This document shows, piece after piece, positions 1-64,000 of a stretch of 64,000 bases of DNA; position 1 is the stretch's first letter, and each line of letters begins with the position of its first letter. The position numbers were made by a program, and so were the translations under genes. A model generated the notes under the pieces. That model worked only from the letters and a program-made list of their open reading frames with translations. It was not told where the DNA came from and searched no databases. The stretch covers positions 1,504,001 through 1,568,000 of the forward strand of contig OZ253496.1 of the NCBI GenBank assembly GCA_965262115.1. Direction: 5' to 3'. This DNA comes from Nitrospinales bacterium. GTDB taxonomy: Bacteria > Nitrospinota > Nitrospinia > Nitrospinales > VA-1.

Positions 1-353
1 GTAATGCGGGTCACCATGCCCTCATGATAAGGCGGAACAAAACAATCCTCGAAGCAGGTAAAGCAGGGGGAATTCCTTTGGGGATTGTGAAAAATAGCAA
101 TTACATCGAAGAAGAAATTTCTCTTTTGCCGGGAGACCTGGTGTTCCTTTACTCGGATGGCGCGGTGGAGCCGGTGAACTCTGAAAAGGAACCATTCGGC
201 ATAGAACGAATCCAGTCCATCCTTCTGGAATTAGAAGGGACACCACAAGAGATACTAAAAAAAATCACCGATTCCATCGGGCAGTTCACTCAAGGCGCTT
301 CCCAGTTCGACGATATGACCTTCTTAATGTTCAAGGTGGCCAACGGCCGCTAG
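1..353 (+). CDS. PP2C/SpoIIE-family Ser/Thr phosphatase, C-terminal part (5' truncated by window edge)
   Basis: Motifs NAGH, GIPLG, LYSDGAVE, QFDDMT typical of the SpoIIE domain. Confidence 0.9.
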   Translation, partial: NAGHHALMIRRNKTILEAGKAGGIPLGIVKNSNYIEEEISLLPGDLVFLYSDGAVEPVNSEKEPFGIERIQSILLELEGTPQEILKKITDSIGQFTQGASQFDDMTFLMFKVANGR

Positions 354-354
354 A

Positions 355-448
355 CAGCGTGACGCTGGACCCAAAAGTAAAACATTCAGGCGAACAATAA
401 GTTCTCTTGGCTTGATGAATGGTTGTTCATTGCCCCTCTGGCGAAGAG
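355..448 (-). repeat. ~99-bp hairpin-ended element (family B)
   Basis: Reverse complement reads CTCTTCGCCAGAG-GGGCA..AACAA..CAAGCCAAGAGAAC..-CCAGCGTCACGCTG, the same layout as other copies. Confidence 0.7.
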
Positions 449-498
449 TGGCGAATTCCACCCACTAGCCATGGAGACAAATAGTCGATGCCTCGGCT

Positions 499-2277
499 TC
501 AATTACGTTTTAAGTGGTGATAGGAAGCACCGGCACCTTGCGGGATTCTTATATCATCGACCATATCCCTGATCTCATCCGGGGGTGGGGCGGTGACGCG
601 GCTGACCAGAATAGCGACCACGAAATTAAACACCATCCCTAAAGTTCCGATTCCTTCAGGAGAAATTCCAAACCACCAGTTTTCCGCTGAATTTATCGAG
701 GGATTGATGAACTTAAAATAGATGATATAACCGGCGGTGAAGGCGAGTCCGGTCACCATTCCGGCGATGGCCCCTTCTCGGTTCATGCGCTTCGAAAAGA
801 TTCCCATTAAAATAACCGGGAAGAATGACGAAGCTGCGAGGCCAAAGGCAAACGCCACCACCTGCGCGACGAATACGGGTGGGTGGGTACCAAAATATCC
901 AGCGATGGTGATGGCCAGTGCCGCCGACATCCGGGCAAAAAGAAGTTCCTGCTTGTCAGTAATATTCTTCAAGAACATTTTTTTCAAAAGATCGTGAGAA
1001 ATGGAAGTCGAGATGACCAGCAGCAACCCGGCGGCGGTGGAGAGTGCTGCGGCGAGTCCCCCTGCCGCGACCAGCGCGATCACCCAGTTGGGCAGATTGG
1101 CGATTTCCGGATTGGCCAGAACCATGATGTCGCGGTCGATATAGAGCTCGTTGCCATTATCGGTTGGTGAATTTGAAATTTTTCTTTCTCCTTCAGGGCC
1201 GCGTGCTTCCAGAAACTGCGGCTTCCCGTCGAACGCTTTTCCCGCAGAATATTGGATCTTTCCATCCTGATTTTTATCGATCCAGGCGATGAGGTTGGTG
1301 TTCTCCCAGTTCCTGAACCATGAAGGGGTTGCCTGATATTCGGCATTGTTAACGGTGTTGATGAGATTAACCCGGGCAAAAGAGGCCAATGCCGGAGCCG
1401 TGGTATAGAGTATGGCAATAAACATCAGCGCATACCCCGCAGAGATACGGGCATCTCGGACTCTGGGAACGGTAAAGAATCTTACAATGACGTGGGGCAG
1501 ACCGGCAGTGCCCACCATGAGCGCGGCGGTGATGAAGAACACATCGATGGTGGATTTATTACCCGCCGTATAAGCTGCAAATCCAAGTTCTTCAGATAAC
1601 TGATCGAGCCTGTCCAGAAGGTAGGTGCCGTCGGCCAGAGTACCGCCGAATCCCAATTGCGGCACGGGGTTCCCCGTCATCATCATCGATATGAAGATGG
1701 CAGGAACCAGAAACGCAAAAATCAAAATGCAGTACTGCGCTACCTGGGTGTAGGTGATTCCCTTCATGCCACCAAACACGGCATAAAAAAATACAATGGC
1801 CATGCCAATTAAAACACCGGTGGTGATTTCCACTTCGAGAAAACGGGAGAAAACGATTCCTACCCCGCGCATTTGGCCCGCCACATAGGTGAACGAAACA
1901 AATAAAACACAAACAACGGCGACCCCCCGGGCAATGTCGGAATAATAACGGTCCCCAACAAAATCGGGAACGGTGTATTTACCGAACTTGCGCAAATAGG
2001 GCGCGAGGAGTAATGCGAGCAAAACATAGCCTCCAGTCCACCCCATCAGGTAAACGGCGCCATCGCGGCCGATGAAAGAGATGATGCCCGCCATGGAGAT
2101 GAAAGATGCGGCCGACATCCAGTCGGCGGCTGTCGCCATGCCGTTGGCGAGTGGCGGAACGCCTCCACCGGCGACATAGAAGTCGTCGGTGTTCCCGGCC
2201 CGCGCCCAGATGGCAATGCCAATATAAAGCGCGAAGGTGGCCCCAACAAAAATAAAAGTTAAAGTCTGAACATCCAT
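499..2277 (-). CDS. Sodium:solute symporter, ActP-like (cation/acetate or monocarboxylate)
   Basis: NGMATAADWMSAASFISM, GTAGLPHVIVRFFTVP, many TM segments; paired with a small DUF4212-like gene. Confidence 0.9.
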   Translation of the reverse strand: MDVQTLTFIFVGATFALYIGIAIWARAGNTDDFYVAGGGVPPLANGMATAADWMSAASFISMAGIISFIGRDGAVYLMGWTGGYVLLALLLAPYLRKFGKYTVPDFVGDRYYSDIARGVAVVCVLFVSFTYVAGQMRGVGIVFSRFLEVEITTGVLIGMAIVFFYAVFGGMKGITYTQVAQYCILIFAFLVPAIFISMMMTGNPVPQLGFGGTLADGTYLLDRLDQLSEELGFAAYTAGNKSTIDVFFITAALMVGTAGLPHVIVRFFTVPRVRDARISAGYALMFIAILYTTAPALASFARVNLINTVNNAEYQATPSWFRNWENTNLIAWIDKNQDGKIQYSAGKAFDGKPQFLEARGPEGERKISNSPTDNGNELYIDRDIMVLANPEIANLPNWVIALVAAGGLAAALSTAAGLLLVISTSISHDLLKKMFLKNITDKQELLFARMSAALAITIAGYFGTHPPVFVAQVVAFAFGLAASSFFPVILMGIFSKRMNREGAIAGMVTGLAFTAGYIIYFKFINPSINSAENWWFGISPEGIGTLGMVFNFVVAILVSRVTAPPPDEIRDMVDDIRIPQGAGASYHHLKRN

Positions 2278-2279
2278 CT

Positions 2280-2600
2280 TTATTTTTTAGGTTCCTGATC
2301 GTGGTAATAAGAGTCGTCAGAGGCAAAATGGTCCCGGTCCTCATCCACCCCATATTTATGGTCGAGTTTGTTCATCTTGTAGATATAGATGAAGATGAGG
2401 ATGACGAAACAGAAAATGGAACCCTGTTGCGCCATCCAGAAACCGAACTTGAAGCCGAAGAAGCGAAACTGGTCCAGAACATCAACAAACAGGATTGCCA
2501 TGCCAAAGGAGACGATGAACCAGACGGATAGAAGGGAAAGGACGAGCCGGATATTTTCTTTCCAGTAGGCTTTGGCTTCGGGGCTGTGAGAATCGCTCAT
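2280..2600 (-). CDS. DUF4212-like small membrane partner of the symporter
   Basis: YWKENIRLV...GFWMAQQGSI motif; start taken at MSDSH (2600). Confidence 0.85.
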   Translation of the reverse strand: MSDSHSPEAKAYWKENIRLVLSLLSVWFIVSFGMAILFVDVLDQFRFFGFKFGFWMAQQGSIFCFVILIFIYIYKMNKLDHKYGVDEDRDHFASDDSYYHDQEPKK

Positions 2601-2856
2601 TGATTTTTCTCGAAAAGGGTTTGAAATAAACGAGCTAAAGCCTAACAAAACGGCGAGAGTTTTGACAATATCCAAATGACTGGCAGGTTGCTAAAAAACT
2701 CAACACAGATGTATTCTGAATGTATGGTATTCAACCTTTACCCCACCCCTGCTAAAGCAAAGAATTTAGCTTGTTAATCTATATTGAGGAGCTTCTGGGC
2801 TCTTCATTTTGAAATACTAGTAATATACTAATATCTACTAAACTAGTAATTAATGA

Positions 2857-2885
2857 TTGACATGTTTAAAATACTAAAATATAAT
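2857..2885 (+). promoter_or_regulatory. Consensus sigma70 promoter of the Fic gene
   Basis: TTGACA (2857-2862), 17 bp, TATAAT (2880-2885). Confidence 0.85.
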
Positions 2886-2919
2886 TAGTTAGTAGATAGA
2901 TTTTGATGGAGAAAGATTC

Positions 2920-4272
2920 TTGAAAATCCCCGAAAAAGCCCCGGATATCAGCAGTATTGCTCTGGCTGACTACGAGCATTTAACTGAAATTGCGAAGAAT
3001 GAAGATTTCATTTCACTAATTAAAAAGGCTAATAGCCGCTATTTATATTGGGAAAAATTTAAATATTGTATTCCGCATGATGTGGTTAGCCCTCGTCTCG
3101 CTTGGCATTATTTGAAACTTACTCGTGTGGCTCAAGCGAGAAGAATTCCCTTAAGGGATCAAGCAGATCAATATTTTAACTATTGGTTGCCAGATAAAAT
3201 TCAGGAAGATTTGCACTTTGTGGATAAATATGCGGGAGGACAGATTTCTCTCGATAAGCCTATTATAAACCAAGAATCGCCGGATCGTTATCTAATTTCT
3301 TCTCTCATGGAGGAAGCTATTTCCTCTAGCATGTTAGAAGGGGCGGCGACTACCCGAAAAAAGGCAAAGCAAATGTTGCTATCTGGGAAAAAGCCAGTTT
3401 CCCATGCAGACAGGATGATTTATAACAATTACAGGACGATTAAAAGGTTGCGCAAACTTAAAGACCAGCCTCTTACGGTGGAGATTCTTAATGACCTCCA
3501 TCATTTAATTACTGAAGACACATTTGATGATCCGGGTATTTCTGGAAGATTCAGGAATGAAAACGATGAGCTTGTTTCAGTAATGGATGATCAAGGCACA
3601 ATTTTGTATATTCCACCCCATTACAATGAAATTGAGCGGCAGGTAAATGAGCTGATAGAGTTTGCAAATGAAAATCATTCTTCAGCAAACTTTATTCACC
3701 CAGTGATCAAAGCAATTATTTTGCATTTTGGCATTGGTTATATACATCCTTATAATGATGGAAATGGAAGAACTGCCAGAGCTCTTTTTTATTGGCTTAT
3801 GTTAAAAAATGGGTATTGGATGACGGAGTATATTTCTATTTCAAGAATCCTGTTAAAGTCCGCCAAACAATATGCCCGAGCATATTTGTATACGGAGATG
3901 GATGATCAAGATCTTACTTATTTTATTTCATATCATCTAAAGTCGTTGAGATTGGCTTTTCAGGAATTAAGAGTTTATATTTCTCGAAGACAGAAAACCA
4001 TCGGTTTTTTTTCCGAAGCTTTACAGACTCATCCAGACTTGAACTTGCGGCAGGTTAATATATTGAAGCATGCTTTAAGTCATTCCGGGTTTTCTTATAC
4101 GATTCAACAGCATAAAAATTTTCATGGAGTCACCTACCAAACCGCGAGAACCGATTTATTGGATTTATCAAAAAAGAATATGATGGAGCTTATTAAAAGG
4201 GGGAAAACTTTTTATTTTGTATTGAATAAAAAAATCGGGGATTCCATGGATAAAATGACTGAAAAATCCTAA
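2920..4272 (+). CDS. Fic family protein with probable C-terminal HTH
   Basis: HPYNDGNGRTAR Fic motif; C-terminal GVTYQTARTDLLDL; AT-rich relative to neighbours. Confidence 0.9.
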   Translation: MKIPEKAPDISSIALADYEHLTEIAKNEDFISLIKKANSRYLYWEKFKYCIPHDVVSPRLAWHYLKLTRVAQARRIPLRDQADQYFNYWLPDKIQEDLHFVDKYAGGQISLDKPIINQESPDRYLISSLMEEAISSSMLEGAATTRKKAKQMLLSGKKPVSHADRMIYNNYRTIKRLRKLKDQPLTVEILNDLHHLITEDTFDDPGISGRFRNENDELVSVMDDQGTILYIPPHYNEIERQVNELIEFANENHSSANFIHPVIKAIILHFGIGYIHPYNDGNGRTARALFYWLMLKNGYWMTEYISISRILLKSAKQYARAYLYTEMDDQDLTYFISYHLKSLRLAFQELRVYISRRQKTIGFFSEALQTHPDLNLRQVNILKHALSHSGFSYTIQQHKNFHGVTYQTARTDLLDLSKKNMMELIKRGKTFYFVLNKKIGDSMDKMTEKS

Positions 4273-4382
4273 TGATTTTTGAATATTTTTATTTCTTTCG
4301 AAGTAAAAATCCAAATTGGAAGGAGATATAACAGTGGCATGAAGTTAAGGACGGGGATATCACAACCTCCCTCGTCAGAGGG

Positions 4383-4469
4383 TGGTGCCGGAGGTCGGAA
4401 TCGAACCGACACGAGGTTGCCCTCGCAGGATTTTGAATCCTGTGCGTCTACCAATTTCACCACTCCGGC
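4383..4469 (-). tRNA. tRNA-Leu(CAA)
   Basis: GCCGGAG acceptor stem, anticodon arm CAGGA-TTCAAAA-TCCTG, long variable arm, GGTTCGATTCC, encoded CCA. Confidence 0.97.
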
Positions 4470-4703
4470 ACTCTAGGTTTTTGCTCTTTTTGACTTTGCT
4501 GAAACCGGAATATACCATAAAGTCAGCAAAATTTTCAATCACCCACTCTGCCGGGCGCTCACTAATGGTCCGATTTACCAGGCTTCCGGAAAAAATATGG
4601 GCCAATTAAAAGATATTGATTTACCGTTCCCGGCTGATCAAGGAATTGGGAATTAAATAAAAGACTCCTCTTCGATAAATCGGAAATTCTGCTAAACTGC
4701 CCA

Positions 4704-4798
4704 CCACTAGCCGTGGAGGCAGATAGCAAGGGCTCATTAAGCCGAGTTAACCAGTCGCCTGCTATTAAGACTATTGCAGTCGGCCCTACGCCGAGTAG
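4704..4798 (+). repeat. Family B element upstream of folD
   Basis: CCACTAGCCGTGG-AGGCAGATAGCAA..AAGCCGAGTTAAC..TATTGCA..GGCC-CTACGCCGAGTAG, directly before the folD RBS. Confidence 0.8.
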
Positions 4799-4808
4799 AA
4801 GGAGAATT

Positions 4809-5651
4809 ATGGTTCTGATTGACGGTAAAAAAGTATCCGCAGAAATCCGCAGCCGCCTGACAAAGGAGACGGCGGAATTAAAAAATAAAACAGATCGTGC
4901 GCCGGGTCTGGCTACTGTTCTGGTTGGTGAGGACCCGGCTTCGGCAGTGTATGTGCGTAATAAAAATAAGATTTGCAAGGAGGTTGGATTTCAGTCTTTC
5001 GAACAAAACCTGCCTGCGGAAACGACCGAGACGCAATTATTAGGCCTCATCAAGGAGCTGAACGAAAATGACGCAGTGAATGGCATTCTTGTGCAATTGC
5101 CGCTACCCAGTCATATCGATTCGGAAAAGATTCTTTTATCCATTGATCCAAAAAAAGATGTGGATGGTTTTCATCCCATCAATGTCGGTAAGCTGGCCAT
5201 TGGTACTGCCCTCCTCACTCCGTGCACGCCAACGGGAATCATTGCCTTGCTGGATTATTATGGTATCGAAATTTCCGGTAAGCATGCGGTTGTTCTTGGC
5301 CGAAGCAATATTGTGGGCAAACCCGTGGCAAATTTGTTATTGCAACGGCACGCCACGGTTACTATTTGCCATTCAAAAACCACGAACCTGAAACAAGTTA
5401 CCCATCAAGCGGATATATTGATCGCTGCGGTAGGCCGGGCCCATTTTGTCAATTCTGATATGGTGAAGGAAGGCGCGGTGGTGATAGATGTGGGAATCAA
5501 CCGCGTGAACGGAAAACTTACCGGCGATGTGGACTTTGATCCGGTCGCTGAAAAAGCCGGGTTCATCACTCCCGTTCCAGGTGGAGTGGGACCCATGACC
5601 ATTGCGCTCCTCATGGAAAATACGTTAAAAGCCTTTAAAGCTTCGTTATAG
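4809..5651 (+). CDS. folD: Methylenetetrahydrofolate dehydrogenase/cyclohydrolase
   Basis: LIDGK, KDVDGFHP, PCTP, TPVPGGVGPMT; AAGGAG RBS before ATG 4809. Confidence 0.97.
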   Translation: MVLIDGKKVSAEIRSRLTKETAELKNKTDRAPGLATVLVGEDPASAVYVRNKNKICKEVGFQSFEQNLPAETTETQLLGLIKELNENDAVNGILVQLPLPSHIDSEKILLSIDPKKDVDGFHPINVGKLAIGTALLTPCTPTGIIALLDYYGIEISGKHAVVLGRSNIVGKPVANLLLQRHATVTICHSKTTNLKQVTHQADILIAAVGRAHFVNSDMVKEGAVVIDVGINRVNGKLTGDVDFDPVAEKAGFITPVPGGVGPMTIALLMENTLKAFKASL

Positions 5652-5687
5652 GAAAATACGGTAAATCAAAACTGTCCTGAAAATTTT

Positions 5688-7106
5688 ATGATCCGCAAAA
5701 GGCAAAGCCGCAAAGCCCCGCAACCGCTCTTAGCCGAAGACCCGGCTGAGACGCCGAGCCATCCCACGATAGAAAATCCGCAGGTATACAGTGTCAGCGG
5801 ATTGACCCGGGATATTCGCGCCATATTGGAAGCGGCGTTTGACTCGGTGTGGGTGGAGGGGGAAATCTCCAATTTCAGAACCGTGGCTTCTGGTCATAGT
5901 TATTTTGTTTTGAAAGACGAAAAGTCTCAGATCCGTTGTGCTTTATTTAAAGGTTACCTGGCAGGAATAAAATTTCAACCGGAAGATGGCGATCAGGTTT
6001 TAATGTTTGGTCGGATCAGTGTCTACGATGCCCGGGGCGAATACCAGATCATTGCCGAGTCCCTGGAACCAAGAGGACTGGGTGCCCTGCAAAAAGCCTT
6101 CGAGCAGTTAAAGGAAAAGCTGGATAAGGAAGGTTTGTTTGATGAAGATAAAAAGAAACCCCTGCCTGAATTTCCCTGGAAGGTAGGAGTCGTCACCTCT
6201 TCGACCGGTGCCGCCGTCAGAGACATCCTCAATATAATAAGAAGGAGAAATCCGAAAGTTTCTGTACTACTATGCCCTGCAAAAGTCCAGGGTGAAGGAG
6301 CGGCTGAAGAAATCGCCCGTGGTATTGAAGAACTAAACCAAAGAAAAGATATTGAGGTGATCATTGTCGGGCGCGGAGGAGGTTCGCTGGAAGACCTGTG
6401 GGCGTTTAATGAAGAAGTAGTGGCTCGTGCCATATTTGCATCCCATATCCCTGTTGTTTCTGCGGTGGGACACGAAATAGATTTTACCATTGCAGATTTT
6501 GTGGCCGACTTGAGAGCGCCGACCCCTTCGGCGGCGGCCGAGTTAACCGTACCCCTTCTGCAAGATACGGTTCGAGAAATTCGCTCCCTGAATGAAGCAT
6601 TGATAACAACCCTGCAAAAGAAGCTGGAATATTATAGTGATCTATTAAAAAGGCTGATGGACAGGCGGTTCTTCCACCAACCCAAAGAAATATTCAATCT
6701 GCAAATTCAGCGCCTGGATGATCTGCATGTCCGGCTGCTCCGGGGACTTGAGCAAAGCCTGGTGTCCCACCAACAGAGACTGCAGGACAAAATACATCTA
6801 TTATTTCAAGCCTCACCCGAAAAGCATATTCAACATATGAAAGAAAATCGGATGATGCTGGAAAAAAGAATGTTGCATATCATCCAGTCCCAGGTGCGTT
6901 TCAATAAGGAACGCTTTGAAGGAATATTAAAAAACCTGAACGCCATCAATCCACTGGCTATTTTAGAAAGAGGGTATAGTATTTGCTCGAAAGATGAAGA
7001 ATCTCTGAAAAATACGGAAGGGGTCAATCCGGGAGATAACGTTAAAATAAGACTCTCTCGTGGAGGCCTGGATTGCACCGTAAAAAAAATTATAGAGGAA
7101 AACTAA
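5688..7106 (+). CDS. xseA: Exodeoxyribonuclease VII large subunit
   Basis: WVEGEISNF, SGHSYF, RGGGSLEDLWAFN, SAVGHEID, APTPSAAAE. Confidence 0.96.
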   Translation: MIRKRQSRKAPQPLLAEDPAETPSHPTIENPQVYSVSGLTRDIRAILEAAFDSVWVEGEISNFRTVASGHSYFVLKDEKSQIRCALFKGYLAGIKFQPEDGDQVLMFGRISVYDARGEYQIIAESLEPRGLGALQKAFEQLKEKLDKEGLFDEDKKKPLPEFPWKVGVVTSSTGAAVRDILNIIRRRNPKVSVLLCPAKVQGEGAAEEIARGIEELNQRKDIEVIIVGRGGGSLEDLWAFNEEVVARAIFASHIPVVSAVGHEIDFTIADFVADLRAPTPSAAAELTVPLLQDTVREIRSLNEALITTLQKKLEYYSDLLKRLMDRRFFHQPKEIFNLQIQRLDDLHVRLLRGLEQSLVSHQQRLQDKIHLLFQASPEKHIQHMKENRMMLEKRMLHIIQSQVRFNKERFEGILKNLNAINPLAILERGYSICSKDEESLKNTEGVNPGDNVKIRLSRGGLDCTVKKIIEEN

Positions 7107-7114
7107 GACGAATT

Positions 7115-7279
7115 TTATTGCAGGTCTTTTGTGGATAGTATTCCGACAAAGTTTTTGTCACGGGTTACAAGAAGCGACCCGATTGCATTATCATAAATTT
7201 TATTGGCGGCGTTATTAACGCTTTCATCTTGCTCAATACTTAAGACAGGGTTTGTCATGCGATCGTTAACAGTTTCCAT
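7115..7279 (-). CDS. Single CBS-domain protein (54 aa), possibly a collapsed CBS pair; not in the ORF track
   Basis: METVNDRMTNPVLSIEQDESVNNAANKIYDNAIGSLLVTRDKNFVGILSTKDLQ fits the CBS pattern. Confidence 0.7.
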   Translation of the reverse strand: METVNDRMTNPVLSIEQDESVNNAANKIYDNAIGSLLVTRDKNFVGILSTKDLQ

Positions 7280-7379
7280 GGTCACACCAAAAATATTTTT
7301 AGAAAAAAAGAGATAATAGTTAATATAATTTTACTAACAGTTTATTGTCAATATAAACTTGTTTTCAAAGAGGCCGATT

Positions 7380-7607
7380 ATGGGTGAAATAAAATTTGAA
7401 AAAGCCATACAAAGGCTTGAAAAAATAGTCGATGACCTGGAAACGGGAGAATTGGACATTGATAAGTCTCTCGAGATTTTTGAAGAAGGGATAAAGATGT
7501 CGCGTGTTTGCTCGAAGAAATTGAGCGAAGCTGAAGCCAAAATAGAAAAGCTGACTCGCGATCAGAAGGGGAAATTGACGACCGAACTTTTTCCCGTAGA
7601 AGAATAA
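7380..7607 (+). CDS. xseB: Exodeoxyribonuclease VII small subunit
   Basis: FEKAIQRLEKIV..LE.GELD..SL..FEEG; GAGG RBS. Confidence 0.95.
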   Translation: MGEIKFEKAIQRLEKIVDDLETGELDIDKSLEIFEEGIKMSRVCSKKLSEAEAKIEKLTRDQKGKLTTELFPVEE

Positions 7608-7608
7608 A

Positions 7609-8452
7609 ATGACAAATAAAAATATGAAAATCCGCCTCGATCAGTTATTGGTAAAAAAAACTCGCCAGCACGAGAGAAAAAGCCCACGCCATCATTCTAG
7701 CGGGCAAAGTAAGAATAAACGATACCGTTGCCGATAAACCTGGTCGACGGGTTCCTGAAGATTGTCTTCCCGTTATTCTTGGTGAACCCCAACCCTTTGC
7801 CAGCAGGGGCGGGGTGAAGCTGGATCACGCCTTAAAACAATTCCATGTTTTGCCCTCAGGAAAAACTGCTGTGGATGTGGGAGCCTCCACGGGCGGGTTT
7901 ACCGATTGCCTTTTGCAAAATGGCGCTGAAAAAGTGTATGCCGTGGATGTCGGCTACGGGCAGTTGGACTGGAAGCTTCGTAACGACTCCCGGGTCATTT
8001 GCCTGGATCGGAAAAATGCCCGAACCTTATGCAAAGAGGATATCGGGGAAATGCTGGACCTGGCTGTGATCGATGTGTCGTTCATCTCGCTCCAGATTGT
8101 CATACCCCCCTTGCTGGAAATGCTCAAGCCTGAAGGAGAGCTGGTTGCCCTGGTCAAACCTCAGTTTGAAGTCGGGAAAGAGGAAGTGGAAAACCGCGGC
8201 ATCATTAAAGACCCGGCCAAGCATATTCGGGTACTACTCGACTTGAACCGTTTTATTGAGGAAAAAGGCTGGGCGGTGACAGCGGTAACAGAATCCCCCA
8301 TTACCGGACAAAAAGGCAACCGAGAATTTTTGGTTCATTGCGTACACGGTTTTTACGGAAAACCTGTTGCGGAAGAGGCCATCCGCCAACTAGTCCTGAC
8401 ACCCGGCGAGCCGCCGGGGGCAAATAGCAAGGGCCTAATTGAGCCGAGATAA
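7609..8452 (+). pseudogene. tlyA: TlyA-family rRNA methyltransferase, frameshifted in an A8 run (7653-7660); may be a sequencing error
   Basis: KIRLDQLLVKK continues in another frame as LASTREKA..ILAGKV..SRGGVKL; DVGASTGGFTD, DVSFISL, KPQFE. Confidence 0.85.
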
Positions 8453-8599
8453 CTCTTTGCCAGCAAGTAAAGCGATTGCTCGCTGGCCCCACGCCGAGTG
8501 GGCGGAGAACCTCCGCAGGTAACTGGCAATAGCGGTTAAATGCGCTCTGAAAGTGTGGGTAGCTATAGAATGTTTGCTCGTTGACCCCACGCCTAGTGG
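8403..8599 (+). repeat. Two tandem family B elements (8403-8501, 8502-8599)
   Basis: Terminal hairpins CCGGCGAGCCGCCGG / CCACGCCGAGTGG and GCGGAGAACCTCCGC / CCACGCCTAGTGG, with inner TRGCAA..TTGCT. Confidence 0.8.
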
Positions 8600-8956
8600 T
8601 TACAGTTCGTCTTTATAGACGATGAAACAATCTGCGGGATAGACCAAGTGGGTGTCCCCCCACTGTTTGGAAGCCCCCGGGTCCCATTGTGTTTCGTCTT
8701 CGAGGGGTTTCATGCGCACGCCGCCCGATCCGCCATAAATGAGCAGGGCAACTCCGTCTCCGGATTCTTCCACCTTGCAGGCATAGGCTGGACAAGGTGT
8801 ATTGGAATCTGCGTCCCAACCGGTGACCTGAACCGGTTGTTCCTCACCGTTTACCGGGTATTTGATGCAATACAACTCCCGGGGAGGACTGATATCCCGG
8901 AAAATCATATTGAAACTCCGTTCAGTGTTGGAGTTGGAATCGACCTCGACAAACAC
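8600..8956 (-). CDS. Hypothetical protein
   Basis: 118-aa ORF with GGAG upstream and protein-like composition; family not recognised. Confidence 0.65.
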   Translation of the reverse strand: MFVEVDSNSNTERSFNMIFRDISPPRELYCIKYPVNGEEQPVQVTGWDADSNTPCPAYACKVEESGDGVALLIYGGSGGVRMKPLEDETQWDPGASKQWGDTHLVYPADCFIVYKDEL

Positions 8957-9051
8957 GGGTATTCTCCATTAAAGAATTGGGAAGAGCTATCTTACCCTTA
9001 TTCAATGGGTGGGGTAAAGCTAAGAGATTTAAATGGAAAGAAAAAGGGCAT

Positions 9052-9080
9052 AAAAAAATCGGGTGTGTTTGCACACCCGA
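9052..9080 (-). terminator. Rho-independent terminator
   Basis: TCGGGTGTG-TTTG-CACACCCGA hairpin preceded by A7 on + (U-tract on -). Confidence 0.75.
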
Positions 9081-9199
9081 CGGTTGAAAAAGGTTTATTC
9101 GCGAGAGTTACAATCAGGCGGTGGCCGCCGCTTCTTTATTGGGCGACGGGGTATTACCCGCTGATCGGGATGCAGAGACTTTTGCTGCTGCTGCTGTTT

Positions 9200-9242
9200 A
9201 CGGGTAGAAGGGGTAATCTCGGGTTATGCAAAGCTCTCGTTT
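9200..9242. repeat. 43-bp exact copy of 12781-12823
   Basis: ACGGGTAGAAGGGGTAATCTCGGGTTATGCAAAGCTCTCGTTT at both sites. Confidence 0.9.
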
Positions 9243-9407
9243 GCGGGGGAAAAATTTAGACTCACTAAATTTTGAGGGTAACTGTAATGCTTTGAATTGT
9301 AATGTTTTGCGAAAATTAGTGGAAGGGGGTTGAAATTTCCCCCATTGCCTTGTTTATATGGGATATTACGGTCGAATCGATGAGTTCTTTAGCCGGGAGT
9401 CTAAAAA

Positions 9408-10166
9408 ATGTATAAATTGGTCCTTTTAAGGCATGGTCAGAGTCAATGGAACCTGGAAAACCGGTTCACCGGATGGACCGATGTTGACCTGACCGAGCAG
9501 GGAAAACAGGAAGCCGAAGCGGCGGGAAAACTTTTTCTCGATGAAGGTTATACTTTCGACATAGCCTACACCTCTGTTCTCAAAAGGGCGATTCGAACTT
9601 TATGGATCGTGCTGGATAAAATGGATTTGATGTGGATTCCGGTCACCCGCTCCTGGTATCTGAACGAACGCCACTACGGTGCCTTGCAGGGATTGGACAA
9701 AGCCGAGACCGCAGAAAAGCATGGCGCGGAGCAGGTAAAAATCTGGCGCAGAAGTTATGCCACTCCCCCTCCCCCGCTCCCTGACGATGACGACAGGTTG
9801 CCGTCCAAAGATCCACGTTACGCTGGGATACCCCAAAACAAGTTGCCCGCATCGGAAGCTTTAAAACATACGGTGGACCGGTTTCTGCCGTATTGGTTCG
9901 ACCAAATCGTGCCATTCATCAAAGCCGGAAAAAAAGTTTTGATCTGCGCGCACGGTAACAGCTTGAGAGCCATGGTCAAACATCTCGATCAGGTCAGCGA
10001 AGAAGATATCTTGGAATTGAATATCCCCACCGGCATTCCGCTGATCTATGAACTGGATGCGGATTTAAAACCCACCGATCACTATTATCTGGGCGACCCC
10101 GAAGCCGCTAAAAAAGCCGCCGAAGCCGTCGCCAACCAAGCCCGGGCCACGCCCGGAGGAAATTAG
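9408..10166 (+). CDS. gpmA: 2,3-bisphosphoglycerate-dependent phosphoglycerate mutase
   Basis: [34 protein letters not shown]. Confidence 0.97.
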
Positions 10167-10417
10167 CAGTAGCGGAATGGGTGGGCATCAAGTTGTCTTG
10201 GCTTGATAAGCAATTGCCCAATTCCCCCCTGATAAGGGGGGCTAGGGGGGTTGCTCAAAGGGCCCCTCTTTCTAAAGTACCCGTGCCGGGCACGAGGGCT
10301 TTGGAACAATATCACGAGGGGCTGGGGTGATTTGCCTCAAGGGGTTTTGTCATTGCGAACGAAGTGAAGCAATCCAGAAAGCCTGGATCGCCGCGCCACT
10401 TTGCGGCTCGCGATGAC
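10142..10417. repeat. Composite repeat cluster: family B (10142-10241), CCCTCTTT hairpin carrying a family A unit (10278-10316), REP-like family C (10349-10417)
   Basis: 10263-10358 is homologous to the reverse complement of about 21566-21661. Confidence 0.8.
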
Positions 10418-10527
10418 AAAGTGAAAGCTTGCCCCCTTTTCCTTGCACTACCCCCCGCCAAACAGATACAATCGGCATTCAAAATCGAGAATCGGAAGTT
10501 TTAAATTAAACGAAAAAGGGGATGGGT

Positions 10528-10818
10528 ATGTCAAAACTACTAGCTATAATTCTAGCACTATTGTTTATCGGCTGCGCAACCGAACGCTTTGGACGTCTGC
10601 AACACGTTACCAATTCCGAAAAGAATTATTTAACTTGTGAAGCTATCCAGGTCGAGCTTGAAAAAGCGCAAGATTTTATTATCGAAACAAATAAAGAAGA
10701 TAACGAATTTAAAGGAACAGATTTTTTAGCTTTCTTAGGTGATTTTGGAATAGGTAATGCCATGGAAGTGTCTAGCGTCATCGAGGGAGATGAATCCCAT
10801 ACTGATTCGGAGAATTAA
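10528..10818 (+). CDS. Putative lipoprotein, C-terminus possibly truncated
   Basis: Signal peptide with FIGC lipobox-like motif; LGDFGIGN. Confidence 0.65.
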   Translation: MSKLLAIILALLFIGCATERFGRLQHVTNSEKNYLTCEAIQVELEKAQDFIIETNKEDNEFKGTDFLAFLGDFGIGNAMEVSSVIEGDESHTDSEN

Positions 10819-11007
10819 ACAGGATTGAGCGCAGTCCGTAGCAAATCCTCCGCTTTCGAACCCTTTTTAGTAATTAGCCCTCATTGCATTGCCGGAGGTT
10901 TTCAGATAAAATAATGCCGGATGAAAGACGGGAAGTAATTGTTGCACTTCTAAAAAACAGGAACTACAATTCTAAAAACTATAAATCAAAAGATATAGCC
11001 AAGTAGT

Positions 11008-12452
11008 GGGCCTGTTGCCCAAAGGGTTGCCGTGAAGGGTTGCTGATATTAATTTTGTGTATTTCTTACGAATTTTCTTTTCTAAATTGAAATCCCAAAA
11101 CCCAGATTCATTCCTCCCCAAGTTGAAGCCTGCAAGCAGTTTTTGAATCGTTGTACGACCTTCAGTGCATGACTGTGAATCGGTTTTTTCAGGTGTTGGA
11201 TCATTCGTTTGATGTTTTGAATGGATGCGGTCAGGTATTCTTGAATCTGGATCAGCCATAATCTTCGCCACCGTGCCCTTTTGAATCCCAAGGGCACCGA
11301 ATATGCGAATGACCGTTCCATAAGATGCTGTCTCGTTTTCAGGTCTTGTTTTCCTTTTGGGGTCTTTGCCATTGCGCGCATTTCTTCGAGGTCGTCCTGA
11401 CGATCAACCCGTTGGATCGTGCGTCCGGTTGCACTACGTGTGCATTGGGATTTTAGTTCGCAGGCATTACCGTCGTCTGCTCTGGCGGCGTAATACATAC
11501 GCTGCTCTTTTAACCGGCAGGTCTTCAGCCGCAAGCGTTTGCCCACCGGGCAGATATAGGTATCGCTTTCAGGGTCGAATGTAAATGCGCTGTTGGAAAA
11601 TATTCCATGACGTTTGCCGTCTGTTTCCTGACTCTTTTTCAGGTCGGGCATATGGGGTTGAATGCCCATATCTTTGCAGGCAAGAAAGTTTTCCACCGTA
11701 CCGTATTTACTGTCGGCCACTGCGGTCTTCGCTGACATCCCGGTATTTTCCTGGTGCGCTTCCAGCATGGCACTGAACCGATGCGAATCGTCTACATCGC
11801 CACGTGTCACCTCAGTCGTGGTGATCACTTCCGCCGCCGGATCCACCGAACGATGTACTTTATAACGCAAACGCGAACCCCCGCGCGGCACAATCGCCGC
11901 ATCCGGAGCGGTCGTAGAACGGTAACGAACATTAACTTCTCTGCGTACCCGCCGATTATTGGATTCCTCCGGTTCGCCCAGTCTCTCACAAAGTTTCTCG
12001 TAACCCTTGGTTTCGATAATACGCTGGGATTAGGAATCACAGTGTCCAGACCATAACCCAGAAACCAGAGCCAATCCATCCGCTACGGAAGCGTACGCAT
12101 CAACTCACGTTCGGAACGAACGTTGTAAAAGATGAGCAGCAACATCAGTTTTAGCATCACCGGAGGCGGAACCGATTCGTTGCCATTGTGGCCGTACTTA
12201 TCCTTTACTTGTTCATACACAAAATCCAGGTTCAAAACGGAAGAAACTTGCCGCAACTCGTGATCTGGAGGACTCCGATCTTCAAGATTCACGGCCTAGT
12301 TAAAGAATACGCTCTGGGACGGGGTTTCGCGTTTCATCATGGGAATGACTCCCGGAAAAAAAGATTAAAACTGTAGAAGAACAAAAACTAGCCAGATAAA
12401 TTATAATCCTTATAAACCCACGCTTCTATCAAAAGGTTTGGGCAACAGGCCC
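11008..12452 (-). mobile_element. Degenerate IS1182-family insertion sequence
   Basis: Perfect 16-bp TIRs GGGCCTGTTGCCCAAA (11008-11023) and TTTGGGCAACAGGCCC (12437-12452) enclosing transposase fragments. Confidence 0.9.
11082..12340 (-). pseudogene. IS1182-family transposase pseudogene
   Basis: N-terminal SVPPPVMLKLMLL..SERELM..WLWFLGY; C-terminal VADSKYG, YICPVG, MERSFA; in-frame stops, frameshift and internal deletion. Confidence 0.88.
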
Positions 12453-12467
12453 AAAAGACTTGACAGG

Positions 12468-12819
12468 GAGAGCTTTGCATAACCCGAGATTACCCCTTCT
12501 ACCCGTTCCGGGCATGAAGTTTAAGGAAGAGGACATCACATACCCGTTCTACCCCTGCGGGGCACGAACCGATGGAAGAAATATCACACGCTCATGATGT
12601 TATAGGTTGGGGATATCACAGGCTCGCGAAGGTTAAGGAAAAATATCACGCCTTCGTCACCTTGTTCCTCAGAATGACAAAATGGCCCAGTATTGTCATG
12701 CTGAGCTAGTGATATTTGACCTTTGAATTCTTGCCCCGTAGGGGTATGTGATATCCTCTTCCTTAAACTTCATGCCCGGAACGGGTAGAAGGGGTAATCT
12801 CGGGTTATGCAAAGCTCTC
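12468..12819. repeat. MITE-like composite with 78-bp inverted arms and six nested or tandem family A units
   Basis: 12468-12545 is the reverse complement of 12742-12819 with one mismatch. Confidence 0.85.
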
Positions 12820-13225
12820 GTTTCCAGAGGTAATTTTATGGGTCCGCAGCAGGGTTGAGGCGAATAACGGTCTGCATTGAAGATTAAAAGTAAATCGACA
12901 AAATGACAGTTGGTGAGTTTTTCAGGAGGTTCCTTCCTGTCCCACAAAAAATAGCTTTAATTCTGGGGAGAATTAGTCCAATTATACCCCCTCAAGCCCG
13001 ATCTCCCAAGTTTCGAGCATCCTCTGAGCTTGATTCGCGGTCTATTTCCAGAGGTTTCTGCCCTTTTTCAGAGTGGCAAGTGATTTTTTCCTGTTAAGAC
13101 GGGTTTTTAGTGGAAAACCGACTCGTCAGGCCTTATTTTGGTGGGTTTCGTATTGTCACACTATATTGAATATGTTAGTCTGAGCTACAATTTGGTTCCC
13201 TTTTTGGGGACTTCCCAAAAAATCT

Positions 13226-13299
13226 CTCACGTTTCCGGATCAAGCCAAGGGTGGCCTGCGGGTTCTTGGTGCGAAGCGATGGAGGCGGAGGTACAACCC
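13226..13299 (+). promoter_or_regulatory. Probable S2 (rpsB) autoregulatory leader
   Basis: CTCAC...GGGTG...GGAGG..AACCC layout upstream of rpsB resembles the known rpsB leader. Confidence 0.55.
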
Positions 13300-13320
13300 A
13301 TTCATTTTTAAGGAGTTTGC

Positions 13321-14118
13321 ATGTCTGAAATCACCATGAAGCAACTGCTGGAGTCGGGGGTCCATTTCGGACACCAGACCAATCGCTGGAACCCAAAAAT
13401 GAAACCCTATATTTATGGGGCACGTAGCGGGATCTATATTATTGATCTGCAGAAAACCCTGGTTCATTTCCAGGAAGCTGAAAAATGTGTCCGGGAATTG
13501 GCTCGGGCTGGCAAGAAGATCCTTTTTGTGGCGACCAAAAAACAGGCGCATGAACTGGTTGCCGAAGAAGCAACCCGTTGCGGGATGTACTACATCAACC
13601 AAAGATGGCTTGGCGGTACGCTTACAAACTTTGCCACCATTCGCAAGAGCATCGCCCGGTTGCATGAACTGGAAAAAATGGACGAAGAAAACCAGTTCGA
13701 TCTTTTACATAAAAAAGAAGCTTTGAAAATGAGAAGAGAAATTGACAAACTGAATAAATTCTTCAGAGGTATCAAAAATATGAAGGATTTGCCGGATGCT
13801 CTTTTCATCGTTGATACACGGAAAGAAAAAATCGCGCAGGCTGAAGGTCAAAAGCTGGGCATTAAAATCATCGCTATGGTCGACACCAACTCCGACCCGG
13901 ACGGCGTGGACTATCCCATCCCGGCAAACGATGACGCAATGCGTTCTATCAAGCTGTTTACCCAGCGGATTGCGGATGTCTGTCTGGAAGGACAGGAAAT
14001 GAACAGGGCCAGCCAGGCTAAAAAAGAGGCGGACAAAAAACCTGAACCCAGCGATTCGCCGGAACCGGTTTCGGTTGCCGGTGACAACGGGAGCAGTGAA
14101 AGCTCTGTGCCTGCCTGA
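13321..14118 (+). CDS. rpsB: 30S ribosomal protein S2
   Basis: [33 protein letters not shown]. Confidence 0.98.
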
Positions 14119-14342
14119 ACCACTGAACATCTCCCCGGGTTCCTATAGGTTAAGAACATCCTTTAAGGAAAGAGTCTAGGTGTATCCGGGCTGAAGCCGG
14201 GAGTCTGAAAAACCGGTTGCGACGGAAAAATTAAGGGAAGCTCTAAAGAACTTTTGTGAGCTTGCAATTCGCCGCCCCATGGCAAAATTTGATTTTTAGT
14301 ATTCTTGAATTTTAATAAACAATTTTTGATTAGGGAAATGGA

Positions 14343-14930
14343 ATGGAAATAACTGCTGCGATGGTTAAGGAATTGCGCTCTCAGTCGGGCGCGGGAATTA
14401 TGGAATGCAAGTCGGCCCTGAAAGAAACCCGGGGCGATGTGGAAGAGGCGATCACATTTCTCAGAAAAAAAGGATTGGCCAAGGCAGATAAAAAGGCCGG
14501 CCGCCAGACCGCTGAAGGAGTCATTGGTTCCTACATCCATCAGGGTAGCAAGATTGGCGTGATGATTGAGCTCAATTGCGAAACGGATTTTGTGGCCAAC
14601 ACCCCTGATTTTCAGGAACTGGTCAGGGATATTGCCATGCATATTGCGGCGGCCAGACCACGTTTTGCCACCCGCGAAGAGGTGACCGAAGATGTTCTTG
14701 CAAAAGAACGGGAAATCTTTGCCCATCAGGCCAAGGAATCAGGAAAGCCGGAAAACATCGTTGAAAAAATTGTTACCGGGAAAATGGAAAAATTCTACGG
14801 AGAAAACTGCGTGCTGGAGCAGCTGTTTATCAAGGATACCAATATTACTATTGGCGATTTGATCAAACAGAAAATCGCCCTGCTGGGTGAAAATATCAAT
14901 ATTGGTCAATTTTCCAGATTTGAAATTTAA
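14343..14930 (+). CDS. tsf: Elongation factor Ts (short form)
   Basis: [24 protein letters not shown]. Confidence 0.98.
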
Positions 14931-15655
14931 TGGGCGAGCCGATTTATAAAAGGGTATTGTTGAAACTGGGCGGTGAAAGCCTGGCCGCTGAAGAAGGCGC
15001 ATTTGGTCTGGACGAGGGCGCTCTGACAAATATTACGGAAGAAATCCGCGAGGCCAGAGATCTTGGAGTTGAAATTGCTATTGTCATCGGAGGAGGCAAT
15101 ATTCTAAGAGGTGCGTCCTTGAGTTCTATAGGAATCGAGCGCACTACTGGCGACTATATGGGGATGCTCGCGACAGTGATCAACGGGCTGGCGTTGCAGC
15201 ATGCTTTGGAACACGTTGGAATTCCCACCCGCGTGCAGTCTGCGATCGAAATTCAGGCGGTGTCGGAAACCTATGTGCGCCGCCGTGCGATTCGTCATCT
15301 GGAAAAAGGGCGTGTGGTTATATTTGCAGGCGGGACAGGCAACCCCTATTTCACCACCGATACAGCGGCATCTCTTAGAGCCATGGAGATTGGCGCGGAG
15401 GTGATTTTCAAAGCCACCAAGGTTGATGGAATTTATTCTGCGGACCCCATGACCGATGAGTCGGCCACGAAATTCGAGGATCTGTCTTATCTGGATGTGC
15501 TGCAGAAGGGTTTAAAGGTTATGGACTCGACCTCGATATCCCTTTGCATGGATAACAAGCTGCCGATGATCATATTTAACTTTCGCCATAAACATAGTAT
15601 TAAACGGGTTCTGCTGGGTGAAAAACTCGGCACCATAGTGGGAGTCTTAAAATGA
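14930..15655 (+). CDS. pyrH: UMP kinase
   Basis: [29 protein letters not shown]. Confidence 0.98.
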
Positions 15656-16209
15656 TTGCTGATTTAATCCATAGCGCAGAAAAGAAAATGGGGATCTCGG
15701 TCGACCACCTGCATCATGAGTTAGGGAAGTTGCGGACAGGTCAGGCTTCGGTTGCGCTGTTGGATGATCTCAAGGTCGATTACTACGGAAACCCGACTCC
15801 TTTAAATCAGGTAGCGACTTTGGGCACCCCGGACAGCCAGACCCTGACGATCCAACCTTGGGAAGTATCGATTTTGAAGGATATCGAGAAAGCTCTCCAG
15901 GCATCAGATCTTGGCCTAACTCCCAACAACGACGGCAAGATGATCCGCCTCACCATTCCACCACTCACCAATGAGCGTCGGCAACAATTGGTCAAGCTGG
16001 TAAAAAAGTATTCTGAGGACTGCAAGGTGGCGATCCGGAATGTGCGGAGAGAAGTTAACGATAAGCTGAAAAAAACAGAAAAAAATCATGAGATTTCGGA
16101 GGACGAAAGCCATAAAGCCGTGGACAATATCCAGAAAATGACCGATAAGTTTGTCGCCGAAATTGATAAAATCGCCCAGACTAAAGAAAAAGATATGATG
16201 GATGTATGA
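15652..16209 (+). CDS. frr: Ribosome recycling factor
   Basis: [26 protein letters not shown]. Confidence 0.98.
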
Positions 16210-16311
16210 AGCAGTTTTTTTGTAGTATCTTTTCAGTATGCAGGTAGTATGTTTGTCAGAAAGCCCCTCTTCTTACCGGTGGGTTTGGCCAATTAATCAG
16301 GAGCCGCCTCC

Positions 16312-17067
16312 TTGGTCGATATATCGTTGCAGGAAAAAATAGATTCCAATCGTTTGCCCAGGCATGTTGCCATTATTATGGATGGCAACGGGCGCTGGGC
16401 GCAAAATAATTCCCTCCCCCGTATTGAAGGTCATTGGGCGGGCGTCAAGGTCGTGGACAGCATTGTCACCCTGAGCCGCGAACTCAACCTGGAAGCTTTG
16501 ACCCTCTACTCGTTCTCCGATGAGAACTGGAACCGCCCGTCCACAGAAATCAACACGCTCATGAAAATCCTGGATTTTTATTTGAAGAAGGAATTGAAGC
16601 GGATGAAAGATGAGAATATCCGCTTCAATACCATTGGGCGTGTTCAGGACTTGCCCGAGGCGATCCAAAAATTGATCCGTCATTCCATAGAAGATACTCG
16701 TAATAATGCCGGTATGGTCCTCACCCTGGCGCTGAGTTATGGCGGCAGGCAGGAGATCATCGATGCGGTAAAAAATATTGCTGAGCAGGTTCGCTCGGGA
16801 CGGATCCGGCCGGAAGAAATTGATCCGGCCCTGTTTGAATCGTTTCTTTCCACACACCCTCTTCCCGACCCTGATCTGATTATCAGGACCAGCGGAGAAA
16901 GAAGGATCAGTAATTTTCTTTTGTACCAGAGTGCTTATACCGAATTGCACTACAACAATGTGTTGTGGCCGGACTTTTCGGATGATGATTTCCTGAACGC
17001 GATCATTGACTTTCAAAGCCGAGACCGGCGCTTTGGAATGACGCAAGAACAAATTGTCAAAGCCTGA
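16312..17067 (+). CDS. uppS: Undecaprenyl diphosphate synthase (TTG start)
   Basis: HVAIIMDGNGRWA, FSDENWNR, IRTSGERRISNFLL. Confidence 0.97.
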   Translation: MVDISLQEKIDSNRLPRHVAIIMDGNGRWAQNNSLPRIEGHWAGVKVVDSIVTLSRELNLEALTLYSFSDENWNRPSTEINTLMKILDFYLKKELKRMKDENIRFNTIGRVQDLPEAIQKLIRHSIEDTRNNAGMVLTLALSYGGRQEIIDAVKNIAEQVRSGRIRPEEIDPALFESFLSTHPLPDPDLIIRTSGERRISNFLLYQSAYTELHYNNVLWPDFSDDDFLNAIIDFQSRDRRFGMTQEQIVKA

Positions 17068-17159
17068 CCTCAATCATTGACCATTCCTATTGAGAAACCC
17101 ACACCCGTGATCTTAAACGTTCCCACAAGGATTCATAAAAACCCAACAGGAGCTGGCTC

Positions 17160-17954
17160 TTGAAACGCGTTATCAGTGGAGCCATAGGCATTCCCATTGT
17201 GCTGGGAATTGTGTTGTACGGCTCTCCCCTCTTGTTCTTTGGTTTTGTTACGGCAATTGTTTTGCTCGCCAGCTACGAATACTTTGCCATGACTTCTAAT
17301 ACGGGTGTAGAGGGTTTTCCCATTGAGGGCGGGGTGTTGAGTTTCCTGCTTTTACTGGGTTTCTATCTGGGTACCCAGTTTTTATTTTTATTTGCAGCCC
17401 TGCTTCCCGTCATTTTGTTCGCGACCTGGTTCTTCAGGGAAAATAATGTGAAAGTGGCTTTGGATCCGATCGCTTATACGGTTCTCGGGGTTTTTTATAT
17501 TGCGGGATTGGGCGGGTACTTCCTGTTGATCCGCAATTTGGAAGGCGGAAGCCAGATGATCGTGTTCCTCCTGCTTCTGATCTGGGCTGGTGATACGGCA
17601 GCCTATTATGCCGGCCAGAACCTGGGCAAACACAAACTCATGCCTGTGATCAGTCCCAACAAGACGATGGAAGGGGCTATCGCCAATGTGCTGGGAACCC
17701 TTTTGGCCGCATTAATCATCAAGTTATGGTTTTTTCAGGAATTTTCGCTAACGCATTGTTTGATTGTAGCCTTTATATGCGGTATCATCGGTCAGTTTGG
17801 GGATTTTTCGGAATCGCTGATAAAAAGAAATTGTCGGGTGAAAGATTCAGGCTCATGGATTCCGGGCCATGGCGGTTTTCTTGATCGTATTGACAGCCTG
17901 TTGTTCGCTGGCCCGGCTTTCTATTGTTATTACCAATTGTTCCTGGGGACATAG
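17160..17954 (+). CDS. cdsA: Phosphatidate cytidylyltransferase
   Basis: SPNKTMEG, GDFSESLIKR..VKDSG..IPGHGGFLDRID. Confidence 0.96.
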   Translation: MKRVISGAIGIPIVLGIVLYGSPLLFFGFVTAIVLLASYEYFAMTSNTGVEGFPIEGGVLSFLLLLGFYLGTQFLFLFAALLPVILFATWFFRENNVKVALDPIAYTVLGVFYIAGLGGYFLLIRNLEGGSQMIVFLLLLIWAGDTAAYYAGQNLGKHKLMPVISPNKTMEGAIANVLGTLLAALIIKLWFFQEFSLTHCLIVAFICGIIGQFGDFSESLIKRNCRVKDSGSWIPGHGGFLDRIDSLLFAGPAFYCYYQLFLGT

Positions 17955-17977
17955 TCAAACCCCGTCAGGACAACTTC

Positions 17978-19132
17978 ATGAAAAAGATATCCCTTCTGGG
18001 CTCGACGGGTTCCATTGGCGTCAACACGCTGGACGTTATAGAGCGCTATCCCGAAAATTTTCAGATTTGCGCCCTTTCCGCCGGAAGCAACGTAGAACTG
18101 TTTGCCCGCCAGATTCGAAAATTCAAGTCCGCACTCGCCGCCCTGTTTGATTCCACTAAAGTGGATGCCTTGAAGGAACTGGTTGGCGATTTGGATGTGG
18201 AAATCGTTTCCGGTCCGGAAGGTTCGGTTTCTGCCGCTTCTTTTCCGGAAGCCGACCTGGTCGTTTCCGGAGTGGTGGGCAGCGCCGGATTGCTCCCAGC
18301 CCTTGCTGCACTCAAAGCCGGAAAAAACCTGGCGCTTGCCAATAAAGAAACGCTTGTTATAGCTGGCGAACTGGCGCTGAAAGAAGCCGCGCGGACCAAC
18401 ACTAAAATCATTCCTATCGACAGCGAACACAGCGCAATTTTTCAGGCTTTGAACGGAGAGAAAACAGAGCGCATCAAAAAAATTATTCTGACCGCGTCTG
18501 GCGGACCTTTCAGAACTTTCAGCCTCAAGCAGATGGAAAACGTCACGGTGAAGGAGGCGCTCAATCATCCCAACTGGAGTATGGGAGCCAAAATCACCAT
18601 CGACTCTTCCACCATGATGAACAAGGGCCTCGAATATATAGAAGCCAAATGGCTGTTTGGCGTGGAGACCAACGTCGAGGTCATCGTTCACGCACAGAGC
18701 ATCATTCATTCGATGATCGAGTTTGTCGACACTTCCATCATGGCGCAGTTGGGCATTCCCGATATGCGGGTTCCCATCGCTTACGCCCTGACTTATCCGG
18801 ACCGGTTTGAAAGTGAACTGCCCTCTCTGGATTTGGCAGCAATGGGTGACCTGACCTTTGAGGCTCCAGACTTTGAAAGATTTCCCTGCCTGCAACTGGC
18901 TATGGATGCCATGGAAATGGGCCAGACCCTGCCGGCAGTCCTCAATGCCGCTAACGAAATCGCAGTGCAGGCGTTCCTCGATGAACTGATCCCCTATAAA
19001 GATATTGCAGAACTCATTCGCATGGTCATGCAAAATCACCGCCCGGTCCCCCTGCAGGAATTGGAAGATGTTCTGGAAGCCGACCGCTGGGCTCGCGAAG
19101 AAACTACAAAACTAATAACAGTCACCCATTGA
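17978..19132 (+). CDS. dxr: 1-deoxy-D-xylulose-5-phosphate reductoisomerase
   Basis: LGSTGSIG, LANKE, PIDSEH, TASGGPF, KITIDS, NKGLE. Confidence 0.97.
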   Translation: MKKISLLGSTGSIGVNTLDVIERYPENFQICALSAGSNVELFARQIRKFKSALAALFDSTKVDALKELVGDLDVEIVSGPEGSVSAASFPEADLVVSGVVGSAGLLPALAALKAGKNLALANKETLVIAGELALKEAARTNTKIIPIDSEHSAIFQALNGEKTERIKKIILTASGGPFRTFSLKQMENVTVKEALNHPNWSMGAKITIDSSTMMNKGLEYIEAKWLFGVETNVEVIVHAQSIIHSMIEFVDTSIMAQLGIPDMRVPIAYALTYPDRFESELPSLDLAAMGDLTFEAPDFERFPCLQLAMDAMEMGQTLPAVLNAANEIAVQAFLDELIPYKDIAELIRMVMQNHRPVPLQELEDVLEADRWAREETTKLITVTH

Positions 19133-19234
19133 CCGGGCCACGCCCGGTGGAAATATGGCAATGACCCGTTAAGCCGAGAGAACTTTTTGCTCGCCAGTGA
19201 AAGTTATTGCTCATTGAATCCAGCGTCACGCTGG
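19133..19234 (+). repeat. Family B element filling the dxr-ispF spacer
   Basis: CCGGGCCACGCCCGG..TGGCAA..AAGCCGAGAGAAC..TATTGCT..CCAGCGTCACGCTGG. Confidence 0.8.
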
Positions 19235-19241
19235 TTAATAA

Positions 19242-19733
19242 ATGAATTTACCGAATATTCGCATTGGCAATGGTTATGATGTGCACCGTCTGGTTGAGGG
19301 AAGAAAACTCATCCTTGGAGGGGTCGATGTTCCGCATTCGATGGGACTGGACGGGCACTCCGATGCCGATGCCCTGGCACACGCTTTGTGCGATGCCCTG
19401 CTGGGGGCGCTGGGGGCGGGGGATATCGGTGCCTACTTTCCGGACACCGATTCGAAGTGGAAAGGCATTTCCAGCTTGCTGCTACTCAAAGAGGTCATGC
19501 GCATGTGCCGGGAAAAAGGGTTTGAACTTGCTAATGCCGATTCCGTGATCGTGGCGCAGAAGCCTAAACTTTCTCCGCATCTGCCAGAAATGAAAAAGAA
19601 TATTGCTGCGGCACTTGATGTAGAAACGAACCGGATAAATATTAAAGCCACCACAACTGAAAAGCTTGGGTTTGCCGGGCGGGAAGAAGGCATCACCGCC
19701 TACGCGGTTGCCTTACTGGTAAAAAATGTCTGA
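19242..19733 (+). CDS. ispF: 2-C-methyl-D-erythritol 2,4-cyclodiphosphate synthase
   Basis: [25 protein letters not shown]. Confidence 0.97.
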
Positions 19734-20979
19734 CCTTAACGAACGCATCGTAATCACAGGAATTGGGTTGACCTCCCCCAACGGCAACAACCTGAAAGAA
19801 TTCCGACAAAACCTGCTGAACGGGGTCTCAGGAGTGCAACATTTCGAAACCCGCTATATGGGGAAGGTCCACGCCGGAGTCTGCGATTTTGATGAACTGA
19901 AATACCAGAAGAAAAAAGAACGCCGTCGCGGCACCCGGGCCGGCTCTGTCGCCATCTACTGTTCGCAGGAAGCCATTGCCGATGCCGGAATTGATCTCGA
20001 AGCGATCGACCGTTCTAAAGTCGGTGTCTATCTCGGCGTGACCGAGCATGGCAATGTCGAGACCGAGAACGAAGTCTACAACATCAGCCAGTATGGTTAT
20101 GACACCAAGTTCTGGTCGCACCATCATAATCCCCGCACAGTGTCCAACAATCCGGCCGGCGAAGTGACCTTGAACATGAAAATCACCGGGCCGCATTACA
20201 CCATTGGCGCGGCCTGCGCCGCCGGGAATATGGGCGTCATTCAGGGTCTGCAGATGTTGCGGCTGGGGGAAGTCGATCTCGCATTGGTGGGCGGGGTGTC
20301 TGAGAGTATCCACACCTTCGGCATCTTTGCCAGTTTCAAAAGTGAGGGGGCTCTGGCCGAGCACGAAGACCCGACCAAAGCCAGCCGTCCGTTCGATAAA
20401 AACAGGAACGGCATCGTCTGTTCAGAGGGTGGTGCCGTCTACACGCTTGAACGATTATCGGATTCGCAAAAACGTGGCGCAAAAATCTACGGTGAAATCG
20501 TCGGTTACGCCACCAACTCCGACGCGATCGATTTCATCCTGCCCGACCCGGGCCGACAGGCTCAATGCATACGCATGGCGCTGGATAAGGCCGGACTCAA
20601 ACCGGGCGACATCGATATCCTCAATTGCCATGCCACCGCTACACAGATGGGAGACATTCAGGAGGCCAAGGCCATCCGCGAAGTGTTTGGCGATAACAGT
20701 AAAACGCGCATCAATAACACCAAAAGTTTTATCGGTCACACCATGGGTGCGGCGGGCACGCTGGAACTCTCCGGCAACCTGCCGACGTTTGAAGATAACC
20801 TGGTCCACCCCACCATCAATCTGGATGACCTCGACCCGGAATGCGCCTTGAACCACCTCGTCGCCAACAAACCGGAAAAACTCCCCTCCGTCGACCTCAT
20901 CATGAACAACTCCTTCGGCATGTTCGGCATCAATTCCGTCCTCATAGTGCGGAGTCCCTCCGCTGGGAACTTGCAATGA
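19726..20979 (+). CDS. Beta-ketoacyl-ACP synthase (divergent FabB/FabF-like)
   Basis: Cys-His-His triad: [31 protein letters not shown]. Confidence 0.92.
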
Positions 20980-21047
20980 CTCTTTCTAGCGGACAAACAG
21001 TCTTTTTTGCCCATTGGGATATAACTATTTGCCCCCACGGCGAGTGG
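20949..21047 (+). repeat. Family B element overlapping the KAS 3' end
   Basis: GCGGAGTCCCTCCGC..TTGCAA.....GCCC-CCACGGCGAGTGG, 99 bp. Confidence 0.7.
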
Positions 21048-21055
21048 ATTTAGGC

Positions 21056-21084
21056 TTGAAATTGGTCATATCTTCCATTAAAAT
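21056..21084 (+). promoter_or_regulatory. Putative internal sigma70 promoter before ACP
   Basis: TTGAAA, 17 bp, TAAAAT. Confidence 0.55.
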
Positions 21085-21116
21085 CAAGGCTGACGGAGAC
21101 TTGTGAGAGGAAAGTA

Positions 21117-21380
21117 ATGACGATTGAAGAAGTACGGCAGATTATTCTTAATATCCTTGCTGATATTGCCCCGGATGAGGATATCAGTTCTATTGACGAC
21201 AACACCAAATTGCGCGACCAGATCGACCTGGATTCGATGGATTTCCTCGATATCGTCATGGAACTCAGAAAACGCTTCAACATAGAAGTGCCGGAAAAAG
21301 ATTACGAACATCTGGCTACTATGGCCGGCTGCATTTCTTACCTCACCCCCTTATTAAAAGACCGACCGTTGGCCACTTAG
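21117..21380 (+). CDS. Acyl carrier protein
   Basis: LDSMD phosphopantetheine site, acidic 87 aa. Confidence 0.93.
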   Translation: MTIEEVRQIILNILADIAPDEDISSIDDNTKLRDQIDLDSMDFLDIVMELRKRFNIEVPEKDYEHLATMAGCISYLTPLLKDRPLAT

Positions 21381-21479
21381 GTTTTTTTAGCCCCTCTTTT
21401 TTTGACAGCATCCTTACATCCCCACTAAACACATTGCAAGGCTACGCCTTGAGGAAACTATTATCGCGGTGCTCCATTC

Positions 21480-21774
21480 GTCATCGCGAGCGACTGCAAG
21501 GGGCGCGGCGATCCAGTCTTTCCGCTTCGGGGCATGAAGGCAAATGAAGAATTTCACACAGTTGCTCGCGATGACAACCCCTTGTTGTAAATCACCCCAG
21601 CCCCTTGTGATATCACCTTCCATAAACTTCATGCCCGGTACGGGTACTTTGAAAAAGAGGGAGCACCCCATCAAGCCGAGAAAAACGATTGCTAGCAGTA
21701 AAACGCTATTGCATTTGTACCCCTCCGGGGCACGAAAACTGAGGAAGAATATCACGGCCCCAGCGTCACGCTGG
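21480..21774. repeat. Composite repeat cluster: family C, CCCTCTTT hairpin and partial family B, each carrying a family A unit (21520-21558, 21606-21646, 21718-21756)
   Basis: Direct comparison with copies at 10.3, 39.5, 43.4 and 53.4 kb. Confidence 0.85.
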
Positions 21775-21791
21775 GTGGTATAATTCGCGCT

Positions 21792-23174
21792 ATGCGTTAT
21801 GACACGATTGTAATAGGTGCGGGGCTATCGGGATTGGCCGCTGGCATTCGCCTGGCCATGTTTGATAAAAAGGTCTGCATTATTGAAAAGCATGTTGAGT
21901 TGGGCGGACTGAACTCTTTTTATGTGAGAAAAAACCGCACCTTTGATGTGGGACTCCACGCGATGACCAACTTTAGCCCTAAGGGTGTCCGGTCTTCGCC
22001 ATTGGGCAAACTTCTCAAACAACTGCGATTCAGTCATGACGACTTCCGCCTGTGCCAGCAGGAGATGTCGGAGATACGCTTCCCGGAGAAATCCCTTCGC
22101 TTCACCAACGATTTTGAGTTCATGCGCCAGGAAGTGGCGGAACAGTTCCCCGACCAGATAGACGGATTCAACAAGCTGGTGGAAAAAATTCTAGCTTTTG
22201 ACGAGCTGAACCTTAACGATGGCGAATGTCTTTCTTCTCGGCCTGTATTGGAATCATTCATCAGCGACCCGGTGTTGATCGACATGTTATTTTGTCCCTT
22301 AATGTATTACGGCAACGCCCGTGAAGGCGACATGGATTTCTATCAGTTCGTCATTATGTTCAAGAGCATTTTTGTAGAAGGATTCTCCAAGCCGGAAGGA
22401 GGCATGCATTTCATTCTCAACCTCCTGGCTGACAAGTACAAGAAACTGGGCGGTGAGTTGAAGATGGGGTGCGGGGTACAATCCATCAACGCCAGCAAGG
22501 GAACGGTCGCTTCGGTGACGCTGGAAAATGAGGAAGAGTTGGCCACCGCGATAGTGCTTTCTTCCATGGGTTATGTGGAAACGATGAACCGCTGCCAGCC
22601 CGAGCTCGCTGAAGCGGGAAGTTTGGAGACTGGGCAGGTGTCGTTTATGGAATCCCTTTTTGTGGTGGATAAGGAGCCCCGCGACCTGGGTTATGACCGG
22701 AGCATTGTCTTTTTTTCCACTCAGCCAAAGTTCACGTACAAGGTACCGGAGGATTTGATCGACATTTCCAGCGGTGTGTTGTGTTGCAGTAATAATTTCA
22801 AATATCCTAAACCTCTTAAAGAAGGGTTGATTCGGCTGACCAACCTGGCTAGTTTCGGGAAATGGGACAGTCTGGTGAGAAAAGACTATATCGCCGCCAA
22901 AAAGCAGTGTAGAGGCCGGGCTTTGCAGGAGTTATTCACATTTTTCCCCGATTTTAGCGATAATGTGGTATTTTTAGACTCGTTTACGCCTAAGACCATA
23001 AAGAAATATACAGACCATATTAACGGGGCTGTCTATGGATCGCCGGAGAAGATTAAGAACGGAAAAACCCCTGTCAAAAACCTGTATATATGCGGGACAG
23101 ATCAGGGGTTTTTAGGTATTGTTGGGGCCACATTGAGTGGAATATCCATGGCCAACCTGCATCTTTTACGATAA
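21792..23174 (+). CDS. Phytoene desaturase (CrtI)-like FAD oxidoreductase 1
   Basis: VIGAGLSGL, E..LGG, FDVGLH, TPKT..YT...GAVYG, C-terminal GIVGATLSG. Confidence 0.88.
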   Translation: MRYDTIVIGAGLSGLAAGIRLAMFDKKVCIIEKHVELGGLNSFYVRKNRTFDVGLHAMTNFSPKGVRSSPLGKLLKQLRFSHDDFRLCQQEMSEIRFPEKSLRFTNDFEFMRQEVAEQFPDQIDGFNKLVEKILAFDELNLNDGECLSSRPVLESFISDPVLIDMLFCPLMYYGNAREGDMDFYQFVIMFKSIFVEGFSKPEGGMHFILNLLADKYKKLGGELKMGCGVQSINASKGTVASVTLENEEELATAIVLSSMGYVETMNRCQPELAEAGSLETGQVSFMESLFVVDKEPRDLGYDRSIVFFSTQPKFTYKVPEDLIDISSGVLCCSNNFKYPKPLKEGLIRLTNLASFGKWDSLVRKDYIAAKKQCRGRALQELFTFFPDFSDNVVFLDSFTPKTIKKYTDHINGAVYGSPEKIKNGKTPVKNLYICGTDQGFLGIVGATLSGISMANLHLLR

Positions 23175-23186
23175 ACAATCACATCA

Positions 23187-24635
23187 ATGAATAAACCCAA
23201 GAGAGACTGGTTGAAGGGTGTTTTGTCGGCTTACGATACGGTCGTCATTGGGAGCGGTCTGGCGGGAATGACGTCGGCCAATCTTCTGGCCAAGCTGGGA
23301 CACAAGGTTTTGCTGGCCGAGCATCATTATAATATGGGGGGCATGGCCACCTGGTTCAAACGCAAGGGCGGGCATATTATGGATATCTCCCTGCACGGGT
23401 TCCCCCGTGGGATGATTAAGACCCTCAGAAAATACTGGACCCAGGACATCTCGAACCGGGTCATCCAGCTCAAAAATATTCGTTTCGACAACCCGCAGTT
23501 TTCTCTCAATACCTCTTTCGACAAAATAGATTTCACCCATATTCTGCGTGAGCGTTTCTGTATCCTGAAAGAAGTGATCGACGAGTTCTTTTTGACCGTC
23601 CGCGACATGAATTTTTATGACGAAGTGGTCATGACCACCCGCGAGCTTTTTGAAAAATATTTTCCCGGCCGCACTGATGTCTGGCGTTTTCTCATGGAGC
23701 CGATCACCTATGCCAATGGTTCCACCCTTGATGATCCGGCAATCACTTACGGCATTGTGTTTTCCAACTTTATGGACAAGGGAGTTTTTACCTACCAGGG
23801 CGGCACCGATCACCTGATTAAGGAAATGAAGAAGGAGCTGTTGAAAAACGGCGTAGACATTCGCACGCACTGCATGGTCGAAAAAATTTATGTGGAGGAT
23901 AAAACCGTACAGGGGGTTCGCATCAATGGTCAGGATATCCAGTGCAAGTCGGTGCTTTCCAATTCCAACCTGTTGACCACCATCCAACAGCTGACCGGCG
24001 AGGAACATTTTGATGCTGAATTTATCAAAGAGGTCAAAAAAGTTAGGCTCAATAATTCCAGTTGCCAGGTTTATATGGGAATTAAAACAGGCGAAACAGT
24101 GCCGAATGTAGGCGATCTGTTGTTCTCGTCCGTGGCCGATGAATACTGCACAGATCAAATATTGAGTAAAGATGTTACCAGCCGCACGTTTTCATTTTAT
24201 TACCCGGAAATCCGCCCCGGTACCAATCGTTACTCCATCGTTTCTTCGACCAACGCCCGCTATCAGGACTGGGCCAACCTGAGTGAATCCCAATACAAAA
24301 AAGATAAGCACGATCTGGAGCAAACGACTCTCGACGCGCTGGAAAAATATGTTCCGGGCATAAGCAAAAAAGTGGACCATGTGGAAGCCTCAACCCCGAA
24401 AACTTTCAAGCGTTATACCCTGCACCCCTCGGGCACCTCGTTTGGAACCAAGTTTGAAGGACTCAAAATAAGCCGGGATCTTCCTAAACAGATCAATGGG
24501 CTGTTCCATGCCGGCTCGGTGGGGATCATCATGTCAGGTTGGCTGGGAGCGGCGAACTATGGGGTCATTGTCGCCAACGAAACCGACAAATTCCTCCGCC
24601 AGCTGAGCCCGAGCCTGGTGACGACATCGGCCTGA
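23187..24635 (+). CDS. Phytoene desaturase (CrtI)-like FAD oxidoreductase 2
   Basis: [24 protein letters not shown]...G.SFG, GLFHAGS. Confidence 0.88.
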
Positions 24636-24758
24636 ACACCTTTCTTCCCACTTGTCTTGCGGATCATACCTTGAGAAAATACATGATAACTATTGTTAAA
24701 GGGGCAAAAGCACCTGCTAGTTTAATGGGTATTGACCTATTGGCCCCACGCCGAGTGG

Positions 24759-25502
24759 ATGGAATTTGACTTTAAAGGACAAACAGCTTTGGTCACTGGC
24801 GGTACTCGCGGCATAGGCCGGGCTATCTCCGAGGCGTTTCTTAAAACCGGAGCGAAAGTCATCGCCGCTTATCGGGGCAACGATGAGGAGGCGGAGAACT
24901 TTAAACGCGCCAATGCCGGTCACGTCGGCTGTCTCGACATTCATAAATTCGATGTCACCGATTATGAAGCAGTGGAAAAGTTTTATAGAGATATTGAAGC
25001 GAAATATGAAAACTTTCAGATCCTCGTTGTTAGTTCGGGCATTCGATCTGATTCCATTGTTGGCATGATGAAAGCAGAAGACTGGAACCGTGTCATCGAC
25101 ACCAATCTGACGGGAACGTTCAATTTATGCAAGTTGGCGGTGCAGGCAATGATGCGCCAGAGGTATGGGCGGATCATCACTTTAACGTCTCCTATTGGCA
25201 AGTTAGGGTTTGCCGGTCAGGCCAATTACGCTGCATCAAAAGCTGGACAGGTGGCATTCACACGATCCCTTTCCAAGGAAGTGGCGAGCCGGGAAATAAC
25301 CGTGAATTGTGTATCGCCAGGCTTCATTGATACGGATTTCATTGGCGATCTGCCGGAAGAGCAAAGAAAATCCTATAAAGACCAGATTCCCCTGAAACGT
25401 TTCGGGACCCCGGAAGATGTTACCTACCCGGTGCTGTTTCTGGCCTCAAAAGAATCTTCTTACATCACGGGTTCGGTGTTAGAGGTAACCGGGGGACTAT
25501 AG
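24759..25502 (+). CDS. 3-oxoacyl-ACP reductase (FabG-like SDR)
   Basis: TGGTRGIG, GQANYAASK, PGFIDTD; NNAG replaced by VSSG. Confidence 0.9.
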   Translation: MEFDFKGQTALVTGGTRGIGRAISEAFLKTGAKVIAAYRGNDEEAENFKRANAGHVGCLDIHKFDVTDYEAVEKFYRDIEAKYENFQILVVSSGIRSDSIVGMMKAEDWNRVIDTNLTGTFNLCKLAVQAMMRQRYGRIITLTSPIGKLGFAGQANYAASKAGQVAFTRSLSKEVASREITVNCVSPGFIDTDFIGDLPEEQRKSYKDQIPLKRFGTPEDVTYPVLFLASKESSYITGSVLEVTGGL

Positions 25503-25503
25503 A

Positions 25504-25929
25504 ATGCCACAGGACTTTCTCCAATACATTCCCCATCGTCCCCCTTTCCTATTTGTCGATCGGGTGCTTGAAGAAAGTGACGACACCATTAAGACGGAAA
25601 AAAAGATCGACCCGAAAGAACCTTTTTTTGAGGGACATTATCCTGGAAGACCGATCATGCCGGGAGTATTGATCTTTGAATCTATTTTTCAGTCCGGTGC
25701 AATCATGATGGGCAAACGCATCGCCAAGGAAGGCAGGATTCCTGTTCTCACCCGGGTCAACAACATCAAACTCAAGCACGCCGTCCATCCCGGAGACACC
25801 ATGCAGATTGAGGTGACCCTCAAAGACCTGGTCAGTAGCGCCGCCTATATGACGGGGAAAGCCAGCGTCAACGGTAAAATCGCAGTCACCCTGGAGTTCT
25901 CCGCCATGCTGGTTGAGGAGACGCAATGA
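25504..25929 (+). CDS. 3-hydroxyacyl-ACP dehydratase (FabZ-like)
   Basis: [27 protein letters not shown]. Confidence 0.92.
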
Positions 25930-26729
25930 GTTTTTTGGATCTGGAAGATAAAAGCATCTTAGTGACCGGAGTGGCAAACAAGAAAAGTGTTGCCTGGCAT
26001 ATTGCGAAGACGCTGGAAGAAGAAGGCGCAAAGGTCATTTACAGCGTCCGCTCCGAAGACCGCAAAAAATCACTGGAAAAACTTCTGGCAGGTAAAACCG
26101 TTGTCATTTGTGATGTGGAAAAAGAGGAAGAGGTTGAACGTTTAAAGACTCAGGTTGCTGAACACTGTAAGGTTCTGCACGGACTCGTCCACTCGATAGC
26201 TTTTGCCAATTATTCAGAGGGCTGGAAACCGTTTCATGAAACGCCGAAAAAGGATTTTCTTCAGTCCATCGATATCAGTTGTTATTCCCTGATCCATCTA
26301 GCCAACGTTTTTAAGGACTTGTTTCACCAGCAAGCTTCTGTGGTCACGGTATCGATTTCGACTACGCGAATGGCGGCGGAAAATTATGGCTATATGGCTC
26401 CGGCTAAGGCGGCGCTTGATTCCACCCTCTGTTTCCTGGCAAAATCGTTCAGCGCTTTTTCTAAAGTTCGGTTCAACTCCATCAATCCCGGCCTGCTCAA
26501 GACATCGGCGTCAGCGGGCATCCCCGGTTATGTCGACTCCTACCTGCATGCCGAAAAAGCAACATTGAGGAAAAAGGCCCTGACCACCCAGGAGGCGGCC
26601 AATGCCGCAGTATTTTTATTGAGCGAACGCGCCAGCGGGATCAATGCTCAGGGCCTGGTTCTCGATGCTGGAATGTCCATCAACTATTTTGATCAGGAAT
26701 TGATTAAATCCACTCCCACCTCTTCGTGA
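25926..26729 (+). CDS. Enoyl-ACP reductase (FabI-like)
   Basis: [33 protein letters not shown]. Confidence 0.9.
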
Positions 26730-26834
26730 CATTCATGCCCTGAAGGAATATGTGATATTCAACCATCTTATATGGATATCATCTCCATAATGTGATAGTA
26801 TAGTCTGAAACTCATTAAAGGTAAATAATTCTTT

Positions 26835-28181
26835 ATGAATAGCTTTTTCGCTGATTTTGCCCAATTGATGTGGGGACCTTGGCTTCTTGCGCTTTTGTTG
26901 GGTACCGGTTTCTGGTTGACGATTCGGCTTCGGGGAATTCAATTCCGCAGTCTTTTCTATGCTCTCCGTTTGACATTCTCGAAGGAGCGGCAAGGACAAG
27001 GCGATATCTCTCACTTTGGCTCTTTGATGACAGCCTTGGCCGCGACGGTCGGCACTGGTAATATAGCCGGGGTCGGCACGGCAGTTGCCTTGGGCGGACC
27101 TGGTGCCATCTTCTGGATGTGGGTCACGGGCCTGGTGGGCATGGCGACCAAATACAGCGAATGTTTTCTGGCTGTTAAATTTCGCCGGGTCAATGATAAA
27201 GGCGAAATATCCGGCGGGCCGATGTATTACCTTGAAGAGGGTCTGAAAAGAAAATGGCTGGCAATGTGTTTTGCCGTATTCGGCGCTTGCGCGGCTTTCG
27301 GTATCGGCAATATGGTGCAGGCCAATACTACCGCTATCGCGGTGGAGGGCTCCATCGGGGCCAGTAAAATGGTTATAGGCGCGCTCCTCGCGTTTTTAAC
27401 CGGGCTGGTGGTGATCGGAGGACTCAAACGAATCGCCGAAGTCGCTTCTTATCTGGTTCCATTCATGGTTGCGATTTATTTTTCCGGCGCCTTGATCGTT
27501 ATTTTCAATCACCTGGACCAACTGGGTTCAGGAATGAGGCTGGTGTTTGAGCATGCTTTTACAGGAACTGCCGCGACTGGGGGATTTGTGGGAGCCTCTG
27601 TAGCGAATTGCATTCGCTACGGCGTGGCACGCGGAATTTTTTCCAACGAATCCGGCATGGGGAGTGCGCCCATCGTTGCCGCCGCCGCAAGAACCAATCA
27701 TCCCGGCAAACAGGCCCTAGTTTCCATGACCGGAACTTTTATCGACACCTTGATCGTTTGCTCCATCACCGCGATCGCGATCAGTTCTACCGGGGTGTGG
27801 ACCTCGGGTGCAACCGGCGTGGCATTGACCGTTCAGGCTTTTACTGCGGGGCTTCCCGTGTGGGGAGAACCTCTGGTTGCTCTGGGTACCATTACCTTCG
27901 CTTTTTCCAGCATTCTTGCCTGGGAATATTATGGTGAAAAGTGCTTTGAATATATTTTTGGGGAGAAATATATCCCCTTATATCGTTATGCCTGGGTGAT
28001 TTTTGTGTTTGTCGGTGCCCAAATCGAACTGGAGTTGGTTTGGAATCTTTCAGACGCGATGAACGCCTTGATGGCAGTACCCAACCTGATTGGGCTCATC
28101 TTTTTAAGCGGGGTTCTGTCCCGTGAGACTAAAGCTTACGAAACGGGAATCTGTGATGGTTCCATTAGTAAATTCGACTGA
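26835..28181 (+). CDS. Alanine/glycine:cation symporter (AGCS family)
   Basis: LAATVGTGNIAGV, GGPGAIFWMW, GGPMYY, FSNESGMGS. Confidence 0.95.
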   Translation: MNSFFADFAQLMWGPWLLALLLGTGFWLTIRLRGIQFRSLFYALRLTFSKERQGQGDISHFGSLMTALAATVGTGNIAGVGTAVALGGPGAIFWMWVTGLVGMATKYSECFLAVKFRRVNDKGEISGGPMYYLEEGLKRKWLAMCFAVFGACAAFGIGNMVQANTTAIAVEGSIGASKMVIGALLAFLTGLVVIGGLKRIAEVASYLVPFMVAIYFSGALIVIFNHLDQLGSGMRLVFEHAFTGTAATGGFVGASVANCIRYGVARGIFSNESGMGSAPIVAAAARTNHPGKQALVSMTGTFIDTLIVCSITAIAISSTGVWTSGATGVALTVQAFTAGLPVWGEPLVALGTITFAFSSILAWEYYGEKCFEYIFGEKYIPLYRYAWVIFVFVGAQIELELVWNLSDAMNALMAVPNLIGLIFLSGVLSRETKAYETGICDGSISKFD

Positions 28182-28206
28182 TGAAAAACACCTGGGAGTC
28201 CTGATC

Positions 28207-29610
28207 ATGTATAAAGCCTGTCTGAAGCTTCACTACTTCTTCTTCCTGATTTTTATCACTGTTGTCAGCCCGGCAGATCAAGCCTATGGCGAGATAGAAT
28301 TGAATCTCTTTACCAATACATTCGATAAGTTTTCTGTGGACGGCCAGTTTCATGTATTTTTTCGACACGATAGTAATCCCTCTTTTGGGGTACCTGCGGA
28401 CACAAGGGGACGGGCAGAAACGACTTTTGGGGAAACAGTGGCCAAGCTGGGTTTCACGTTTGAGAAAAAAATGCCATGGACGGTTTTGGAAGGCCGTGTC
28501 AGCGGGGTATTAATGTCCACCATCAATGCGGATGTATATGGAATTGCAGATGACGAAAGCCAGGGCGATCTGAATGAAGGCTTTTTGATCCTCAAAAAAA
28601 TCAATCAATCCCCTATAGACATCAAGGTCGGCCGCCAGAATATCTTCATTGAAAAATCCTTTATTTCAGGAGACGCGAATCCCGAAGACGCGGCGATATG
28701 GATTTCCGCGCATAAAAGTTTTCCCTTTGCCGTAAGAGTAGATGGAGATTTCGGAAAGTTAAAAACCCTTGCTTTCTGGGCCGATACTGAGCTTTACTCG
28801 CAACAGGGTGATCAGCGAGAGGCGGGAAAAAGAGGAAAGGAGGGTGTCTCCTTTGCGGGAATAAATATACATTACGACTTTTCAGAAACCGCCTATTTAT
28901 ATGGGGGATATTACAGAAAAATAGATGAGAGCAATATTACCTTTGCCAACTTTTCCCCCGGCGGACAAGACCTGTTCTCTGAAAATAACACTAATGCGTT
29001 TGATATAGGGTTTGACACTGCGGTTGGGTCTTTTCATTTTGCTGGAGAATTTGTTTACCAAACGGGAGATGCCGGACGCCTCGGTGGCCAGGAATTAAGC
29101 CGGGACGCCCATGCCGGTTTTGCCCAAGCTCGGTATAATTTCAACCACTCCGCAAACCCTTACCTGAAATTCATGTACGTGTTTTTTTCCGGGGATTCAG
29201 ACCTTGAGGACGATGAAGCGGAAGATTATGACCCCATGTTTATCACCAGCAGGGTTTGGAATGAATGGTTGATCGGGCAGCATGTTGGTGAGGTTCAACT
29301 TGCCAATACGAACAAGTATGCTTTCATTGTGGAAACCGGCTTTTCGCCAATGCCGAGAATGCAAATGGCTTTTATGTTTTTAAAGCATTATTTGGATGAG
29401 CGGTACCTTGGAGTCTCAAGAGGAAGACAAGCCCTGAACAGCGATGATTACGCGGATGAATGGAATTTGCTGATCGACTACGAAGTCAATAACCATGTAT
29501 TTGCCCATGTTGGGGCTGGCTATGTAATTCCGGGAAAAGCGGCGGAAGAATTTTTTGGCAACGGCAACAATAATTTTTTCACCCAAGTGTGGTTAAAGTT
29601 CCATTTTTAA
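28207..29610 (+). CDS. Outer-membrane beta-barrel protein (alginate-export/porin-like)
   Basis: Signal peptide, KVGRQ, GEFVYQTG, SGD motifs; C-terminal WLKFHF; start uncertain. Confidence 0.75.
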   Translation: MYKACLKLHYFFFLIFITVVSPADQAYGEIELNLFTNTFDKFSVDGQFHVFFRHDSNPSFGVPADTRGRAETTFGETVAKLGFTFEKKMPWTVLEGRVSGVLMSTINADVYGIADDESQGDLNEGFLILKKINQSPIDIKVGRQNIFIEKSFISGDANPEDAAIWISAHKSFPFAVRVDGDFGKLKTLAFWADTELYSQQGDQREAGKRGKEGVSFAGINIHYDFSETAYLYGGYYRKIDESNITFANFSPGGQDLFSENNTNAFDIGFDTAVGSFHFAGEFVYQTGDAGRLGGQELSRDAHAGFAQARYNFNHSANPYLKFMYVFFSGDSDLEDDEAEDYDPMFITSRVWNEWLIGQHVGEVQLANTNKYAFIVETGFSPMPRMQMAFMFLKHYLDERYLGVSRGRQALNSDDYADEWNLLIDYEVNNHVFAHVGAGYVIPGKAAEEFFGNGNNNFFTQVWLKFHF

Positions 29611-29676
29611 AAGTTCACAAACATTGGATGGCAGGAAACGCGATAGACTCCTTCCGGGCTGCCGATGGCTCGCTGG

Positions 29677-29710
29677 TCAGAATTGTTTGAGGAAGCGCAG
29701 GTCGTTTTCA
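29677..29710 (-). repeat. Duplicate of the pheS 3' end
   Basis: 33/34 identity with 30295-30328. Confidence 0.92.
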
Positions 29711-29788
29711 GAATCCGCAACCGACCTTCAGGTTCTCATAACCTTTGGCCCTTAAGTTGAAAAATTAGACCTTAATTATCACTGGTGT

Positions 29789-29990
29789 TTAGTTCTGAAA
29801 CATATTTAAATATTGTGAACAGGCAAAAACCCGATTTCTTTTTCCCCCGGTTATTTCTTCCAAAATTCCTTCTGCTAAAAATTGATTTAATAATGAAATA
29901 GCAGACTTAGCGGTGCAACTTAGATGTTTTTTGACCATATTGCTATTGAGGGTATGGGCAATCAAATATGTATTCATGCAAAATCTCCGC
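29789..29990 (-). pseudogene. C-terminal remnant of a Fic-family protein (wHTH tail)
   Basis: GILEEITGGKRNRVF..SQYL resembles Fic C-termini; no Fic core left. Confidence 0.6.
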
Positions 29991-30037
29991 TGCTTTACTT
30001 TTGTAAAATACCATGAAGTTCTAGGTAGAATATTAGC

Positions 30038-30080
30038 ACACCTTCCCATATTTACCATTTTGGTAAATATGGGAAGGTGT
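30038..30080. repeat. Perfect 20-bp inverted repeat with 3-nt loop
   Basis: ACACCTTCCCATATTTACCA-TTT-TGGTAAATATGGGAAGGTGT. Confidence 0.92.
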
Positions 30081-30294
30081 TTGAAGCTATATTGTAAAGC
30101 CGGGGAATACAGTGAAGTATTTATAAAATAAGGAATTTTTTAATACAATATGTTGTGGTCGCTATTCAAAGCTATTCAATATATAGGCTGTGGAATGCAT
30201 TAACAGGGTTGAAGATAAGAAGATGGAGTGGAAAAAAATTATTTTAAAGAACGATACCCTCATCTTTCCCACCAGTGCCCCCCATGCTAGTGGA

Positions 30295-31317
30295 TCAGAA
30301 TTGTTTGAGAAAGCGCAGGTCGTTTTCAAAAAACAGGCGGATATCGTTGATACCGTATTTCAGCATGGCGATGCGTTCGATACCAAGTCCAAACGCAAAC
30401 CCGGTCCATTTTTCTGAATCGTAGTCGACGCATTTTAATACTGCCGGGTCGACCATTCCACAGCCGAGAATTTCCAGCCACCCGGTTTGCGAACAAACCT
30501 GGCACCCCTTGCCACCGCAAATCACGCATTGAATATCAACTTCCGCGCTGGGACAGGTGAAGGGGAAGAAACTGGGGCGGAACCGGACTTTTGTATCTTT
30601 ACCGAATACTTCCTGGAGGAAAATATTCATAATGCCTTTGAGGTGGCTGAAAGAAACATTTTCATCCACCATAAGTCCTTCGATTTGATGGAACATCGGT
30701 GTGTGAGAAACATCGGAATCGCAACGGTAAACTTTTCCCGGCGCGATAATACGCAATGGTGGTTCACGGTTTTCCATCACATGAATCTGTACCGGTGAAG
30801 TGTGGGTCCGCAAAACAGTTTCCCCTTCTACGTAAAAGGTGTCCTGCATATCGCGCGCGGGGTGGTCTTTGGGAATGTTTAAGGCTTCGAAATTATAATA
30901 GTCTGTTTCAATTTCGGGTCCCTCTTCGACCTGGAATCCCAGCCCCATAAAAATAGTGGTGATATCCTCCATCACCTGGGTAATAGGGTGCAGGGTTCCG
31001 GTGGTTTCTCTTCGTCCCGGCAAAGTGGTGTCAAAGGTTTCACTTTTAGAAGGCTGGCGATTGGCGGATTTCCCCAGTTCTTCCTGCTTTTCTTCCAGCA
31101 GGTTCTCGACATGCTGCTTGAAGTCATTGATGAGTTTACCCGGCTGCCGTTTCTCATCCGGAGAAGCCTGGCGCAGGTCTTTCATGAGCGCCTGAACGCA
31201 GCCTTTTTTGCCGAGGAAGTCTATACGGAGTTGTTTGAGGGATTCTTGATCTGAAATAGCACTAATGCGAGAGTCGAAATCTTGCTGGTGCTTTTCGATG
31301 AATTTGGTTTCAATCAT
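30295..31317 (-). CDS. pheS: Phenylalanine-tRNA ligase alpha subunit
   Basis: HPARDMQDTF, LRTHTSPVQ, FRPSFFPFT.PS, GFAFGLGIER. Confidence 0.98.
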   Translation of the reverse strand: MIETKFIEKHQQDFDSRISAISDQESLKQLRIDFLGKKGCVQALMKDLRQASPDEKRQPGKLINDFKQHVENLLEEKQEELGKSANRQPSKSETFDTTLPGRRETTGTLHPITQVMEDITTIFMGLGFQVEEGPEIETDYYNFEALNIPKDHPARDMQDTFYVEGETVLRTHTSPVQIHVMENREPPLRIIAPGKVYRCDSDVSHTPMFHQIEGLMVDENVSFSHLKGIMNIFLQEVFGKDTKVRFRPSFFPFTCPSAEVDIQCVICGGKGCQVCSQTGWLEILGCGMVDPAVLKCVDYDSEKWTGFAFGLGIERIAMLKYGINDIRLFFENDLRFLKQF

Positions 31318-31334
31318 TTTTCAGCTAGGGACCC

Positions 31335-31432
31335 CCTGCTCGCCGCAGGAGCAACTTGGCAAAAATTTTTCAAGCCGGGGAAATGGTTGTCCGCTAGAGG
31401 AAGCGATTGCTCGCTGGCCCCGCGCCTAGCGG
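31335..31432 (+). repeat. Family B element between rplT and pheS
   Basis: CCTGCTCGCCGCAGG..TGGCAA..CAAGCCGGGG..GATTGCTCGCTGGCC-CCGCGCCTAGCGG. Confidence 0.8.
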
Positions 31433-31782
31433 AGTTGGGCGCGTGCGGTTTCGGTCAGGGCTTTGAAGGAGTCCTGATTGTGGATGGCCATCTCAGAGAG
31501 AACCTTGCGGTCGAGCTCAATTTCGGCTTTTTTCAGTCCATACATGAACTGGCTGTAGTTCAGGCCTTCGGCCCTGACGGCGGCGTTGATCCGGGCAATC
31601 CAGAGTCGGCGAAACTCGCGCTTGCGGTTTTTCCGATCGCGATAGGCGTAGCACAAACCATGTTCAACAGCTTCCCGGGCTTTGCGGAAAGCGACGCTAC
31701 GAATACTGCGATAGCCTTTGGCTAGTTTTAAGATTTTTTTACGTCGTTTGCGGGATACGGTCCCGTTTACTGCTCGTGGCAT
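31426..31782 (-). CDS. rplT: 50S ribosomal protein L20
   Basis: [31 protein letters not shown]. Confidence 0.98.
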
Positions 31783-31815
31783 TTTGAAATTCTCCTAGTA
31801 TTCAGATGACCTGTC

Positions 31816-32010
31816 TCAGTAAGGCAGCAAAGTCTTAATGCGTTTTGCGTCTCCGGCCGCCATAATGCTGGCTTTTCGCAGGTTTCTTTTTCTTTTGGTG
31901 GTTTTACTTGTCAGTATATGGCTGGTGAAAGCGCTATTCCGGCGAATTTTTCCGGTGCCTGTTTTACGAAACCGCTTGGCGGCACCTCTATTGGTTTTCA
32001 TTTTTGGCAT
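31816..32010 (-). CDS. rpmI: 50S ribosomal protein L35
   Basis: MPKMKT..GAAKRF..TGTGK. Confidence 0.98.
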
Positions 32011-32026
32011 TTTAAATTTACTCCGT

Positions 32027-32059
32027 GTCTATTTCTGCTTGGGTTCCTCGGCGGGTACT
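32027..32059 (-). repeat. Duplicate of the infC 3' end
   Basis: 33-bp exact match to 32109-32141. Confidence 0.92.
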
Positions 32060-32110
32060 TTTAACGGTTTGTAACCGGTAATGCCCTAACCGTCCCTCTT
32101 TTAGCTTCGT

Positions 32111-32704
32111 CTATTTCTGCTTGGGTTCCTCGGCGGGTACTGCTGCCGGTTCTGCAATCGGTTGCGCTTTAACCGAGCCCCCTTTTTTGGTTTTAGAATT
32201 TTTTGGCGCCAGAATCATGACCAACGTACGCCCTTCCTGCTTGGCCTGTTGTTCAATGACAGCCGTCTCTTCGGTTGCATCGGCAACCCGTTCCAGCACC
32301 TTCATTCCGAATTCGCGATGCACGATTTCGCGGCCCTTAAAGAAAATCACCACTTTGGCCTTGTCACCGTTTCCCAGAAACCGTTGCACATTCCGCAATT
32401 TGAAATCGAAATCATGCTGATCGGTATTAGGCCTAAACTTAACTTCCTTGACATGAATGATTTTTTGTTTTTTCTTGGCTTCGTGCGCCTTTTTGCTGTC
32501 CTTGTATTTGTGTTTGCCGTAATCCATGATGCGGCAAACAGGCGGGTTAGCGGTCGGGGCAACTTCCACAAGATCCAGGTCCATATCTTGAGCCATGCTC
32601 AGAGCTTCTTCTGTGGGCAGGGTGCCAATCGGTTCCCCGTCATCACCAATCACGGATACTTCCCGCACCCGAATCATCTTATTGATACGCTGTTTCTTAT
32701 TAAT
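32111..32704 (-). CDS. infC: Translation initiation factor IF-3, probable AUU start
   Basis: LDLVEVAP..PPVCRIMDYGK; in-frame ATT at 32704 gives (M)NKKQRINKMIR, with GGAAGG upstream. Confidence 0.95.
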   Translation of the reverse strand: MNKKQRINKMIRVREVSVIGDDGEPIGTLPTEEALSMAQDMDLDLVEVAPTANPPVCRIMDYGKHKYKDSKKAHEAKKKQKIIHVKEVKFRPNTDQHDFDFKLRNVQRFLGNGDKAKVVIFFKGREIVHREFGMKVLERVADATEETAVIEQQAKQEGRTLVMILAPKNSKTKKGGSVKAQPIAEPAAVPAEEPKQK

Positions 32705-32728
32705 TTAAATACAACCTTCCATAAAAAA

Positions 32729-34477
32729 TTAATCTTCAGATTCTATCAGCCGGGAATCTATGCCGGATTTCAGTTCATTCAGAAAGGTCTCAAAATCGAG
32801 GGTCCGGGTTTCTTTGGAACGCCGCTTGCGAACACCCAGAGTCTGGGATTCAACCTCTTTGTCCCCTAAAACAACCATATAGGGGATTTTTTGTAGTTGG
32901 GCCTCGCGTATTTTGAACCCAATCTTCTCATTTCGCAAGTCTTTTTCTACCCGAATATCCGATTCTTCAAACCGTTGGGCCAGTTTTTCAGCATATTCGG
33001 CATGATTATCGGTGATCGTACAAATAATGACCTGCACCGGGGCCAGCCAAAGCGGGAACGCGCCAGCATAATGCTCGATCAGACAACCAAAAAAACGCTC
33101 CAGCGAACCCATTAAGGCGCGGTGGAGCATGATCGGCTGATGGCGCTGCCCATCTTCTTCAATATAGCTTATGTTAAAGCGTTCGGGAAGGTTAAAATCG
33201 ACCTGCACCGTTGAAACCTGCCAATATCGGTTCAGGCTGTCCTTGATTTTGATGTCGATTTTCGGGCCATAGAAAACCCCTTCGCCGGGGTCGACCTCGA
33301 AATCCAGCTTTTTGTTGTTCAGGGCATTTTCCAGAGCTTTTGTCGCGCTTTCCCAATCCTCATCCGCGCCGACATATTTGTCCGGCTTGGTGCTCAAATA
33401 AATTTTGTATTCAAAGAATCCGAACGACTGCAGAATATAAACGATCAACTCGAGAACCTTGGTGATCTCCTCTTCAATCTGCGAAGGACGACAGAAAAGG
33501 TGAGCGTCATCCTGCGTGAACCCGCGTACGCGCAAGAGACCGTGCAGAACTCCGGATCGTTCGTAACGGTAAACCGTTCCCAACTCGGCAAATCGTATTG
33601 GCAGGTCCCGGTAACTCCGCAACTTGCTTTTATAAATCTGGATATGGAAGGGGCAGTTCATCGGCTTCATGACATACTCTTTGCCCTCAATATCCATATT
33701 GGAGAACATGTTCTCCTTATAGAACTCGGTATGGCCGCTGGTTTTCCACAGGTCGATCTTCGCCGTATGCGGACTGATCACCATCTCGTAACCGTTTTTG
33801 AAATGTTCCTTCTTCCAGAAATCTTCCATCAGGTGGCGGATGCGTGCGCCTTTCGGGTGCCAGAGAATGAGTCCCGGTCCAATTTCGTCTGCTACAGAAA
33901 ACAGGTCGAGCTCTTTACCGAGTTTGCGGTGGTCGCGCTTCTTGGCTTCTTCCAACCTTTTGAGGTGGACCCTCAGCTCTTTTTCCGTGTTCCAGGCGGT
34001 GCCGTAAATTCTTTGCAGAACCGGGTTGCGCTCGTCCCCACGCCAGTAGGCGGATGAAGTGTGAAGAAGCTTGAATGCCTTGATCTGCTTGGTCGATTCC
34101 ACATGCGGACCGCGGCAAAGGTCGGACCAGTCGCCTTGCGAGTAAACGGAGATGGGTTCTTCTACACTATCGATGATCTCGACTTTGAACTTCTCCCCCA
34201 TGTCGGTGAATTTTTTTATGGCTTCATCGCGGGAAATTTCAGTGCGCACGATCTCTAAATCTTTCGCGGCGATCTCTTTCATGCGCTTTTCGATTTTTTC
34301 CAGGTCTTCCGGGACGAAAGCCTTGTCGCGGGAGAAGTCGTAATAGAAACCGTCTTCGATCACCGGGCCGATGGTGACCTGGGTACCGGGGAACAGTTCC
34401 TGAACCGCTTGCGCCATCAAATGGGCGCAACTGTGCCGCAGCGTTTCCAAATCTACCTGGTTTGGGTTGCTCGACAT
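32729..34477 (-). CDS. thrS: Threonine-tRNA ligase (no N-terminal TGS domain)
   Basis: RHSCAH, DLCRGPH, RDHRKLG, KPMNCP, GSLERF. Confidence 0.98.
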   Translation of the reverse strand: MSSNPNQVDLETLRHSCAHLMAQAVQELFPGTQVTIGPVIEDGFYYDFSRDKAFVPEDLEKIEKRMKEIAAKDLEIVRTEISRDEAIKKFTDMGEKFKVEIIDSVEEPISVYSQGDWSDLCRGPHVESTKQIKAFKLLHTSSAYWRGDERNPVLQRIYGTAWNTEKELRVHLKRLEEAKKRDHRKLGKELDLFSVADEIGPGLILWHPKGARIRHLMEDFWKKEHFKNGYEMVISPHTAKIDLWKTSGHTEFYKENMFSNMDIEGKEYVMKPMNCPFHIQIYKSKLRSYRDLPIRFAELGTVYRYERSGVLHGLLRVRGFTQDDAHLFCRPSQIEEEITKVLELIVYILQSFGFFEYKIYLSTKPDKYVGADEDWESATKALENALNNKKLDFEVDPGEGVFYGPKIDIKIKDSLNRYWQVSTVQVDFNLPERFNISYIEEDGQRHQPIMLHRALMGSLERFFGCLIEHYAGAFPLWLAPVQVIICTITDNHAEYAEKLAQRFEESDIRVEKDLRNEKIGFKIREAQLQKIPYMVVLGDKEVESQTLGVRKRRSKETRTLDFETFLNELKSGIDSRLIESED

Positions 34478-34528
34478 TTTTTAAAGTTTCCAGGCCCCCT
34501 CTTTAATCAAGGAGGTCCAATCCTGTTT

Positions 34529-34639
34529 GTCATCGCGAGCGACTAATTAAGGAGCGTGGCGATCCAGGTTTTAACCAAAGGTTTAAATTCCAGACTCAGA
34601 ACCTGGATTGCTTCGTCGCCGGTGGTTCCTCGCAATGAC
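34529..34639. repeat. REP-like family C element, uninterrupted copy
   Basis: GTCATCGCGAGCGAC..GGAGCGTGGCGATCC..GGATTGCTTCGTCGC..TCCTCGCAATGAC. Confidence 0.85.
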
Positions 34640-34754
34640 GATTGAATTGTTTTTCATTTCCCCGGGACGATGTCCGGAAAATGAAAAGGCACCATACGCA
34701 CCGGCATGATGCCCAGCTTAGGCCGTTGAGGCCGATTAAAAAATTAAAACCCGC

Positions 34755-34825
34755 AGATTCTTCACTACGTTCAGAATGACATACTAAAATCTCTTAATTG
34801 TCATGCTGAGTTTATCGAAGCATCT
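34755..34825. repeat. REP-like pair (AGATTCTTC..CAGAATGAC / GTCATGCTGAG..GAAGCATCT)
   Basis: Imperfect inverted pair, related to the host repeats at 12651-12708. Confidence 0.7.
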
Positions 34826-34859
34826 CGCTTTTCTGCCTTTTGTAAAGGTCTTTAAAAAA

Positions 34860-34931
34860 TAGGCACGGGCGGTTTCGAACCGCCGACCCCTTGCATGTCA
34901 AGCAAGTACTCTACCCCTGAGCTACGCGCCT
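34860..34931 (-). tRNA. tRNA-Val(GAC), CCA not encoded
   Basis: AGGCGCG..TAGCTCAG, anticodon arm CTTGC-TTGACAT-GCAAG, GGTTCGAAACC. Confidence 0.96.
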
Positions 34932-35145
34932 GAAAAATCAGTGAAGGCTATTCTAAATGCAGTTGCTCATTTGGTCAAGCCCCTACTGGGCGTAGGGCCA
35001 GCACTGCATTGCTCGTATAGCGGACGGAACACTCAAGCGCAATACTTTAATTGATCGTCCTCCTTACAAGAGGGAAAATGGCGACCCTATTTTTACTTGG
35101 TAATTATCACTCCAGTTATGCTAAAAGGTGGTGGTCGTCTGTTGT

Positions 35146-35265
35146 TCAGGCTACTTTAACCTGGCACGATTTCGGTTTAGTCCGCTTATGTGGCTTTACC
35201 GGAACCGTTTTCGGGCCAGGCTTTCGAGTAGTTCGAACGGTTCGTGCAACTTTTCGACAAGTCAT
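35146..35265 (-). CDS. Small basic 39-aa protein, not in the ORF track
   Basis: AAAGGAG RBS; MTCRKVARTVRTTRKPGPKTVPVKPHKRTKPKSCQVKVA. Confidence 0.55.
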   Translation of the reverse strand: MTCRKVARTVRTTRKPGPKTVPVKPHKRTKPKSCQVKVA

Positions 35266-35390
35266 ACGATACTCCTTTCAAATTAAACTCGGAAATTTGG
35301 CTTGCCACCCCTGAGGCTCCTTTGTCTCCCCTTATTTAGGCATTGGGCTCATGGGTTGAAAGGGTGACGGCTACCACCCACAACATTTTT

Positions 35391-36569
35391 TTATCTTAAA
35401 AATGAATAACCTTTTCCTTTTGGAAGATCCTTTATTTTCTGGAAAAACTCGGTCTCGGTAATTTTTGTTGGCCAATCTAAATTAACACTCAATAAAAAGC
35501 CATCATTAGTTTTATTGGCACTGATTGCATTCAGCCCGATCAGGTTGTTTAAATCTCTTACCAGGGCTGCGTAAGGTGAAGTGAGTTTACCGTAATAAAT
35601 TAGCGTCCTGTCTATCACCTCTACCAGTGTCAATGGCTCGTCTAATAAAACTGTAAGGACATTTAGCTGGCGCTTGGCGAGCACTTTTTTTTCTTTGAAT
35701 GAAGCCGCTTGAACAAGGTGTATGCCATGCCCATGAAAAGCTCTTTGGAAACTTCCTTGCGAATCTGAGAGAGCAGACGTTTGCTTTGAATTTCTATGCC
35801 CTTTAACCCAAAAATCAAGAAGGAAGTTAAATCAAAATTTTCGGCCCGGGTTTTTGCCAGAGTTGCTAAATAGTTATTTTTTTCATCGTAATAATAATTC
35901 GACATGGCAATGAAACAGGTGTCACGCAGTCCTGCTCTTTGCAGCATCAATGCCTCAAGGCAGCGCGCTGTACGACCATTTCCATCCAGAAAAGGGTGCA
36001 TAGAAGCCATGTGAAAATGGGCGGCAAGGGCCTGAACTAATAGGTCGTGCTCGGAGTATTCTCGGTTGATTGCTTTTACTAATAAGGAAAAAGCCGCTTC
36101 ACATTCTTTGCCTCCATCTGCGCCACGATGTTTTGGAGACCCAAAATTAACATTCTGGTCTTGGGAACGGATCACAGGGAGGACAATGATCATCGTCTGC
36201 ACCCGTCACAATGAGCCGATGTATTTCAGTTATCAAGTATTCATTAACGGGTTGCTCATCTGGAACTTTTGTAAGCCATTGATAGGCCTTTAAAGCGGCA
36301 TGGGCCTGCCGTTGTGATCTGGTGATTAGCTCTTCAGGGGACTCCTGTAGTGCATCCTCTAATTCCCTTTCGGTAAAATCCGCGCCCTCAATTCGGGAGG
36401 TCCCAGCCACTTCCCGTTTTAATTCCATTTTTTGCAAAGAATCCACCCATCGTTTTTGGTACGGGATAGCGCCAAGGGAAATAACGGCAGCCTTGGCATT
36501 TACCAAGGCATTTGATATGGCTTGAGAGTCATATTTGATCCAGTTTTCGGGCATGTTATATTTAATCAT
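35391..36569 (-). pseudogene. Fic family protein with two frameshifts (near 36175 and in a T8 run at 35685-35692)
   Basis: Three consecutive frames join: GTSRIEGA, HPFLDGNGRTAR, C-terminal domain. Confidence 0.85.
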
Positions 36570-36576
36570 TTTTAAC

Positions 36577-36605
36577 ATTATATTTTTGTTTTATTTTAAA
36601 GTCAA
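36577..36605 (-). promoter_or_regulatory. sigma70 promoter for a probably leaderless Fic transcript
   Basis: TTGACT, 17 bp, TATAAT; ATG 7 nt downstream. Confidence 0.7.
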
Positions 36606-36840
36606 GTTTTAATAAGTCTTTTATTTAAAAGAATTTATAAAATATTTTACAAATATATTTATAGTTTATTTTTAATTTATATTAACTTAATATATTCAAC
36701 ATTTCCTATAGATATCTAGTTAAAAACAAATTGTGCAGCAAAAAAGGAGCTAATAAACGATTAAAAATTAAAGGAAAACTATCTTGATTTGCCAGGGGAA
36801 TGGGAGGCGAGGAGGGGTGGGGATTGCCTGTTTTTGCTTA

Positions 36841-36864
36841 CCTGCCTCCCTAATGGGAGGCAGG
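36841..36864. terminator. GC hairpin after thiC
   Basis: CCTGCCTCCC-TAAT-GGGAGGCAGG. Confidence 0.55.
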
Positions 36865-36890
36865 GTTTTAGAGCTGGGCGATCTATGCGG

Positions 36891-39470
<2,580 letters not shown>

Positions 39471-39475
<5 letters not shown>

Positions 39476-39506
39476 AGCTCAATCAGGCCATCCAGCGGGC
39501 TGCTGG
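39471..39506 (-). repeat. Duplicate of the thiG 3' end
   Basis: 35/36 identity with 39682-39717. Confidence 0.92.
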
Positions 39507-39517
39507 ATGAACAAATC

Positions 39518-39634
39518 GTCATCGCGAGCGACTGTGTGAAATTCTTCATTTGCCTTCATGCCCCGAAGGGGTAAAAGGAGCGCGGCGATCCGGGTTTCTG
39601 GATTGCTTCGTCGCGGTTAGCTCCTCGCAATGAC
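39518..39634. repeat. Family C element carrying a family A unit (39535-39573)
   Basis: Left part near-identical to 43352-43425. Confidence 0.88.
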
Positions 39635-39682
39635 GGGTTATAAAAAGTTCTTGTTTTTGGCGGCACAGAAGTCATCATAAGA

Positions 39683-40465
39683 TCACAGCTCAATCAGGCC
39701 ATCCAGCGGGCTGCTGGCTGAGGCATAAAGTTTTTTAGGGATGCGTCCGGCTTCATAAGCCAGTCGGCCGGACTCCACCGCCATTTTCATAGCTAATGCC
39801 ATCTTGTACGGCTCTTTCGCGCTGGCGATGGCAGTGTTCATCAAGATTCCTGAAACGCCGAGTTCCATGGCGCGGCTGGCATCGGAGGCGGTGCCAACCC
39901 CGGCATCGATGATGACCGGCACCTTGACCGCTTCTAAAATCAGTTTGATGTTATACGGGTTGCGAATGCCGAGGCCGGAGCCGATCGGCGCCGCCAGTGG
40001 CATGACTGCGGCGCAACCGATGTCTTCGAGTTTTTTGCAGAGCACGACATCGTCGGTGCAATAAGGCAGAACATGAAAGCCGTCTTTGACTAATAGTTTA
40101 GAAGCCTCCAGCGTGGCTTCGTTGTCGGGGAACAGAGTTTTCTCGTCACCGATGACTTCTACCTTGACGATGTTTCCCAGTCTCGCTTCCCGCGCCAGTT
40201 CGCAAGTCATCACCGCCTCTTTCAGCGTGTAGCATCCGGCGGTGTTGGGCAGAAAAGTGTATTTTTTTGGGTCGAGATGATTGAGTATGGAGTCTTTATT
40301 TTTGTCCAGCTCAATGCGGCGAACGGCGACCGTCACAATTTCGGCGCCGGAAATTTCGATAGCCTGTCGGGTTTCGTCGAAGGATTTATATTTCCCGGTC
40401 CCTACAATCAGCCTGGACTTGAAGGTCTTGTCGCCAATTTTCATGAATTCTTGTTTTGTGTTCAT
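39683..40465 (-). CDS. thiG: Thiazole synthase
   Basis: [36 protein letters not shown]. Confidence 0.97.
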
Positions 40466-40489
40466 ATTGCCAGTTTTAAAAAATTAAAA

Positions 40490-40693
40490 TTAAATTCCAC
40501 CACCGACGGCATGCACAATTTCAACCTCGTCGTTTTCCTGGATCGGGGTTGCGGCGTATTTGGATTTTGGAACGACTTGCTGGTTAAGGGCCATGGCGAA
40601 ATTTGGGGCCTGAATATCGAGCTCGCGAGCCAGGTCCTCAAGGTTCTGGCTTTTCAGGATTTCGCGGTTTTCGCCATTAATCGTCAGTTTCAT
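40490..40693 (-). CDS. thiS: Sulfur carrier protein
   Basis: 67 aa, INGE, EIVHAVGGG. Confidence 0.93.
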   Translation of the reverse strand: MKLTINGENREILKSQNLEDLARELDIQAPNFAMALNQQVVPKSKYAATPIQENDEVEIVHAVGGGI

Positions 40694-40808
40694 AGGATAC
40701 GCTCCAGAAAAAGGACAAGGTCCAGTCCAAAATATCCGTTAAATCAATAAGACAAGACTAAAATCGCGGATCAAATGCAGGAGGGATTCTTAAAGGAAGG
40801 GCGGACAT

Positions 40809-40845
40809 AAAAAAAGCCGCATCCCAACCTTGGAGGAAATGCAGC
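40809..40845 (-). terminator. Riboswitch-associated intrinsic terminator
   Basis: GCTGCATTTC..GGGATGCGGC followed by U7, just after the TPP aptamer. Confidence 0.75.
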
Positions 40846-40866
40846 GTATCTATTGTAAGATGGCCT

Positions 40867-40950
40867 CACTTCCCTTCGCTGGCATGATCCAGATCAGGTT
40901 CAAAGGGTCGTCCTGTTTTAGGACTCTCAGTTCAAAAACGCCCCCAGTGT
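40867..40950 (-). ncRNA. TPP riboswitch
   Basis: GGGGG..CTGAGA..ACCCTTTGAACCTGATCTGGATCATGCCAGCGAAGGGAA upstream of thiSGEC. Confidence 0.95.
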
Positions 40951-41023
40951 TCGTGACGAGTCTAGGTTATTTCATATTTCCTACAAGTCAACAATTATTG
41001 ACGTAAAAATAAAAAAGAGTAAT

Positions 41024-42220
41024 ATGCACATTATGTTTCCCACACTCCTGTTGCGCGTTTTGTTAATGGTTCTCCTTTTTGGGATCAGTGGTTGCGTCAC
41101 CCGCTCGGCGCCTGTAAATCCCCATTTTGAGATGCCACCCGAGAATCTGCCTAAAGCGCAGCTGGAGCTGTATAACCGCGCCATGGCGCAACTAAAAAAC
41201 AATCAACTCGACAACTCGATTGATCTCTGGAAACAGTTTTTGCAAAACAACCCGAGGTCGTTCAGGGGCCATAACAACCTTGGCATGGCGTTTTATTCCA
41301 GTGACCAACTGGCACCCGCCGTGACCTCTTTTGAAACCGCTCTGGCTCTGGAACCTTTTGACACTAAGATCAAGGATAATCTGAAAAGAGCATTACGGTT
41401 TCAGGTCACAATTTTGCGGGAGAACAAGGATTTTGAAACAGCTATCGAGCATCTCGAAAGGGTGAAAAAACTCACCGATCTTGGGGGAAAAGAGAAAGTG
41501 GCGCTGAAGATAGAAACCCTCCAGGACCTTATCTACGAGCAGGTCAAGCGGGCCAACACGTTGGAAGATTATGAAGCGTTTGTGGCGAAATATCCCGACA
41601 ACCCGAAAAACTCTGATGAGGCCCGGCGTCTGATTGCCAAAATTAAGCCGGAAGAATCCCTGTTGGGAGAATTTCCGGAAATGCAGGGAGACATGTTGCC
41701 CGACCCTGTGCAACGAACCACCCAGACCCGAGAGGAGGTTTTTGTCCCCGAGCCGATGGGAGAGAGCCGTGTTCCTATTGCTTCCGCGCCTGTGCGCAGG
41801 GAATCGATAGAAATCGTGGCGGAAACAAAACGGTCTGTTGATGAGGAAGAGTTTTTCGAGGAGACACTGGATGAGAGGTTGGAACCTGTGGTGGAAGAAG
41901 CTACGCCAAAATCGTCAGCAATGGAGCGGCCTCAAAGAACCGAACCGATTGTGGATCCGGATATGGAAATGAAACGGGAAACACCTTCGATTGCCGCTCC
42001 GGTCGAGGAACCTGTGCCAACAAAACGGGTGCGGGTCACGACCCAAAATGCCTCGCTTCGAGTGTGGGCAAAACCGGATGCCCGGTCTACAGTGATGTCC
42101 CAGATCCCCAAAAATTCGGTTGTGCCGGTTTTTCAGGATACCGACAAGTGGTTCCAGATTGAGTACCAAAAAGGCAAGAAGGGCTGGATCTCCAAAAAAT
42201 ATTCCCGGCTGGTAAATTAA
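41024..42220 (+). CDS. Lipoprotein with N-terminal TPRs and C-terminal SH3-like domain
   Basis: ISGC lipobox, HNNLGMAF TPR, LRV..KP...WFQI...GWIS. Confidence 0.8.
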   Translation: MHIMFPTLLLRVLLMVLLFGISGCVTRSAPVNPHFEMPPENLPKAQLELYNRAMAQLKNNQLDNSIDLWKQFLQNNPRSFRGHNNLGMAFYSSDQLAPAVTSFETALALEPFDTKIKDNLKRALRFQVTILRENKDFETAIEHLERVKKLTDLGGKEKVALKIETLQDLIYEQVKRANTLEDYEAFVAKYPDNPKNSDEARRLIAKIKPEESLLGEFPEMQGDMLPDPVQRTTQTREEVFVPEPMGESRVPIASAPVRRESIEIVAETKRSVDEEEFFEETLDERLEPVVEEATPKSSAMERPQRTEPIVDPDMEMKRETPSIAAPVEEPVPTKRVRVTTQNASLRVWAKPDARSTVMSQIPKNSVVPVFQDTDKWFQIEYQKGKKGWISKKYSRLVN

Positions 42221-42369
42221 CCCCCTTCATCCAATTAGCTGATTCCTCCATCCATTACTGGATGTTATCCAGAAGTGTTGTTTGCTGTGATTCGAGTTGA
42301 CCCGGTTTGACCGCATGAATATAATCCGTTATTGGCAGGTAATTTAGATATCGAACTATTTGGAGAATT

Positions 42370-43337
42370 ATGGCAACGATTGATAAGGAAGAACTGGATG
42401 CATTGATCCAGAGCGAGTGGGATTATCTGGAATCCAAAAGAGGCGAGTGGAGCCTTCTTGAAGGGAAACAGGATATGGAAGTGCTGGAACATGTCTTGCG
42501 CTGTATCCTGCATATGGATTTGACCGAAGAAAAACCCCGCGAATTCAAAGAGTGCGTCAAGGTGCAAAACCCGGATGGCGGCTGGTCTAAAGAATCCCAC
42601 ACCGAAAAACTTCGATGTGGATCACGACTTTTGTTGGGCTCAAACTCTGCCGGGGTAATATGGCTCTCAAAGATCCGGAAATTCAAGTGACCGTTGATAA
42701 GACTCTGGAATATGTCCTGTCCATGCAGGAAGAAGACGGGCATTGGTCCGATGCTGAATGGTCTCATCTGGATACGACCTGTTCGGTCACGTGCTTTCTG
42801 ACCATCTATCAGGTCACTCAGGACAAGACCGATGACGAACGCATCAACAAAGCTCGTGTTAGAGGCTTCGAGTTTATCAAGGAATGGCAAAAGGATTCAG
42901 GACTCTGGAAAGATGAAACGTTCCATCCGGCAGGTATCGAAACCACGGCGCATTTAATGCAGTACACTCTGGTTCCCGCCTACTTCATGGACAAAATCGA
43001 GTATGCCGGAAAAATGTGCATGCAGGCGGCCGACTCCCTCGTGGCGGAACAAGCCGCAAACGGCAGTTGGGATAATGAAAATAATGACCACACCATGGAT
43101 GCCTGTCGTAACCTGATGCTGGTGTCGGACACCTTCAAGGATAAGGAAAAATACACGCCGATTATTGAAAAAGGGGTGCGCTGGCTGATCGATATTAAAA
43201 ATGAGCAGGGCTGGGGAGACTTCCCCGAGGAACCGAGCAACGTGGAACGCAGCGCAGATGGACTGGATACCCTGCTCAAATACCGGCGCTACTGCTCCAG
43301 CAAACCGATGTCCGATTTCTGGGCTTTTTCTAAATAA
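42370..43337 (+). pseudogene. Prenyltransferase/squalene-cyclase (QW) repeat protein, frameshifted at A5 (42605-42609); may be an error
   Basis: QNPDGGW, QEEDGHW, QKDSGLW, QAANGSW repeats; one extra A joins the two ORFs. Confidence 0.78.
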
Positions 43338-43351
43338 CCCCTTCAGTATTC

Positions 43352-43507
43352 GTCATCGCGAGCGACTGTGTGAAATTCTTCATTTGCCTTCATGCCCCGA
43401 AGGGGTAAAAGGAGCGTGGCGATCCAGACTTCTGGATTTACCCTTTCAGGGCACGAAAGCTTGGGAAGAATATCTCGGCTTCGTCGCTGTTGGCTCCTCG
43501 CAATGAC
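43352..43507. repeat. Family C element carrying two family A units (43369-43407, 43439-43477)
   Basis: Removing both 39-mers restores the arms seen at 34529-34639. Confidence 0.9.
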
Positions 43508-43560
43508 GTGCTATGCAAGGGTTTCCCTGTCAAGGGGTGTCAAGCTGGTAGAGGTTTTTT

Positions 43561-44316
43561 GTGGAAGCAATCATATTACTTGCCGGTTACGGCTCACGTC
43601 TGGATCGGCAAGATCTTGCTCATAAAGCGCTGCTGCCTTTCGGCGAGGAGACACTGCTTTCCCGCCACTTGAAATGCCTCAAAGCTCTGGGCATTCAGAA
43701 AACCCATCTCATCCTGGGTCATAATGCTCCGGTGCTGAAATCCTATGTGCAGGAACTCAACCTCGATCTGCCGGTACATTTCATTGATAACCCGGTCTAC
43801 CGCACCACCGGCAACACATTGTCGATGGTGATGGGACTCAAACACTGCCAGGACGAAACATTGATTCTCGATGGCGATGTATTGTATCCGCCCGAGGCCC
43901 TGCTCAATTATGTCCAAAAAGCGTCGCGCTCTTCATTTGCGTTGATACCTGCTGATATCGACGACGCTGAATGCGCGAAAGTATTGTTGAATCCATCAGG
44001 AACCATCCACGCTTTCATCACCAAACGAGAACTGACCGACGAGGAAAAATCCGGTTTCAGTTTTGGTGGCGAGGCTATAGGATTTTTCATGCTGCGCCAG
44101 GAAGATGTCCCCCGGTTTGTCGCCCTGTATGAAAATAATGAGTCCGCCTACCGACCCGTCCTTTGGGAAATCCCGTTCACCGAGTTTGCCCGAAACACCT
44201 CCCTGCATCCCTGGAACGTTGAGGAAGAAGGCTGTTTTGAAATAGACACCCAAGAGGACTACTCCACCGCATTGAAGCGCTTTCAATCCCACCCGGATCA
44301 ATACCAGCTCCCATAG
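43561..44316 (+). CDS. NTP transferase (phosphocholine/sugar-phosphate cytidylyltransferase-like)
   Basis: LAGYGSRL..K.LL, DGDV, EIDT.ED. Confidence 0.82.
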   Translation: MEAIILLAGYGSRLDRQDLAHKALLPFGEETLLSRHLKCLKALGIQKTHLILGHNAPVLKSYVQELNLDLPVHFIDNPVYRTTGNTLSMVMGLKHCQDETLILDGDVLYPPEALLNYVQKASRSSFALIPADIDDAECAKVLLNPSGTIHAFITKRELTDEEKSGFSFGGEAIGFFMLRQEDVPRFVALYENNESAYRPVLWEIPFTEFARNTSLHPWNVEEEGCFEIDTQEDYSTALKRFQSHPDQYQLP

Positions 44317-44570
44317 CTAATAAAGTACAAATAAGTTAAAAAACTGTATGATTTTTAACATTTTATATTATTAATTATAATAATTTATCAGTTTTTGGAT
44401 AAATTTAAATTTTTGTTTAAATTTTTTCTCAGTTTTTAAGAAAAATTTCCTCTTTAAATACAAAAGGTTAGATACATCTCTCCCAAGTCCTCCCGAAAAC
44501 TTTTGTTTATTGGTATCTTTTTTACTTTTTAATTGTGGTTCCCAGGATTTAAGGAAACCGGTTTTGATCC

Positions 44571-45095
44571 CTAACTTTGAAGCGACTTAGAGACTTTGAT
44601 CAATTGGTCCGACAATTTGCGAATGCGCTGTTCGATTTCAGGATCGGCCAGGTTGTCTCCTTCAAAAGCCGCACCTGTAACGTAAACGAATCGGGGCAGG
44701 ACGATACATCGAAAGTCCAGCATCAGGCTGTTAGCCAGGCTCATGATGGACATATAACTGCCTTGTCCTCCAGCGGCACAAAGAAACCCCACCACCTTAT
44801 CTTCCCAACTTTTTCCGGTAAGCTCGATCAGGTTCTTCGCGGCGGCATTGGCATCGTAGTTATAAATGGGGACGGAAAGCAAAATCCCCTCAGCTTTTTT
44901 AACTCGTTCAGCAACAGATATTACCTCCGGTTGTGCGTAAGCCGAATCTCCATCACAAAGAGGTAAGGGAATATCCTTTAGAGACATAAAATCTACCGTT
45001 GCACCTGCTTGACGTAGTGCTTCCTCGGCCTGTTGTGCCAGGACACGGCTACGGCTTTCAGGGTTGAGACTACAGGCCACAATTAAATAAGACAT
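44571..45095 (-). CDS. NADPH-dependent FMN reductase family protein
   Basis: S...SRS, PIYNY, KNLIE, AGG. Confidence 0.85.
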   Translation of the reverse strand: MSYLIVACSLNPESRSRVLAQQAEEALRQAGATVDFMSLKDIPLPLCDGDSAYAQPEVISVAERVKKAEGILLSVPIYNYDANAAAKNLIELTGKSWEDKVVGFLCAAGGQGSYMSIMSLANSLMLDFRCIVLPRFVYVTGAAFEGDNLADPEIEQRIRKLSDQLIKVSKSLQS

Positions 45096-45200
45096 TTATT
45101 TCTCCAGATTCAAAATGGTTATCACGGAAATGATTCAAATCTTTTCCCGTTGGCTTTCCATCTTATTTACAGTATAAAATTCCAGTTATAAAATTTAATT

Positions 45201-45926
45201 TTGGGAAATTTTCCATTGCCTTTATCGTCTTATAAAGCGGTTTTTTTTGATGTCGGGGGGACTCTGATCCACGTTCACCCGTCGGTCGGGGATGTCTATG
45301 CCCGACACGCCCGCCCCTTCGGCTATTCGGGTTCTGTCGAGGTTTTAAACGAAGAGTTTCGCGCGCAATGGAAGAAAATGGGGGGTATCGAGTCTTTGGG
45401 CAATCAGAGCGGAGCCGAAGCGGAAAGAAATTTTTGGCGCAAATTGGTTTATGAGGTGTTTCAACCGCTGGGAGGGCTCGACCGGTTTGAAGAATACTTT
45501 GATCTCATTTTTGAGGCGTTTCGAGAGAAATCCAACTGGCGCGTTTATGAAGATGTGATCGAATCAAAAATTCTCGAAACTCTGAAAAAAAGAGGCGTGG
45601 TGTTGGGGGTCATTTCTAACTGGGACTCGCGGTTGACCTCCACCCTGGAAAATATTGGTCTCGCGCGGTATTTTGATTTTATCTTACCCTCTGCTGTGGT
45701 CGGTTCGGCAAAGCCCGATAAAAAAATATTTGAGGAAGCGTTAAGACGAAGTGGTGTCCAGCCTCATGAAGCCTGCCATATCGGCGATGAAATGCGAACC
45801 GATGTAGATGGGGCCCAGGCGGCTGGTATACATCCTATCCTGCTGGACCGGGACAACCGTTTTGACTTGGCGGGAGTGACGAAAGTTGCTTCCCTTAGAG
45901 AACTGAATCCGTCGGCTGAATTGTGA
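45201..45926 (+). CDS. HAD-IA hydrolase
   Basis: FFDVGGTL, ISNWD, KPD, HIGD..D; start uncertain. Confidence 0.88.
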   Translation: MGNFPLPLSSYKAVFFDVGGTLIHVHPSVGDVYARHARPFGYSGSVEVLNEEFRAQWKKMGGIESLGNQSGAEAERNFWRKLVYEVFQPLGGLDRFEEYFDLIFEAFREKSNWRVYEDVIESKILETLKKRGVVLGVISNWDSRLTSTLENIGLARYFDFILPSAVVGSAKPDKKIFEEALRRSGVQPHEACHIGDEMRTDVDGAQAAGIHPILLDRDNRFDLAGVTKVASLRELNPSAEL

Positions 45927-45951
45927 AGCGGGGAAAGTGGATAGGCGGCTT

Positions 45952-46110
45952 TTAAGCCTTATAGCCTTTTATGCCATCCAGTTTAGCATTTTTAAAGCTG
46001 GCGTCTTTAGTATCGGCTTTGGTCAAGTCTGCTTTGGAGAGATCCGCCCCATGGAAAGAGACGGCGTTGAGGTCGGCCTCCCTCAAATTGCTACTGACCA
46101 GAGATGCGAA
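45952..46110 (-). pseudogene. Pentapeptide-repeat protein C-terminal remnant
   Basis: SNLRE ADLNA VSFHG ADLSK ADLTK ADTKD ASFKN AKLDG; overlaps the end of the upstream gene. Confidence 0.65.
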
Positions 46111-47614
46111 GGTCATGCCGACCGTTTTTTTTTTGCTTTTCCCGGAATTCCAGAGCCAATAAAAAATAAAAAGGGAGATACTCCACCCAGGGGATCCATG
46201 GGCTAAATGCTTGAAGTTCTTGATAATCAAAATAAAAGTCGAGGTAATAAAGGCCCACCAGTCCGGTCAATACCATCCACGACCGCGCGGGGAAGATACA
46301 CAAAAATGGCACCACCCAGCAGAGATACCACGGGTTCTGCACCGGACTGAGGAGAAATACCAAAGCCATGATCCAGAAAAGCCCGCGAACAAATTCTTCG
46401 GGTTGTTGAAGGAGAGAAGCCCCCTTAACCAGTAACCAGAATAAAACCCCGATTAATGTAAGGGCCACTGTAACCTTGCTCAGAAAAATTGGCAGGGGAT
46501 TGGAAAAAATCGTTTCACTCGCGAACCCACCCGACACATTGTTAAAGATGAAAACCAGAATAGCAAAAATGCTGTCGTTGCTCTGCCAGTACAGGCTGAA
46601 GGCTTTGAGTCCATCAAACATCTGCAATCCGATCCCCATAAAGGGTAGATACCCCAAAATGGCCACTCCGAGAAACAGACTGGTATTGCCGAAAGGAGTC
46701 AGCCAGGCTTTCCCCCCCGACTGGCGCATTTTTTCATAACCGGCCTTGAGGTATAGGGGAAGCAAAATCACGGGGTACAGTTTTCCCAGAAGGCCAAAGG
46801 CCAGAAACAGGGTCGCCAAGGTATGGCGGTGACAAAGCAAAAAATAAATGGAGCCAGTGAGCAGGGATATACCGATGATATCCAAATGGGTCGAGTTAAA
46901 AGTTTCCTTGATGATCAGAGGGCTCCAGAAATAAATCAGGCAAGCGGATTTATCTATCCCCAACCTCGAAAGAATGCCAACGATAAAAACTAAAGTCATG
47001 ATGTCGAAAATTAAAAATCCGGAACGCAGGGCGACAATGCTGTCGGGTTTTATCTGATGCGCCAGGCGGAACACAAACTGCGCCATCGGTGGGTAGATGG
47101 TGGGCACATCTGGATGGTTCACCCGTTCCAAGTATTTAAGGGATTGGGGAGACGCCCATTTCAACGCATCCAGTTGTTCCAGTTCGCGCTCGTTGCGTTC
47201 AACATAAGTTTCATAATAGCTTTCTGGATTCTGAATCCTTAGCGCCTTGAAGTCGTGCGCTTCGGCGGGGGCGTATTCAAATGGATTGATTCCATTCGCG
47301 AATACTTTTCCATCCCATAAATAGCGGTAGACGTCATCTTCCTGAATCTGCTGAGAGGGGAGGATGGCGGCACGAAACAACAGGCCGAACACGATGATCA
47401 TCCAAAAACTGCCTGCGTCTCCGGGACGCTTGCGCACGATATACCAAGTGAGGCCATAAAGTGTACACAGGGAAAAATAAACAACAAGATAAGTGAGGAG
47501 GGGTCTTTCTGAATATCCCTCTCCCCAGTTGAATTGGTGGGAAAGCTGGGTCAGGAAACCATAAAGCAGGAGGCTGGCTGTCCCCGTTAACAGGATAGGG
47601 AGTCGGGAACGCAT
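46091..47614 (-). CDS. GT-C fold membrane glycosyltransferase (GT87/DUF2029-like)
   Basis: DDVYRYLWDG...G.NPF, TIYPP, H.D, PWY; multiple TM segments. Confidence 0.8.
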   Translation of the reverse strand: MRSRLPILLTGTASLLLYGFLTQLSHQFNWGEGYSERPLLTYLVVYFSLCTLYGLTWYIVRKRPGDAGSFWMIIVFGLLFRAAILPSQQIQEDDVYRYLWDGKVFANGINPFEYAPAEAHDFKALRIQNPESYYETYVERNERELEQLDALKWASPQSLKYLERVNHPDVPTIYPPMAQFVFRLAHQIKPDSIVALRSGFLIFDIMTLVFIVGILSRLGIDKSACLIYFWSPLIIKETFNSTHLDIIGISLLTGSIYFLLCHRHTLATLFLAFGLLGKLYPVILLPLYLKAGYEKMRQSGGKAWLTPFGNTSLFLGVAILGYLPFMGIGLQMFDGLKAFSLYWQSNDSIFAILVFIFNNVSGGFASETIFSNPLPIFLSKVTVALTLIGVLFWLLVKGASLLQQPEEFVRGLFWIMALVFLLSPVQNPWYLCWVVPFLCIFPARSWMVLTGLVGLYYLDFYFDYQELQAFSPWIPWVEYLPFYFLLALEFREKQKKNGRHDLRISGQ

Positions 47615-47620
47615 ACCCGG

Positions 47621-48489
47621 CTAGGGATTGTGGGCAAAAGAGCTCTGCCCCTCCAGGGTTTTCAACTCTTCGATTTCTTGATCTGCAAGAATTTTATAAA
47701 TATCCAGAACGCTTCGGTGTACATAGGGATCGTCATTTTTCAAGGCCAGGGCAGACCAGTAGCGGGAAAGGGCCTCCCGGAACATTTTTTTCTTCTTATA
47801 CAAGTCCCCGAGTTTGACATAAATTTCCAACCGCTTTGGTTCCAGAACTGAAACCCTTTCAAAATAGTTCGCGGCCTCAAAATAATCTCCCGACCGTTTA
47901 TATTCTTCAGCCAGAGCTTCCAGATAAGCAGGGTTCTCTGCTTCCAGATCAATGGATTGTTTCAGGTGCTCAATGCCTTGAGCAAACTTTTCCCGTTTCA
48001 GGTGCAACCGCCCCAGCCGATAGTGGGTGAGAGCATGTCGGCTATCAATACTCAAGGCCTTGAGATATTTTTGCTCCGCCTCGGCAAACTTTCCTTCCCG
48101 CTCCTTGAACTCTCCCAATCAGGATTTTTATTTGCCGCAGTTTCAAGTTGCCTGAAAGCCTCGTCCCGGTTTCCCTTGTTGTAATGAATTCCCGCCAGGT
48201 TAATGCGGCTGAAAGTGTCTTCGGTGATTTTCAGGATATCCCGGTAAAGGTTTTCGGCCTGGTCGGTCTTGTCCTGGTCCTGATATACAATGGCCAGGTT
48301 GTACATAGAGAAGGTGTCGTTGGGGTTTTTCCGGAGTGCCAGGTTGTACTCTTCAATGGCTTTGGCCAGTTCCTGATTGTCGTAGTGCTCCACGCCTTTG
48401 TTGAAGTGGCTGTCGATAGGAGCGGGAACATTGGCGCAGCCGAAGAAAAATAAAGCCGCTATTATAACCCCGTTGTTTATTTTAATCAT
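47621..48489 (-). pseudogene. TPR lipoprotein, split near 48119
   Basis: FFGC lipobox; TPR repeats continue in a second frame after NKNPD. Confidence 0.78.
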
Positions 48490-48495
48490 CGTTGT

Positions 48496-49611
48496 CTAAT
48501 TGCCGGATACTTTGTCCAGCCGTTTCATCCGGATGTTGGCTTGTCCGGGAGCAGTGGCCTCCGCGGGTGGAACGGGCACTTCATCAGATTTGCGAATCAG
48601 TTTCCAGGGGTTCCGTTTCAAGTCTTCGGTCAGGGATTTCAGGTTTTGCGATGTTTCGTTCATGTTCTGGATAAGTTGAAGCAGGTTTCTGCGGTTTTCC
48701 ACCATGATGGAGTTGCCCTGGCCGAGAGTCTGTTCAACGCTCGTTGCGGTGCGGTCTATATCGATGGTGATTTCCCGTGCGTTCGTTTCCATACTATTGA
48801 TCAAACTGGTTACACCCGGTCGCGTGTCAGCAAGCAGGATTTCCATTTCCCGCGTCAGGTTATGAATCTGATCGATGATTTTGCGGATGTCCTTATCCTT
48901 GTCGGTGAACAGCTTGTCGGTTTTTTCTGAAACCGAAGCCACATGGTCGAAAGTGGATTGCAGTTTGCCGCTGTTTTTATCCAGCATGTCGGAAACCTTT
49001 TCGGAAATCTCCAGGGCATTTTCCATATTGGCCCGGATATATTTGCGGTTTTCTTCCAAGATCGTATCGACATTTGCGAGAGAGGTTCGAACATCTTTTA
49101 ATGTGGCACGGGCATCGGTAACAAGTTCCCCTGTCAGTTGGGTAAAACGCCGGATCTCCAACACCACCTCGGTAGCCATGTCGCCAATTTTAGCGATTTC
49201 AAACGAGTCCTCCCCAATCAACTCCTCATTGTCCTCTAAAGGTGGTGACCCTTGCGTACCGGGCCGCACGTCTATATAAAGCCCTCCCATCAGTCCGGAA
49301 GTTTTGATCATGGCGACGGAATTCTTTTTGATGATGATCTGAGGGTTGATTTCGGCCATCACTACCACTCGGTCATGGCCCTGATCATCCCCTAGCAATT
49401 CTATGTCCCTGACCGAGCCAATATCGAGCCCGGCATAACGTACCGGCGCGCCCACTTCCATCCCACCCGTAAAATTGAACACGATACGCAACATCTTCAT
49501 GGGTTTGAAATAATCCTTAATATCGCCCAACACGAAGATCATTACGATCAAAACCACCATGCTGACGAAAATAAAAAACCCGGCTTTAACTTCTGAGGAA
49601 CGATATTCCAT
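48496..49611 (-). CDS. MCE/MlaD family protein with long helical tail
   Basis: N-terminal TM, GAPVRYAG..IGSV, GLMGG.YI..PG, LKRNPW. Confidence 0.9.
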   Translation of the reverse strand: MEYRSSEVKAGFFIFVSMVVLIVMIFVLGDIKDYFKPMKMLRIVFNFTGGMEVGAPVRYAGLDIGSVRDIELLGDDQGHDRVVVMAEINPQIIIKKNSVAMIKTSGLMGGLYIDVRPGTQGSPPLEDNEELIGEDSFEIAKIGDMATEVVLEIRRFTQLTGELVTDARATLKDVRTSLANVDTILEENRKYIRANMENALEISEKVSDMLDKNSGKLQSTFDHVASVSEKTDKLFTDKDKDIRKIIDQIHNLTREMEILLADTRPGVTSLINSMETNAREITIDIDRTATSVEQTLGQGNSIMVENRRNLLQLIQNMNETSQNLKSLTEDLKRNPWKLIRKSDEVPVPPAEATAPGQANIRMKRLDKVSGN

Positions 49612-49614
49612 AGA

Positions 49615-50421
49615 TCAGGCTCGACTCATTTCTTTAAGTTCTTCCCCATAATCTGTCTGGCTTTTGCTGAACGGAATGGGTCCGTCCGGACTGCCTTCAA
49701 TAAACTGGATCACTTTTGGGTCATCGCTGTTCCTGATTTCCTCCGGCGTACCCTCCGCGATGATCTTGCCTTTGAAGAGCATAATAATTTTATCCGAAAT
49801 ACGCATGGCGCTGGGGATTTCGTGCGTGACCACCACCGAGGTGATGCCCATTTTCCTGCTGAGGTCCATGATCAACTTGTCAATCACGCCAATGGAAATT
49901 GGATCCAGTCCCGCCGATGGCTCATCATAAAAAACAATTTTTGGATCGAGAGCGATGGCCCGGGCCAGGGCAATGCGTTTGATCATGCCGCCGGAAAGTT
50001 GGGCTGGCTTGAGGTGCTCCGCTCCTCTTAGCCCGACCATTTCCAGTTTCATCTTAACCATGATAAGAATGGTGCCCTCGTTGAGGTCGGTATGCTCCCG
50101 CATGGGCAAGGCGACATTGTCCTCCACCGTCAGGGAGTTGAACAAGGCTCCGCTTTGGAACATGATGCCAAACTTTTTGCGGACACGATTGATCTCCTCG
50201 CCCTTGAACTGGCTGACTTCTTCGCCATCAATCCAAATTTCTCCCGAGTCGGGGCGATAAGCCCCTATTAAATGTTTGAGGACGGTGCTTTTGCCACTGC
50301 CACTGCCGCCAATGATGGAAGTGATCTGGCCTTTCTCCATGTGCGCGTTGAAATCTTCCAGAACAGTGATGCGCTGGTCGCCTTCTCCAAACGATTTTTT
50401 CAGGTTCTTGATTTGTATCAT
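49615..50421 (-). CDS. MlaF-like ABC ATPase
   Basis: GGSGSGKS, FQSGALF, LSGGM, YDEPSAGLDP, VTH. Confidence 0.93.
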   Translation of the reverse strand: MIQIKNLKKSFGEGDQRITVLEDFNAHMEKGQITSIIGGSGSGKSTVLKHLIGAYRPDSGEIWIDGEEVSQFKGEEINRVRKKFGIMFQSGALFNSLTVEDNVALPMREHTDLNEGTILIMVKMKLEMVGLRGAEHLKPAQLSGGMIKRIALARAIALDPKIVFYDEPSAGLDPISIGVIDKLIMDLSRKMGITSVVVTHEIPSAMRISDKIIMLFKGKIIAEGTPEEIRNSDDPKVIQFIEGSPDGPIPFSKSQTDYGEELKEMSRA

Positions 50422-51239
50422 CAGAGTACAAAGAAAAATAAGGATGTAAATATCAGATCGGCGATGATCACCAAAATCATCGATACCACCACGGCCGTGC
50501 GGGTGTTCTGCCCGACCATTTCCGCTCCGCCTTCAATAACGAAGGCCATATAACTGCCAACCATGACAATAATGACAGCAAATACTGCACTCTTGATCAG
50601 CCCGGTCACGACATCCTTCATCACCATGGCGTCCAGGGAGTTGTTGACATAGGTCACCGGGTCGATTCCCAACGTGGTGACGCCAATCAAAAACCCGCCT
50701 AATATCCCCATCAAGTCTGCCATGATGGTCAGGCAGGGGAGCATGATTAAAAGAGCGATAAACCGGGGAGTGATTAAAAACTTAACGGGATCCAACGCCA
50801 TGATCTCAAGGGCCAGCACTTCATCGGAAACCTTCATCGTCCCCATTTCGGCGGTGAACGCGGCCCCAACCCGTCCAGACATGACCAGTGCCGTCATCAA
50901 CGGCCCCAGCTCACGCAAAATGGCAACCCCCACCAATGCGCCAACAAACTCCAAGGCCCCCAACCGGCTCAACTGGTGTGCCGACTGAAACGCAAGAATG
51001 ACCCCGATCAGAAACGAAACCAGAAAAACAATGGTGGTGGACTTGACCCCAACCTCTTCCATCTGTGTCCACACCGGACGCCATTTATTGGGTTTGCCGC
51101 GCAAGGGTTCTATGAAGGTGCAATATAAAGTGGAACGGGTGAGATAATACAACCCGCTGATTTCCTTGAAAAAATTTTCCAAGACATCAGTGAGCTCGAA
51201 TCCCCTTCTCCCTATAAACCCGAAAAATGATCTGACCAT
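50421..51239 (-). CDS. MlaE-like ABC permease
   Basis: LRELGPLMTA..GRVG, AEMGTMKV, PRF. Confidence 0.93.
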   Translation of the reverse strand: MVRSFFGFIGRRGFELTDVLENFFKEISGLYYLTRSTLYCTFIEPLRGKPNKWRPVWTQMEEVGVKSTTIVFLVSFLIGVILAFQSAHQLSRLGALEFVGALVGVAILRELGPLMTALVMSGRVGAAFTAEMGTMKVSDEVLALEIMALDPVKFLITPRFIALLIMLPCLTIMADLMGILGGFLIGVTTLGIDPVTYVNNSLDAMVMKDVVTGLIKSAVFAVIIVMVGSYMAFVIEGGAEMVGQNTRTAVVVSMILVIIADLIFTSLFFFVL

Positions 51240-51375
51240 GAAAATGCTAATGCCCGTTAGAAATGGAACAAAAGGTTAACGAACCCGCATCACGATTCTC
51301 ACGTACAAGGTCCTCATCTAGAAGCGCAACAAATGTTGTTCGCTCTAAAAGGCCTCAACTCACTGCCTGCGGAGG

Positions 51376-51711
51376 CTACTCCGTAAGGGCTTGTTCTTTT
51401 GTGTCGAAAACTTCAAACACGCTTAACAGACGTGCGATCTCAAACACGTCCTTGACGCCGGGGTTCAAAGCCGCAAGGCGGAATTTGTTCTTGCTGTTGT
51501 GGCTCCATTGCAAGCCTTCCACAAGAGTGGCGATGCCAGAGCTGTCAATGTAGGAAACTCCTGATAAATCCACAACGATGACCTTATTGTTGTTCTGAAA
51601 AAGAGGAGCCAAAGCATCTCTAACTTTGGTCGAAGAACTCATGTCGATATCGCCAGTAACTTCGAGGGTCACCGTATCCCCGGCTTTATCCAGTTTTAAA
51701 TCTATACTCAT
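51376..51711 (-). CDS. STAS anti-sigma-factor antagonist (RsbV/SpoIIAA-like)
   Basis: GDID, DLSGVSYIDSSG, VFEIARL; AGAGG RBS. Confidence 0.9.
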   Translation of the reverse strand: MSIDLKLDKAGDTVTLEVTGDIDMSSSTKVRDALAPLFQNNNKVIVVDLSGVSYIDSSGIATLVEGLQWSHNSKNKFRLAALNPGVKDVFEIARLLSVFEVFDTKEQALTE

Positions 51712-51713
51712 AG

Positions 51714-52151
51714 TTACCTCTTGTCCTGTGTCGACGTCAGTCCGGTTCTTAATTTTTTTATCATGGTCAGCAATGTGCCCTTGGCCCGGTTGGTGCAATA
51801 GCTGACCTCATCCATAATTTCATTCATGAAATGGGTGCCCAGTCCACCCGGTTTTACATCCCCCAGGCTCCGCGGTTTTATCTGGTCAAGATCGCATTGT
51901 TTGCCGTAGTCGCGAATCTGAACTTTGAAGTTATCCTCTTCAATGGTGAAGGTGGCCTCAATCAGTTCATCGCAGGAACCTTCGTAACTGTGCTTGATCA
52001 CGTTCGCGCAGGCCTCATCGACACAAAGGATCAGGCGGCGGGCTGTATCCTCGGGCACATCATGGCTGTCCAAAAGCTCCTGCAAAACTTTACGAATCAA
52101 TCCCAGGTATTTCGGGTCACTCGGTATAGAAAGTTTGATGGGTTGGGGCAT
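51714..52151 (-). CDS. RsbW-like anti-sigma kinase (HATPase)
   Basis: DEACANVIKH, RDYG, GGLG..M..IMDEV. Confidence 0.9.
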   Translation of the reverse strand: MPQPIKLSIPSDPKYLGLIRKVLQELLDSHDVPEDTARRLILCVDEACANVIKHSYEGSCDELIEATFTIEEDNFKVQIRDYGKQCDLDQIKPRSLGDVKPGGLGTHFMNEIMDEVSYCTNRAKGTLLTMIKKLRTGLTSTQDKR

Positions 52152-52315
52152 AGGTCCTCGCTGGTATTAATTTAAAACTATTATAACGATCAAACCCCCG
52201 TTATTTCAATCATATCACCCACTGACGCGGGGAGCAATGGGCAATAGGTATAAAGCGGTCAGGTGTTGTTGAAGGCTGAAAAAGTCGAGTTAGTTGTCTG
52301 TGGCGCCTTGCTGCT

Positions 52316-52775
52316 TTATAAGGCTTTAAAGGTCAGGGAGGTGAGGTCGTCGAACTGGGGGGCGTCGCCGATGAATTGTTTGATGGAGGTTTCCAGATTT
52401 TGCAGGAATTCTTTCGCTTGGGCGGTATTGTCGGCAAACAGGTTTTTCAACCGATCGACTCCGAATTCCTTCTGCTGTTTGTTTTTGGGTTCGGTCACTC
52501 CATCGGTGAAAATAAGAATCTCGTCCCCGCTTTTAAGGCAATGTTCTTCCTGGCTGTATTGCATATGCACCCTCATCGACCAGCAATAAACTGCAGGCAT
52601 CGGCATTCATGACTTTTTTGGCAACATTCATGATGGTGTCGAGAAGATTGGCGAGATTCGGTTCGGAATTGATCAGGGAGGTGATTTTGTAGCAGGTTTC
52701 CAACTGGTCGATCCGCCGTTCCATTTGGGCCAGCCGTGAATCTGTGGAAGGCAATGCGTCTTTATCTGTACTCAT
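52316..52775 (-). pseudogene. GAF-SpoIIE (RsbU-like) phosphatase with large internal deletion
   Basis: GAF start (LLDTIM..A..ADACSLLLVDE) joined out of frame near 52570 to the SpoIIE end (FTDGVTE..QFDDLT). Confidence 0.82.
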
Positions 52776-52965
52776 GGTCCTCCATATCAGGAGAGGTGAC
52801 TTGTAAGGCCGAGATAACTCGTTGCTTGCTTGATGGGTTACTCTTATTGCCACCGGCGGCTCGCCGGTTGGCCTCACGCCGAGTGGTGGAGAAATAACTT
52901 TAACTTAGCCGCTAAGATAGCTAAAATGTGATAGTGGGTCAAACCGTTTCCCCAATATCTCGTTT

Positions 52966-53286
52966 ATGGACAGAAAGCTAAAACAAAGCTCAAGCGGGAA
53001 CTGGTCAGAAATTAGGTCGGTTCTTTTTCAGTCTCTTCCTGATGAAATGTTTTCCAAGGCGAATCAACAGGAATGGCTGACCTATCATTGGAACCTGGTA
53101 GTGGGAAAAGAAATTTCAGGGGTTTCCACCATTGACAAGGTGGCGCGGGGGATACTCCATGTACGGGTAGAGGGTAAGGAGTGGGTGCCAGTTTTGGATC
53201 TGTTAAAAAGCAAAATCGTGCAGGAAATAAATAGCAGGGCAGGTGAACCGTTGTTAAACGGTATTGTGTTTAAGGCAGTGGCCTGA
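52966..53286 (+). CDS. DUF721/DciA-like protein
   Basis: W..VVG..I, G.L.V.V...W...L...K..I...IN pattern. Confidence 0.75.
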   Translation: MDRKLKQSSSGNWSEIRSVLFQSLPDEMFSKANQQEWLTYHWNLVVGKEISGVSTIDKVARGILHVRVEGKEWVPVLDLLKSKIVQEINSRAGEPLLNGIVFKAVA

Positions 53287-53331
53287 TATGCTCTAAAGAA
53301 AAATTTTCTATATGTCAGGGCAATCCAGAAG

Positions 53332-55305
53332 ATGAAAGCTATAGCCTGTGAATTAAAGTCTATTTGCAGAATCAGCCAGCGGAGAGCCTCCGCAGGCGTA
53401 ATGTTTTTCCTTGGCCTTCGTGCCCCGGAGGGGTACAAATTGCAATATCTTTCCCTGGCTAGAAATGATTTTCCCGGTTGGGCAAGCCATTGCCCAGTTG
53501 CCTCCACGGCTAGTGGGCGGAGAGCCTCCGCTGCAGGTTTATTCATGCTCCTGTTCCTGGCGAGTTGCACGACAATACCCGGAGTCCCGGATTCAACGAC
53601 TTCTGACTTGTCTTCTTCCTATGCGGTTTTGTCGTTCGAAAAGAAAAAACAACTTTCCGGGAAACTGGATACGCGGGATCCCCGCTCCTATTACCACTAC
53701 CTGCTGGCCCTGAAGGCGGAAAAGGGCTACCAGATGGATCAGGCCGCTGTGCATTATAAAGAAGTGGTCCAGTATGATCCGGAAACAGAAAGGTTCCATG
53801 AAAAATGGGTTCGCCTGTTGCTCCGTACCGGTCAGTTGGATGAGGCCGTTGAAGCCGGTCAAAATGCACTGGCCCGTTTTCCCAACAACGAGGAAATTTT
53901 GATGGTCCTGGGGGATATTCTGGCCAGTCAGGGGAAAGCGGAAGAGGCCATCACGTATTATGACCGGATTAGCCGGGTTGCCTCTGGAAATGCCCGGGCT
54001 CCGTTACTGAAAGGTTCTTTGTTAGAGGGGTTGGAGCGATTTAACCAGGCTTTTGAAGAGTATAAGAAAGCGGCGTTGATAGAGCCGAAAAATCCTCTGG
54101 TGCAGTTTTATCTGGGCCGGGCCTATTTGCGGGCCAACCAGTTGCCGGAGGCCGAAAAGAGTCTTGAAACGGCAGTTTCCCTGAAGCCCAACCTTCTCCA
54201 GGCCCGACACCATTTAGCCTGGGTGCTCGAACGTCAGGGCAGAACCGTTGAAGCGTTGAAAGAATATGGGCTATTGTTAAAGCTGACACCGGATAACGAA
54301 TATATTAAAAATCGGGTTTCACAGCTTCACTCTTCGGATTCTTTGGGTCAGAGCCCCTCGCAGGGTTTTGAAGCCATTCCCTCCGGCTTGGCAGAGCAAC
54401 CCGATATCCATATGCGTATCGCAACGATATATTTTGAGCAAACTCTATATATGAGAGCATTGGATGAGTTTCAGCTTGTTCTGGCCAAACACGATTACAA
54501 GGATCCGCATGTTCTCATGGCCCGGATTTATGAAACTCACGGCCGCCTGGACAAAGCCGTTGAGGAGTTTGAAAAACTCAGAAAGCTGGAACCGCAATCC
54601 CTGGACCTTCTCCTTTATACGGCCCGGCTCTATAGCTTGATGAAAAAAACACAAAAATCGGTGGGTCTGCTCAATGAGGCCGTTGCAATAGAACCGGAGA
54701 ACGACCAGATACATCACTCTCTGGCACTGGCCTACATGGCCCTCAAAAAAAATGAGGAGGCCATTGCAACCATGCGGAAAGCTTTGGCTTTGAACCCTCA
54801 AAAAGATTCCTACTATTTTGATCTGGGCGCCCTGATGGAAAAAGCCGGAGATTACCAAGGGGCCATTGCAAATATGAGGCTGGCGATTGAGTTAAATCCT
54901 TTGCACTATAACGCACATAATTTTTTGGGGTACATGTATGCGCTGGAAGGACACGACCTTGACCAGGCCCTTGAGCATCTGAAAAAGGCCCTGACCATCC
55001 AGCCTCGCAACGGCTATTTCCTGGACAGCCTGGGTTGGATTTATTTCAAAAAAGGCGAATCGGAAAAAGCTTTAACGCAAATTCAGAAGGCCTTGATCTA
55101 CACCGAGCCGGACCCGGTACTTTATGACCACCTTGGGGATATTCTGTTCTCTCTGGAAAATTACGATGAAGCCAATTGGGCATGGAGAAACAGCCTGTTT
55201 CTCACTGTGAATCCAAAAGACGACCTGGGTGGAGAAGCGCCGGACCCGCAAACACTTAAGAATAAAATTAATAAATCGAAAAGGCTTTTACAAAAGAGCT
55301 ATTAA
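53332..55305 (+). CDS. TPR lipoprotein; 5' end carries an in-frame repeat insertion, true start uncertain
   Basis: LASC lipobox, many TPRs, NFLGY, DSLGW, DHLGD; precedes LolB-like gene and ispE. Confidence 0.88.
   Translation: MKAIACELKSICRISQRRASAGVMFFLGLRAPEGYKLQYLSLARNDFPGWASHCPVASTASGRRASAAGLFMLLFLASCTTIPGVPDSTTSDLSSSYAVLSFEKKKQLSGKLDTRDPRSYYHYLLALKAEKGYQMDQAAVHYKEVVQYDPETERFHEKWVRLLLRTGQLDEAVEAGQNALARFPNNEEILMVLGDILASQGKAEEAITYYDRISRVASGNARAPLLKGSLLEGLERFNQAFEEYKKAALIEPKNPLVQFYLGRAYLRANQLPEAEKSLETAVSLKPNLLQARHHLAWVLERQGRTVEALKEYGLLLKLTPDNEYIKNRVSQLHSSDSLGQSPSQGFEAIPSGLAEQPDIHMRIATIYFEQTLYMRALDEFQLVLAKHDYKDPHVLMARIYETHGRLDKAVEEFEKLRKLEPQSLDLLLYTARLYSLMKKTQKSVGLLNEAVAIEPENDQIHHSLALAYMALKKNEEAIATMRKALALNPQKDSYYFDLGALMEKAGDYQGAIANMRLAIELNPLHYNAHNFLGYMYALEGHDLDQALEHLKKALTIQPRNGYFLDSLGWIYFKKGESEKALTQIQKALIYTEPDPVLYDHLGDILFSLENYDEANWAWRNSLFLTVNPKDDLGGEAPDPQTLKNKINKSKRLLQKSY
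53379..53531 (-). repeat. Family B element with nested family A unit (53397-53435), bounded by two GCGGAGAGCCTCCGC copies
   Basis: 15-mers at 53379-53393 and 53517-53531. Confidence 0.85.
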
Positions 55306-55314
55306 GAAGGTCCG

Positions 55315-56127
55315 TTGAATTCCTACCTGTTAACGCGTGTGACCAACCTCCCTCATTTTTTCAGATTCCTAATTTTTGTTTTGTTGGGCTGGGGATGTCA
55401 GCCTCGTGTCGAACCAATCGCTCCGCATTTTTTAAAAGATTCAATCACCACCGATTACGTTTTAAAAAGGCAGGTAGACCGGGCGGGGCAAATTAAAAAC
55501 CTTAAATCATTCACCCGCACCAGCTTTTTAGGTCCTAAGCGGAAGCAAAGTTTCCGTCAGTCTTTATTGATTCAGAGTAGCCAGTCTATTCGGGTGGATA
55601 CCTATGGCTTGTTTGGTCAGGCTCTGGGTGTTTTCACCCACCATGAGGGCAAGACCACGTTTTTTGATCCGGCAAAAGGCAGGATTTATTGCGGGGCAGA
55701 AGTGGAATCCCTGATGGAGAGAATGCTGGGAACACAAGTGGATTTTTACGAGCATCTCAGAATTTTTATCGGCCATATCCCAAGACTTGAGCTGCTTAAG
55801 GTTTTAAAATCGCGTTTGAATTTAGACCGGACGCGATACATCCTGCAATTGACCGATATCCTGCGGGGTGGTCGCGTGACCCTGCAATTTTCCGCCACGA
55901 CTTTGCTTCCTCTTGCGATGACTCGCTATCTGGAGGGAGGGCGCGCCGTCTATTCGGTCACATGGCAGGAATACGCAAAAGTGGGGGAGCATGACTTTCC
56001 TCATCTGGTGACGTTAACATTTCCTGAAAAACAGGAAACGATCAGGGTGAAATATAAAAATCCGATCATCAACCAGGGACTGCCTGCAGACACGTTTCAA
56101 CTCCCTTTACCTGCTTCGAGAAGTTGA
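55315..56127 (+). CDS. LolB/DUF4292-like lipoprotein
   Basis: GWGC lipobox-like motif, IRVD.YG.FG; TPR-LolB-ispE synteny. Confidence 0.65.
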   Translation: MNSYLLTRVTNLPHFFRFLIFVLLGWGCQPRVEPIAPHFLKDSITTDYVLKRQVDRAGQIKNLKSFTRTSFLGPKRKQSFRQSLLIQSSQSIRVDTYGLFGQALGVFTHHEGKTTFFDPAKGRIYCGAEVESLMERMLGTQVDFYEHLRIFIGHIPRLELLKVLKSRLNLDRTRYILQLTDILRGGRVTLQFSATTLLPLAMTRYLEGGRAVYSVTWQEYAKVGEHDFPHLVTLTFPEKQETIRVKYKNPIINQGLPADTFQLPLPASRS

Positions 56128-57026
56128 TGACAGCGTCTAGCGTTTCTTTTAAGACCCCGGCAAAAGTGAATCTGGGGCTCCATATTCTTGGCAAGCGTGA
56201 AGACGGTTTTCATGAACTCGAAACCCTGTTTCAAATGGTGAACTGGTGTGACGAGATTAAGTTGGAACGTCTTTCGTACGGATTGGAGTTGGTCTGCAAC
56301 CAGCCGGATATTCCTGCCGATGAAGGCAATCTGGCTATAAAAGCCGTCCGCCTGTTAGAAACGCACTATTCTGATCGCTGTAAGGGTGTAAGAATCCATT
56401 TAAAGAAAAACATTCCCCATGGGGCCGGGTTGGGGGGAGGCAGTGGCAATGCCGCCGGGGTTTTGCTGGGACTCAACTTTTTGTGGGATTTGCAAATAAA
56501 ACGGAAAGACCTGATTCTTATAGCTTCCGAACTGGGTTCGGATGTGCCTTTTTTCCTGCTTTCCCCCTGCGCTATTGGAAGGGGTCGGGGAGAAATTCTC
56601 GAATCGGTAAAAAGTTCCATTAGATTTTATGTTTTAATGGTTTACCCGGGGTTTGCCGTGTCCACGGCGATGGTTTATGGAAATCTAAAATTGAATTTGA
56701 CAAAGCGGGAAAATAATATTAACATTTTGAAAAATTTTCTCTTGCAGTCGGAGTTTGCCCAATTGGGGGCGGCCTGGTCCAATGATTTGGAACCCGTTGT
56801 ATTTCAAGAGCATCCGGGTATTTCTGAGATAAAAAAAGAGATGCTTGCTTTGGGAGCAAAGGGGGCGCTCCTTTCAGGAAGTGGCTCCACTGTCTTTGGT
56901 ATTTTCGACAATCCCGAAACAGCGAAAAGTGCGTACGCCCGGTTGGAGAGAGGGGAATTCCGGCTGTTTTTAGCTGAAAGCGTTGCCAGTTTATCCGAAT
57001 TATATCCTGAGGAAATGTTGTGTTAA
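56127..57026 (+). CDS. ispE: 4-diphosphocytidyl-2-C-methyl-D-erythritol kinase
   Basis: [26 protein letters not shown]. Confidence 0.97.
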
Positions 57027-57068
57027 CGACCACCCTAGCGCATTGGTGCGGATTGGGTTTTTATACTT

Positions 57069-57144
57069 TGGGGCGTCGTCAAGTGGCTAAGACACAGGAT
57101 TTTGATTCCTGCATTCGGAGGTTCGAGTCCTCCCGCCCCAGCCA
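57069..57144 (+). tRNA. tRNA-Gln(TTG)
   Basis: TGGGGCG, anticodon arm CAGGA-TTTTGAT-TCCTG, GGTTCGAGTCC, CCA; ispE-tRNA-prs synteny. Confidence 0.97.
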
Positions 57145-57169
57145 GATTTTTACGGGGATTATTTATAGA

Positions 57170-58135
57170 ATGTATTCCAGCGATAATGGGCGGTTGCTTG
57201 TTTTTTCAGGTAGGGCCAATCCGTCCCTGGCGGAGGATATTTGTAAATATCTTAAAGTTTCTTTAGGGAAAACGGTGGTCCGTGATTTCTCCGACAAGGA
57301 GATTTATGTGCGGATCGAAGAAAATGTTCGCGGCGGAGATGTTTTTGTTATTCAGCCGACTTGTTATCCCGGCAATACCAATTTGATGGAATTACTGATC
57401 ATGATCGATGCCTTGCGCCGGTCATCAGCAAAAAGGATCACGTCGGTGATCCCTTATTATGGTTACGCGCGCCAGGATCGCAAATGCGAACCCAGGGTGC
57501 CAATCACCTCCAAGCTGGTTGCCGATTTGCTGGAAACGGCTGGAACGGACCGGGTGTTGACTCTCGATCTTCATGCCGGACAGATACAGGGTTTTTTCAA
57601 TATTCCCGTGGATCATCTGTTTGCCATGAATGTTCTGATTGAATATATCCGCACACTTGCTTTACCAAATTTGATTGTTATTTCACCCGATGCGGGAGGG
57701 GTGGAACGGGCCAGGGCATATGCCAAAAGGCTGAATACCTCTTTGTCCATTATCGATAAGCGCAGGTATATTCCGAACGAAGCCAAAGCCATGAATATTA
57801 TTGGTGACGTGAAGGACAAGGTAGCGTTTATTGTGGACGATATGATTGATACTGCGGGAACCCTCATGGAAGCGACCGATGCGTTGCTGGGGGTGGGCGC
57901 TAGCGAGGTTCATGCCTGTTGTTCTCATGCGGTTCTTTCCGGTCCTGCGGGGGAGCGAATCAGTAATTCTCGGATCAAGTCGGTGGTGACGACAAACAGC
58001 ATTCCCTTAACCAACGGGTTAGAAAAAAACCCGAAGATCAAGGTGCTCACGGTCGCGCCGTTGTTGGGAGAAGCTATTTTAAGAATTCACGAAGAAACCT
58101 CGGTCAGTTCGTTATTCGATTCAACCCGAGAATAA
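57170..58135 (+). CDS. prs: Ribose-phosphate pyrophosphokinase
   Basis: [35 protein letters not shown]. Confidence 0.98.
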
Positions 58136-58207
58136 AAAATCAGGCTTTGGCGTTGCATATTATGCGTAGTGCGCTCATAGCTTTTATCTAATGGATGGGA
58201 GTATAGA

Positions 58208-58873
58208 ATGTCAGCTTTAGCGGGAAAATTAAGAGAAGTAACCGGCAAGTCTGCCACGCGGAAACTTAGAAACGATGAGACCATGCCTGCAGTTCTATAT
58301 GGACTGAAAGACAACCTCAGCCTGACGGTTAACCCCAAGGAATTGAGAAAGCTCCTTGAAGCAAAGGGCCGCAATGCCTTGATTGAACTCGAAATTGAAG
58401 GTGACTCCAAACGCAGCGTGGTGGTGAAAGAATATCAAGCCCACCCTTTAAAGCCGGGTTGGGTGCATGCGGATTTCCTGGAAGTGGATGTTACTAAAAA
58501 AATCAAGGTCAAGGTTCCTGTTGTGCTGGTGGGTGATTCACCCGGCGTAAAAATGGGCGGGTTGGTCAACCACATCCTTCGCAATATTGAGGTGGAGAGT
58601 GTTCCCTTGAATATCCCTGAAAAAATTGAGGTGCAGATGGGTGGAGTGGAACTCAATGATGTGATTCATGTTTCCGATCTTACGGTAGGAGAAGATGTGG
58701 AAATTCTCAACAACCCCAGTGATGCTGTGGTGACCGTTCATGTTGAAAAAGTGAAAGAAGAGACACCTGAAGGCGAGGAAGGCGAAGAAGTCCTAGAAGG
58801 CGAGACTGATGAAGGCGCTGAAGCCACCGCAGATGCACCGGCTGATGCTGCCGGTAAAAAAGAAGACGGTTAA
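58208..58873 (+). CDS. rplY: 50S ribosomal protein L25/Ctc
   Basis: GK...RKLR...PAVLYG, HADF, acidic tail. Confidence 0.96.
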   Translation: MSALAGKLREVTGKSATRKLRNDETMPAVLYGLKDNLSLTVNPKELRKLLEAKGRNALIELEIEGDSKRSVVVKEYQAHPLKPGWVHADFLEVDVTKKIKVKVPVVLVGDSPGVKMGGLVNHILRNIEVESVPLNIPEKIEVQMGGVELNDVIHVSDLTVGEDVEILNNPSDAVVTVHVEKVKEETPEGEEGEEVLEGETDEGAEATADAPADAAGKKEDG

Positions 58874-58881
58874 AATAAATA

Positions 58882-59439
58882 GTGTTCTTGATTTTGGGTC
58901 TGGGCAATCCCGGGCCACGCTACGAATTGACACGGCACAACGCGGGTTTTTGGGTGGCGGATAACCTGGCCGATAAATATGATATCCGGCTGGGGTGCCA
59001 CAAATATTTCTCCTTGTATGGAAAAGGAGAATTGGATGGACTCGAAGTTGTTATAGCGAAACCGATGACCTATATGAATGAAAGCGGAAAAGCGGCCAAG
59101 TCGTTGCTTTCCGCTTTTAATCTTTCCCCAGAGCGATTGCTGGTGATTCATGACGACATTGATCTTCCTCTTGGCAAGGTTAAGAAAAAGTTCAAGGGCG
59201 GCGATGGCGGGCAACGGGGAATCCGATCAACGATCCGATCCATACGGACCGGGGAATTTGCGCGAGTTCGAGTGGGGATCGGTAGGCCCGAGGATAAAGG
59301 CGATATTGTTGATTATGTGTTGTCCCCATTTGAAGAAGAAGATTCGGGCCTGATAAATGAAACTATGGAACAAGCGGTGCAAGCGGTAGAAGCGGCGCTC
59401 AAAGAACTCAATAAACGATCTAAATCTACGGAGGATTGA
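58882..59439 (+). CDS. pth: Peptidyl-tRNA hydrolase
   Basis: GLGNPG, TRHNAG, KPMTYMN, HDDID. Confidence 0.96.
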
Positions 59440-59444
59440 ACGGA

Positions 59445-61520
59445 ATGTTAACGGAACATAAAGGTGAAATGATTTTCATCGGATTTGCCATGATCTTGTA
59501 TCTGGTGATGGCCGCTTTTGATGTGTCGCAGAAATTTGTTTATCTGGCGGTCTTATTTGGGTTATTCGGGCTCGTCATAGCCTGGAAACTTTTTGAAAGC
59601 GTGGATGATGAACCGGCCGGCAATGAAAAAATGACCGAAATCGCCGATGCCATCCATGAAGGTGCAATGGTTTTCCTGGCCAGGGAATATAGAATACTGG
59701 GTTATTTTGTGGGAGGGGTGTTCCTTCTGCTGTTGGTTTTGATTTCCGTACAGAGTGGTTTGTGGATCGGTCTGTGGACAGCCATTGCTTATGCAGTAGG
59801 GGCTGGGTGTTCCATGCTTGCCGGATTTTTCGGCATGAACGCGGCGACCACCTCCGGGGTACGAACTTCTCAGGCTGCTTTGGATGGCGGTCAGGCTAAA
59901 GCCCTCAACATCGCTTTCAACGGCGGTGCGGTGATGGGACTTTGTGTGGCGAGTTTGGGCCTGATCGGGGTTGGCGGATTGTTCACCCTGTTTGGCCGTG
60001 GAGAGTCTATCGGAGTCATCAGCGGATTTGCCATGGGCGCCAGTTCCATCGCGCTGTTTGCGCGCGTGGGCGGAGGCATCTACACCAAAACTGCCGACGT
60101 TGGTTCCGACCTGGTTGGTAAAGTGGAAGCGGGAATCCCGGAAGACGATCCAAGAAACCCGGGGGTTATTGCTGACAACGTCGGAGACTGTGTGGGCGAT
60201 ACTGCAGGTTTGGGAGCAGATATTTTTGAGTCCTACTGCGGTTCCATGATTGCTACCATTGCTCTCGGTGCAGGCATGGCAACCATGAAGTTTGAATACA
60301 TGGCCCTGCCGATCCTGGTTGCCATGATCGGCCTGGTGGCTTCTGTCCTGGGAATCCGGGCCATGAGTGCTTTGGGAAACATGGATCCTTCCGCCGCACT
60401 GCGCAATTGTACTTTTATCAGCGCCGGGGCCATGTTGTTCGTCACCTTTTTTCTGATTAAGGTTATGGGACTGCCTTCTGGCGTTTTTGTCGCCTTGTTG
60501 TTTGGTTGTCTGGCAGGTATTGGTATTGGCCTGATCACCGAGTATTACACGGCTGGCAAACCAGTTATCCGCATTGCAGAGGCAAGTGAAACAGGGGTTG
60601 CGACAGTAATGATCACGGGTCTTGCGATAGCAATGGAAAGTTGTGTTGTGCCTATCCTGATCATTGCGTTGACGATTTTTGTGAGTGCCGAATTCGCCGG
60701 TCTCTATGGTGTGGCGCTTGCGGCCGTGGGTATGCTGGCAACAGTAGGCATCACCATGTCGGTCGATGCTTACGGACCGATTGCGGATAACGCAGGCGGA
60801 ATCTCTGAAATGGCTGGGCTGGGGGAAGAAACCCGTAAGATTACTGATGGACTAGATCAAGTGGGTAACACCACGGCCGCTATCGGTAAAGGTTTCGCCA
60901 TTGGTTCTGCGGCTCTGACGGCACTGGCCTTGTTTGCCGCGTTCACCCAGGCGGCAAACATTGATTCGATTGATATTACCAAAACGACAGTCATCATTGG
61001 TGTCTTTTTGGGTGGGGCGATTCCCTTCTATGTCGCCGCTCTCACCATGACTTCGGTGGGCGAGGCGGCCATGAAAATGGTTGAAGAAATCCGCCGCCAG
61101 TTCAGAGAGATTCCTGGGTTGATGGAAGGCACGGCAAAACCAGACAGTGCCCGTTGTATCGATATCAGCACTCAGGCGGCCTTGAGAGAAATGGTCGCCC
61201 CGGGTGTAGTGGCTTTCCTTAGTCCCATCATTGTCGGTTCAGTGCTTGGAGCAGAAGCTCTGGGAGGTATGCTGATGGGTGCCACGCTTACTGGCGTTTT
61301 GCTGGCGTTGTTTATGTCTAATGGTGGCGGTGCCTGGGATAACGCGAAAAAATATGTGGAAGCGGGTAACCTGGGTGGTAAAGGTTCCCCTGCTCACCAC
61401 GCTACAGTAGTTGGAGATACGGTTGGAGATCCGCTGAAAGATACATCGGGTCCGGCGATGAACATCCTGATCAAATTGATGTCTATCGTCTCCCTGGTGA
61501 TGGCGCCGTTTTTCCTGTAA
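59445..61520 (+). CDS. hppA: Membrane-bound ion-translocating pyrophosphatase, probably K+-dependent Na+-type
   Basis: [42 protein letters not shown]. Confidence 0.95.
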
Positions 61521-61539
61521 CTGAAATAAGGTTTAAGTT

Positions 61540-61576
61540 AAAGGGATGGGGGCTTGCCCCCATCCCTTTTCTTTTT
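61540..61576 (+). terminator. Rho-independent terminator
   Basis: AAAGGGATGGGGG-CTTG-CCCCCATCCCTTTT followed by a U-rich tail. Confidence 0.88.
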
Positions 61577-61593
61577 AGAAAGGAGTCTGTTTC

Positions 61594-62370
61594 GTGCTGT
61601 TAGGAATTCATGACTTTATAAATTCACAGCCTCTTTTGGAGCCTTTGAGGAAACGGGCTCTGGATATCCGTACCGACTCCCCGGCGCGGCTGGCCGATCA
61701 ATTATCTGGCGGAGAGCTGGATATGGCCATGATTCCCGCCATCGAATATTTAAAGCAGGCCGATCGGTTTCGACTTTTACCGAACATTTCCATAGCCTCC
61801 AGAAACAAGGTGGGAACCGTTTTGCTGGTCTCCAAGGTTCCTCTTAATTCTATCCGCTCTTTGGCACTGGATGACCGTTCGAGAACTTCGGTCGCGTTGA
61901 TCCAGGTGCTTTACTCGAAAGTGTTTGTGACCGGACTCAAACTGGAGAGCCAGGAGCCCGATCCGGAAAAGATGCTCGAAAATCACGATGCCGCATTGAT
62001 CATTGGCGATCAGGCTCTGGGGTTTTCCAAAGAAGGCGTGTCAGTCTATGACCTCAGCGAAGAGTGGTTCAACCAGACAGGCAAAACTTTTGTTCACGCC
62101 GTGATGGCAGTTCGGGAAGGTGTCAAGGTGGAGGGTGGAATTATTCAAACCCTGCTGGATGCAAAGCAGGAAGGAATGGAAAACCTGGATACGATTGCCG
62201 AGAGTCAGGCAAAGAAAACGGATCATCCTGTGTCTTTATTGCAGGACTATCTCAAAAATAAAATTCGTTACGATTTTGGCGAAGAGGAAATAGAAGGGCT
62301 CGTGCATTTTCAGTCCCTTTGCCACGAGACCGACCTGATTCCACAAAAATTTCCCTTAAAGTTTGTTTGA
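61594..62370 (+). CDS. mqnA: Chorismate dehydratase (futalosine menaquinone pathway)
   Basis: N..PL, SRTSV.L, ALIIGD.AL, DL.EEW..TG..FV.A. Confidence 0.88.
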   Translation: MLLGIHDFINSQPLLEPLRKRALDIRTDSPARLADQLSGGELDMAMIPAIEYLKQADRFRLLPNISIASRNKVGTVLLVSKVPLNSIRSLALDDRSRTSVALIQVLYSKVFVTGLKLESQEPDPEKMLENHDAALIIGDQALGFSKEGVSVYDLSEEWFNQTGKTFVHAVMAVREGVKVEGGIIQTLLDAKQEGMENLDTIAESQAKKTDHPVSLLQDYLKNKIRYDFGEEEIEGLVHFQSLCHETDLIPQKFPLKFV

Positions 62371-62387
62371 GGATGGGCTCCGAAAAC

Positions 62388-63134
62388 TCAACTCGGCTTT
62401 TGTTTTAAATAATCCCAACCCCAATTAAACCCTTCTTTAATAAACTGGCCTAATTTCTGCACAGAAGATTCAACGAAGTCGAGATAAGCCTGGACGGCTT
62501 CAGTGCGTTGTGGTTCGTCCGGCTCTGATGAGGAAGGTTCTGGAGAAGCGATCACTTCAGTCACCACTGCCTCGGCTACATTCTGTTTTAAAGTCGGCTC
62601 AGGTTCTTCGAGGCTTGCGGTTTCCTGCAGTTCTTCCGCCACATCTTCCTCTTCGGGAGTCTGATCAAAATCGTTGCCAGAGAGGTGGGCCGCTGATGTG
62701 GACGGTGGGCCGCTGATACGTGTTTCCTGAATTTCAGGAGGCGAGACGGTAGCAAGCTTGGCAATTTCAGCCTCAGGAACCTCAGCGGGTTCTGAAATTT
62801 TAGCAACCGTCTCGTCCATAAAGGGCGGTGTTGGGGTGACCAATGCCAGTGGTTTGGAAGGAGCTGATTTTGGGGAAACGAAGTTTAAAATTTCAGCGGG
62901 AATGAGGTTGTTGAAATATAGATAGCCGCCCGAACCTATCAAAACAAGAACCAGGAGCAAAAAGACTTTCCCTGCGCCGGATTTTTTCTTTTCTTCTGGA
63001 GGCAGAAACTCCTGTTCCTCAAACCCGGGATCGGATTCAGAATCTTCCGGCGTCTCCACCGCAACAGGGAGAGCTTCTTCTTTTTCTAGAGAGTCTGAGT
63101 CTTGCGGTTTTTCTGATTCGCTGTTTTCTTGCAT
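62388..63134 (-). CDS. Acidic, Pro-rich single-pass membrane protein
   Basis: KKKSGAGKVFLLLVLVLIGSGGYLYF TM; start taken at MQENS because upstream sequence is a repeat. Confidence 0.65.
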   Translation of the reverse strand: MQENSESEKPQDSDSLEKEEALPVAVETPEDSESDPGFEEQEFLPPEEKKKSGAGKVFLLLVLVLIGSGGYLYFNNLIPAEILNFVSPKSAPSKPLALVTPTPPFMDETVAKISEPAEVPEAEIAKLATVSPPEIQETRISGPPSTSAAHLSGNDFDQTPEEEDVAEELQETASLEEPEPTLKQNVAEAVVTEVIASPEPSSSEPDEPQRTEAVQAYLDFVESSVQKLGQFIKEGFNWGWDYLKQKPS

Positions 63135-63138
63135 AAGA

Positions 63139-63340
63139 CCACTAGCCGTGGAGGCAGATAGCAATAAATCGTTGGGCCGAGCAGCCAATGGAGCGCAAGT
63201 TAAAGATATTGCAATTTTCCAGAGGCGGTGCGGCGTCCACTCGCCGTGGAGGCAACTGGAAAAAACTTCATCCAGAAGCTCAATGACCCTCGTTCGCCCT
63301 ATAACGTACCAACCTTTTTCCCGTGGCGGTGCGCCACTAG
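63139..63340 (+). repeat. Two tandem family B-like elements
   Basis: CCACTAGCCGTGGAGGCAGATAGCAA (26 bp identical to 4704-4729) and CCACTCGCCGTGGAGGCA at 63237. Confidence 0.78.
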
Positions 63341-64000
63341 TGGATGATTTTGTTTAAGGGATATTCGACAATATCTTCTGCGCCAGCGTTTTTAAGGTCG
63401 GGTACAATATCCCGCACCAGTTTTTCTTCCAGAATAACATTCACGGCAACCCAGCCCTTTTCGCTGAGTTCGGAGATGGTGGGTTTTTTCCCCGGCGGAA
63501 AAATTTTAATAATGGCATCAAGATTATCTTTCGGGGCGTTCAGCATCAGCCCTACCCGGCCGTTTGCGGCCATGGCTCCCTGCAACATCAAAACAAGGCG
63601 ATCCACTTTATTTCTTTTCCACTTGTCCTGGCTGGCTTGCTTGTTCATGATAAAGCGGGTTGTCGATTCCATCAAGGTGTCCACAATGCGCAGGTTGTTA
63701 GCTCTCAGAGAAGACCCGGTTTCGGTAACTTCAACAATGGCATCCACCAGTTTAGGAGCTTTAACTTCTGTTGCTCCCCAGGAAAACTCAATGTTCGCGG
63801 TCACTCCCTTTTCTTTCAGCCAGTCGGTGGTCAGGTTAACCACTTCAGTGGCGATGCGTTTGCCCTGCAGGTCTTTAACTGATTGGATGGCAGAATCGTT
63901 GGGGACGCACAGCACCCAGCGTACTGGCCGGGCGGAGACCTTTGAATAAACCAGAGGTGCGATCTCTTCAACATCGGCACGATTCTCAAGAATCCAGTCT
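63337..64000 (-). CDS. hisG: ATP phosphoribosyltransferase, long form (5' part beyond window)
   Basis: [39 protein letters not shown]. Confidence 0.95.

Follow-up and report, generated by a model that had tools for sequence, protein, structure and literature searches.

Family B, a hairpin-ended intergenic repeat of Nitrospina-type genomes, is probably a BIME-like mosaic element without a RAYT

Introduction

The 64-kb stretch of DNA analysed here (the window) carries, at several of its gene boundaries, an element of about 100 bp with a hairpin at each end. The locus raises two questions: whether this element (family B) is a genuine repeat family, and how its copies arise. The window belongs to a Nitrospina-type genome; Nitrospina is a genus of marine nitrite oxidisers. 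The mobility of REP/BIME-type repeats is generally attributed to RAYT transposases. A sequence-only reading of the window had described an element of fixed geometry with interchangeable hairpins, and with spacers unrelated between copies. The architecture, size and hairpin set are borne out, all far above chance, but the claim about the spacers and some of the listed copies are not.

Results and Discussion

Size and distribution of the family

The profile was seeded with the window copies and then iterated with nhmmer over the whole genome (G000; 2.68 Mb, single contig), and the relatives G003, G006, G007, G009, G011 and G013 were used for comparison. Family B is a real repeat family of about 300 copies, occupying roughly 1% of G000: the search returned 344 non-overlapping loci, with 292 at E<1e-4 and 93 near full length. 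When restricted to intergenic DNA (546,495 bases, both strands), it gave 602 matches below an E of 0.01, of which 472 were below 1e-4, as against 0 in each of five dinucleotide-preserving shuffles of the same bases. An HMM built from the window copies alone gave 359/234 matches on the real intergenic DNA and 0/0 on one shuffle. Arrays of 2–6 units hold 66 of the 292 units.

A model search over 120 genomes of the phylum found family B in all 22 genomes of the genus and in 12 of 24 from three sister genera, and in none of 50 genomes from other families of the phylum. No description of family B was found among the Nitrospina papers searched.

Copies in the window

Ten of the eleven copies originally listed match the model; the segment 52218–52314 does not. 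Complete units, each consisting of hairpin, core and hairpin, are located on the plus strand at 4704–4798 (65.5 bits, just upstream of a gene start), 19133–19234 (abutting the upstream stop codon) and 31335–31432 (61 bits, between convergent genes), and on the minus strand at 10142–10241 (42 bits) and 20949–21047 (45 bits, overlapping the end of the upstream ORF). Two further complete units form a plus-strand doublet, 8403–8501 (78.9 bits) and 8502–8599, the second of which has a divergent core and has been added at the 3' foot of the hairpin before it.

Three of the listed spans are family B only in part. At 355–448, the left two-thirds of the element are present (383–448, minus strand, model positions 2–69, E 1.8e-7). 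The span 53379–53516 contains a nearly complete unit at 53430–53516 (minus strand, 50.5 bits), but a 40-nt module from a different family (53395–53435) takes the place of its far end, and this module and another hairpin make up the remainder. At 63139–63340, a 98-nt plus-strand unit (about 63139–63236) lies against a pre-existing hairpin, is absent from G013 and is directly followed by a 33-nt left-end fragment of family B (63237–63269). The four proposed partial copies fared unevenly. That at 21672–21774 corresponds to a match at 21655–21723 (plus strand), which covers the right two-thirds of a core; beyond it lie a 40-nt module belonging to another family and a hairpin. That at 52808–52886 corresponds to a weak match at 52798–52885 (plus strand, model positions 29–97, E 2.2e-5), but 24690–24758 contains a terminal hairpin only and 34983–35063 gives no match. 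The window thus includes four minus-strand copies; strand had not been assigned before.

Core and end hairpins

The family-B unit consists of a conserved core of ~65 nt with fixed spacing and one small GC hairpin on each side. The fixed geometry persists in the larger alignment, where profile positions 18 and 82 are 62–65 nt apart in 159 of 191 copies. The core spacers, described earlier as unrelated, instead follow a degenerate consensus, with a median pairwise core identity of 57% (5–95% range, 46–70%). Conservation along the core is strongly uneven in a pattern that is kept across genera, which might point to a role for the host and not to mobility. The conserved blocks are maintained at the level of sequence and not of base pairing, and the sister genera share them; a protein-bound site, as first suggested, is a possible reading.

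The end hairpins are drawn from several types and occupy a fixed offset on each side of the core (the modal offset in 85 of 146 left and 87 of 155 right hairpins), always with mirror polarity; they are interchangeable, as had been proposed. The three commonest types lie at a family-B end in 123 of 145, 39 of 46 and 45 of 59 of their intergenic occurrences. Loop polarity mirrors the side, as, for example, in one type that, a single exception aside, is found 25 times on the right in one loop form and 9 times on the left in its complement. The two ends of a unit are usually of different types, and the commonest type occupies both in only 4 of 192 copies.

Shuffle tests, in which copies were treated without correction for relatedness, showed that covariation is confined to the hairpins. 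Paired cells amount to 86.4% in the left hairpin (z 7.4) and 90.2% in the right (z 3.9). The long palindrome of the core shows no covariation, with z of −0.9 and −2.5, at or below the shuffle expectation; in an independent tally, 2653 cells were paired where 2708.7 would be expected. The covariation test that had been suggested as a check is thus positive for the ends but not for the long core stem. A small inner core hairpin reached z 4.0 with relatedness uncontrolled, and two of its pairs are unpaired in 57 and 43 of 128 cells. RNAalifold found no structure in 171 cores, and mutual information over all column pairs was mostly made up of neighbouring-column and subfamily signals.

Genomic placement

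Placement at gene boundaries was confirmed genome-wide: 290 of the 292 copies are intergenic, as compared with about 20% intergenic DNA in G000 by our own crude gene calls. In tandem gene contexts, the copies lie nearer the upstream stop codon, at a median relative spacer position of 0.24 (Wilcoxon p 4e-7), and 43 of 170 reach the end of the preceding ORF.

This position just 3' of stop codons is consistent with a host element in the first place, i.e. a cis-acting RNA that stabilises 3' ends or terminates transcripts, or a platform for protein binding, maintained by selection, for which spread would be secondary. The fixed spacing, the strong conservation of core blocks into the sister genera and the maintenance of the hairpins as structure also agree with such an element. 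However, copies are oriented with and against the upstream gene equally often (85 and 85) and show no replichore bias (Fisher p 0.41). Single copies fold no better than shuffles (z +0.5 to −2.1, 8 folds), and no T-run follows the hairpins in the copies inspected. Rfam at gathering scores matched only a TPP riboswitch and three tRNAs in the window, and 20 family-B copies at E up to 1 had no match. Additionally, orthologous sites in close relatives are empty, differently filled or inverted. A primary host function is thus considered unlikely.

Gain, loss and exchange of units

Whole units of 98–106 nt are present or absent between genomes that are 94–96% identical, as established by a gap-by-gap comparison spanning 836.5 kb of one relative. 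Among the mapped sites, 58 from G000 and 48 from G013, clean absences number 4 and 2, and 13 and 12 sites, respectively, are alignable as conserved; under our own strict thresholds and crude gene calls, 41 of the 58 and 34 of the 48 were classed as complex or replaced. The junction ambiguity at the clean absences is 1–2 nt in the four G000 cases, and 0 nt and 17 nt in the G013 cases. Longer microhomology was considered and rejected: 4–5 nt resembling the hairpin foot were seen by eye at three insertions, and the strict count was 1–2 nt.

Several units were gained in a single lineage. A 101-nt unit (G000:2045153–2045244) has clean empty sites in all five relatives compared. The second unit of the doublet (8502–8599) is missing from its site in G013, G007, G003, G006 and G011, and is 96–97% identical to copies at G000:1140666 and G000:2089436; the first unit (8403–8501) is also found in G007, and its site is nearly empty in G006 and G011. 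The unit at G000:1686261–1686357, which the G013 site lacks, matches G000:2164395–2164491 with 100% identity over 106 nt. In all, two lineage-specific units have sources elsewhere in G000 that are 96–100% identical. Since the sources of these recent copies still exist, the spread is replicative. One gain is common to G000, G013 and G007 only. For one G000-only unit, the best source in G000 is at most 70% identical, and simple copy-and-paste therefore does not explain it. Cut-and-paste of an old copy to a young site, which predicts a near-identical copy in relatives, found no support: the best full-length matches in five relatives are 73–77% identical.

Recent activity of the family is low. Near-identical core pairs are rare (33 of 18,001 at ≥90% identity), with about 8–10 independent near-identical copy pairs. 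Existing copies exchange segments and undergo unequal crossing-over. For example, G007 has a hybrid of two adjacent units, and at the 8403 site, G013 has an element whose right part agrees with the G000 4704 element at 52 of 56 positions, as compared with 44 of 57 for its own orthologue. At the site of 19133–19234, G013 contains a copy in the opposite orientation and G011 an empty site of 8 nt.

Search for a mobilising enzyme or parent element

One explanation of such a unit is a REPIN, i.e. a doublet of REP sequences moved by a REP-associated Y1 tyrosine transposase (RAYT), which would since have been lost from G000 or become too divergent to detect. The inverted hairpin ends with compensatory stem changes, the lack of target duplication and the presence of Y1 genes in 5 of 18 genus members are in keeping with this explanation, as is the addition of units beside existing hairpins, which recalls the published models of BIME amplification (PMC3333891). 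However, G000 has no match to Y1 (PF01797, E≤0.01), Y2 (PF04986) or TnpB (PF07282), and PF01797 is likewise unmatched in G013, G006 and G007, all of which, like G000, are nearly closed and element-rich. The Y1 proteins of relatives are about 330 aa long, and one of them gives only a 14-bit match in G000, to an unrelated 485-aa frame. A RAYT gene flanked by the element, suggested earlier as something to look for, was not found among relatives either: six Y1 loci are flanked neither by the element nor by its hairpins, apart from one weak partial match, and G009 has a Y1 gene yet only 11 family-B matches. The different hairpin types at the two ends and the long stem without covariation also do not fit a strict REPIN, and a GTAG-like tag at the hairpin foot is absent from the profile consensus and conservation line, as judged by reading rather than by a separate motif count. 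A REPIN with a lost RAYT is accordingly improbable; the broader assignment to REP-type hairpin-ended repeats with conserved geometry stands.

MITEs, deletion derivatives of DDE insertion sequences that are mobilised in trans via their terminal inverted repeats, would also yield intergenic units of ~100 bp with mirror-symmetric ends, and G000 does encode DDE and DEDD transposases. In the four clean G000 cases, however, target-site duplication never exceeds 2 nt, and no pair split by cargo was found among 13 left-only and 4 right-only partial matches. The ends of the IS5/IS1182-like element in the window are unrelated to family B, and those of IS110-like elements differ too. Moreover, recognition of several types of end hairpin would be unexpected for one transposase. 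A MITE origin is very improbable.

No mobilising enzyme was found in G000, and how units are copied can thus only be inferred. Copying of new units likely passes through a single-stranded hairpin intermediate and takes place at the feet of existing hairpins or next to them; it would proceed by template switching or recombination over short homologies during replication, or else through a trans-acting nuclease. Recombination between copies may then produce the swappable ends.

Relation to known repeats

REPINs and their RAYT were reportedly described by Bertels and Rainey in 2011. Like a REPIN, family B is an inverted doublet of REP-like hairpins gained or lost as one unit; unlike a REPIN, its arms usually differ in type and it has no RAYT. 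Correia/NEMIS, ERIC and the neisserial NIMEs are bacterial MITEs or mosaic repeats. They share with family B non-coding intergenic units of ~100–150 bp, inverted ends and variability between strains, but for family B neither target duplication nor a parent insertion sequence was found.

The closest parallel is provided by the BIMEs of E. coli, as described in PMC3333891, where BIME-1 consists of a REP and an inverted REP with a conserved long linker L between them. Both families comprise two inverse small palindromes and a conserved linker, are extragenic, with hundreds of copies that take up about 1% of the genome, are found both singly and in tandem arrays, vary in copy number and linker between strains, and are associated with insertion-sequence targets. 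In contrast to the imperfect palindromes of 30–40 nt in the BIMEs, the family-B hairpins are perfect stems of 13–15 nt of several unrelated types. The linker of ~65 nt is the best conserved part of family B, the GTAG tetranucleotide that lies 5' of the palindrome foot in BIMEs (PMC3333891) is not seen, and G000 has no TnpA-REP/RAYT gene (REPtron). Binding of IHF, gyrase or Pol I is a further mark of E. coli BIMEs.

G000 also contains a 24-copy IS110-family element that is always inserted at the same position within a small repeated hairpin module, similar to the "type 1" association of REP-targeting IS110-family insertion sequences with REP (PMC1525189). The module struck in G000 is the 40-nt family, not family B, and only adjoins or replaces family-B ends.

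Conclusions

Family B is probably a BIME-like non-coding mosaic repeat without a RAYT, in which two inverted GC hairpins bracket a conserved linker of ~65 nt and whose 98–106-nt units are gained and lost between genes. Any host role might be that of RNA hairpins at 3' ends, for example, or of a putative protein-binding platform in the linker. A bolder and rather doubtful alternative is a self-propagating, chromosome-structuring element, not a RAYT relic, that needs no transposase of its own to multiply but relies on replication, where hairpins would guide template switching and short homologies would allow copying, with the linker as a putative docking platform for a protein specific to this bacterial family.

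Every member of the genus devotes ~1% of its genome to family B, and copying of its units has occurred since divergence from a relative that is 94–96% identical, in nearly closed genomes without an HUH transposase. This calls for either an enzyme not yet known or a way of copying that needs no transposase, and either would bear on how small repeats colonise genomes. In practical terms, the elements break short-read assemblies, as seen in contigs from four DNA runs, which break at the repeats, and they mark hot spots of intergenic change.

Identification and genomic placement of family B

Family B, an intergenic repeat of about 99 bases in which two hairpins surround a core, was searched for in G000, the genome that holds the window at C1:1504001-1568000 (one contig, 2,684,264 bases, 46.8% G+C). 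Eleven copies from the sequence-only reading, four of them flipped to the opposite strand, served as the seed alignment, from which a profile was built and then iterated over the genome. After opposite-strand duplicates were dropped, the iterated profile located 344 loci; of these, 292 reach E<1e-4, and 93 are close to full length. On both strands of the intergenic DNA (546,495 bases, as delimited by our own crude gene calls) it gave 602 hits with E<0.01, of which 472 had E<1e-4, versus none in each of five dinucleotide-preserving shuffles of the same DNA; the first profile, derived from the window copies only, gave 359/234 hits on intergenic DNA versus 0/0 on one shuffle. The sequence-only reading had named equal matching of shuffled intergenic DNA as grounds for abandoning the family; since the shuffles yielded no hits, its own test does not refute it. 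Ten of the eleven listed copies are matched by the model, three of these over part of the listed range only, together with two of four listed partial copies. No significant match was found at the remaining copy (52218-52314) or the remaining partials (34983-35063 and 24690-24758).

Genes were called with a codon-usage heuristic of our own, in which stops are exact and starts inexact. The proposed placement at gene boundaries holds for 290 of the 292 copies, which are intergenic and lie between tandem (170), convergent (75) or divergent (45) genes. In the tandem contexts, the copies are closer to the upstream stop, at a median distance of 31 nt and a median relative position of 0.24 (Wilcoxon p 4e-7); 43 of the 170 abut the end of the ORF or run into it. 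Orientation shows no bias with respect to the upstream gene (85 to 85), nor is there a replichore bias (Fisher p 0.41). Most units are solitary (226); the other 66 form arrays of two to six, in which neighbors are about -2 to +4 nt apart. The cumulative GC-skew minimum of the genome is at about 1.45 Mb, shortly before the window, and a DciA-family gene is located at 52966-53286.

Architecture and conservation

The core is about 65 nt long, with blocks kept in 80–99% of the copies interleaved with positions near 40–50%, and its consensus is itself a near-palindrome. The distance between profile positions 18 and 82 is conserved as predicted, its four commonest values (62–65 nt) accounting for 159 of 191 copies, and every sub-interval has a single dominant length. 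The spacers, which had been described as unrelated between copies, instead follow a degenerate consensus; cores compared pairwise have a median identity of 57%.

A single small, perfect hairpin flanks the core on either side at a set distance; among those detected, the modal offset applies to 85 of 146 on the left and to 87 of 155 on the right. The end hairpins are of several types, and the two ends of one unit mostly differ in type. Most intergenic examples of five types in G000 sit at family-B ends (123/145, 39/46, 45/59, 12/21 and 18/22), and these hairpins are therefore parts of family B rather than free-standing repeats. The loops obey a polarity rule, such that the left-end form is the reverse complement of the right-end form; in one type, 25 right ends compare with 9 left ends in complementary form, with one exception.

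Covariation was assessed on 132 matches from the window, three further G000 stretches and 836.5 kb of the relative G013, fitted to a model of sequence only. Paired cells amount to 86.4% in the left hairpin and 90.2% in the right, and compensatory pair types are present; one hairpin pair shows four pair types, plus 10 unpaired among 56 cells. In per-helix shuffles, which ignore the relatedness of the copies, the covariation test proposed earlier was positive for the end hairpins (z 7.4 left, 3.9 right) and negative for the outer and long core stems (z -0.9 and -2.5). A separate count over 171 G000 cores gave 2653 paired cells versus 2708.7 expected, and single copies, in eight folds, had no advantage over shuffles (z +0.5 to -2.1). 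What is conserved is thus structure in the end hairpins and sequence in the core, as judged by shuffles that take no account of the kinship of copies.

Distribution and relation to known repeats

The model matches all 22 genomes of the genus, with counts that are minimum values and with only 7–12 matches in three of them. Within the same family, three further genera gave matches in 2/6, 1/1 and 9/17 genomes, and the conserved core blocks of these sister genera are those of family B. None of 50 genomes from eight other families of the phylum was matched.

In the part of the BIME literature drawn on here (PMC3333891), BIMEs are described as inverted REP pairs with linkers between them, BIME-1 as a single-copy form with a long, well conserved linker, and REPs as carrying a GTAG tag and being processed by TnpA-REP. 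Family B likewise consists of an inverted hairpin pair and a conserved linker, but differs from that description in having neither the GTAG tag nor a TnpA-REP enzyme. We therefore class it as BIME-like and do not count it among the BIMEs. It falls outside the definition of a REPIN and outside that of a MITE. There is no match in Rfam, and no description of such repeats for Nitrospina was found in the literature searched, which excluded most subscription journals.

Neighboring repeats and other features

A separate 40-nt hairpin module occurs in the window at 10278-10318, 12500-12652, 12747-12787, 21520-21646, 21718-21758, 39533-39573, 43367-43479 and 53395-53435, and some modules substitute for or adjoin a family-B end. 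A broken IS5/IS1182-like element at 10996-12464, in which DUF772 and DDE_Tnp_1_6 occupy different reading frames, is embedded among such modules; its ends are unrelated to those of family B, and at least four near-identical copies are present in G013.

The IS110-family transposase domain has 24 matches in G000 (for example C1:657822-658247, 736698-737123 and 1744654-1745079), all of them outside the window, versus one in G013, and most of the genus has none. The corresponding unit is about 1.2 kb long, and about 22 of its copies are at least 98% identical. The unit opens with the initial bases of the 40-nt module in 21 of 24 cases and ends in the module's second stem half in 24 of 24, followed by its tail or another module; this insertion sequence therefore sits in the module loop, the same siting as in REP-targeting IS110 members.

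Other dispersed repeats in the window (39516-39604 with 43350-43438; 34603-34640, 39598-39635 and 43471-43508; 9200-9252 with 12781-12833) form pairs 89–96% identical and bear no relation to family B. The segment 9173-9318 is missing from G013 and from the contigs of run X5. A TPP riboswitch (40854-40955, minus strand, at gathering score) and three tRNA genes (4386-4469, 34860-34931 and 57069-57141) are also present.

Turnover between relatives

Synteny of the window is shared with G013 (flanks 94–96% identical) and with five further relatives, G007, G003, G006, G011 and G015. At 19133-19234, a unit oriented opposite to that of G000 occupies the site in G013, G007 and G003, G006 contains a G000-type unit plus additional modules, and in G011 only 8 nt separate the two genes; the G000 and G013 units share 24 of 32 and 37 of 49 positions. 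The site at 8403-8599 is almost empty in G006 and G011, contains the first unit alone in G007 and a unit with a different left hairpin in G003, and in G013 is occupied by a different core, a hairpin nested inside a hairpin and two 40-nt modules.

Sites were compared over 836.5 kb of G013 under strict thresholds of our own. By these thresholds, the 58 G000 units whose flanks on both sides could be mapped uniquely comprise 13 alignable as conserved, four clean absences and 41 complex or replaced, and 48 G013 units comprise 12, two and 34, respectively. Five of the clean absences have a junction ambiguity of 0–2 nt, and the sixth has one of 17 nt.

Mobilization and spread

The suggestion that a RAYT/TnpA gene might be flanked by the element was not borne out. 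The Y1 tyrosine transposase domain (PF01797) has no match in G000, G013, G006 or G007; it is present in 5 of 18 genus members, where family B was not found flanking the Y1 genes, and its presence does not correspond to family-B copy number. Searches of G000 with a relative's Y1 protein, PF04986 and PF07282 returned nothing relevant, and no split family-B copy with cargo was found in that genome.

A complete 101-nt unit at G000:2045153-2045244 is absent from five of five relatives, which have identical clean sites, and was therefore acquired in the G000 line; candidate sources for it reach at most 70% identity in G000 and 73–77% in those five genomes. The unit at G000:2049748-2049839 is an older gain: G000, G013 and G007 share it, and G003, G015 and, judging from BLAST coordinates, G006 lack it. 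Three new units are positioned at the foot of a hairpin that was already there. Exchange between existing units also occurs: a G007 hybrid of two neighboring G000/G013 units is the result of unequal crossing-over, and the G013 unit at the 8403 site, whose right part matches the G000 unit at 4704 at 52 of 56 positions versus 44 of 57 for its own orthologue, is the result of exchange between copies.

Two lineage-specific units have living sources. The unit at G000:1686261-1686357 is identical to G000:2164395-2164491 over 106 nt, with identity stopping at most 4 nt from the unit ends, and the unit at window 8502-8599 is 96–97% identical to two other loci, the identity extending in all three 26 nt into the end of the preceding unit. 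The spread of family B is therefore replicative. Copying may proceed via hairpin-dependent template switching or short-homology copying; alternatively, a putative nuclease would be the copying agent.

Follow-up and report, generated by a model that had tools for sequence, protein, structure and literature searches.

A 39-41-bp unit that recurs along the 64,000-nucleotide stretch of DNA analysed here (the window) is a real, mobile element that inserts precisely and without target duplication. Its hosts are marine nitrite-oxidising bacteria, in which it has been inserted at hundreds of sites. Insertion is often accompanied by a rewrite of the target flank on one side, with no change in length. 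The hairpin of the unit is completed by joining its two ends, and the covariation of these ends makes it likely that the unit moves as a single-stranded DNA circle in which both ends complete one hairpin. We give about an even chance to the fuller account, in which this precisely inserting circle is moved by an enzyme acting in trans with IS608-like, HUH-type chemistry.

Copy number, targets and insertion

A profile scan (PWM) found 361 copies in the Nitrospinaceae genome from which the window was taken (G000), and none in a shuffled 1 Mb or in the reversed genome. A regular-expression scan of the same genome returned 258 copies and none in two shuffles. A relative of ~95% identity (G013) contained 526 copies. 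The unit was present in 20 of 22 relatives and, patchily, in 34 of 120 genomes of the phylum, with uneven presence inside the genera g17, g19 and g21. Roughly 25 of its bases are fixed and the middle is strongly diverged, with 288 distinct sequences among the 361 copies; hammerhead-like words in the middle were dropped as too variable. In the Rfam check suggested in the initial annotation, the unit matched no family at gathering score; the sole hits within the window were three tRNAs and one TPP riboswitch. Literature searches among open-access papers turned up no account of the element.

All eight single copies that had been placed in the window from the sequence alone were recovered at the same positions (Table 1). 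The cluster at 12491-12796 resolved into the expected six units, four nested (+) and two in tandem (-), plus a 9-nt stub, and the degenerate sites near 4330-4364 and 26734-26760 are remnants of the unit.

Table 1. Copies and remnants of the unit in the window, with the MITE that carries six of them
Position	Strand	Feature
4330..4364	+	Degenerate remnant, right part only; under PWM threshold
10278..10316	+	Unit in CCCCT..AGGGG hairpin repeat (AAAG^AGGGG)
12468..12819	.	Inverted-repeat MITE, 352 bp (GAGAGCTTTGC...GCAAAGCTCTC), six units as passengers
12491..12650	+	Outer unit, interrupted after base 9; hairpin GG = CT at 12623-12624
12500..12540	+	Unit nested in loop of outer copy, head-to-tail ahead of next copy
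12541..12620	+	Unit of second nesting level, split after base 9; GG = CT at 12591-12592
12550..12588	+	Innermost nested unit
12708..12746	-	Unit, A16/T-last variant, before AGCTCAGCATGAC
12747..12787	-	Tandem neighbour of 12708..12746 copy, on its 5' side
12788..12796	-	9-nt stub of further unit, cut after base 9
21520..21558	+	Unit, 5' end degenerate, in CGTC-type palindromic repeat
21606..21646	-	Unit in CCCTCTTT..AAAG^AGGGG hairpin
21718..21756	+	Unit in ~95-bp repeat family; diverged orthologue in G013 lacks the unit
26730..26760	-	Degenerate remnant: two partial copies head-to-tail, end of first and start of second; under PWM threshold
39535..39573	-	Unit at CTTT^CAGTC in CGTC-type repeat
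43369..43407	-	Unit at CTTT^CAGTC, identical to 39535 copy
43439..43477	+	Unit at CTGGATT^GCTTCG; empty paralogues 34603, 39598
53397..53435	-	Unit present also at orthologous G013 site

The proposed comparison of filled and empty sites in a related genome was made between G000 and G013. Among 53 aligned points (the set after dropping eight mis-phased rows), 21 carried the unit in only one of the two genomes, the orthologous site being empty. In 14 gap-free orthologue pairs, target bases were neither gained nor lost, and clean insertions were also found in non-repeat sequence. No duplication of 2-5 nt was detected at the unit, and 1-nt flank matches equalled background after site clustering (0.30 of 193). 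With its sharp boundaries and empty orthologous sites, the unit is the very small non-autonomous mobile element that had been suggested, with neither a target duplication nor a terminal inverted repeat. The empty hosts named for individual copies were recovered in part: CTGGATT^GCTTCGTCGC occurs at both paralogous positions, which are among four occurrences in the genome, the form at 21606 occurs once, and the form at 21718 has no exact match, its empty counterpart being the diverged orthologous site in G013. Skips of 39 bases at 43438 were rejected as an excision signal, as they stem from paralogous empty repeats (contigs only).

The unit had been said to target hairpin repeats. Its targets do tend to be structured, with 45% of them reaching -8 kcal/mol or lower vs 17% of random intergenic DNA, and CGTC-type repeats are hosts. 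However, there is no fixed position of insertion within target stems, some clean insertions fall outside repeats, and 72 of the 361 copies are MITE passengers. The target motif is loose: on what is probably the working strand it reads G-N-R-S-N with A/T-rich bases next, and its best position is C in 124 of the 193 distinct flank clusters. Units show no orientation bias relative to genes (85:77). The variable middle was rejected as a target guide, with no diagonal of complementarity or identity in the 193 clusters; in 36 comparisons, its duplex with the cognate target was not the better one either.

The MITE passengers belong to one larger family, of which 71 members hold the 72 units in G000; in G013 the family carries 155 of 526, and target duplications were seen at the inverted-repeat MITE carrying units. 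Chimeric unit copies and flank swaps are also common around the IS110 copies described below. An immobile unit, spread solely as a MITE or IS passenger and by gene conversion, would account for these features, but not for 193 flank clusters, clean filled and empty orthologues outside repeats, or nesting of unit in unit, which occurs in either orientation and at four distinct internal sites. The orthologous empty sites largely refute this passenger-only reading, which we consider extremely improbable.

End-to-end pairing and altered flanks

We found that base 16 and the last base of the unit are Watson-Crick complementary in most distinct sequences (0.89 of 257, 0.86 of 303 and 0.86 of 267), and that all four pairs occur; the shuffled control gave 0.46 (maximum 0.54 in 500). 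Base 16 paired with neither flank (0.17, 0.16). The loop-closing pair covaries as well. Within the hairpin loop, bases 7 and 9 are fixed (252 and 242 of 257) and base 8 is free, so that the loop reads G-N-A on the opposite strand; d(GNA) triloops are described as very stable in DNA (PMC3201870). The invariant mismatch of the strand originally read becomes a G.T wobble on the reverse strand, and only there do the joined ends form an unbroken 8-bp stem (-4.6 vs -3.5 kcal/mol with DNA parameters). This reverse complement is probably the working strand, predicted to run N-GTGATAT, a variable pyrimidine-rich loop, and TTC-N'-TGCCCC-GNA-GGGGTA, where N and N' stay complementary. The covariation thus implies a stem that grows to 8 bp when the ends are joined, the signature of a single-stranded DNA circle, and the single-strand hairpin logic that had been likened to HUH elements is upheld.

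We propose that the first two bases of the unit would lengthen the terminal hairpin by pairing at its base, setting the 5' end beside the 3' end. With the 5' end held in this way, excision would yield a 40-nt circle with its joint in the 8-bp stem and a resealed donor. Integration would be excision reversed, 3' of the loose motif, and because the unit's own 3' end satisfies this motif, tandem and nested arrays would result. In tandem pairs, T..A preceded C..G 41 times and the reverse order was never seen; T16/G-last is commoner than C16/A-last, an excess that fits the collapse of such pairs. In support of the model, the polarity matches that of IS608 peel-and-paste, which, as outlined in PMC5027513, has a motif 5' of the joint, no target duplication and a single-stranded circle. 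As a point against it, no clear lagging-strand bias like that of IS608 emerged: outside MITEs, the strand counts were 121 of 236 units in G000 (p=0.75) and 164 of 294 in G013 (p=0.054, a trend toward the other strand).

The joined stem would also be stable as RNA (-10.1 kcal/mol), which is compatible with an RNA intermediate, whereby a transcript of the unit folds so that its ends meet, enters a second RNA by splicing or ligation and is then copied back into DNA. The size, self-nesting and compensatory changes of the unit recall the cyanobacterial SDRs (see below), and its diverged middle fits too. Considering that the GNA triloop is a DNA motif, that reverse transcriptase is missing from G007 and G031 and present only as a broken gene in G000, and that there is no bias to transcription, we regard this route as distinctly unlikely.

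IS608 chemistry leaves flanks unchanged. Removal of our unit, which the initial annotation took to restore the host, does not do so in every case, because on the ATATCACR side bases +3 and +4, and in some cases bases from +1 to +5, have often been altered. On the probable working strand these are target bases 3-5 upstream of the joint, and they change toward the target motif. Where a unit is nested in the loop of another, the GG of the host copy is CT in 24 of 32 distinct cases, a change seen in 0 of 894 uninterrupted copies; the same change recurs in a second host, where orthologues confirm it. The +3/+4 target bases are C or T, for which the hairpin arm of the strand originally read would be the better partner (G.T wobble), a point against the model. 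Edited +3 and +5 shift toward C, as at the unit's own start, and where a flank is edited base +1 almost always keeps the target identity (G, C, A or T). In gap-free orthologues the right flank differs at 16 of 84 positions vs 45 of 672 in distal DNA (p=4e-4), which is not above the left flank (12/84) or shared sites (13/90), so it is three host contexts that carry the case for general flank editing. The altered bases might perhaps have been copied from beside a donor unit or have arisen as the joint was repaired.

Template switching would explain why the edits are one-sided, why length is unchanged and why no dedicated transposase is present. In this reading a nick in exposed single-stranded DNA, made for example by the hairpin nucleases whose repeats most often host the unit, primes synthesis over a folded donor; copying would begin exactly at the hairpin and rejoin the target a few bases beyond the unit, so that the donor flank overwrites +1 to +5. 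In line with this, the CT edit accompanies a consensus unit end (22/24 vs 2/7, p=0.002), and units that are related have bases +1 to +5 in common even where their sites are unrelated (z=4.1). The host repeats flank GIY-YIG genes, which occur in 22 of 23 genus genomes, and DUF559 genes. Yet the edited tract is not contiguous with the joint, since base +1 follows the target, and related units share left-flank bases too (z=3.1). GIY-YIG genes also occur in the unit-free G009 and G017, DUF559 is absent from the unit-rich G007, and copying has no need of end-to-end pairing. We judge template switching unlikely. A host tyrosine recombinase (XerC/D-like or integron-integrase-like) could instead join the folded circle to its target; the five bases beside the joint would then form the overlap region, and patchy repair of this heteroduplex would leave the edits. 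Two XerC/D-sized integrases are found in every genome tested, and the confinement of edits to ~5 bases on one side and the shift of +3/+5 toward C agree with such a step, but an edit templated by the unit would be CC, whereas the common one is CT (24 vs 1), no dif- or attC-like arms were found, and integrases are universal while the unit is patchy. This makes recombinase joining very unlikely.

Candidate enzymes and the IS110 element

The HUH enzyme with cognate ends that was envisaged for the unit did not materialise: G000, G013 and G007 contained no match to Y1 transposase or Rep_trans. Rep_trans was absent from all five genomes searched, Y2 likewise (0/5, with a control that was blank too), and TnpB was found in one of five rich genomes. 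Y1 genes occur in 7 of 23 genus genomes, and six loci read show no unit ends; RAYT-like loci carried no units. Nor did we find a parent element, as an ORF between unit halves, in G000, G013, six viral loci or the metagenome loci listed. A motif screen for HUH proteins and recombinases among 1,912 shared ORFs passed 43, of which 12 were Pfam-scanned and none was HUH; the most promising motif proved to lie on the antisense strand of a real gene. No shared unit-flanked gene resembled a nuclease, as judged by eye. Among the families searched, none of Y1, RT, IS110, TnpB, resolvase, Rep_trans, DUF559 and GIY-YIG tracked the unit; annotation covered the smaller part of the proteome.

At least 24 copies of a 1.2-kb IS110 lie within the unit loop, and in G000 24/25 left and 26/26 right junctions of this IS110 fall inside the unit. 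It has a DEDD domain, a CT core duplicated at both junctions, and a left non-coding end with two target-matching guides. The unit matches these target guides and not the donor, with the crossover inside the loop. The bridge recombinase is programmed against the unit, as a parasite and not a parent; the initial annotation had missed this aim, along with the probable working strand, the end joining and the flank rewriting. The unit ends did not match the donor arms or CT core of an IS110, as those of a non-autonomous derivative would. Movement of unit and IS110 as one piece was set aside: identical right halves at differing flanks are suggestive, but flank swaps between IS copies explain them equally.

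The bridge-RNA guide of the IS110 tracks the loop variant of its target unit.

Is the helper perhaps this same recombinase, with its bridge RNA directed at the unit? Besides the junctions inside the unit, the edit creates CT, the IS110 core, and IS621 can release single-stranded circles according to 10.64898/2026.08.31.748434. However, the crossover is not at the unit ends, an IS110 of any kind is present in only 6 of 23 genus genomes vs the unit in 20 of 22 relatives, and G013 combines its 526 units with one truncated IS110 remnant and holds a plain unit at two IS-bearing sites. A helper role for the IS110 is therefore highly improbable.

Comparison with known systems

How repeats of <50 bases spread with no target duplication, terminal inverted repeat or nearby transposase is an old open question, met also with SDRs, CGTC repeats and small mobile repeats, which the unit makes testable. 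The covariation fixes the exact substrate (strand, joint and stem), hundreds of variants map its tolerances, and the GG-to-CT footprint is what a candidate enzyme must reproduce. A seamless single-strand integrase needing ~25 fixed bases would be a useful tool, and the IS110 offers a natural bridge RNA with a guide that tracks the target loop variant. Tentatively, and at less than even odds, the unit may be a new minimal class of mobile DNA, namely a single-stranded circle of 40 nt that positions its own joint, tolerates any loop sequence (possibly kilobase cargo), relies on a host or mobile enzyme unlike any known transposase family and makes a two-base target change in the course of the reaction.

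The SDR1-8 repeats of Nostoc, of 21-27 nt, were reportedly described by Elhai et al. in 2008 as self-nesting with compensatory changes, and cyanobacterial SDRs are said to have been proposed to move via an RNA intermediate. SDRs are not known to show flank rewriting or a GNA junction stem. They are likewise tiny and precise with no known mobiliser, but are set apart by a different phylum and shorter length. SDR5 inserts precisely into HIP1, as cited in PMC4390886.

REP/REPIN-RAYT and CGTC-type (Ssn-associated) repeats resemble the unit as short extragenic hairpin repeats with hundreds of copies that are IS110 targets (PMC3116915, PMC3733652, PMC11893778), and CGTC repeats likewise have no dedicated transposase (PMC3733652, PMC11893778). 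The unit consensus has no GTAG or CGTC tag by the stem. Unlike REPINs, the unit is a single asymmetric copy and not an inverted doublet, and no RAYT is flanked by it. Its IS110 shares the DEDD domain, CT core and two guides with IS621-like IS110 elements as presented in PMC11208160, whose programmed target there is REP and not a unit of this kind.

The best reading, in our analysis an evenly balanced one, would be an IS608/PATE-like peel-and-paste mini-element whose helper was not found. PATEs are terminal-only IS200/IS605 derivatives of Haloquadratum; PMC3119063 indicates that a 52-bp single-palindrome form may be mobile and that intact tnpA is scarce. The unit differs in its 39-41 nt, in a hairpin at the very end that is extended by the other end, in its loose motif and often rewritten flank, and in the lack of an IS605 parent or TnpA/TnpB in the richest genomes. 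No IS605-type parent with related near-terminal palindromes was found, and the unit has no fixed, unchanged 4-5-nt target 5' of the insertion. Like PATEs, the unit is non-autonomous, has an end hairpin and a one-sided motif with neither terminal inverted repeats nor target duplication, and is itself struck by other mobile elements, with strain-specific insertions (PMC3119063).

Distribution and mobility of the unit

We found 258 copies of the unit by regular expression in the source genome G000, a single contig of 2.68 Mb, and none in two shuffles. A position-weight detector, run with nested copies removed iteratively, raised this to 361, with no units in a shuffled megabase or in the reversed genome. 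Every copy listed for the window by the initial annotation is present. Of the 361 units, 348 measure 39-41 bp, and 295 are non-coding, against a non-coding share of just 19% in the genome as a whole. G013, a relative of ~95% identity, has 526 units in the 2.80 of 2.86 Mb scanned. Of 120 phylum genomes, 34 contain the exact pattern (backward control: 0): 20 of the 22 congeneric relatives, all 6 genomes of a second genus and scattered others. Among the matches listed from a scan of species genomes, almost all were Nitrospinaceae records, several of them titled LS_NOB; the host is therefore a marine nitrite oxidiser. Four copies (L301-L304) lie on one 50-kb phage-like contig of a viral collection, so phages may have carried the unit from one lineage to another. 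The regularly spaced copies in G007, another unit-rich genome, are probably inside tandem repeat arrays.

With units stripped from both G000 and G013, 53 insertion points fell in well-aligned orthologous sequence, 24 filled in both genomes and 29 rows in one only. Eight of these rows are four shared insertions phased differently by the detector, so that empty orthologous sites exist at 21 points. At 14 gap-free pairs (for example AAGTAT^TGCGC and GTTTTT^TCTGG) no target bases were gained or lost. No 2-5-nt repeat was found at unit flanks, in agreement with the proposed lack of target duplication. The unit is a real, active and very small mobile element.

Positions are numbered on the strand of the initial annotation, e1-e16 from the start, with r-1 as last base and L and R as left and right flanks. 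We obtained 193 distinct flank clusters outside the passenger effect of the 137-bp inverted-repeat MITE, which carries 72 of 361 units in G000 and 155 of 526 in G013. The target motif is loosely defined: a T-rich left side is followed by N-S-Y-N-C, with C at R5 in 124 of the 193 clusters and C or T at R3 in 146. Units also enter one another after bases 9, 20 and ~30, in antisense, or directly before their own start. The suggestion that hairpin repeats are targeted stood in part: targets fold more strongly than random intergenic DNA (mean -7.7 versus -5.4 kcal/mol), but insertion has no fixed position within target stems. The variable middle was rejected as a target guide by comparison with target flanks.

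The commonest hosts are hairpin repeats around DUF559 and GIY-YIG genes. The 92-103-bp family, present or absent at orthologous sites, is also a frequent host. The 137-bp MITE, very active between G000 and G013, makes target duplications of roughly 9-12 bp and carries CGTC-type hairpins. A third family, starting TCCCACA..TGGGTTTTATT, accounts for four 95-bp G000 insertions missing from G013; its sites are AT-rich (TTGAA^TGA) with no obvious duplication. The transposase-like IS has at least 4 copies in G013, 96-97% identical.

Features in the window and elsewhere
Feature	Location	Remarks
137-bp MITE, GAGAGCTTTGC/GAGACCTTTGC ends	window 12468-12819	71 copies in G000, 146 in G013
92-103-bp repeat family, short GGGGCC..GGCCCC-type ends	window near 21660-21775	also many intergenic sites
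Transposase-like IS	window 10997-12465	ORF 11082-11891 (-); adjoins MITE cluster
TPP riboswitch	window 40854-40955 (-)	
tRNAs	window 4386-4469, 34860-34931, 57069-57141	
Small DUF559 nuclease gene with own flanking hairpin repeats	G000:C1:377367-377768	8 other DUF559 matches
Small GIY-YIG (Ssn-like) nuclease gene with own flanking hairpin repeats	2573200-2573538	
IS621-like IS110, guides putative	G000:C1:736439-737657	~24 other copies; also L290, L291, L292
IS110-bearing units	G000:C1:120373, 737644, 1745600, 1895284	identical nested right half, different loci
Integrase-like ORF	G000:C1:2164564-2165397	C-terminal catalytic residues seemingly missing; no G013/G007 counterpart
Single unit variant	G007:C1:490489-492363	recurs at ~96-bp spacing

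End-to-end pairing and flank rewriting

Covariation was far above all others at two position pairs, e6:e10, which closes a three-base loop, and e16 with the last base. The latter forms a Watson-Crick pair in a fraction of 0.89 among 257 distinct sequences from G000, 0.86 among 303 from G013 and 0.86 among 267 from other loci (possibly overlapping G013), with all four pair types present. Shuffling (500 per set) gave 0.46; as unit copies are related, these fractions are not probabilities. Hairpin partner positions sum to 16, so the last base becomes position 0 of the same stem after end joining, and the near-invariant C at r-2 lies opposite G17. The joined ends fold on the reverse strand into a continuous 8-bp stem, in which G.T takes the place of the invariant A2/C14 mismatch. 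The loop, a fixed T, a free middle base and a C, becomes G-N-A there, which is a very stable DNA triloop (PMC3201870). From this we infer that a single-stranded DNA circle would form on the reverse strand. Against this strand speaks an excess of T16/G-last over C16/A-last (14:4, 23:11 and 30:2), since the commoner combination could form a wobble pair if the other strand were the working one. However, tandem pairs place T..A before C..G 41 times and never in reverse order, and their collapse yields exactly the T16/G-last chimera.

The initial annotation held that removing the unit restores the host. This is not always so: flank bases are changed in many nests (units interrupted by inserted units). 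In nests after base 9, the conserved host GG at R3-R4 is replaced by CT in 24 of the 32 distinct cases and by CC in 1, and stays GG in 7; ~6 further GG nests did not pass the filter used for this count, bringing the CT share nearer 24/38. CT occurs there in 0 of 894 uninterrupted copies. The two units of a nest are widely different variants, and R1 takes the target's base (G, C or A). In a direct orthologue case, the plain G013 copy has GG and the same copy in G000 has the insert and CT; both cases within the window, at 12591 and 12623, are GG-to-CT. A second host has TGCT in 0 of 219 empty and 5 of 6 filled sites, with TGGG or TGG at three orthologous empty sites. Base-20 nests of GCTAx type read GCTAC in 10 of 11, versus 2 of 73 uninterrupted copies. 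The CT edit accompanies an inner copy with consensus end (22/24 versus 2/7).

Many insertions leave the flank unchanged. In the small gap-free set, R1-R6 exceed distal DNA in differences (16/84 positions versus 45/672), without exceeding the left flank (12/84, eight from two poor pairs) or sites filled in both genomes (13/90). A template for the rewritten bases was looked for and not found. Copying of R1-R5 from the donor's flank fits the sharing of these bases by related units (z=4.1), but related units also have left-flank bases in common (z=3.1).

An IS110 aimed at the unit

G000 has 24 DEDD-domain matches, and IS110 junctions lie inside the unit loop at 24 of 25 left and 26 of 26 right ends, each side bearing a CT. 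In the left non-coding end, TTTACCCCT and CCCGAAG match the two halves of the unit hairpin in the way that IS621 bridge-RNA target guides match their target (PMC11208160). In a second variant (locus L290) the guide is CCCGCAG and the junction has a matching TGC loop, putative guide and unit loop having changed together. An IS110 remnant in G013 likewise lies within a unit. Of the IS-bearing G000 sites, two correspond to a plain unit in G013 and two to sites with no insertion at all, which fits an order in which the unit arrives before the IS. This IS110 is a parasite of the unit. The identical right halves at four IS110-bearing units can be explained in two ways: IS copies may have converted one another, or a 1.3-kb composite with unit ends as its borders may have moved.

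Helper enzyme and relation to known systems

No Y1 transposase was found in G000, G013 or G007, the three richest near-complete genomes. None of the other families searched (RT, IS110, TnpB, resolvase, Rep_trans, DUF559, GIY-YIG and XerC/D-sized integrases) tracks the presence of the unit, and a motif screen gave no credible candidate. The HUH or recombinase gene flanked by unit ends that had been envisaged did not turn up, as no genes were found between unit halves in G000, G013 or the viral and metagenome loci listed. The annotation covered the smaller part of the proteome, and the helper may be a divergent enzyme. A categorically new mechanism is less likely than not.

Units have no clear replichore bias, whereas IS608 has one (PMC5027513). 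The unit works most like PATEs, or terminal-only IS605 derivatives (PMC3119063). However, the parent, TnpA and fixed-target tests all failed, and the unit is therefore not filed as a PATE. REP/REPIN and MITE were rejected as its class. The literature searched, with subscription papers and ISfinder outside its scope, yielded no published description. In size, nesting and lack of a known mobiliser, the unit comes closest to the cyanobacterial SDRs. The end-to-end pair, flank rewriting and putative bridge-RNA guides against the unit are what this analysis adds.

What the first reader, a model, noticed from the sequence alone, without database searches (positions are those of the whole stretch)
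12468..12819. Russian-doll nesting of family A inside itself, within 78-bp inverted arms
Seen: host GAGAT^CCTTCGTC..CTCAGAATGAC is split by TACCCCTTC[unit 12500-12540][TACCCGTTC[unit 12550-12588]CGCTCATGA..ATATCACA]GGCTCGCGAA..ATATCACG. Units lie in the hairpin loops of older units, after TTC. The mirror arm holds two more tandem units (about 12708-12787). The outer ends are GAGAGCTTTGCATAA / TTATGCAAAGCTCTC, 15 bp from the IS1182 TIR. Inference: serial insertion history, since the split units have decayed hairpins (GGCTCGCGAA, CGCTCATGA), possibly carried as one MITE.
Basis: partly seen in the sequence, partly recalled or inferred. Interest (0 to 1): 0.7.

Follow-up and report, generated by a model that had tools for sequence, protein, structure and literature searches.

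The report
Self-nesting 40-base DNA units inside MITE
A small jumping element in a Nitrospina-type marine bacterium has collected six copies of a 40-base hairpin DNA unit, nested inside one another, and the unit's matched end bases and a recurring two-base change beside its insertion site suggest that it likely moves as a tiny single-stranded circle by an enzyme not yet found.

Summary
Observation confirmed. 12468-12819 is one copy of a 128-bp IS5-type MITE family (79 end pairs, 55 with 9-bp target duplications) holding six 39-41-bp hairpin units, two of them split by younger ones; removing them restores the empty MITE (78/80). (1) The 78-bp arms are not the element's ends: the normal right end was replaced by a copy of the left end at a 24-bp block shared by two units, and this copy lacks a target duplication. 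Contigs of other runs support both outer junctions. (2) Split units are not decayed: the same GG>CT change, 3-4 bases past the insert, marks 17 of 22 loop insertions and 0 of 223 unsplit units, and recurs in a second host repeat and in relatives. New clue: unit base 16 is complementary to the last base (272/300, 142 expected), as if the ends join into one stem, probably a single-stranded circle. An IS110 (26 copies) targets the unit; no mover was found. The scan already reported the unit family elsewhere in this genome (four notes); the closest published kind is the cyanobacterial SDR repeats.

The parts
12468..12490 (+). Left end of the IS5-type MITE (15-bp TIR 12468-12482, then up to the first insertion site)
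12491..12499 (+). Unit U0, 5' part (oldest unit; split in its hairpin loop)
12500..12540 (+). Unit U1, intact, 41 bp; 4 identical copies in the genome; in tandem before U2
12541..12549 (+). Unit U2, 5' part (sits in U0, itself split in its loop)
12550..12588 (+). Unit U3, intact, 39 bp, innermost
12589..12620 (+). Unit U2, 3' part, with the GG>CT signature at 12591-12592
12621..12650 (+). Unit U0, 3' part, with the GG>CT signature at 12623-12624
12651..12707 (+). Body of the MITE: a pair of REP-like palindromes of the type that also flanks small GIY-YIG genes in this genome
12708..12746 (-). Unit U4, 39 bp, at the family's usual second site; 15 identical copies
12747..12787 (-). Unit U5, 41 bp, chimeric: native tail, hairpin head copied from U1; switch within 12754-12777
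12788..12819 (-). Second left end (copy of 12468-12499) in place of the normal right end
11008..12452 (-). IS1182 copy, identical over 1445 bp to a second copy in the genome; lacks its left target duplication
12453..12467 (+). 15-bp spacer, also found after the other IS1182 copy; half of a hairpin that ends a mobile small-endonuclease cassette
9200..9238 (-). Solo, truncated third copy of the same left end

Best explanation
The locus is an IS5-type MITE that took up six copies of an independent 39-41-bp mobile unit, one after another and partly inside each other, and then likely swapped its right end for a copy of its left end; the unit itself likely moves as a small single-stranded circle. 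Shown: the MITE family, its 9-bp duplications and size ladder; exact insertion of units without duplication; nesting; two left ends and non-matching flanks here; complementarity of unit base 16 with the last base; the GG>CT change 3-4 bases past the insert. Inferred: (a) a template switch or recombination in the 24-bp block shared by U1 and U5 made the second left end (42-66 bp copied), and a transposase made the junction at 12819, since the arm stops exactly at the TIR; (b) the unit's two ends are joined in an intermediate in which the last two bases extend the terminal hairpin from 4 to about 8 base pairs, with the cut inside that stem, the same layout as an integron cassette whose first bases pair with its own att site; (c) integration pairs the incoming DNA with a few target bases beyond the insertion point and can overwrite them, which leaves the GG>CT mark. 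The enzyme acts in trans and was not identified; a small nuclease acting on folded single-stranded DNA is the most likely kind.
For: MITE: 79 end pairs, 55 with at least 8 of 9 duplicated bases; 61 copies with this body fall at about 128, 168, 208, 247 and 288 bp (23, 13, 12, 6, 1 copies); 330-bp and 209-bp composites recur at two sites each (97.9% and 98.6% alike) with different duplications; broken IS5 transposases carry the same ends. Unit: 304 copies with head and tail among 359 heads; 24 of 178 distinct rejoined flanks occur exactly elsewhere in the genome, at most 3 for any boundary implying a duplication or loss. End pairing: 141 of 160 distinct units in this genome, 126 of 141 units from other genomes, 272 of 300 pooled against 142 expected, with three control position pairs at or below expectation; among near-identical units that differ at both positions 125 pairs keep the pairing and 17 do not; the rare G-C form held in 4 of 4 listed matches. 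Signature: CT in 17 of 22 loop insertions, 0 of 223 unsplit units; in a second host repeat 5 of 7 filled and 0 of 91 empty sites; alleles absent from empty paralogues cluster at +3 (20), +4 (20) and +5 (8) in 73 sites, at most 3 at each of the other 17 positions; also in G019 (2 of 2), G013 and G015. Arm: family members with U4+U5 continue into a normal right end; U5 has U1's head and the native tail; other fold-backs of left ends occur in the genome.
Against: No circle or junction was observed; covariation shows pairing, not a circle. 118 near-identical pairs differ at only one of the two positions. No mover found: no Y1 transposase in this genome or in two other unit-rich, near-complete ones; no replication-strand bias (113 of 241, p 0.37). 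The signature is not universal: 5 of 22 loop sites and another GG-bearing host keep GG, and most CT-flanked inner units are closest to other CT-flanked ones, so the number of independent origins may be small. A test for donor flank being carried along was not side-specific (right flank p 0.001, left flank p 0.005). Isolated units do not fold better than shuffles.
Confidence: 0.55

Rival explanations
1. The units spread mainly by gene conversion or homing from filled to empty look-alike repeats; one or a few founder insertions carried the GG>CT change, which was then copied with the insert. True new insertion is rare.
For: Unit subfamilies are tied to particular host sites; most CT-flanked inner units cluster together; related units share flanks on both sides; one split unit has a 3' half that does not match its own 5' stem variant.
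Against: About 100 unrelated flank contexts in one genome; identical or near-identical units in unrelated hosts; the same change at the same offset in two unrelated host repeats; homology beside the insert is only about 9 bp; does not by itself explain the end pairing.
Confidence: 0.25
2. The unit moves through an RNA intermediate, as I recall was proposed for cyanobacterial SDR repeats; the end pairing is RNA structure and the flank change comes from priming or repair.
For: Exact insertion, no duplication, self-nesting and structure-type covariation; no replication-strand bias.
Against: The only reverse transcriptase match in the genome is broken; the pairing partner of base 16 lies where it extends the stem only if the ends are joined; no Rfam match. 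Expression was not tested.
Confidence: 0.1
3. The resident IS110 recombinase, whose guide loops match the unit's hairpin, also moves the unit by a side reaction.
For: 26 right ends and 25 of 26 left ends of this IS110 abut unit halves; its left end folds like a bridge RNA; IS621 is reported to release single-stranded circles and to use half-matched sites (10.64898/2026.08.31.748434, abstract only).
Against: Its core lies inside the hairpin, not at the unit's ends; units have no duplicated core; this IS110 was found in only 4 of 23 genomes of the genus while units are in 20 of 23; it behaves as a parasite of the unit.
Confidence: 0.07
4. The 78-bp arm is an assembly artefact.
For: Long palindromes among hundreds of repeats are hard to assemble; no contig spans the element, and the inner switch point was not seen in the listed rows.
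Against: The left-type end is joined to the unique right flank in three runs from two studies, and read depth fits both arms; the arms differ at one base in a way that marks a switch point.
Confidence: 0.03

Closest known systems
Small dispersed repeats SDR1-8 of Nostocaceae (Elhai et al. 2008, Genome Res 18:1484; paper not held; SDR5 passages seen in PMC4390886 and PMC5861425; the rest recalled)
   Same: Very small non-coding repeat, precise insertion, no known enzyme; recalled: nested in its own copies and in minitransposons, compensatory changes.
   Different: 39-41 bp against a recalled 21-27 nt; Nitrospinota only; no fixed target such as HIP1; end-to-stem pairing and flank change are not things I recall for SDRs. 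Sequence relation not tested.
IS5-family MITEs (non-autonomous TIR elements)
   Same: TIRs shared with an IS5 transposase gene (NF033581), 9-bp duplications, no ORF, tens of copies.
   Different: Body built from REP-like palindromes and loaded with units; this copy has two left ends and no duplication; only broken transposase copies were found.
REP, REPIN and RAYT systems; GTAG- and CGTC-tagged repeats (PMC3116915, PMC3733652; passages seen)
   Same: Short hairpin repeats in intergenic DNA, insertion into or next to existing repeats, targeted by an IS110 as IS621 targets REPs (PMC11208160, passages seen).
   Different: Single units move, not inverted doublets; hairpin at the very end with a 4-bp core stem and a long variable tail; no GTAG tag, no RAYT or other Y1 gene.
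IS200/IS605 peel-and-paste elements such as IS608 (PMC5027513, abstract and passages seen)
   Same: Precise insertion without duplication; hairpin plus base pairing at the hairpin foot; single-stranded circle inferred here.
   Different: One hairpin instead of two ends; no fixed 4-5-base target; no lagging-strand bias; no TnpA; flank bases change.
Integron gene cassettes (from general knowledge)
   Same: First bases of the inserted piece complete the piece's own terminal hairpin only when its ends are joined; head-to-tail arrays.
   Different: Stem of about 8 bp is too short for two integrase sites; no gene; no conserved att boxes tested or seen.

Membership tests
IS5-type MITE (outer element) | Terminal inverted repeats | tested here: met
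   79 end pairs
IS5-type MITE (outer element) | Target-site duplication | tested here: inconclusive
   met for the family (55 of 79 with at least 8 of 9 bases), not met for this copy (5 of 9)
IS5-type MITE (outer element) | Ends shared with a transposase gene | tested here: met
   IS5 (NF033581) copies with the same TIR, all broken; activity not tested
IS5-type MITE (outer element) | Short, non-coding, multi-copy | tested here: met
SDR-like very small mobile repeats (unit) | Precise insertion without duplication in many contexts | tested here: met
SDR-like very small mobile repeats (unit) | Nesting in own copies and in minitransposons (feature recalled) | tested here: met
SDR-like very small mobile repeats (unit) | Length 21-27 nt, Nostocaceae (length recalled; range from PMC5861425) | tested here: not met
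   39-41 bp; all 80 listed loci from the genome collection are Nitrospinota
SDR-like very small mobile repeats (unit) | Sequence or structure shared with SDR1-8 | not testable with these tools
   paper not held
REP/REPIN with RAYT | RAYT (Y1 HUH) gene in the genome, flanked by the repeat | tested here: not met
   none in G000, G007, G013; 7 of 23 genomes of the genus have a Y1 match, unrelated to unit number
REP/REPIN with RAYT | GTAG or CGTC tag at the hairpin end; inverted doublet as the moving unit | tested here: not met
   no tag; single units insert
IS200/IS605 non-autonomous derivative | Fixed tetra- or pentanucleotide target | tested here: not met
   weak bias only (best position C in 68 of 100 contexts)
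IS200/IS605 non-autonomous derivative | Lagging-strand orientation bias | tested here: not met
   113 of 241
IS200/IS605 non-autonomous derivative | Single-stranded circular intermediate | not testable with these tools
   only inferred from covariation; the runs laid were contigs
IS110 derivative | Short core present at both ends after insertion | tested here: not met
   the unit is the target of an IS110
Integron cassette | attC boxes and an IntI integrase | not tested
   four tyrosine recombinase matches in the genome were not classified; the stem is too short by inspection

The most novel reading that the evidence does not exclude
The unit is a new class of minimal mobile DNA: a 40-base single-stranded circle with one hairpin serving as both ends, integrated without duplication by an uncharacterised enzyme that overwrites two or three target bases, and abundant enough that an RNA-guided IS110 has specialised on it as its target.
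Probability: 0.3. Interest if true: 0.8.

Novelty: new variant of a known kind. Interest (0 to 1): 0.55.

Why it matters
How repeats under 50 bases spread without a duplication and without a known transposase is an open question (SDRs, CGTC-tagged REPs). This family gives hundreds of filled and empty sites, two sequence rules that any mechanism must explain (end-to-stem pairing; a fixed change 3-4 bases past the insert) and a direct test (look for the tail-to-head junction). A precise, scar-light integrase for 40-base cargo would also be of technical interest. The locus itself, with its two left ends, is an ordinary rearranged MITE copy.

Tried and rejected
Mover searches: Y1 transposase absent from G000 and not tied to unit number in the genus; Y2 search uninformative because no control genome rang; the reverse transcriptase match is a broken fragment; four tyrosine recombinase matches, not classified; the REP-flanked small GIY-YIG protein is in 14 of 23 genomes, including the six most unit-rich but also unit-free G011 and not G004: a candidate only. 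No orphan unit ends around an ORF other than the IS110 insertions. No unit position pairs with a flank position like a guide. Target structure: only a weak tendency to lie between a 5' and a 3' arm. Replication-strand bias: none. Carried-flank test: not side-specific. Partner ends with this copy's flanks as duplication: none exact in the genome. Orthologous empty site: relatives keep the right flank but differ to its left; in G013 a 12-base match to the left flank lies 137 bp upstream, but the same sequence follows the other IS1182 copy, so the size of any deletion is uncertain. Rfam: one chance-level hit. Viral contigs: one match. Literature: nine searches; the one with the term Nitrospina listed no paper containing it among the 10 shown, so absence from print is only weakly tested. 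Two reviews had no passage on SDRs or nesting. No supplements were read. The metagenome scan, protein structure tools and RNA-model tools were not used.

Full report
Observation. The arms are 78 bp, 99% complementary, and the stretch folds far better than shuffles. The 352 bp parse into a left end, six 39-41-bp units (U0 split by U1 and U2, U2 split by U3; U4 and U5 in tandem on the other strand), a 57-bp body and a second left end; taking the units out gives an 80-bp stretch that matches an empty family member at 78 bases. Contigs of public runs carry both outer junctions and the nested middle, and their depth fits two arms. None spans the element and the inner switch point was not among the rows shown.

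Setting. The window lies in a 2.68-Mb single-contig genome. The unit pattern is in 19 of 22 other genomes of the genus and in 0 of 18 genomes of other genera searched; all 80 listed loci of 122 from the genome collection are Nitrospinota records. The locus is intergenic, between an IS1182 and rpsB.

The outer element. The 15-bp end is the TIR of a MITE family: 235 end-like matches, 79 pairs, 55 with at least 8 of 9 duplicated flank bases. The 61 copies with this body form a ladder at about 128, 168, 208, 247 and 288 bp; six longer ones hold other inserts too. Unit-loaded composites of 330 and 209 bp occur at two sites each with their own duplications, so loaded MITEs do move whole. The same TIR bounds IS5-family transposase genes, of which only broken copies were found. 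The family has distinct left and right ends. This copy has two left ends and flanks matching at 5 of 9.

The arms. Other copies with U4 and U5 run on into a normal right end. Here U5 has the native tail but the head of U1, and the change-over lies in the 24 bases 12754-12777 that U1 and the native neighbour share. So 42-66 bp were copied from the left end; the rest of the 78 bp is family likeness. A fold-back template switch, or recombination between two head-to-head copies with loss of the DNA between, would both give this; I cannot choose. The arm stops exactly at the TIR, which points to a transposase-made junction (inference). A third identical left end, truncated, lies at 9200-9238 and is also in the reads. 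Relatives keep the right flank but not the element; the left 15-bp flank also follows the genome's second, identical IS1182 copy, so the two flanks were never one target site.

The unit. About 300 copies (304 of 359 hairpin heads have a tail; a stricter catalogue of 241). Rejoined flanks match empty sites exactly for 24 of 178 junctions, with no sign of duplication or loss. Of 241, 30 sit in the loop of another unit, 27 at three other internal sites, 20 in tandem and 164 in other hosts. A double nest of the same build occurs in another genome (L072). Target bias is weak, with no replication-strand bias.

Clue one: end pairing. Besides the stem pair (positions 6 and 10), position 16 covaries with the last base as Watson-Crick partners: 141 of 160 in this genome, 126 of 141 in units from other genomes, 272 of 300 pooled against 142 expected, all four pair types seen, the G-C form in 4 of 4 matches of a narrow search. 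It is the strongest signal after the stem pair in 98 independent contexts. The two bases are 23-25 apart; if the tail is joined to the head, the last base stacks directly on the stem and the base before it adds one more pair. I infer a joined-end intermediate, too small to be double-stranded. Against: 118 near-identical pairs differ at one position only, and relatedness was controlled by nearest pairs, not by a tree.

Clue two: the split units are not decayed. Both U0 and U2 show GG>CT three and four bases past the insert. So do 17 of 22 loop insertions and 0 of 223 unsplit units, with different inner and outer units. An unrelated host repeat shows the same change at the same offset in 5 of 7 filled and 0 of 91 empty sites, and relatives show it in both hosts. 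Across 73 sites with at least 8 empty paralogues, new alleles pile up at +3, +4 and +5 only (37 of the 40 counts at +3 and +4 that are G>C or G>T come from these two hosts, 35 being exactly those changes). It is not universal, and many marked inner units are related to each other, so inheritance with conversion remains a real rival. A test for carried donor flank was positive on both sides and so not decisive.

An IS110 parasitises the unit. A 316-residue IS110 recombinase element has 26 right ends, all followed by the 3' half of a unit with varying tails, and 25 of 26 left ends preceded by the 5' half. Its left end folds into two stem-loops whose loops match the unit hairpin and its own end, as described for IS621, which targets REPs around a CT core (PMC11208160, passages). 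Related copies in G013 and G019 abut unit halves too. The unit is its target, not its derivative.

The mover was not found. The best remaining candidate by co-occurrence is a small GIY-YIG protein flanked by the host-type palindromes, with no direct evidence.

Comparison. The outer element is a new member of the IS5-type MITEs. The unit works like the SDR repeats of Nostocaceae (Elhai et al. 2008; not held; SDR5's precise insertion into HIP1 seen in passages of PMC4390886 and PMC5861425; nesting and size recalled). It fails the membership tests for REPIN/RAYT (PMC3116915, PMC3733652, passages), IS200/IS605 (PMC5027513, passages) and IS110. Earlier notes of this scan report the same unit family at other places in this genome; one gave me the SDR lead. 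Their short texts do not mention the end pairing, the flank signature or the IS110 targeting.

Verdict. Real and correctly observed. The locus is an ordinary, rearranged MITE copy; the unit inside it is an unusual very small mobile element with two testable mechanistic rules and no known enzyme. New variant of a known kind; interest 0.55.

Noticed in passing
G000:C1, e.g. L165:270-1500 and L163:5960-7330: IS621-like IS110 (316 aa, 26 copies, 15 with a full-length reading frame) inserted only in the hairpin of the 40-bp unit; its left end carries a bridge-RNA-like fold whose loops match the unit. A natural target and guide pair.
   Followed up: partly
window 9200-9238: Solo truncated left end identical to both arms, present in reads; a TIR-like 11-mer and a short trinucleotide run lie just upstream (9176-9199).
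   Followed up: partly
window 11008-12452 and G000:C1:1580774-1582218: Two identical IS1182 copies in opposite orientation; the second sits in the end hairpin of a mobile cassette with a 4-bp duplication, the window copy shares only its right flank.
   Followed up: partly
L020:2570-3039, L021:2095-2600; five or more copies in G000: Small endonuclease-like gene (resembling DUF559, label recalled, not scanned) flanked by long C/G-rich hairpins, multi-copy and mobile; present upstream of rpsB in two relatives.
   Followed up: no
L002:1400-1950, L004:1440-1750: Small GIY-YIG genes flanked by REP-like palindromes of the type that forms the MITE body; a possible dedicated enzyme for CGTC-type repeats, which PMC3733652 describes as lacking one.
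   Followed up: partly
G000:C1:898435 and 1391100-1391300: Other MITE left ends that fold back on themselves inside a unit, suggesting frequent template switching at these hairpins.
   Followed up: partly
window 8470-8599, 21016, 24727, 31401, 52855 (family D3): A second dispersed hairpin family that also serves as host for the unit and shows the same GG>CT flank change when filled.
   Followed up: partly
G000:C1:49600-51030: Broken reverse transcriptase fragments that look non-bacterial by eye; could be an import or an assembly contaminant.
   Followed up: no
L040:1501-1539: One unit in a viral contig, near a small gene end; the only viral match.
   Followed up: no
G000:C1:2542220-2542413: A MITE inserted inside a unit, with its own 9-bp duplication: nesting runs in both directions.
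   Followed up: no

Follow-up and report, generated by a model that had tools for sequence, protein, structure and literature searches.

A marine nitrite-oxidising bacterium of the Nitrospinaceae (genome size 2.68 Mb) carries a seven-gene cassette that amounts to a second FAS II-like set, divergent and equipped with a dedicated ACP; this cassette is conserved as a unit across phyla. Judging from sequence comparisons, we consider it reasonably probable that the cassette is a dissociated type II counterpart of the Pfa synthase, whose two CrtI-fold flavoproteins take part in making unsaturated, probably polyunsaturated, chains for olefin lipids of the Ole type. This reading builds on the linkage of the cassette to ole genes in other genomes, on the presence of ole homologues without pfaA in this one and on the complementarity with PfaA-like synthases. 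The strongest clue to its function, absent from the original prediction made from the DNA sequence alone, is the link to oleABCD together with a distribution complementary to that of Pfa synthases.

The window, i.e. the whole stretch of 64,000 nucleotides that was analysed, contains the following features around the cassette:

19242..19733, + strand: ispF (MEcPP synthase; TIGR00151, 218 bits versus a cut-off of 116)
19726..20979, + strand: KAS (FabF-like, elongating ketoacyl-ACP synthase; PF00109 and PF02801, ketoacyl-synt N and C)
21117..21380, + strand: dedicated ACP, 87 aa (PF00550, PP-binding; DSM serine motif)
21381..21791, no strand: ACP-Fl1 spacer with short dispersed repeats (genome-wide blastn)
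21792..23174, + strand: Fl1, CrtI/CrtD-fold FAD protein, 460 aa (PF01593 and PF13450, Amino_oxidase/NAD_binding_8)
23187..24635, + strand: Fl2, CrtI/CrtD-fold FAD protein, 482 aa (PF01593, Amino_oxidase/NAD_binding_8)
24732..25502, + strand: FabG-like 3-oxoacyl-ACP reductase (adh_short_C2; NCBIfam scores)
25504..25929, + strand: FabZ-like 3-hydroxyacyl-ACP dehydratase (PF07977, FabA-like)
25926..26729, + strand: FabI-like enoyl-ACP reductase (PF13561, adh_short_C2)

The ORF list and Pfam place all seven cassette ORFs on the plus strand in the order and at the positions originally predicted; the start of FabG is uncertain (TTG at 24732 or ATG at 24759). FabZ and FabI overlap by 4 nt, FabG and FabZ are 1 nt apart, and Fl2 begins 12 nt past the Fl1 stop codon in the same frame. 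Upstream of KAS, Pfam and NCBIfam identify uppS, cdsA, dxr and ispF. The predicted overlap between the KAS start (ATG at 19726) and the ispF stop (TGA, 19731-19733) can be read directly in the sequence and amounts to 8 nt, making co-transcription of the cassette with ispF plausible. Among the compared loci, this overlap recurs only in the closest Nitrospinaceae (L013, L015 and L016), gaps of about 170-680 nt separate the two genes in L023 and L025-L027, and the uppS-cdsA-dxr-ispF neighbourhood is confined to Nitrospinota. ispF is a neighbour and, outside close relatives, no member of the cassette. The 411-nt spacer between ACP and Fl1 is packed with short repeats dispersed genome-wide, with units of about 40-80 nt that blastn locates at over 100 further genomic sites; in close relatives this spacer measures about 105-235 nt.

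The cassette counts as a second fab set because the genome also holds a canonical plsX-fabH-fabD-fabG-acpP-fabF operon (G000, 290.7-296.2 kb), with all members above their cut-offs, and a canonical fabZ adjoining lpxA and bamA. The existence of such a separate operon, which the original prediction had left to be checked, is thereby established. Its description of the cluster as self-contained did not hold up, as domain and profile searches find no FabD, FabH or PPTase within the cassette, and a search of the genome turned up no FabI-like gene besides the cassette FabI, the next-best matches being SDRs of 24% identity. No FabK scored over the cut-off in a profile search of the genome, and a FabV search of the genome returned zero matches, with the control search likewise silent. 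Since the cassette combines a full reducing cycle with the only FabI-like gene found, it may in part contribute to ordinary fatty-acid synthesis.

The FAS II domain families (Pfam) and catalytic residues are all present, as seen for KAS in an alignment to canonical FabF and for the other enzymes in their translations. In KAS, the Cys-His-His triad (C164, H302 and H338) is invariant relative to canonical FabF. The ACP DSx serine, FabI Tyr-x6-Lys, FabG Ser...Tyr-x3-Lys and FabZ His were looked for and seen as [24 protein letters not shown], motifs whose significance we presume from general consensus motifs. At the same time, KAS, ACP, FabG and FabI all fall short of NCBIfam equivalogs for housekeeping FAS II, FabZ alone passing one model, so that the divergence predicted for KAS, ACP and FabG is confirmed. 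KAS reaches 328 bits (TIGR03150 cut-off 494), ACP 36 bits (cut-off 70; it lies under every ACP equivalog cut-off) and FabI at best 179 bits (cut-off 362). FabG misses TIGR01830 (282 versus 298 bits) and passes the FabG subfamily NF009466 (254 versus 222), while FabZ passes NF000582 (126 versus 113 bits) with 121 bits against the 155 of TIGR01750. Compared with their canonical counterparts in the same genome, ACP, FabZ and FabG are 30%, 39% and 42% identical, respectively. In KAS, '[10 protein letters not shown](A/S)NNPAGEV' and 'NNSFGM(L/F)GINS' stand where the canonical enzyme has 'PFFIP...' and 'SNSFGFGGTN'; the KAS motif quoted in the original prediction is conserved in the cassette KAS of four other loci, and the other motifs quoted there are present as well. 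Across loci, the cassette KAS retains 64-81% identity, and FabI 59-76% outside the closest relatives.

Of 597 related loci, the 80 best were used to assess conservation, many of them being cut by contig ends. Within these 80, Fl2 is accompanied by FabZ in 43, FabI in 41, Fl1 in 40, ACP in 30, FabG in 29 and KAS in 24, and the cassette recurs under at least eight phylum labels: Nitrospinota, Planctomycetota, Chloroflexota, Thermodesulfobacteriota, Nitrospirota, Verrucomicrobiota (Opitutia/Opitutales), Lentisphaerota and Muiribacteriota. A PPTase (PF01648) lies 3′ of FabI in 19-20 of these loci, an OleA-type KAS III (NF006720, above cut-off) is encoded in 13, and OleC-like and OleD-like genes are found in five; no PlsB/PlsC/PlsY-type acyltransferase family recurs among their neighbours. 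Carriers include both lineages labelled anaerobic and aerobes, which fits the oxygen-independent route proposed originally.

The two flavoproteins are 23% identical to each other, and Fl2 is the most conserved gene of the cassette (58-67% identity across phyla versus 46-56% for Fl1, the less conserved of the pair). Both have the CrtI/CrtD fold, as predicted: AF2 models (pLDDT 89.3 for Fl1 and 90.6 for Fl2) retrieve 3KA7, 4REP and 4DGK as top Foldseek matches of Fl1, and 4REP and 3KA7 as those of Fl2. With the CrtI/CrtD/CrtISO/RetSat family, which includes the solved structures 4DGK (CrtI) and 4REP (gamma-carotenoid desaturase), they share this fold at TM 0.57-0.75 and the N-terminal FAD-binding GxGxxG motif, but only 14-19% identity. 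Their scores lie far under every carotenoid-enzyme cut-off: the best NCBIfam match of Fl1, the carotenoid isomerase TIGR02730, gives 78 bits (Fl2: 101 bits) against a cut-off of 587, and TIGR02734 (CrtI) gives 61 bits for Fl1 and 80 bits for Fl2 against 238. The prediction that the pair acts together fits three observations, namely adjacency of Fl1 and Fl2 in 40 of the 80 loci, retention of Fl1 elsewhere in the genome in all five Planctomycetaceae with a lone Fl2, and two fused Fl1-Fl2 gene calls (P0274 and P0275). Fused calls also join Fl2 to FabZ (P0122) and Fl2 to a FabI-like part (P0277), all of them singletons from metagenome assemblies.

An OleA homologue is present in this genome, scoring 451 bits with NF006720 (cut-off 285) and falling on the OleA rather than the FabH side: its best PDB relatives, 3ROW, 3S21 and 4KU2, which we take to be Xanthomonas OleA, match at E 1e-70, the best FabH at E 1e-21. 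A haloalkane-dehalogenase-like, i.e. OleB-like, hydrolase gene overlaps the end of oleA. The OleC-like (558 versus 900 bits) and OleD-like (351 versus 580 bits) proteins stay under the NCBIfam equivalog cut-offs, yet are best-in-family. The oleA-oleB, oleC and oleD homologues are scattered over the genome (112 kb, 174 kb and 2.55 Mb), none lying beside the cassette. PfaA (TIGR02813, multidomain KS-AT-ACPn-KR) is absent genome-wide, the only matches being partial, FabD-/FabF-like and at most 112 bits against a cut-off of 1010. An oleC gene has been reported in a Nitrospina MAG, according to the accessible part of that study (PMC10176705). Cultured Nitrospina has both the cassette and ole homologues.

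Beyond this genome, the cassette tracks OleA and the absence of Pfa synthase. In a Thermodesulfobacteriota-centred sample of 251 genomes, Fl2 occurs in 14, OleA in 25 and both in 12, leaving two Fl2-bearing genomes without OleA. Using E <= 1e-100 as the criterion for a PfaA-like match, which admits type I PKS-like proteins too, all 13 genomes with OleA and no Fl2 have such a match (nine over the cut-off), compared with one of the 12 with both (under the cut-off); no OleA-bearing genome lacks both Fl2 and a PfaA-like protein. Among 201 Planctomycetota, OleA accompanies Fl2 in 43 of 43 genomes, one of which has a weak PfaA-like match, and 31 of the 32 genomes with OleA and no Fl2 have a PfaA-like match (27 over the cut-off); the exception, G376, has OleA with neither cassette nor PfaA-like protein. 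The genes are often close: at least 22 of the 43 Planctomycetota have OleA no more than about 11 kb from Fl2, and seven of the 12 genomes of the other sample no more than about 8 kb. With both samples pooled, 55 of 57 Fl2-bearing genomes have OleA, and the 100 OleA-bearing genomes divide into 53 with the cassette only, 44 with a PfaA-like protein only, two with both and one with neither, i.e. 97 with exactly one of the two, although these counts overstate independence as the sampled genomes are related. In 120 Nitrospinota genomes, Fl2 is found in 95 and OleA in 88. Families f1-f5 have both and f6, f7 and f9 neither, which amounts to roughly one phylogenetic split; the 14 genomes with Fl2 and no OleA match and the seven with OleA and no Fl2 are mostly incomplete MAGs, some being 90-97% complete.

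A pathway can be proposed from these genes. Housekeeping FabD would load malonate onto the dedicated ACP, whose activation would fall to the single AcpS-type PPTase, and the cassette KAS, FabG, FabZ and FabI would run the elongation cycles. The Fl1/Fl2 pair, a predicted heteromer, would act on the enoyl-ACP made by FabZ and, in some cycles, set cis double bonds instead of the reduction by FabI. This might occur by redox-neutral isomerisation, as in the FabA-like domains of Pfa or carotenoid isomerases acting on polyenes, or by flavin-dependent desaturation. The completed chain would then pass to OleA and on to OleD, OleC and OleB for head-to-head joining into a long-chain olefin; no thioesterase or transferase joining ACP to OleA was identified.

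A different destination of the product, namely membrane phospholipids supplied with unsaturated or polyunsaturated fatty acids, the Ole link being secondary or absent in Nitrospinaceae, would agree with the position of the cassette behind the membrane-lipid and isoprenoid genes uppS-cdsA-dxr-ispF, its translational coupling to ispF and its distance from the ole homologues; Pfa synthases, too, feed phospholipid PUFA and olefin alike, as described in the accessible part of PMC6463001. We nevertheless regard this as unlikely, since the uppS-ispF neighbourhood is a Nitrospinota feature, the neighbours recurring in other phyla are PPTase and ole genes rather than PlsB/PlsC/PlsY-type families, and OleA is nearly constant in Fl2-bearing genomes of the two phylum samples. 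Less likely still is a role in primary fatty-acid synthesis, in which the cassette would provide an oxygen-independent route to ordinary monounsaturated chains, the flavoproteins replacing FabA/FabM/FabX-type isomerases, KAS taking the role of FabB and FabI being dedicated. The lone FabI-like gene, the lack of a second match in three of five other cassette carriers and the near-universal presence in five Nitrospinota families (94 of 105 genomes) speak for it, as do the partly accessible precedents of the E. faecalis cluster (PMC9671860) and H. pylori FabX (PMC8626469). However, a dedicated ACP, and elsewhere a PPTase, would be superfluous for such a branch, the genome already holds two membrane fatty-acid desaturases, and within phyla the cassette is patchy (14 of 251, 43 of 201 and 1 of 126 genomes) and follows OleA and Pfa absence rather than general lipid needs.

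That the flavoproteins act on isoprenoids such as carotenoids, squalene or hopanoid precursors, with incidental fab-like neighbours, seems very improbable to us. The CrtI/CrtD fold, best NCBIfam matches to carotenoid isomerase and CrtD, and dxr/ispF upstream would suit such a role, and the genome does have one SQS/PSY-family gene. This gene lies about 470 kb away, in line with the prediction that no phytoene synthase is nearby, and the scores of 61-101 bits against cut-offs of 238-587, the Nitrospinota-specific dxr/ispF context, the company of KAS, ACP, FabZ and FabI across phyla and the fusions of Fl2 with FabZ and a FabI-like part all point away from isoprenoids. Moreover, according to the accessible part of PMC4790861, more CrtI-like anammox homologues, which are different proteins, gave no lycopene in E. 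coli. The best reading of the sequences is that the cassette is not carotenoid-linked. A ladderane- or anammox-type lipid locus, the likeness suggested originally, has the general theme of a phytoene-dehydrogenase-like gene together with ACP, FabZ and FabF in common with the cassette (PMC2649909, PMC10139942, as far as accessible); this assignment is contradicted by gene content. Anammox Cluster I, described as exclusive to ladderane producers, has a B12 radical SAM enzyme and a FabF/mutated-FabF (KS/CLF-like) pair beside amxACP and amxFabZ (10.64898/2026.05.19.726425, PMC10139942, in their accessible parts), whereas ORFs and Pfam reveal neither a radical SAM gene nor a KS/CLF-like FabF pair in the 16-32 kb section of the window. 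In addition, the host is a nitrite oxidiser, and in the Fl2 tree the two loci labelled 'Kuenenia' fall within Planctomycetaceae. We reject this cluster type as a candidate, its probability being close to nil.

Compared with known systems, the flavoproteins depart from CrtI-type enzymes in their genomic company, which consists of acyl-ACP enzymes and not of carotenoid genes. They are likewise of protein families unrelated to FabX, an FMN/4Fe-4S enzyme whose fold differs from that of CrtI, and to the products of fabI-fabN-fabO. These flavin- or FabZ-based systems, which introduce double bonds anaerobically, nonetheless embody the same idea, a dedicated enzyme that sets a cis double bond on enoyl- or acyl-ACP and is accompanied by a KAS and a FabI of its own: in their accessible parts, PMC8626469 describes FabX as a flavoenzyme that works on acyl-ACP in UFA synthesis, and PMC9671860 describes fabI-fabN-fabO as a cluster specific for UFA that includes a separate FabI. 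Both systems draw on the housekeeping ACP and make monoenes for phospholipids, whereas the cassette has a dedicated ACP.

Comparable in content are the FASII-like clusters with 'phytoene dehydrogenase-like' genes of Desulfotalea psychrophila (DP2405/DP2406, DP1860) and Kuenenia stuttgartiensis (Kuste3336, Kuste3607), for which an anaerobic PUFA route was proposed in 2009 (PMC2649909). By the published description, as far as accessible, D. psychrophila makes polyunsaturated hydrocarbons and its FASII clusters contain the amine-oxidase-like DP2405/DP2406; pfam01593 flavoproteins lie inside the clusters of both species, two of them adjacent in D. psychrophila. Unlike the cassette, these clusters additionally contain genes for radical SAM proteins and methylases, and their FabI is reported to lie outside; the accessible text draws no connection to ole genes (PMC2649909).

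The closest functional parallel that we propose is the Pfa-OleABCD system of Shewanella and of Geobacter bemidjiensis, the latter having pfa and ole in tandem (pfaD-A-B-C-oleA-B-C-D-pfaE). As described in the accessible parts of PMC4882568 and PMC6463001, two Pfa-made 16:4(n-3) chains are joined by OleABCD into a C31:9 olefin. Both systems have KS, ACP, KR, DH and ER activities, with a PPTase beside the cassette in other phyla, and both have the ole genes as genomic partner, often adjacent. Pfa synthases are multidomain megasynthases, whereas the cassette encodes separate small FAS II-type proteins and, in place of PfaA, FabA-like DH domains and the FabK-like PfaD, contains a pair of CrtI-fold flavoproteins plus a reductase of the FabI type. 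If our reading is true, this set of small proteins does the job that in other bacteria falls to a giant polyunsaturated-fatty-acid synthase.

The seven genes of the cassette, two of which encode CrtI/CrtD-fold FAD flavoproteins (Fl1 and Fl2), and their upstream neighbours are arranged as follows.

16312-17067, forward strand: uppS, upstream neighbour
17160-17954, forward strand: cdsA, upstream neighbour
17924-19132, forward strand: dxr, upstream neighbour
19242-19733, forward strand: ispF, directly 5′ of KAS
19726-20979, forward strand: KAS, cassette
21117-21380, forward strand: ACP, cassette
21792-23174, forward strand: Fl1, cassette, amine-oxidase/CrtI-family flavoprotein
23187-24635, forward strand: Fl2, cassette, amine-oxidase/CrtI-family flavoprotein
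24732-25502, forward strand: FabG, cassette
25504-25929, forward strand: FabZ, cassette
25926-26729, forward strand: FabI, cassette

The overlap between the KAS start and the ispF stop, noticed in the original prediction, was confirmed and spans 8 nt; that between FabZ and FabI measures 4 nt. Equally borne out was the claimed divergence of KAS, ACP and FabG from housekeeping forms: KAS and ACP, as well as FabI, fall far under the NCBIfam equivalog cut-offs and FabG falls just under one, with FabZ passing one of two such models. Catalytic residues are retained in the cassette proteins, the Cys-His-His triad of KAS aligns with that of canonical FabF, and two of the KAS loops contain motifs specific to the cassette, which are conserved at four other loci in the alignment.

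The ACP–Fl1 spacer (21381-21791, 411 nt) is made up of short repeat units of ~40-80 nt, which recur at more than 100 further genomic sites with 80-96% identity and, judged by sequence, look like a REP/MITE-like dispersed intergenic family; an antisense ORF within it (21414-21755) is probably spurious. A promoter scan returned 12 sites where 11.9 were expected by chance; the site in the KAS–ACP gap (21056-21084) is only a lead. Downstream of the cassette, at 26835-29610, lie a gene for an AgcS-family sodium:alanine symporter and then one for a protein of 495 aa that matches Alginate_exp (outer-membrane β-barrel) weakly and belongs to no NCBIfam family; the longest ORFs of the two overlap by 59 nt.

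The genome that contains the window is a single contig of 2.68 Mb, and the closest named relatives of its Fl2, at 70-95% identity, belong to Nitrospina and the Nitrospinaceae; for the cultured N. gracilis and N. watsonii, the identity of the Fl2 orthologues is 74%. A search for a separate canonical fab operon found one outside the cassette: plsX-fabH-fabD-fabG-acpP-fabF-rnc at genome positions 290.7-296.2 kb, all genes above their cut-offs, with a canonical fabZ elsewhere, adjoining lpxA and bamA. The cassette is therefore a second FAS II-like set. It had been called self-contained, which it is not: it lacks FabD, FabH and a phosphopantetheinyl transferase (PPTase); the genome's PPTase complement is one AcpS-type gene. 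No FabI-like gene other than that of the cassette turned up in the genome, where no FabK scored above cut-off and a FabV search gave no match, control genomes being equally silent. The genome further encodes two membrane fatty-acid desaturases. A third FabF-like KAS (genome positions 1,611,732-1,612,982; 5732-6982 of the extracted locus L002) scores 455 bits, just below the FabF cut-off, and is isolated, adjoining genes for a β-N-acetylhexosaminidase and a DNA cytosine methyltransferase.

Fl1 and Fl2 share 23% identity, and both keep the FAD-binding GxGxxG motif along with many invariant residues. Their folds are predicted with confidence (pLDDT 89.3 and 90.6, respectively), and the nearest solved folds in a Foldseek search of the PDB—4REP, 3KA7, 4DGK and 5MOG—are CrtI/CrtD-like only, a likeness that fits an isomerase and a desaturase equally. 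Sequence searches of the PDB with either protein returned only matches of E 1e-5 to 1e-8, with no close relative solved. NCBIfam models rank carotenoid isomerase ahead of CrtD and then the CrtI family, all far under their cut-offs, which gives only a weak lean, in sequence terms, towards the isomerase/saturase branch.

The two genes stand side by side wherever both are seen, and Fl1 is kept elsewhere in five of five Planctomycetaceae genomes with a lone Fl2. Among metagenome gene calls, each a single case, Fl1 and Fl2 are fused in P0274 (Fl1 at residues 1-463, Fl2 at 511-975) and P0275, while Fl2 is fused to a FabA/FabZ-like domain in P0122 and to a FabI-like domain in P0277. In the window itself (21792-24635) the two genes share a reading frame with only the Fl1 stop and 12 nt between them, so that losing that single stop codon would join the two. 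Adjacency, co-retention and the three kinds of fused gene call together suggest that Fl1 and Fl2 act jointly, on the FabZ product; that they form a predicted heteromer is an idea taken solely from gene order and fusions. Three planctomycete genomes have, at Fl2, frames of ~1000 aa that were also considered as Fl1–Fl2 fusions; they were rejected as a high-GC artefact, Fl1 lying in another frame.

A scan for the Fl2 pattern across one genome per species recovered at least 597 relatives in at least 600 matching stretches, the best 80 of which were analysed. These 80 carry the labels Nitrospinota, Planctomycetota (Phycisphaerae, Pirellulales, Planctomycetaceae), Chloroflexota/Dehalococcoidia, Thermodesulfobacteriota/'Deltaproteobacteria', Nitrospirales, Opitutia, Lentisphaeria and Muiribacteriota; beyond Nitrospinota, their Fl2 identity is 58-67%. 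Among them the order KAS-ACP-Fl1-Fl2-(FabG)-FabZ-FabI is common to these phyla and the uppS-ispF neighbourhood is confined to Nitrospinota. By clustering, Fl2 is accompanied by FabZ at 43, FabI at 41, Fl1 at 40, ACP at 30, FabG at 29 and KAS at 24 of the 80 loci, many of which end at contig edges. In a quick tree, Fl2 mostly clusters by phylum, with Chloroflexota and delta-type sequences intermixed. Within Nitrospinota, 95 of 120 genomes carry Fl2 (among the high-quality ones, 53 of 57), and its presence follows family lines: families f1-f5 have it in 94 of 105 genomes, f6-f9 in 0 of 14.

Some lineages show additional features. Three Dehalococcoidia loci (L030, L042, L090) have a duplicated OleA-like and KAS pair 5′ of the cassette, giving two copies of each of these genes per locus, an architecture not seen in other phyla among the loci listed. 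At five delta-type or Chloroflexota loci (L029, L035, L034, L046, L061), SRPBCC (polyketide-cyclase-like), WS/DGAT-like condensation-domain and DUF362 proteins recur a few kb 3′ of the cassette and may serve to off-load the acyl chain; no homologues of them were found in the genome studied here.

Three known types of locus were weighed as identities for the cassette. The original prediction had pointed to the ladderane loci of anammox bacteria, a link that did not hold. Anammox Cluster I, described as exclusive to ladderane producers (10.64898/2026.05.19.726425, PMC10139942), differs from the cassette in gene content by containing a B12 radical SAM enzyme together with a FabF pair of the KS/CLF-like type. 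Fl2 from two MAGs labelled 'Candidatus Kuenenia sp.' (L055, L074) is nested inside Planctomycetaceae in the quick tree and, as in that family, stands alone; either the label of these contigs or their binning seems questionable. A carotenoid locus was likewise rejected: Fl1 and Fl2 score far below the carotenoid-enzyme cut-offs and the SQS/PSY-family gene is distant. A Pfa synthase, the multidomain polyunsaturated-fatty-acid synthase, was rejected as well, PfaA being absent from the genome.

At the best 80 of the at least 597 loci, a PPTase gene lies immediately 3′ of FabI in 19-20 cases, a KAS III passing NF006720 lies near the cassette in 13, and genes resembling oleC and oleD of the head-to-head olefin pathway stand beside it in five (L036, L053, L060, L080, L084). 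The Nitrospinales genome has a dispersed complement of such genes (genome positions):

112,441-113,484: OleA homologue, 451 bits against a cut-off of 285
overlapping the end of the OleA homologue: OleB-like, haloalkane-dehalogenase-like hydrolase
173,807-174,802: OleD-like, below equivalog cut-off
2,545,032-2,546,645: OleC-like, below equivalog cut-off

The best solved relatives of the OleA homologue are the 3ROW/3S21/4KU2 group (E 1e-70, against 1e-21 for any FabH). According to a published survey, oleC had previously been noted in a Nitrospina MAG (PMC10176705). Within genome positions 110,673-114,353 (L093 4673-8353), the gene for a lipid ABC exporter resembling MsbA (574 bits, just below the MsbA cut-off) directly precedes the oleA-oleB pair, a placement hinting that the olefin or its precursors may be exported or flipped.

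Co-occurrence was then counted in genomes at least 85% complete. In a sample centred on a Thermodesulfobacteriota MAG (n=251), Fl2 occurs in 14 genomes and OleA in 25, with 12 carrying the two together. All 13 OleA-bearing genomes without Fl2 contain a PfaA-like gene (a match at E <= 1e-100, a criterion that also lets in other type I synthases), over the family cut-off in nine and in several cases adjoining oleA; of the 12 with Fl2, only the centre genome has one (790 bits, below cut-off). No OleA-bearing genome lacks both, and two genomes have Fl2 without OleA. A Planctomycetota sample (n=201) repeats the pattern: all 43 Fl2-bearing genomes have OleA and one has a PfaA-like gene (370 bits), against 31 of 32 OleA-bearing genomes without Fl2 (27 over cut-off); one OleA-bearing genome has neither, and seven have a PfaA-like gene without OleA. 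Pooled, 97 of 100 OleA-bearing genomes, related and hence not independent, have exactly one of the cassette and the PfaA-like system. OleA lies within ~8-11 kb of Fl2 in seven of 12 and at least 22 of 43 cases, respectively, and is present in five of five diverse cassette carriers. In Nitrospinota, OleA occurs in 88 of 120 genomes with the same family pattern as Fl2, which amounts to about one split; the exceptions (14 Fl2-bearing genomes with no OleA match, seven with the reverse) are mostly incomplete MAGs. A Chloroflexota sample, with Fl2 in the centre genome only (1/126), allowed no replicate.

We regard it as possible, if rather unlikely, that Fl1 and Fl2 are a flavin-dependent, O2-independent enoyl-ACP cis-isomerase pair, one of the 2,3-type and one of the 2,2-type, that turns an ordinary type II FAS into a dissociated polyunsaturated-fatty-acid synthase, whereby Nitrospina, planctomycetes and sulfate reducers would make C31:9-like polyene hydrocarbons without a Pfa megasynthase. 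The mechanism proposed more broadly, and held to be likelier than that specific form, is that the pair would put cis double bonds into enoyl-ACP from FabZ, by redox-neutral isomerisation or by desaturation; FabI would reduce those cycles that stay saturated; and the completed chain would pass to OleA and then to OleD, OleC and OleB, yielding a long-chain olefin.

If true, this would be a second, small-protein O2-free bacterial route to polyunsaturated chains, with undescribed enzymology in which carotenoid-desaturase-fold flavoenzymes act on acyl-ACP. It would solve a question standing since 2009, the source of unsaturated chains in olefin producers without a Pfa synthase, and give a function to a gene set present in at least several hundred species. 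Nitrospina is the main nitrite oxidiser of the ocean and the Nitrospinaceae are key to the marine nitrogen cycle; a polyene hydrocarbon would be predicted in Nitrospinaceae membranes, and these bacteria may contribute to the pool of biogenic hydrocarbons in the ocean. Seven small genes would also be much simpler to engineer than Pfa megasynthases. A literature search, with subscription journals outside its scope, found no paper tying the cassette to ole genes or to Nitrospina. New here are the dispersed ole complement in a Nitrospinaceae genome, the sole FabI-like gene found there being that of the cassette, the joint counts of Fl2, OleA and PfaA in two phyla, the gene calls with fusions and the isomerase alternative for Fl1 and Fl2. 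Already published, as a hypothesis of 2009, is the general idea that flavoproteins in such clusters might desaturate acyl chains (PMC2649909).

Two known systems invite comparison. In the Pfa–Ole route, two 16:4(n-3) chains give C31:9 (PMC4882568, PMC6463001). Like the Pfa synthase, the cassette provides KS, ACP, KR, DH and ER, joined in other phyla by a PPTase; unlike it, the cassette has no counterpart of the FabA-like dehydratase/isomerase, the one activity left unmatched. Since Fl1 and Fl2, in turn, are alone among the cassette proteins in having no equivalent in Pfa, they are proposed as the double-bond setters. The second system is the anaerobic PUFA route proposed in 2009 on the basis of D. 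psychrophila, in which a fab-like cluster includes two pfam01593 genes side by side and which produces polyunsaturated hydrocarbons (PMC2649909). By family and gene context, as taken from the published description, this pair resembles Fl1 and Fl2.
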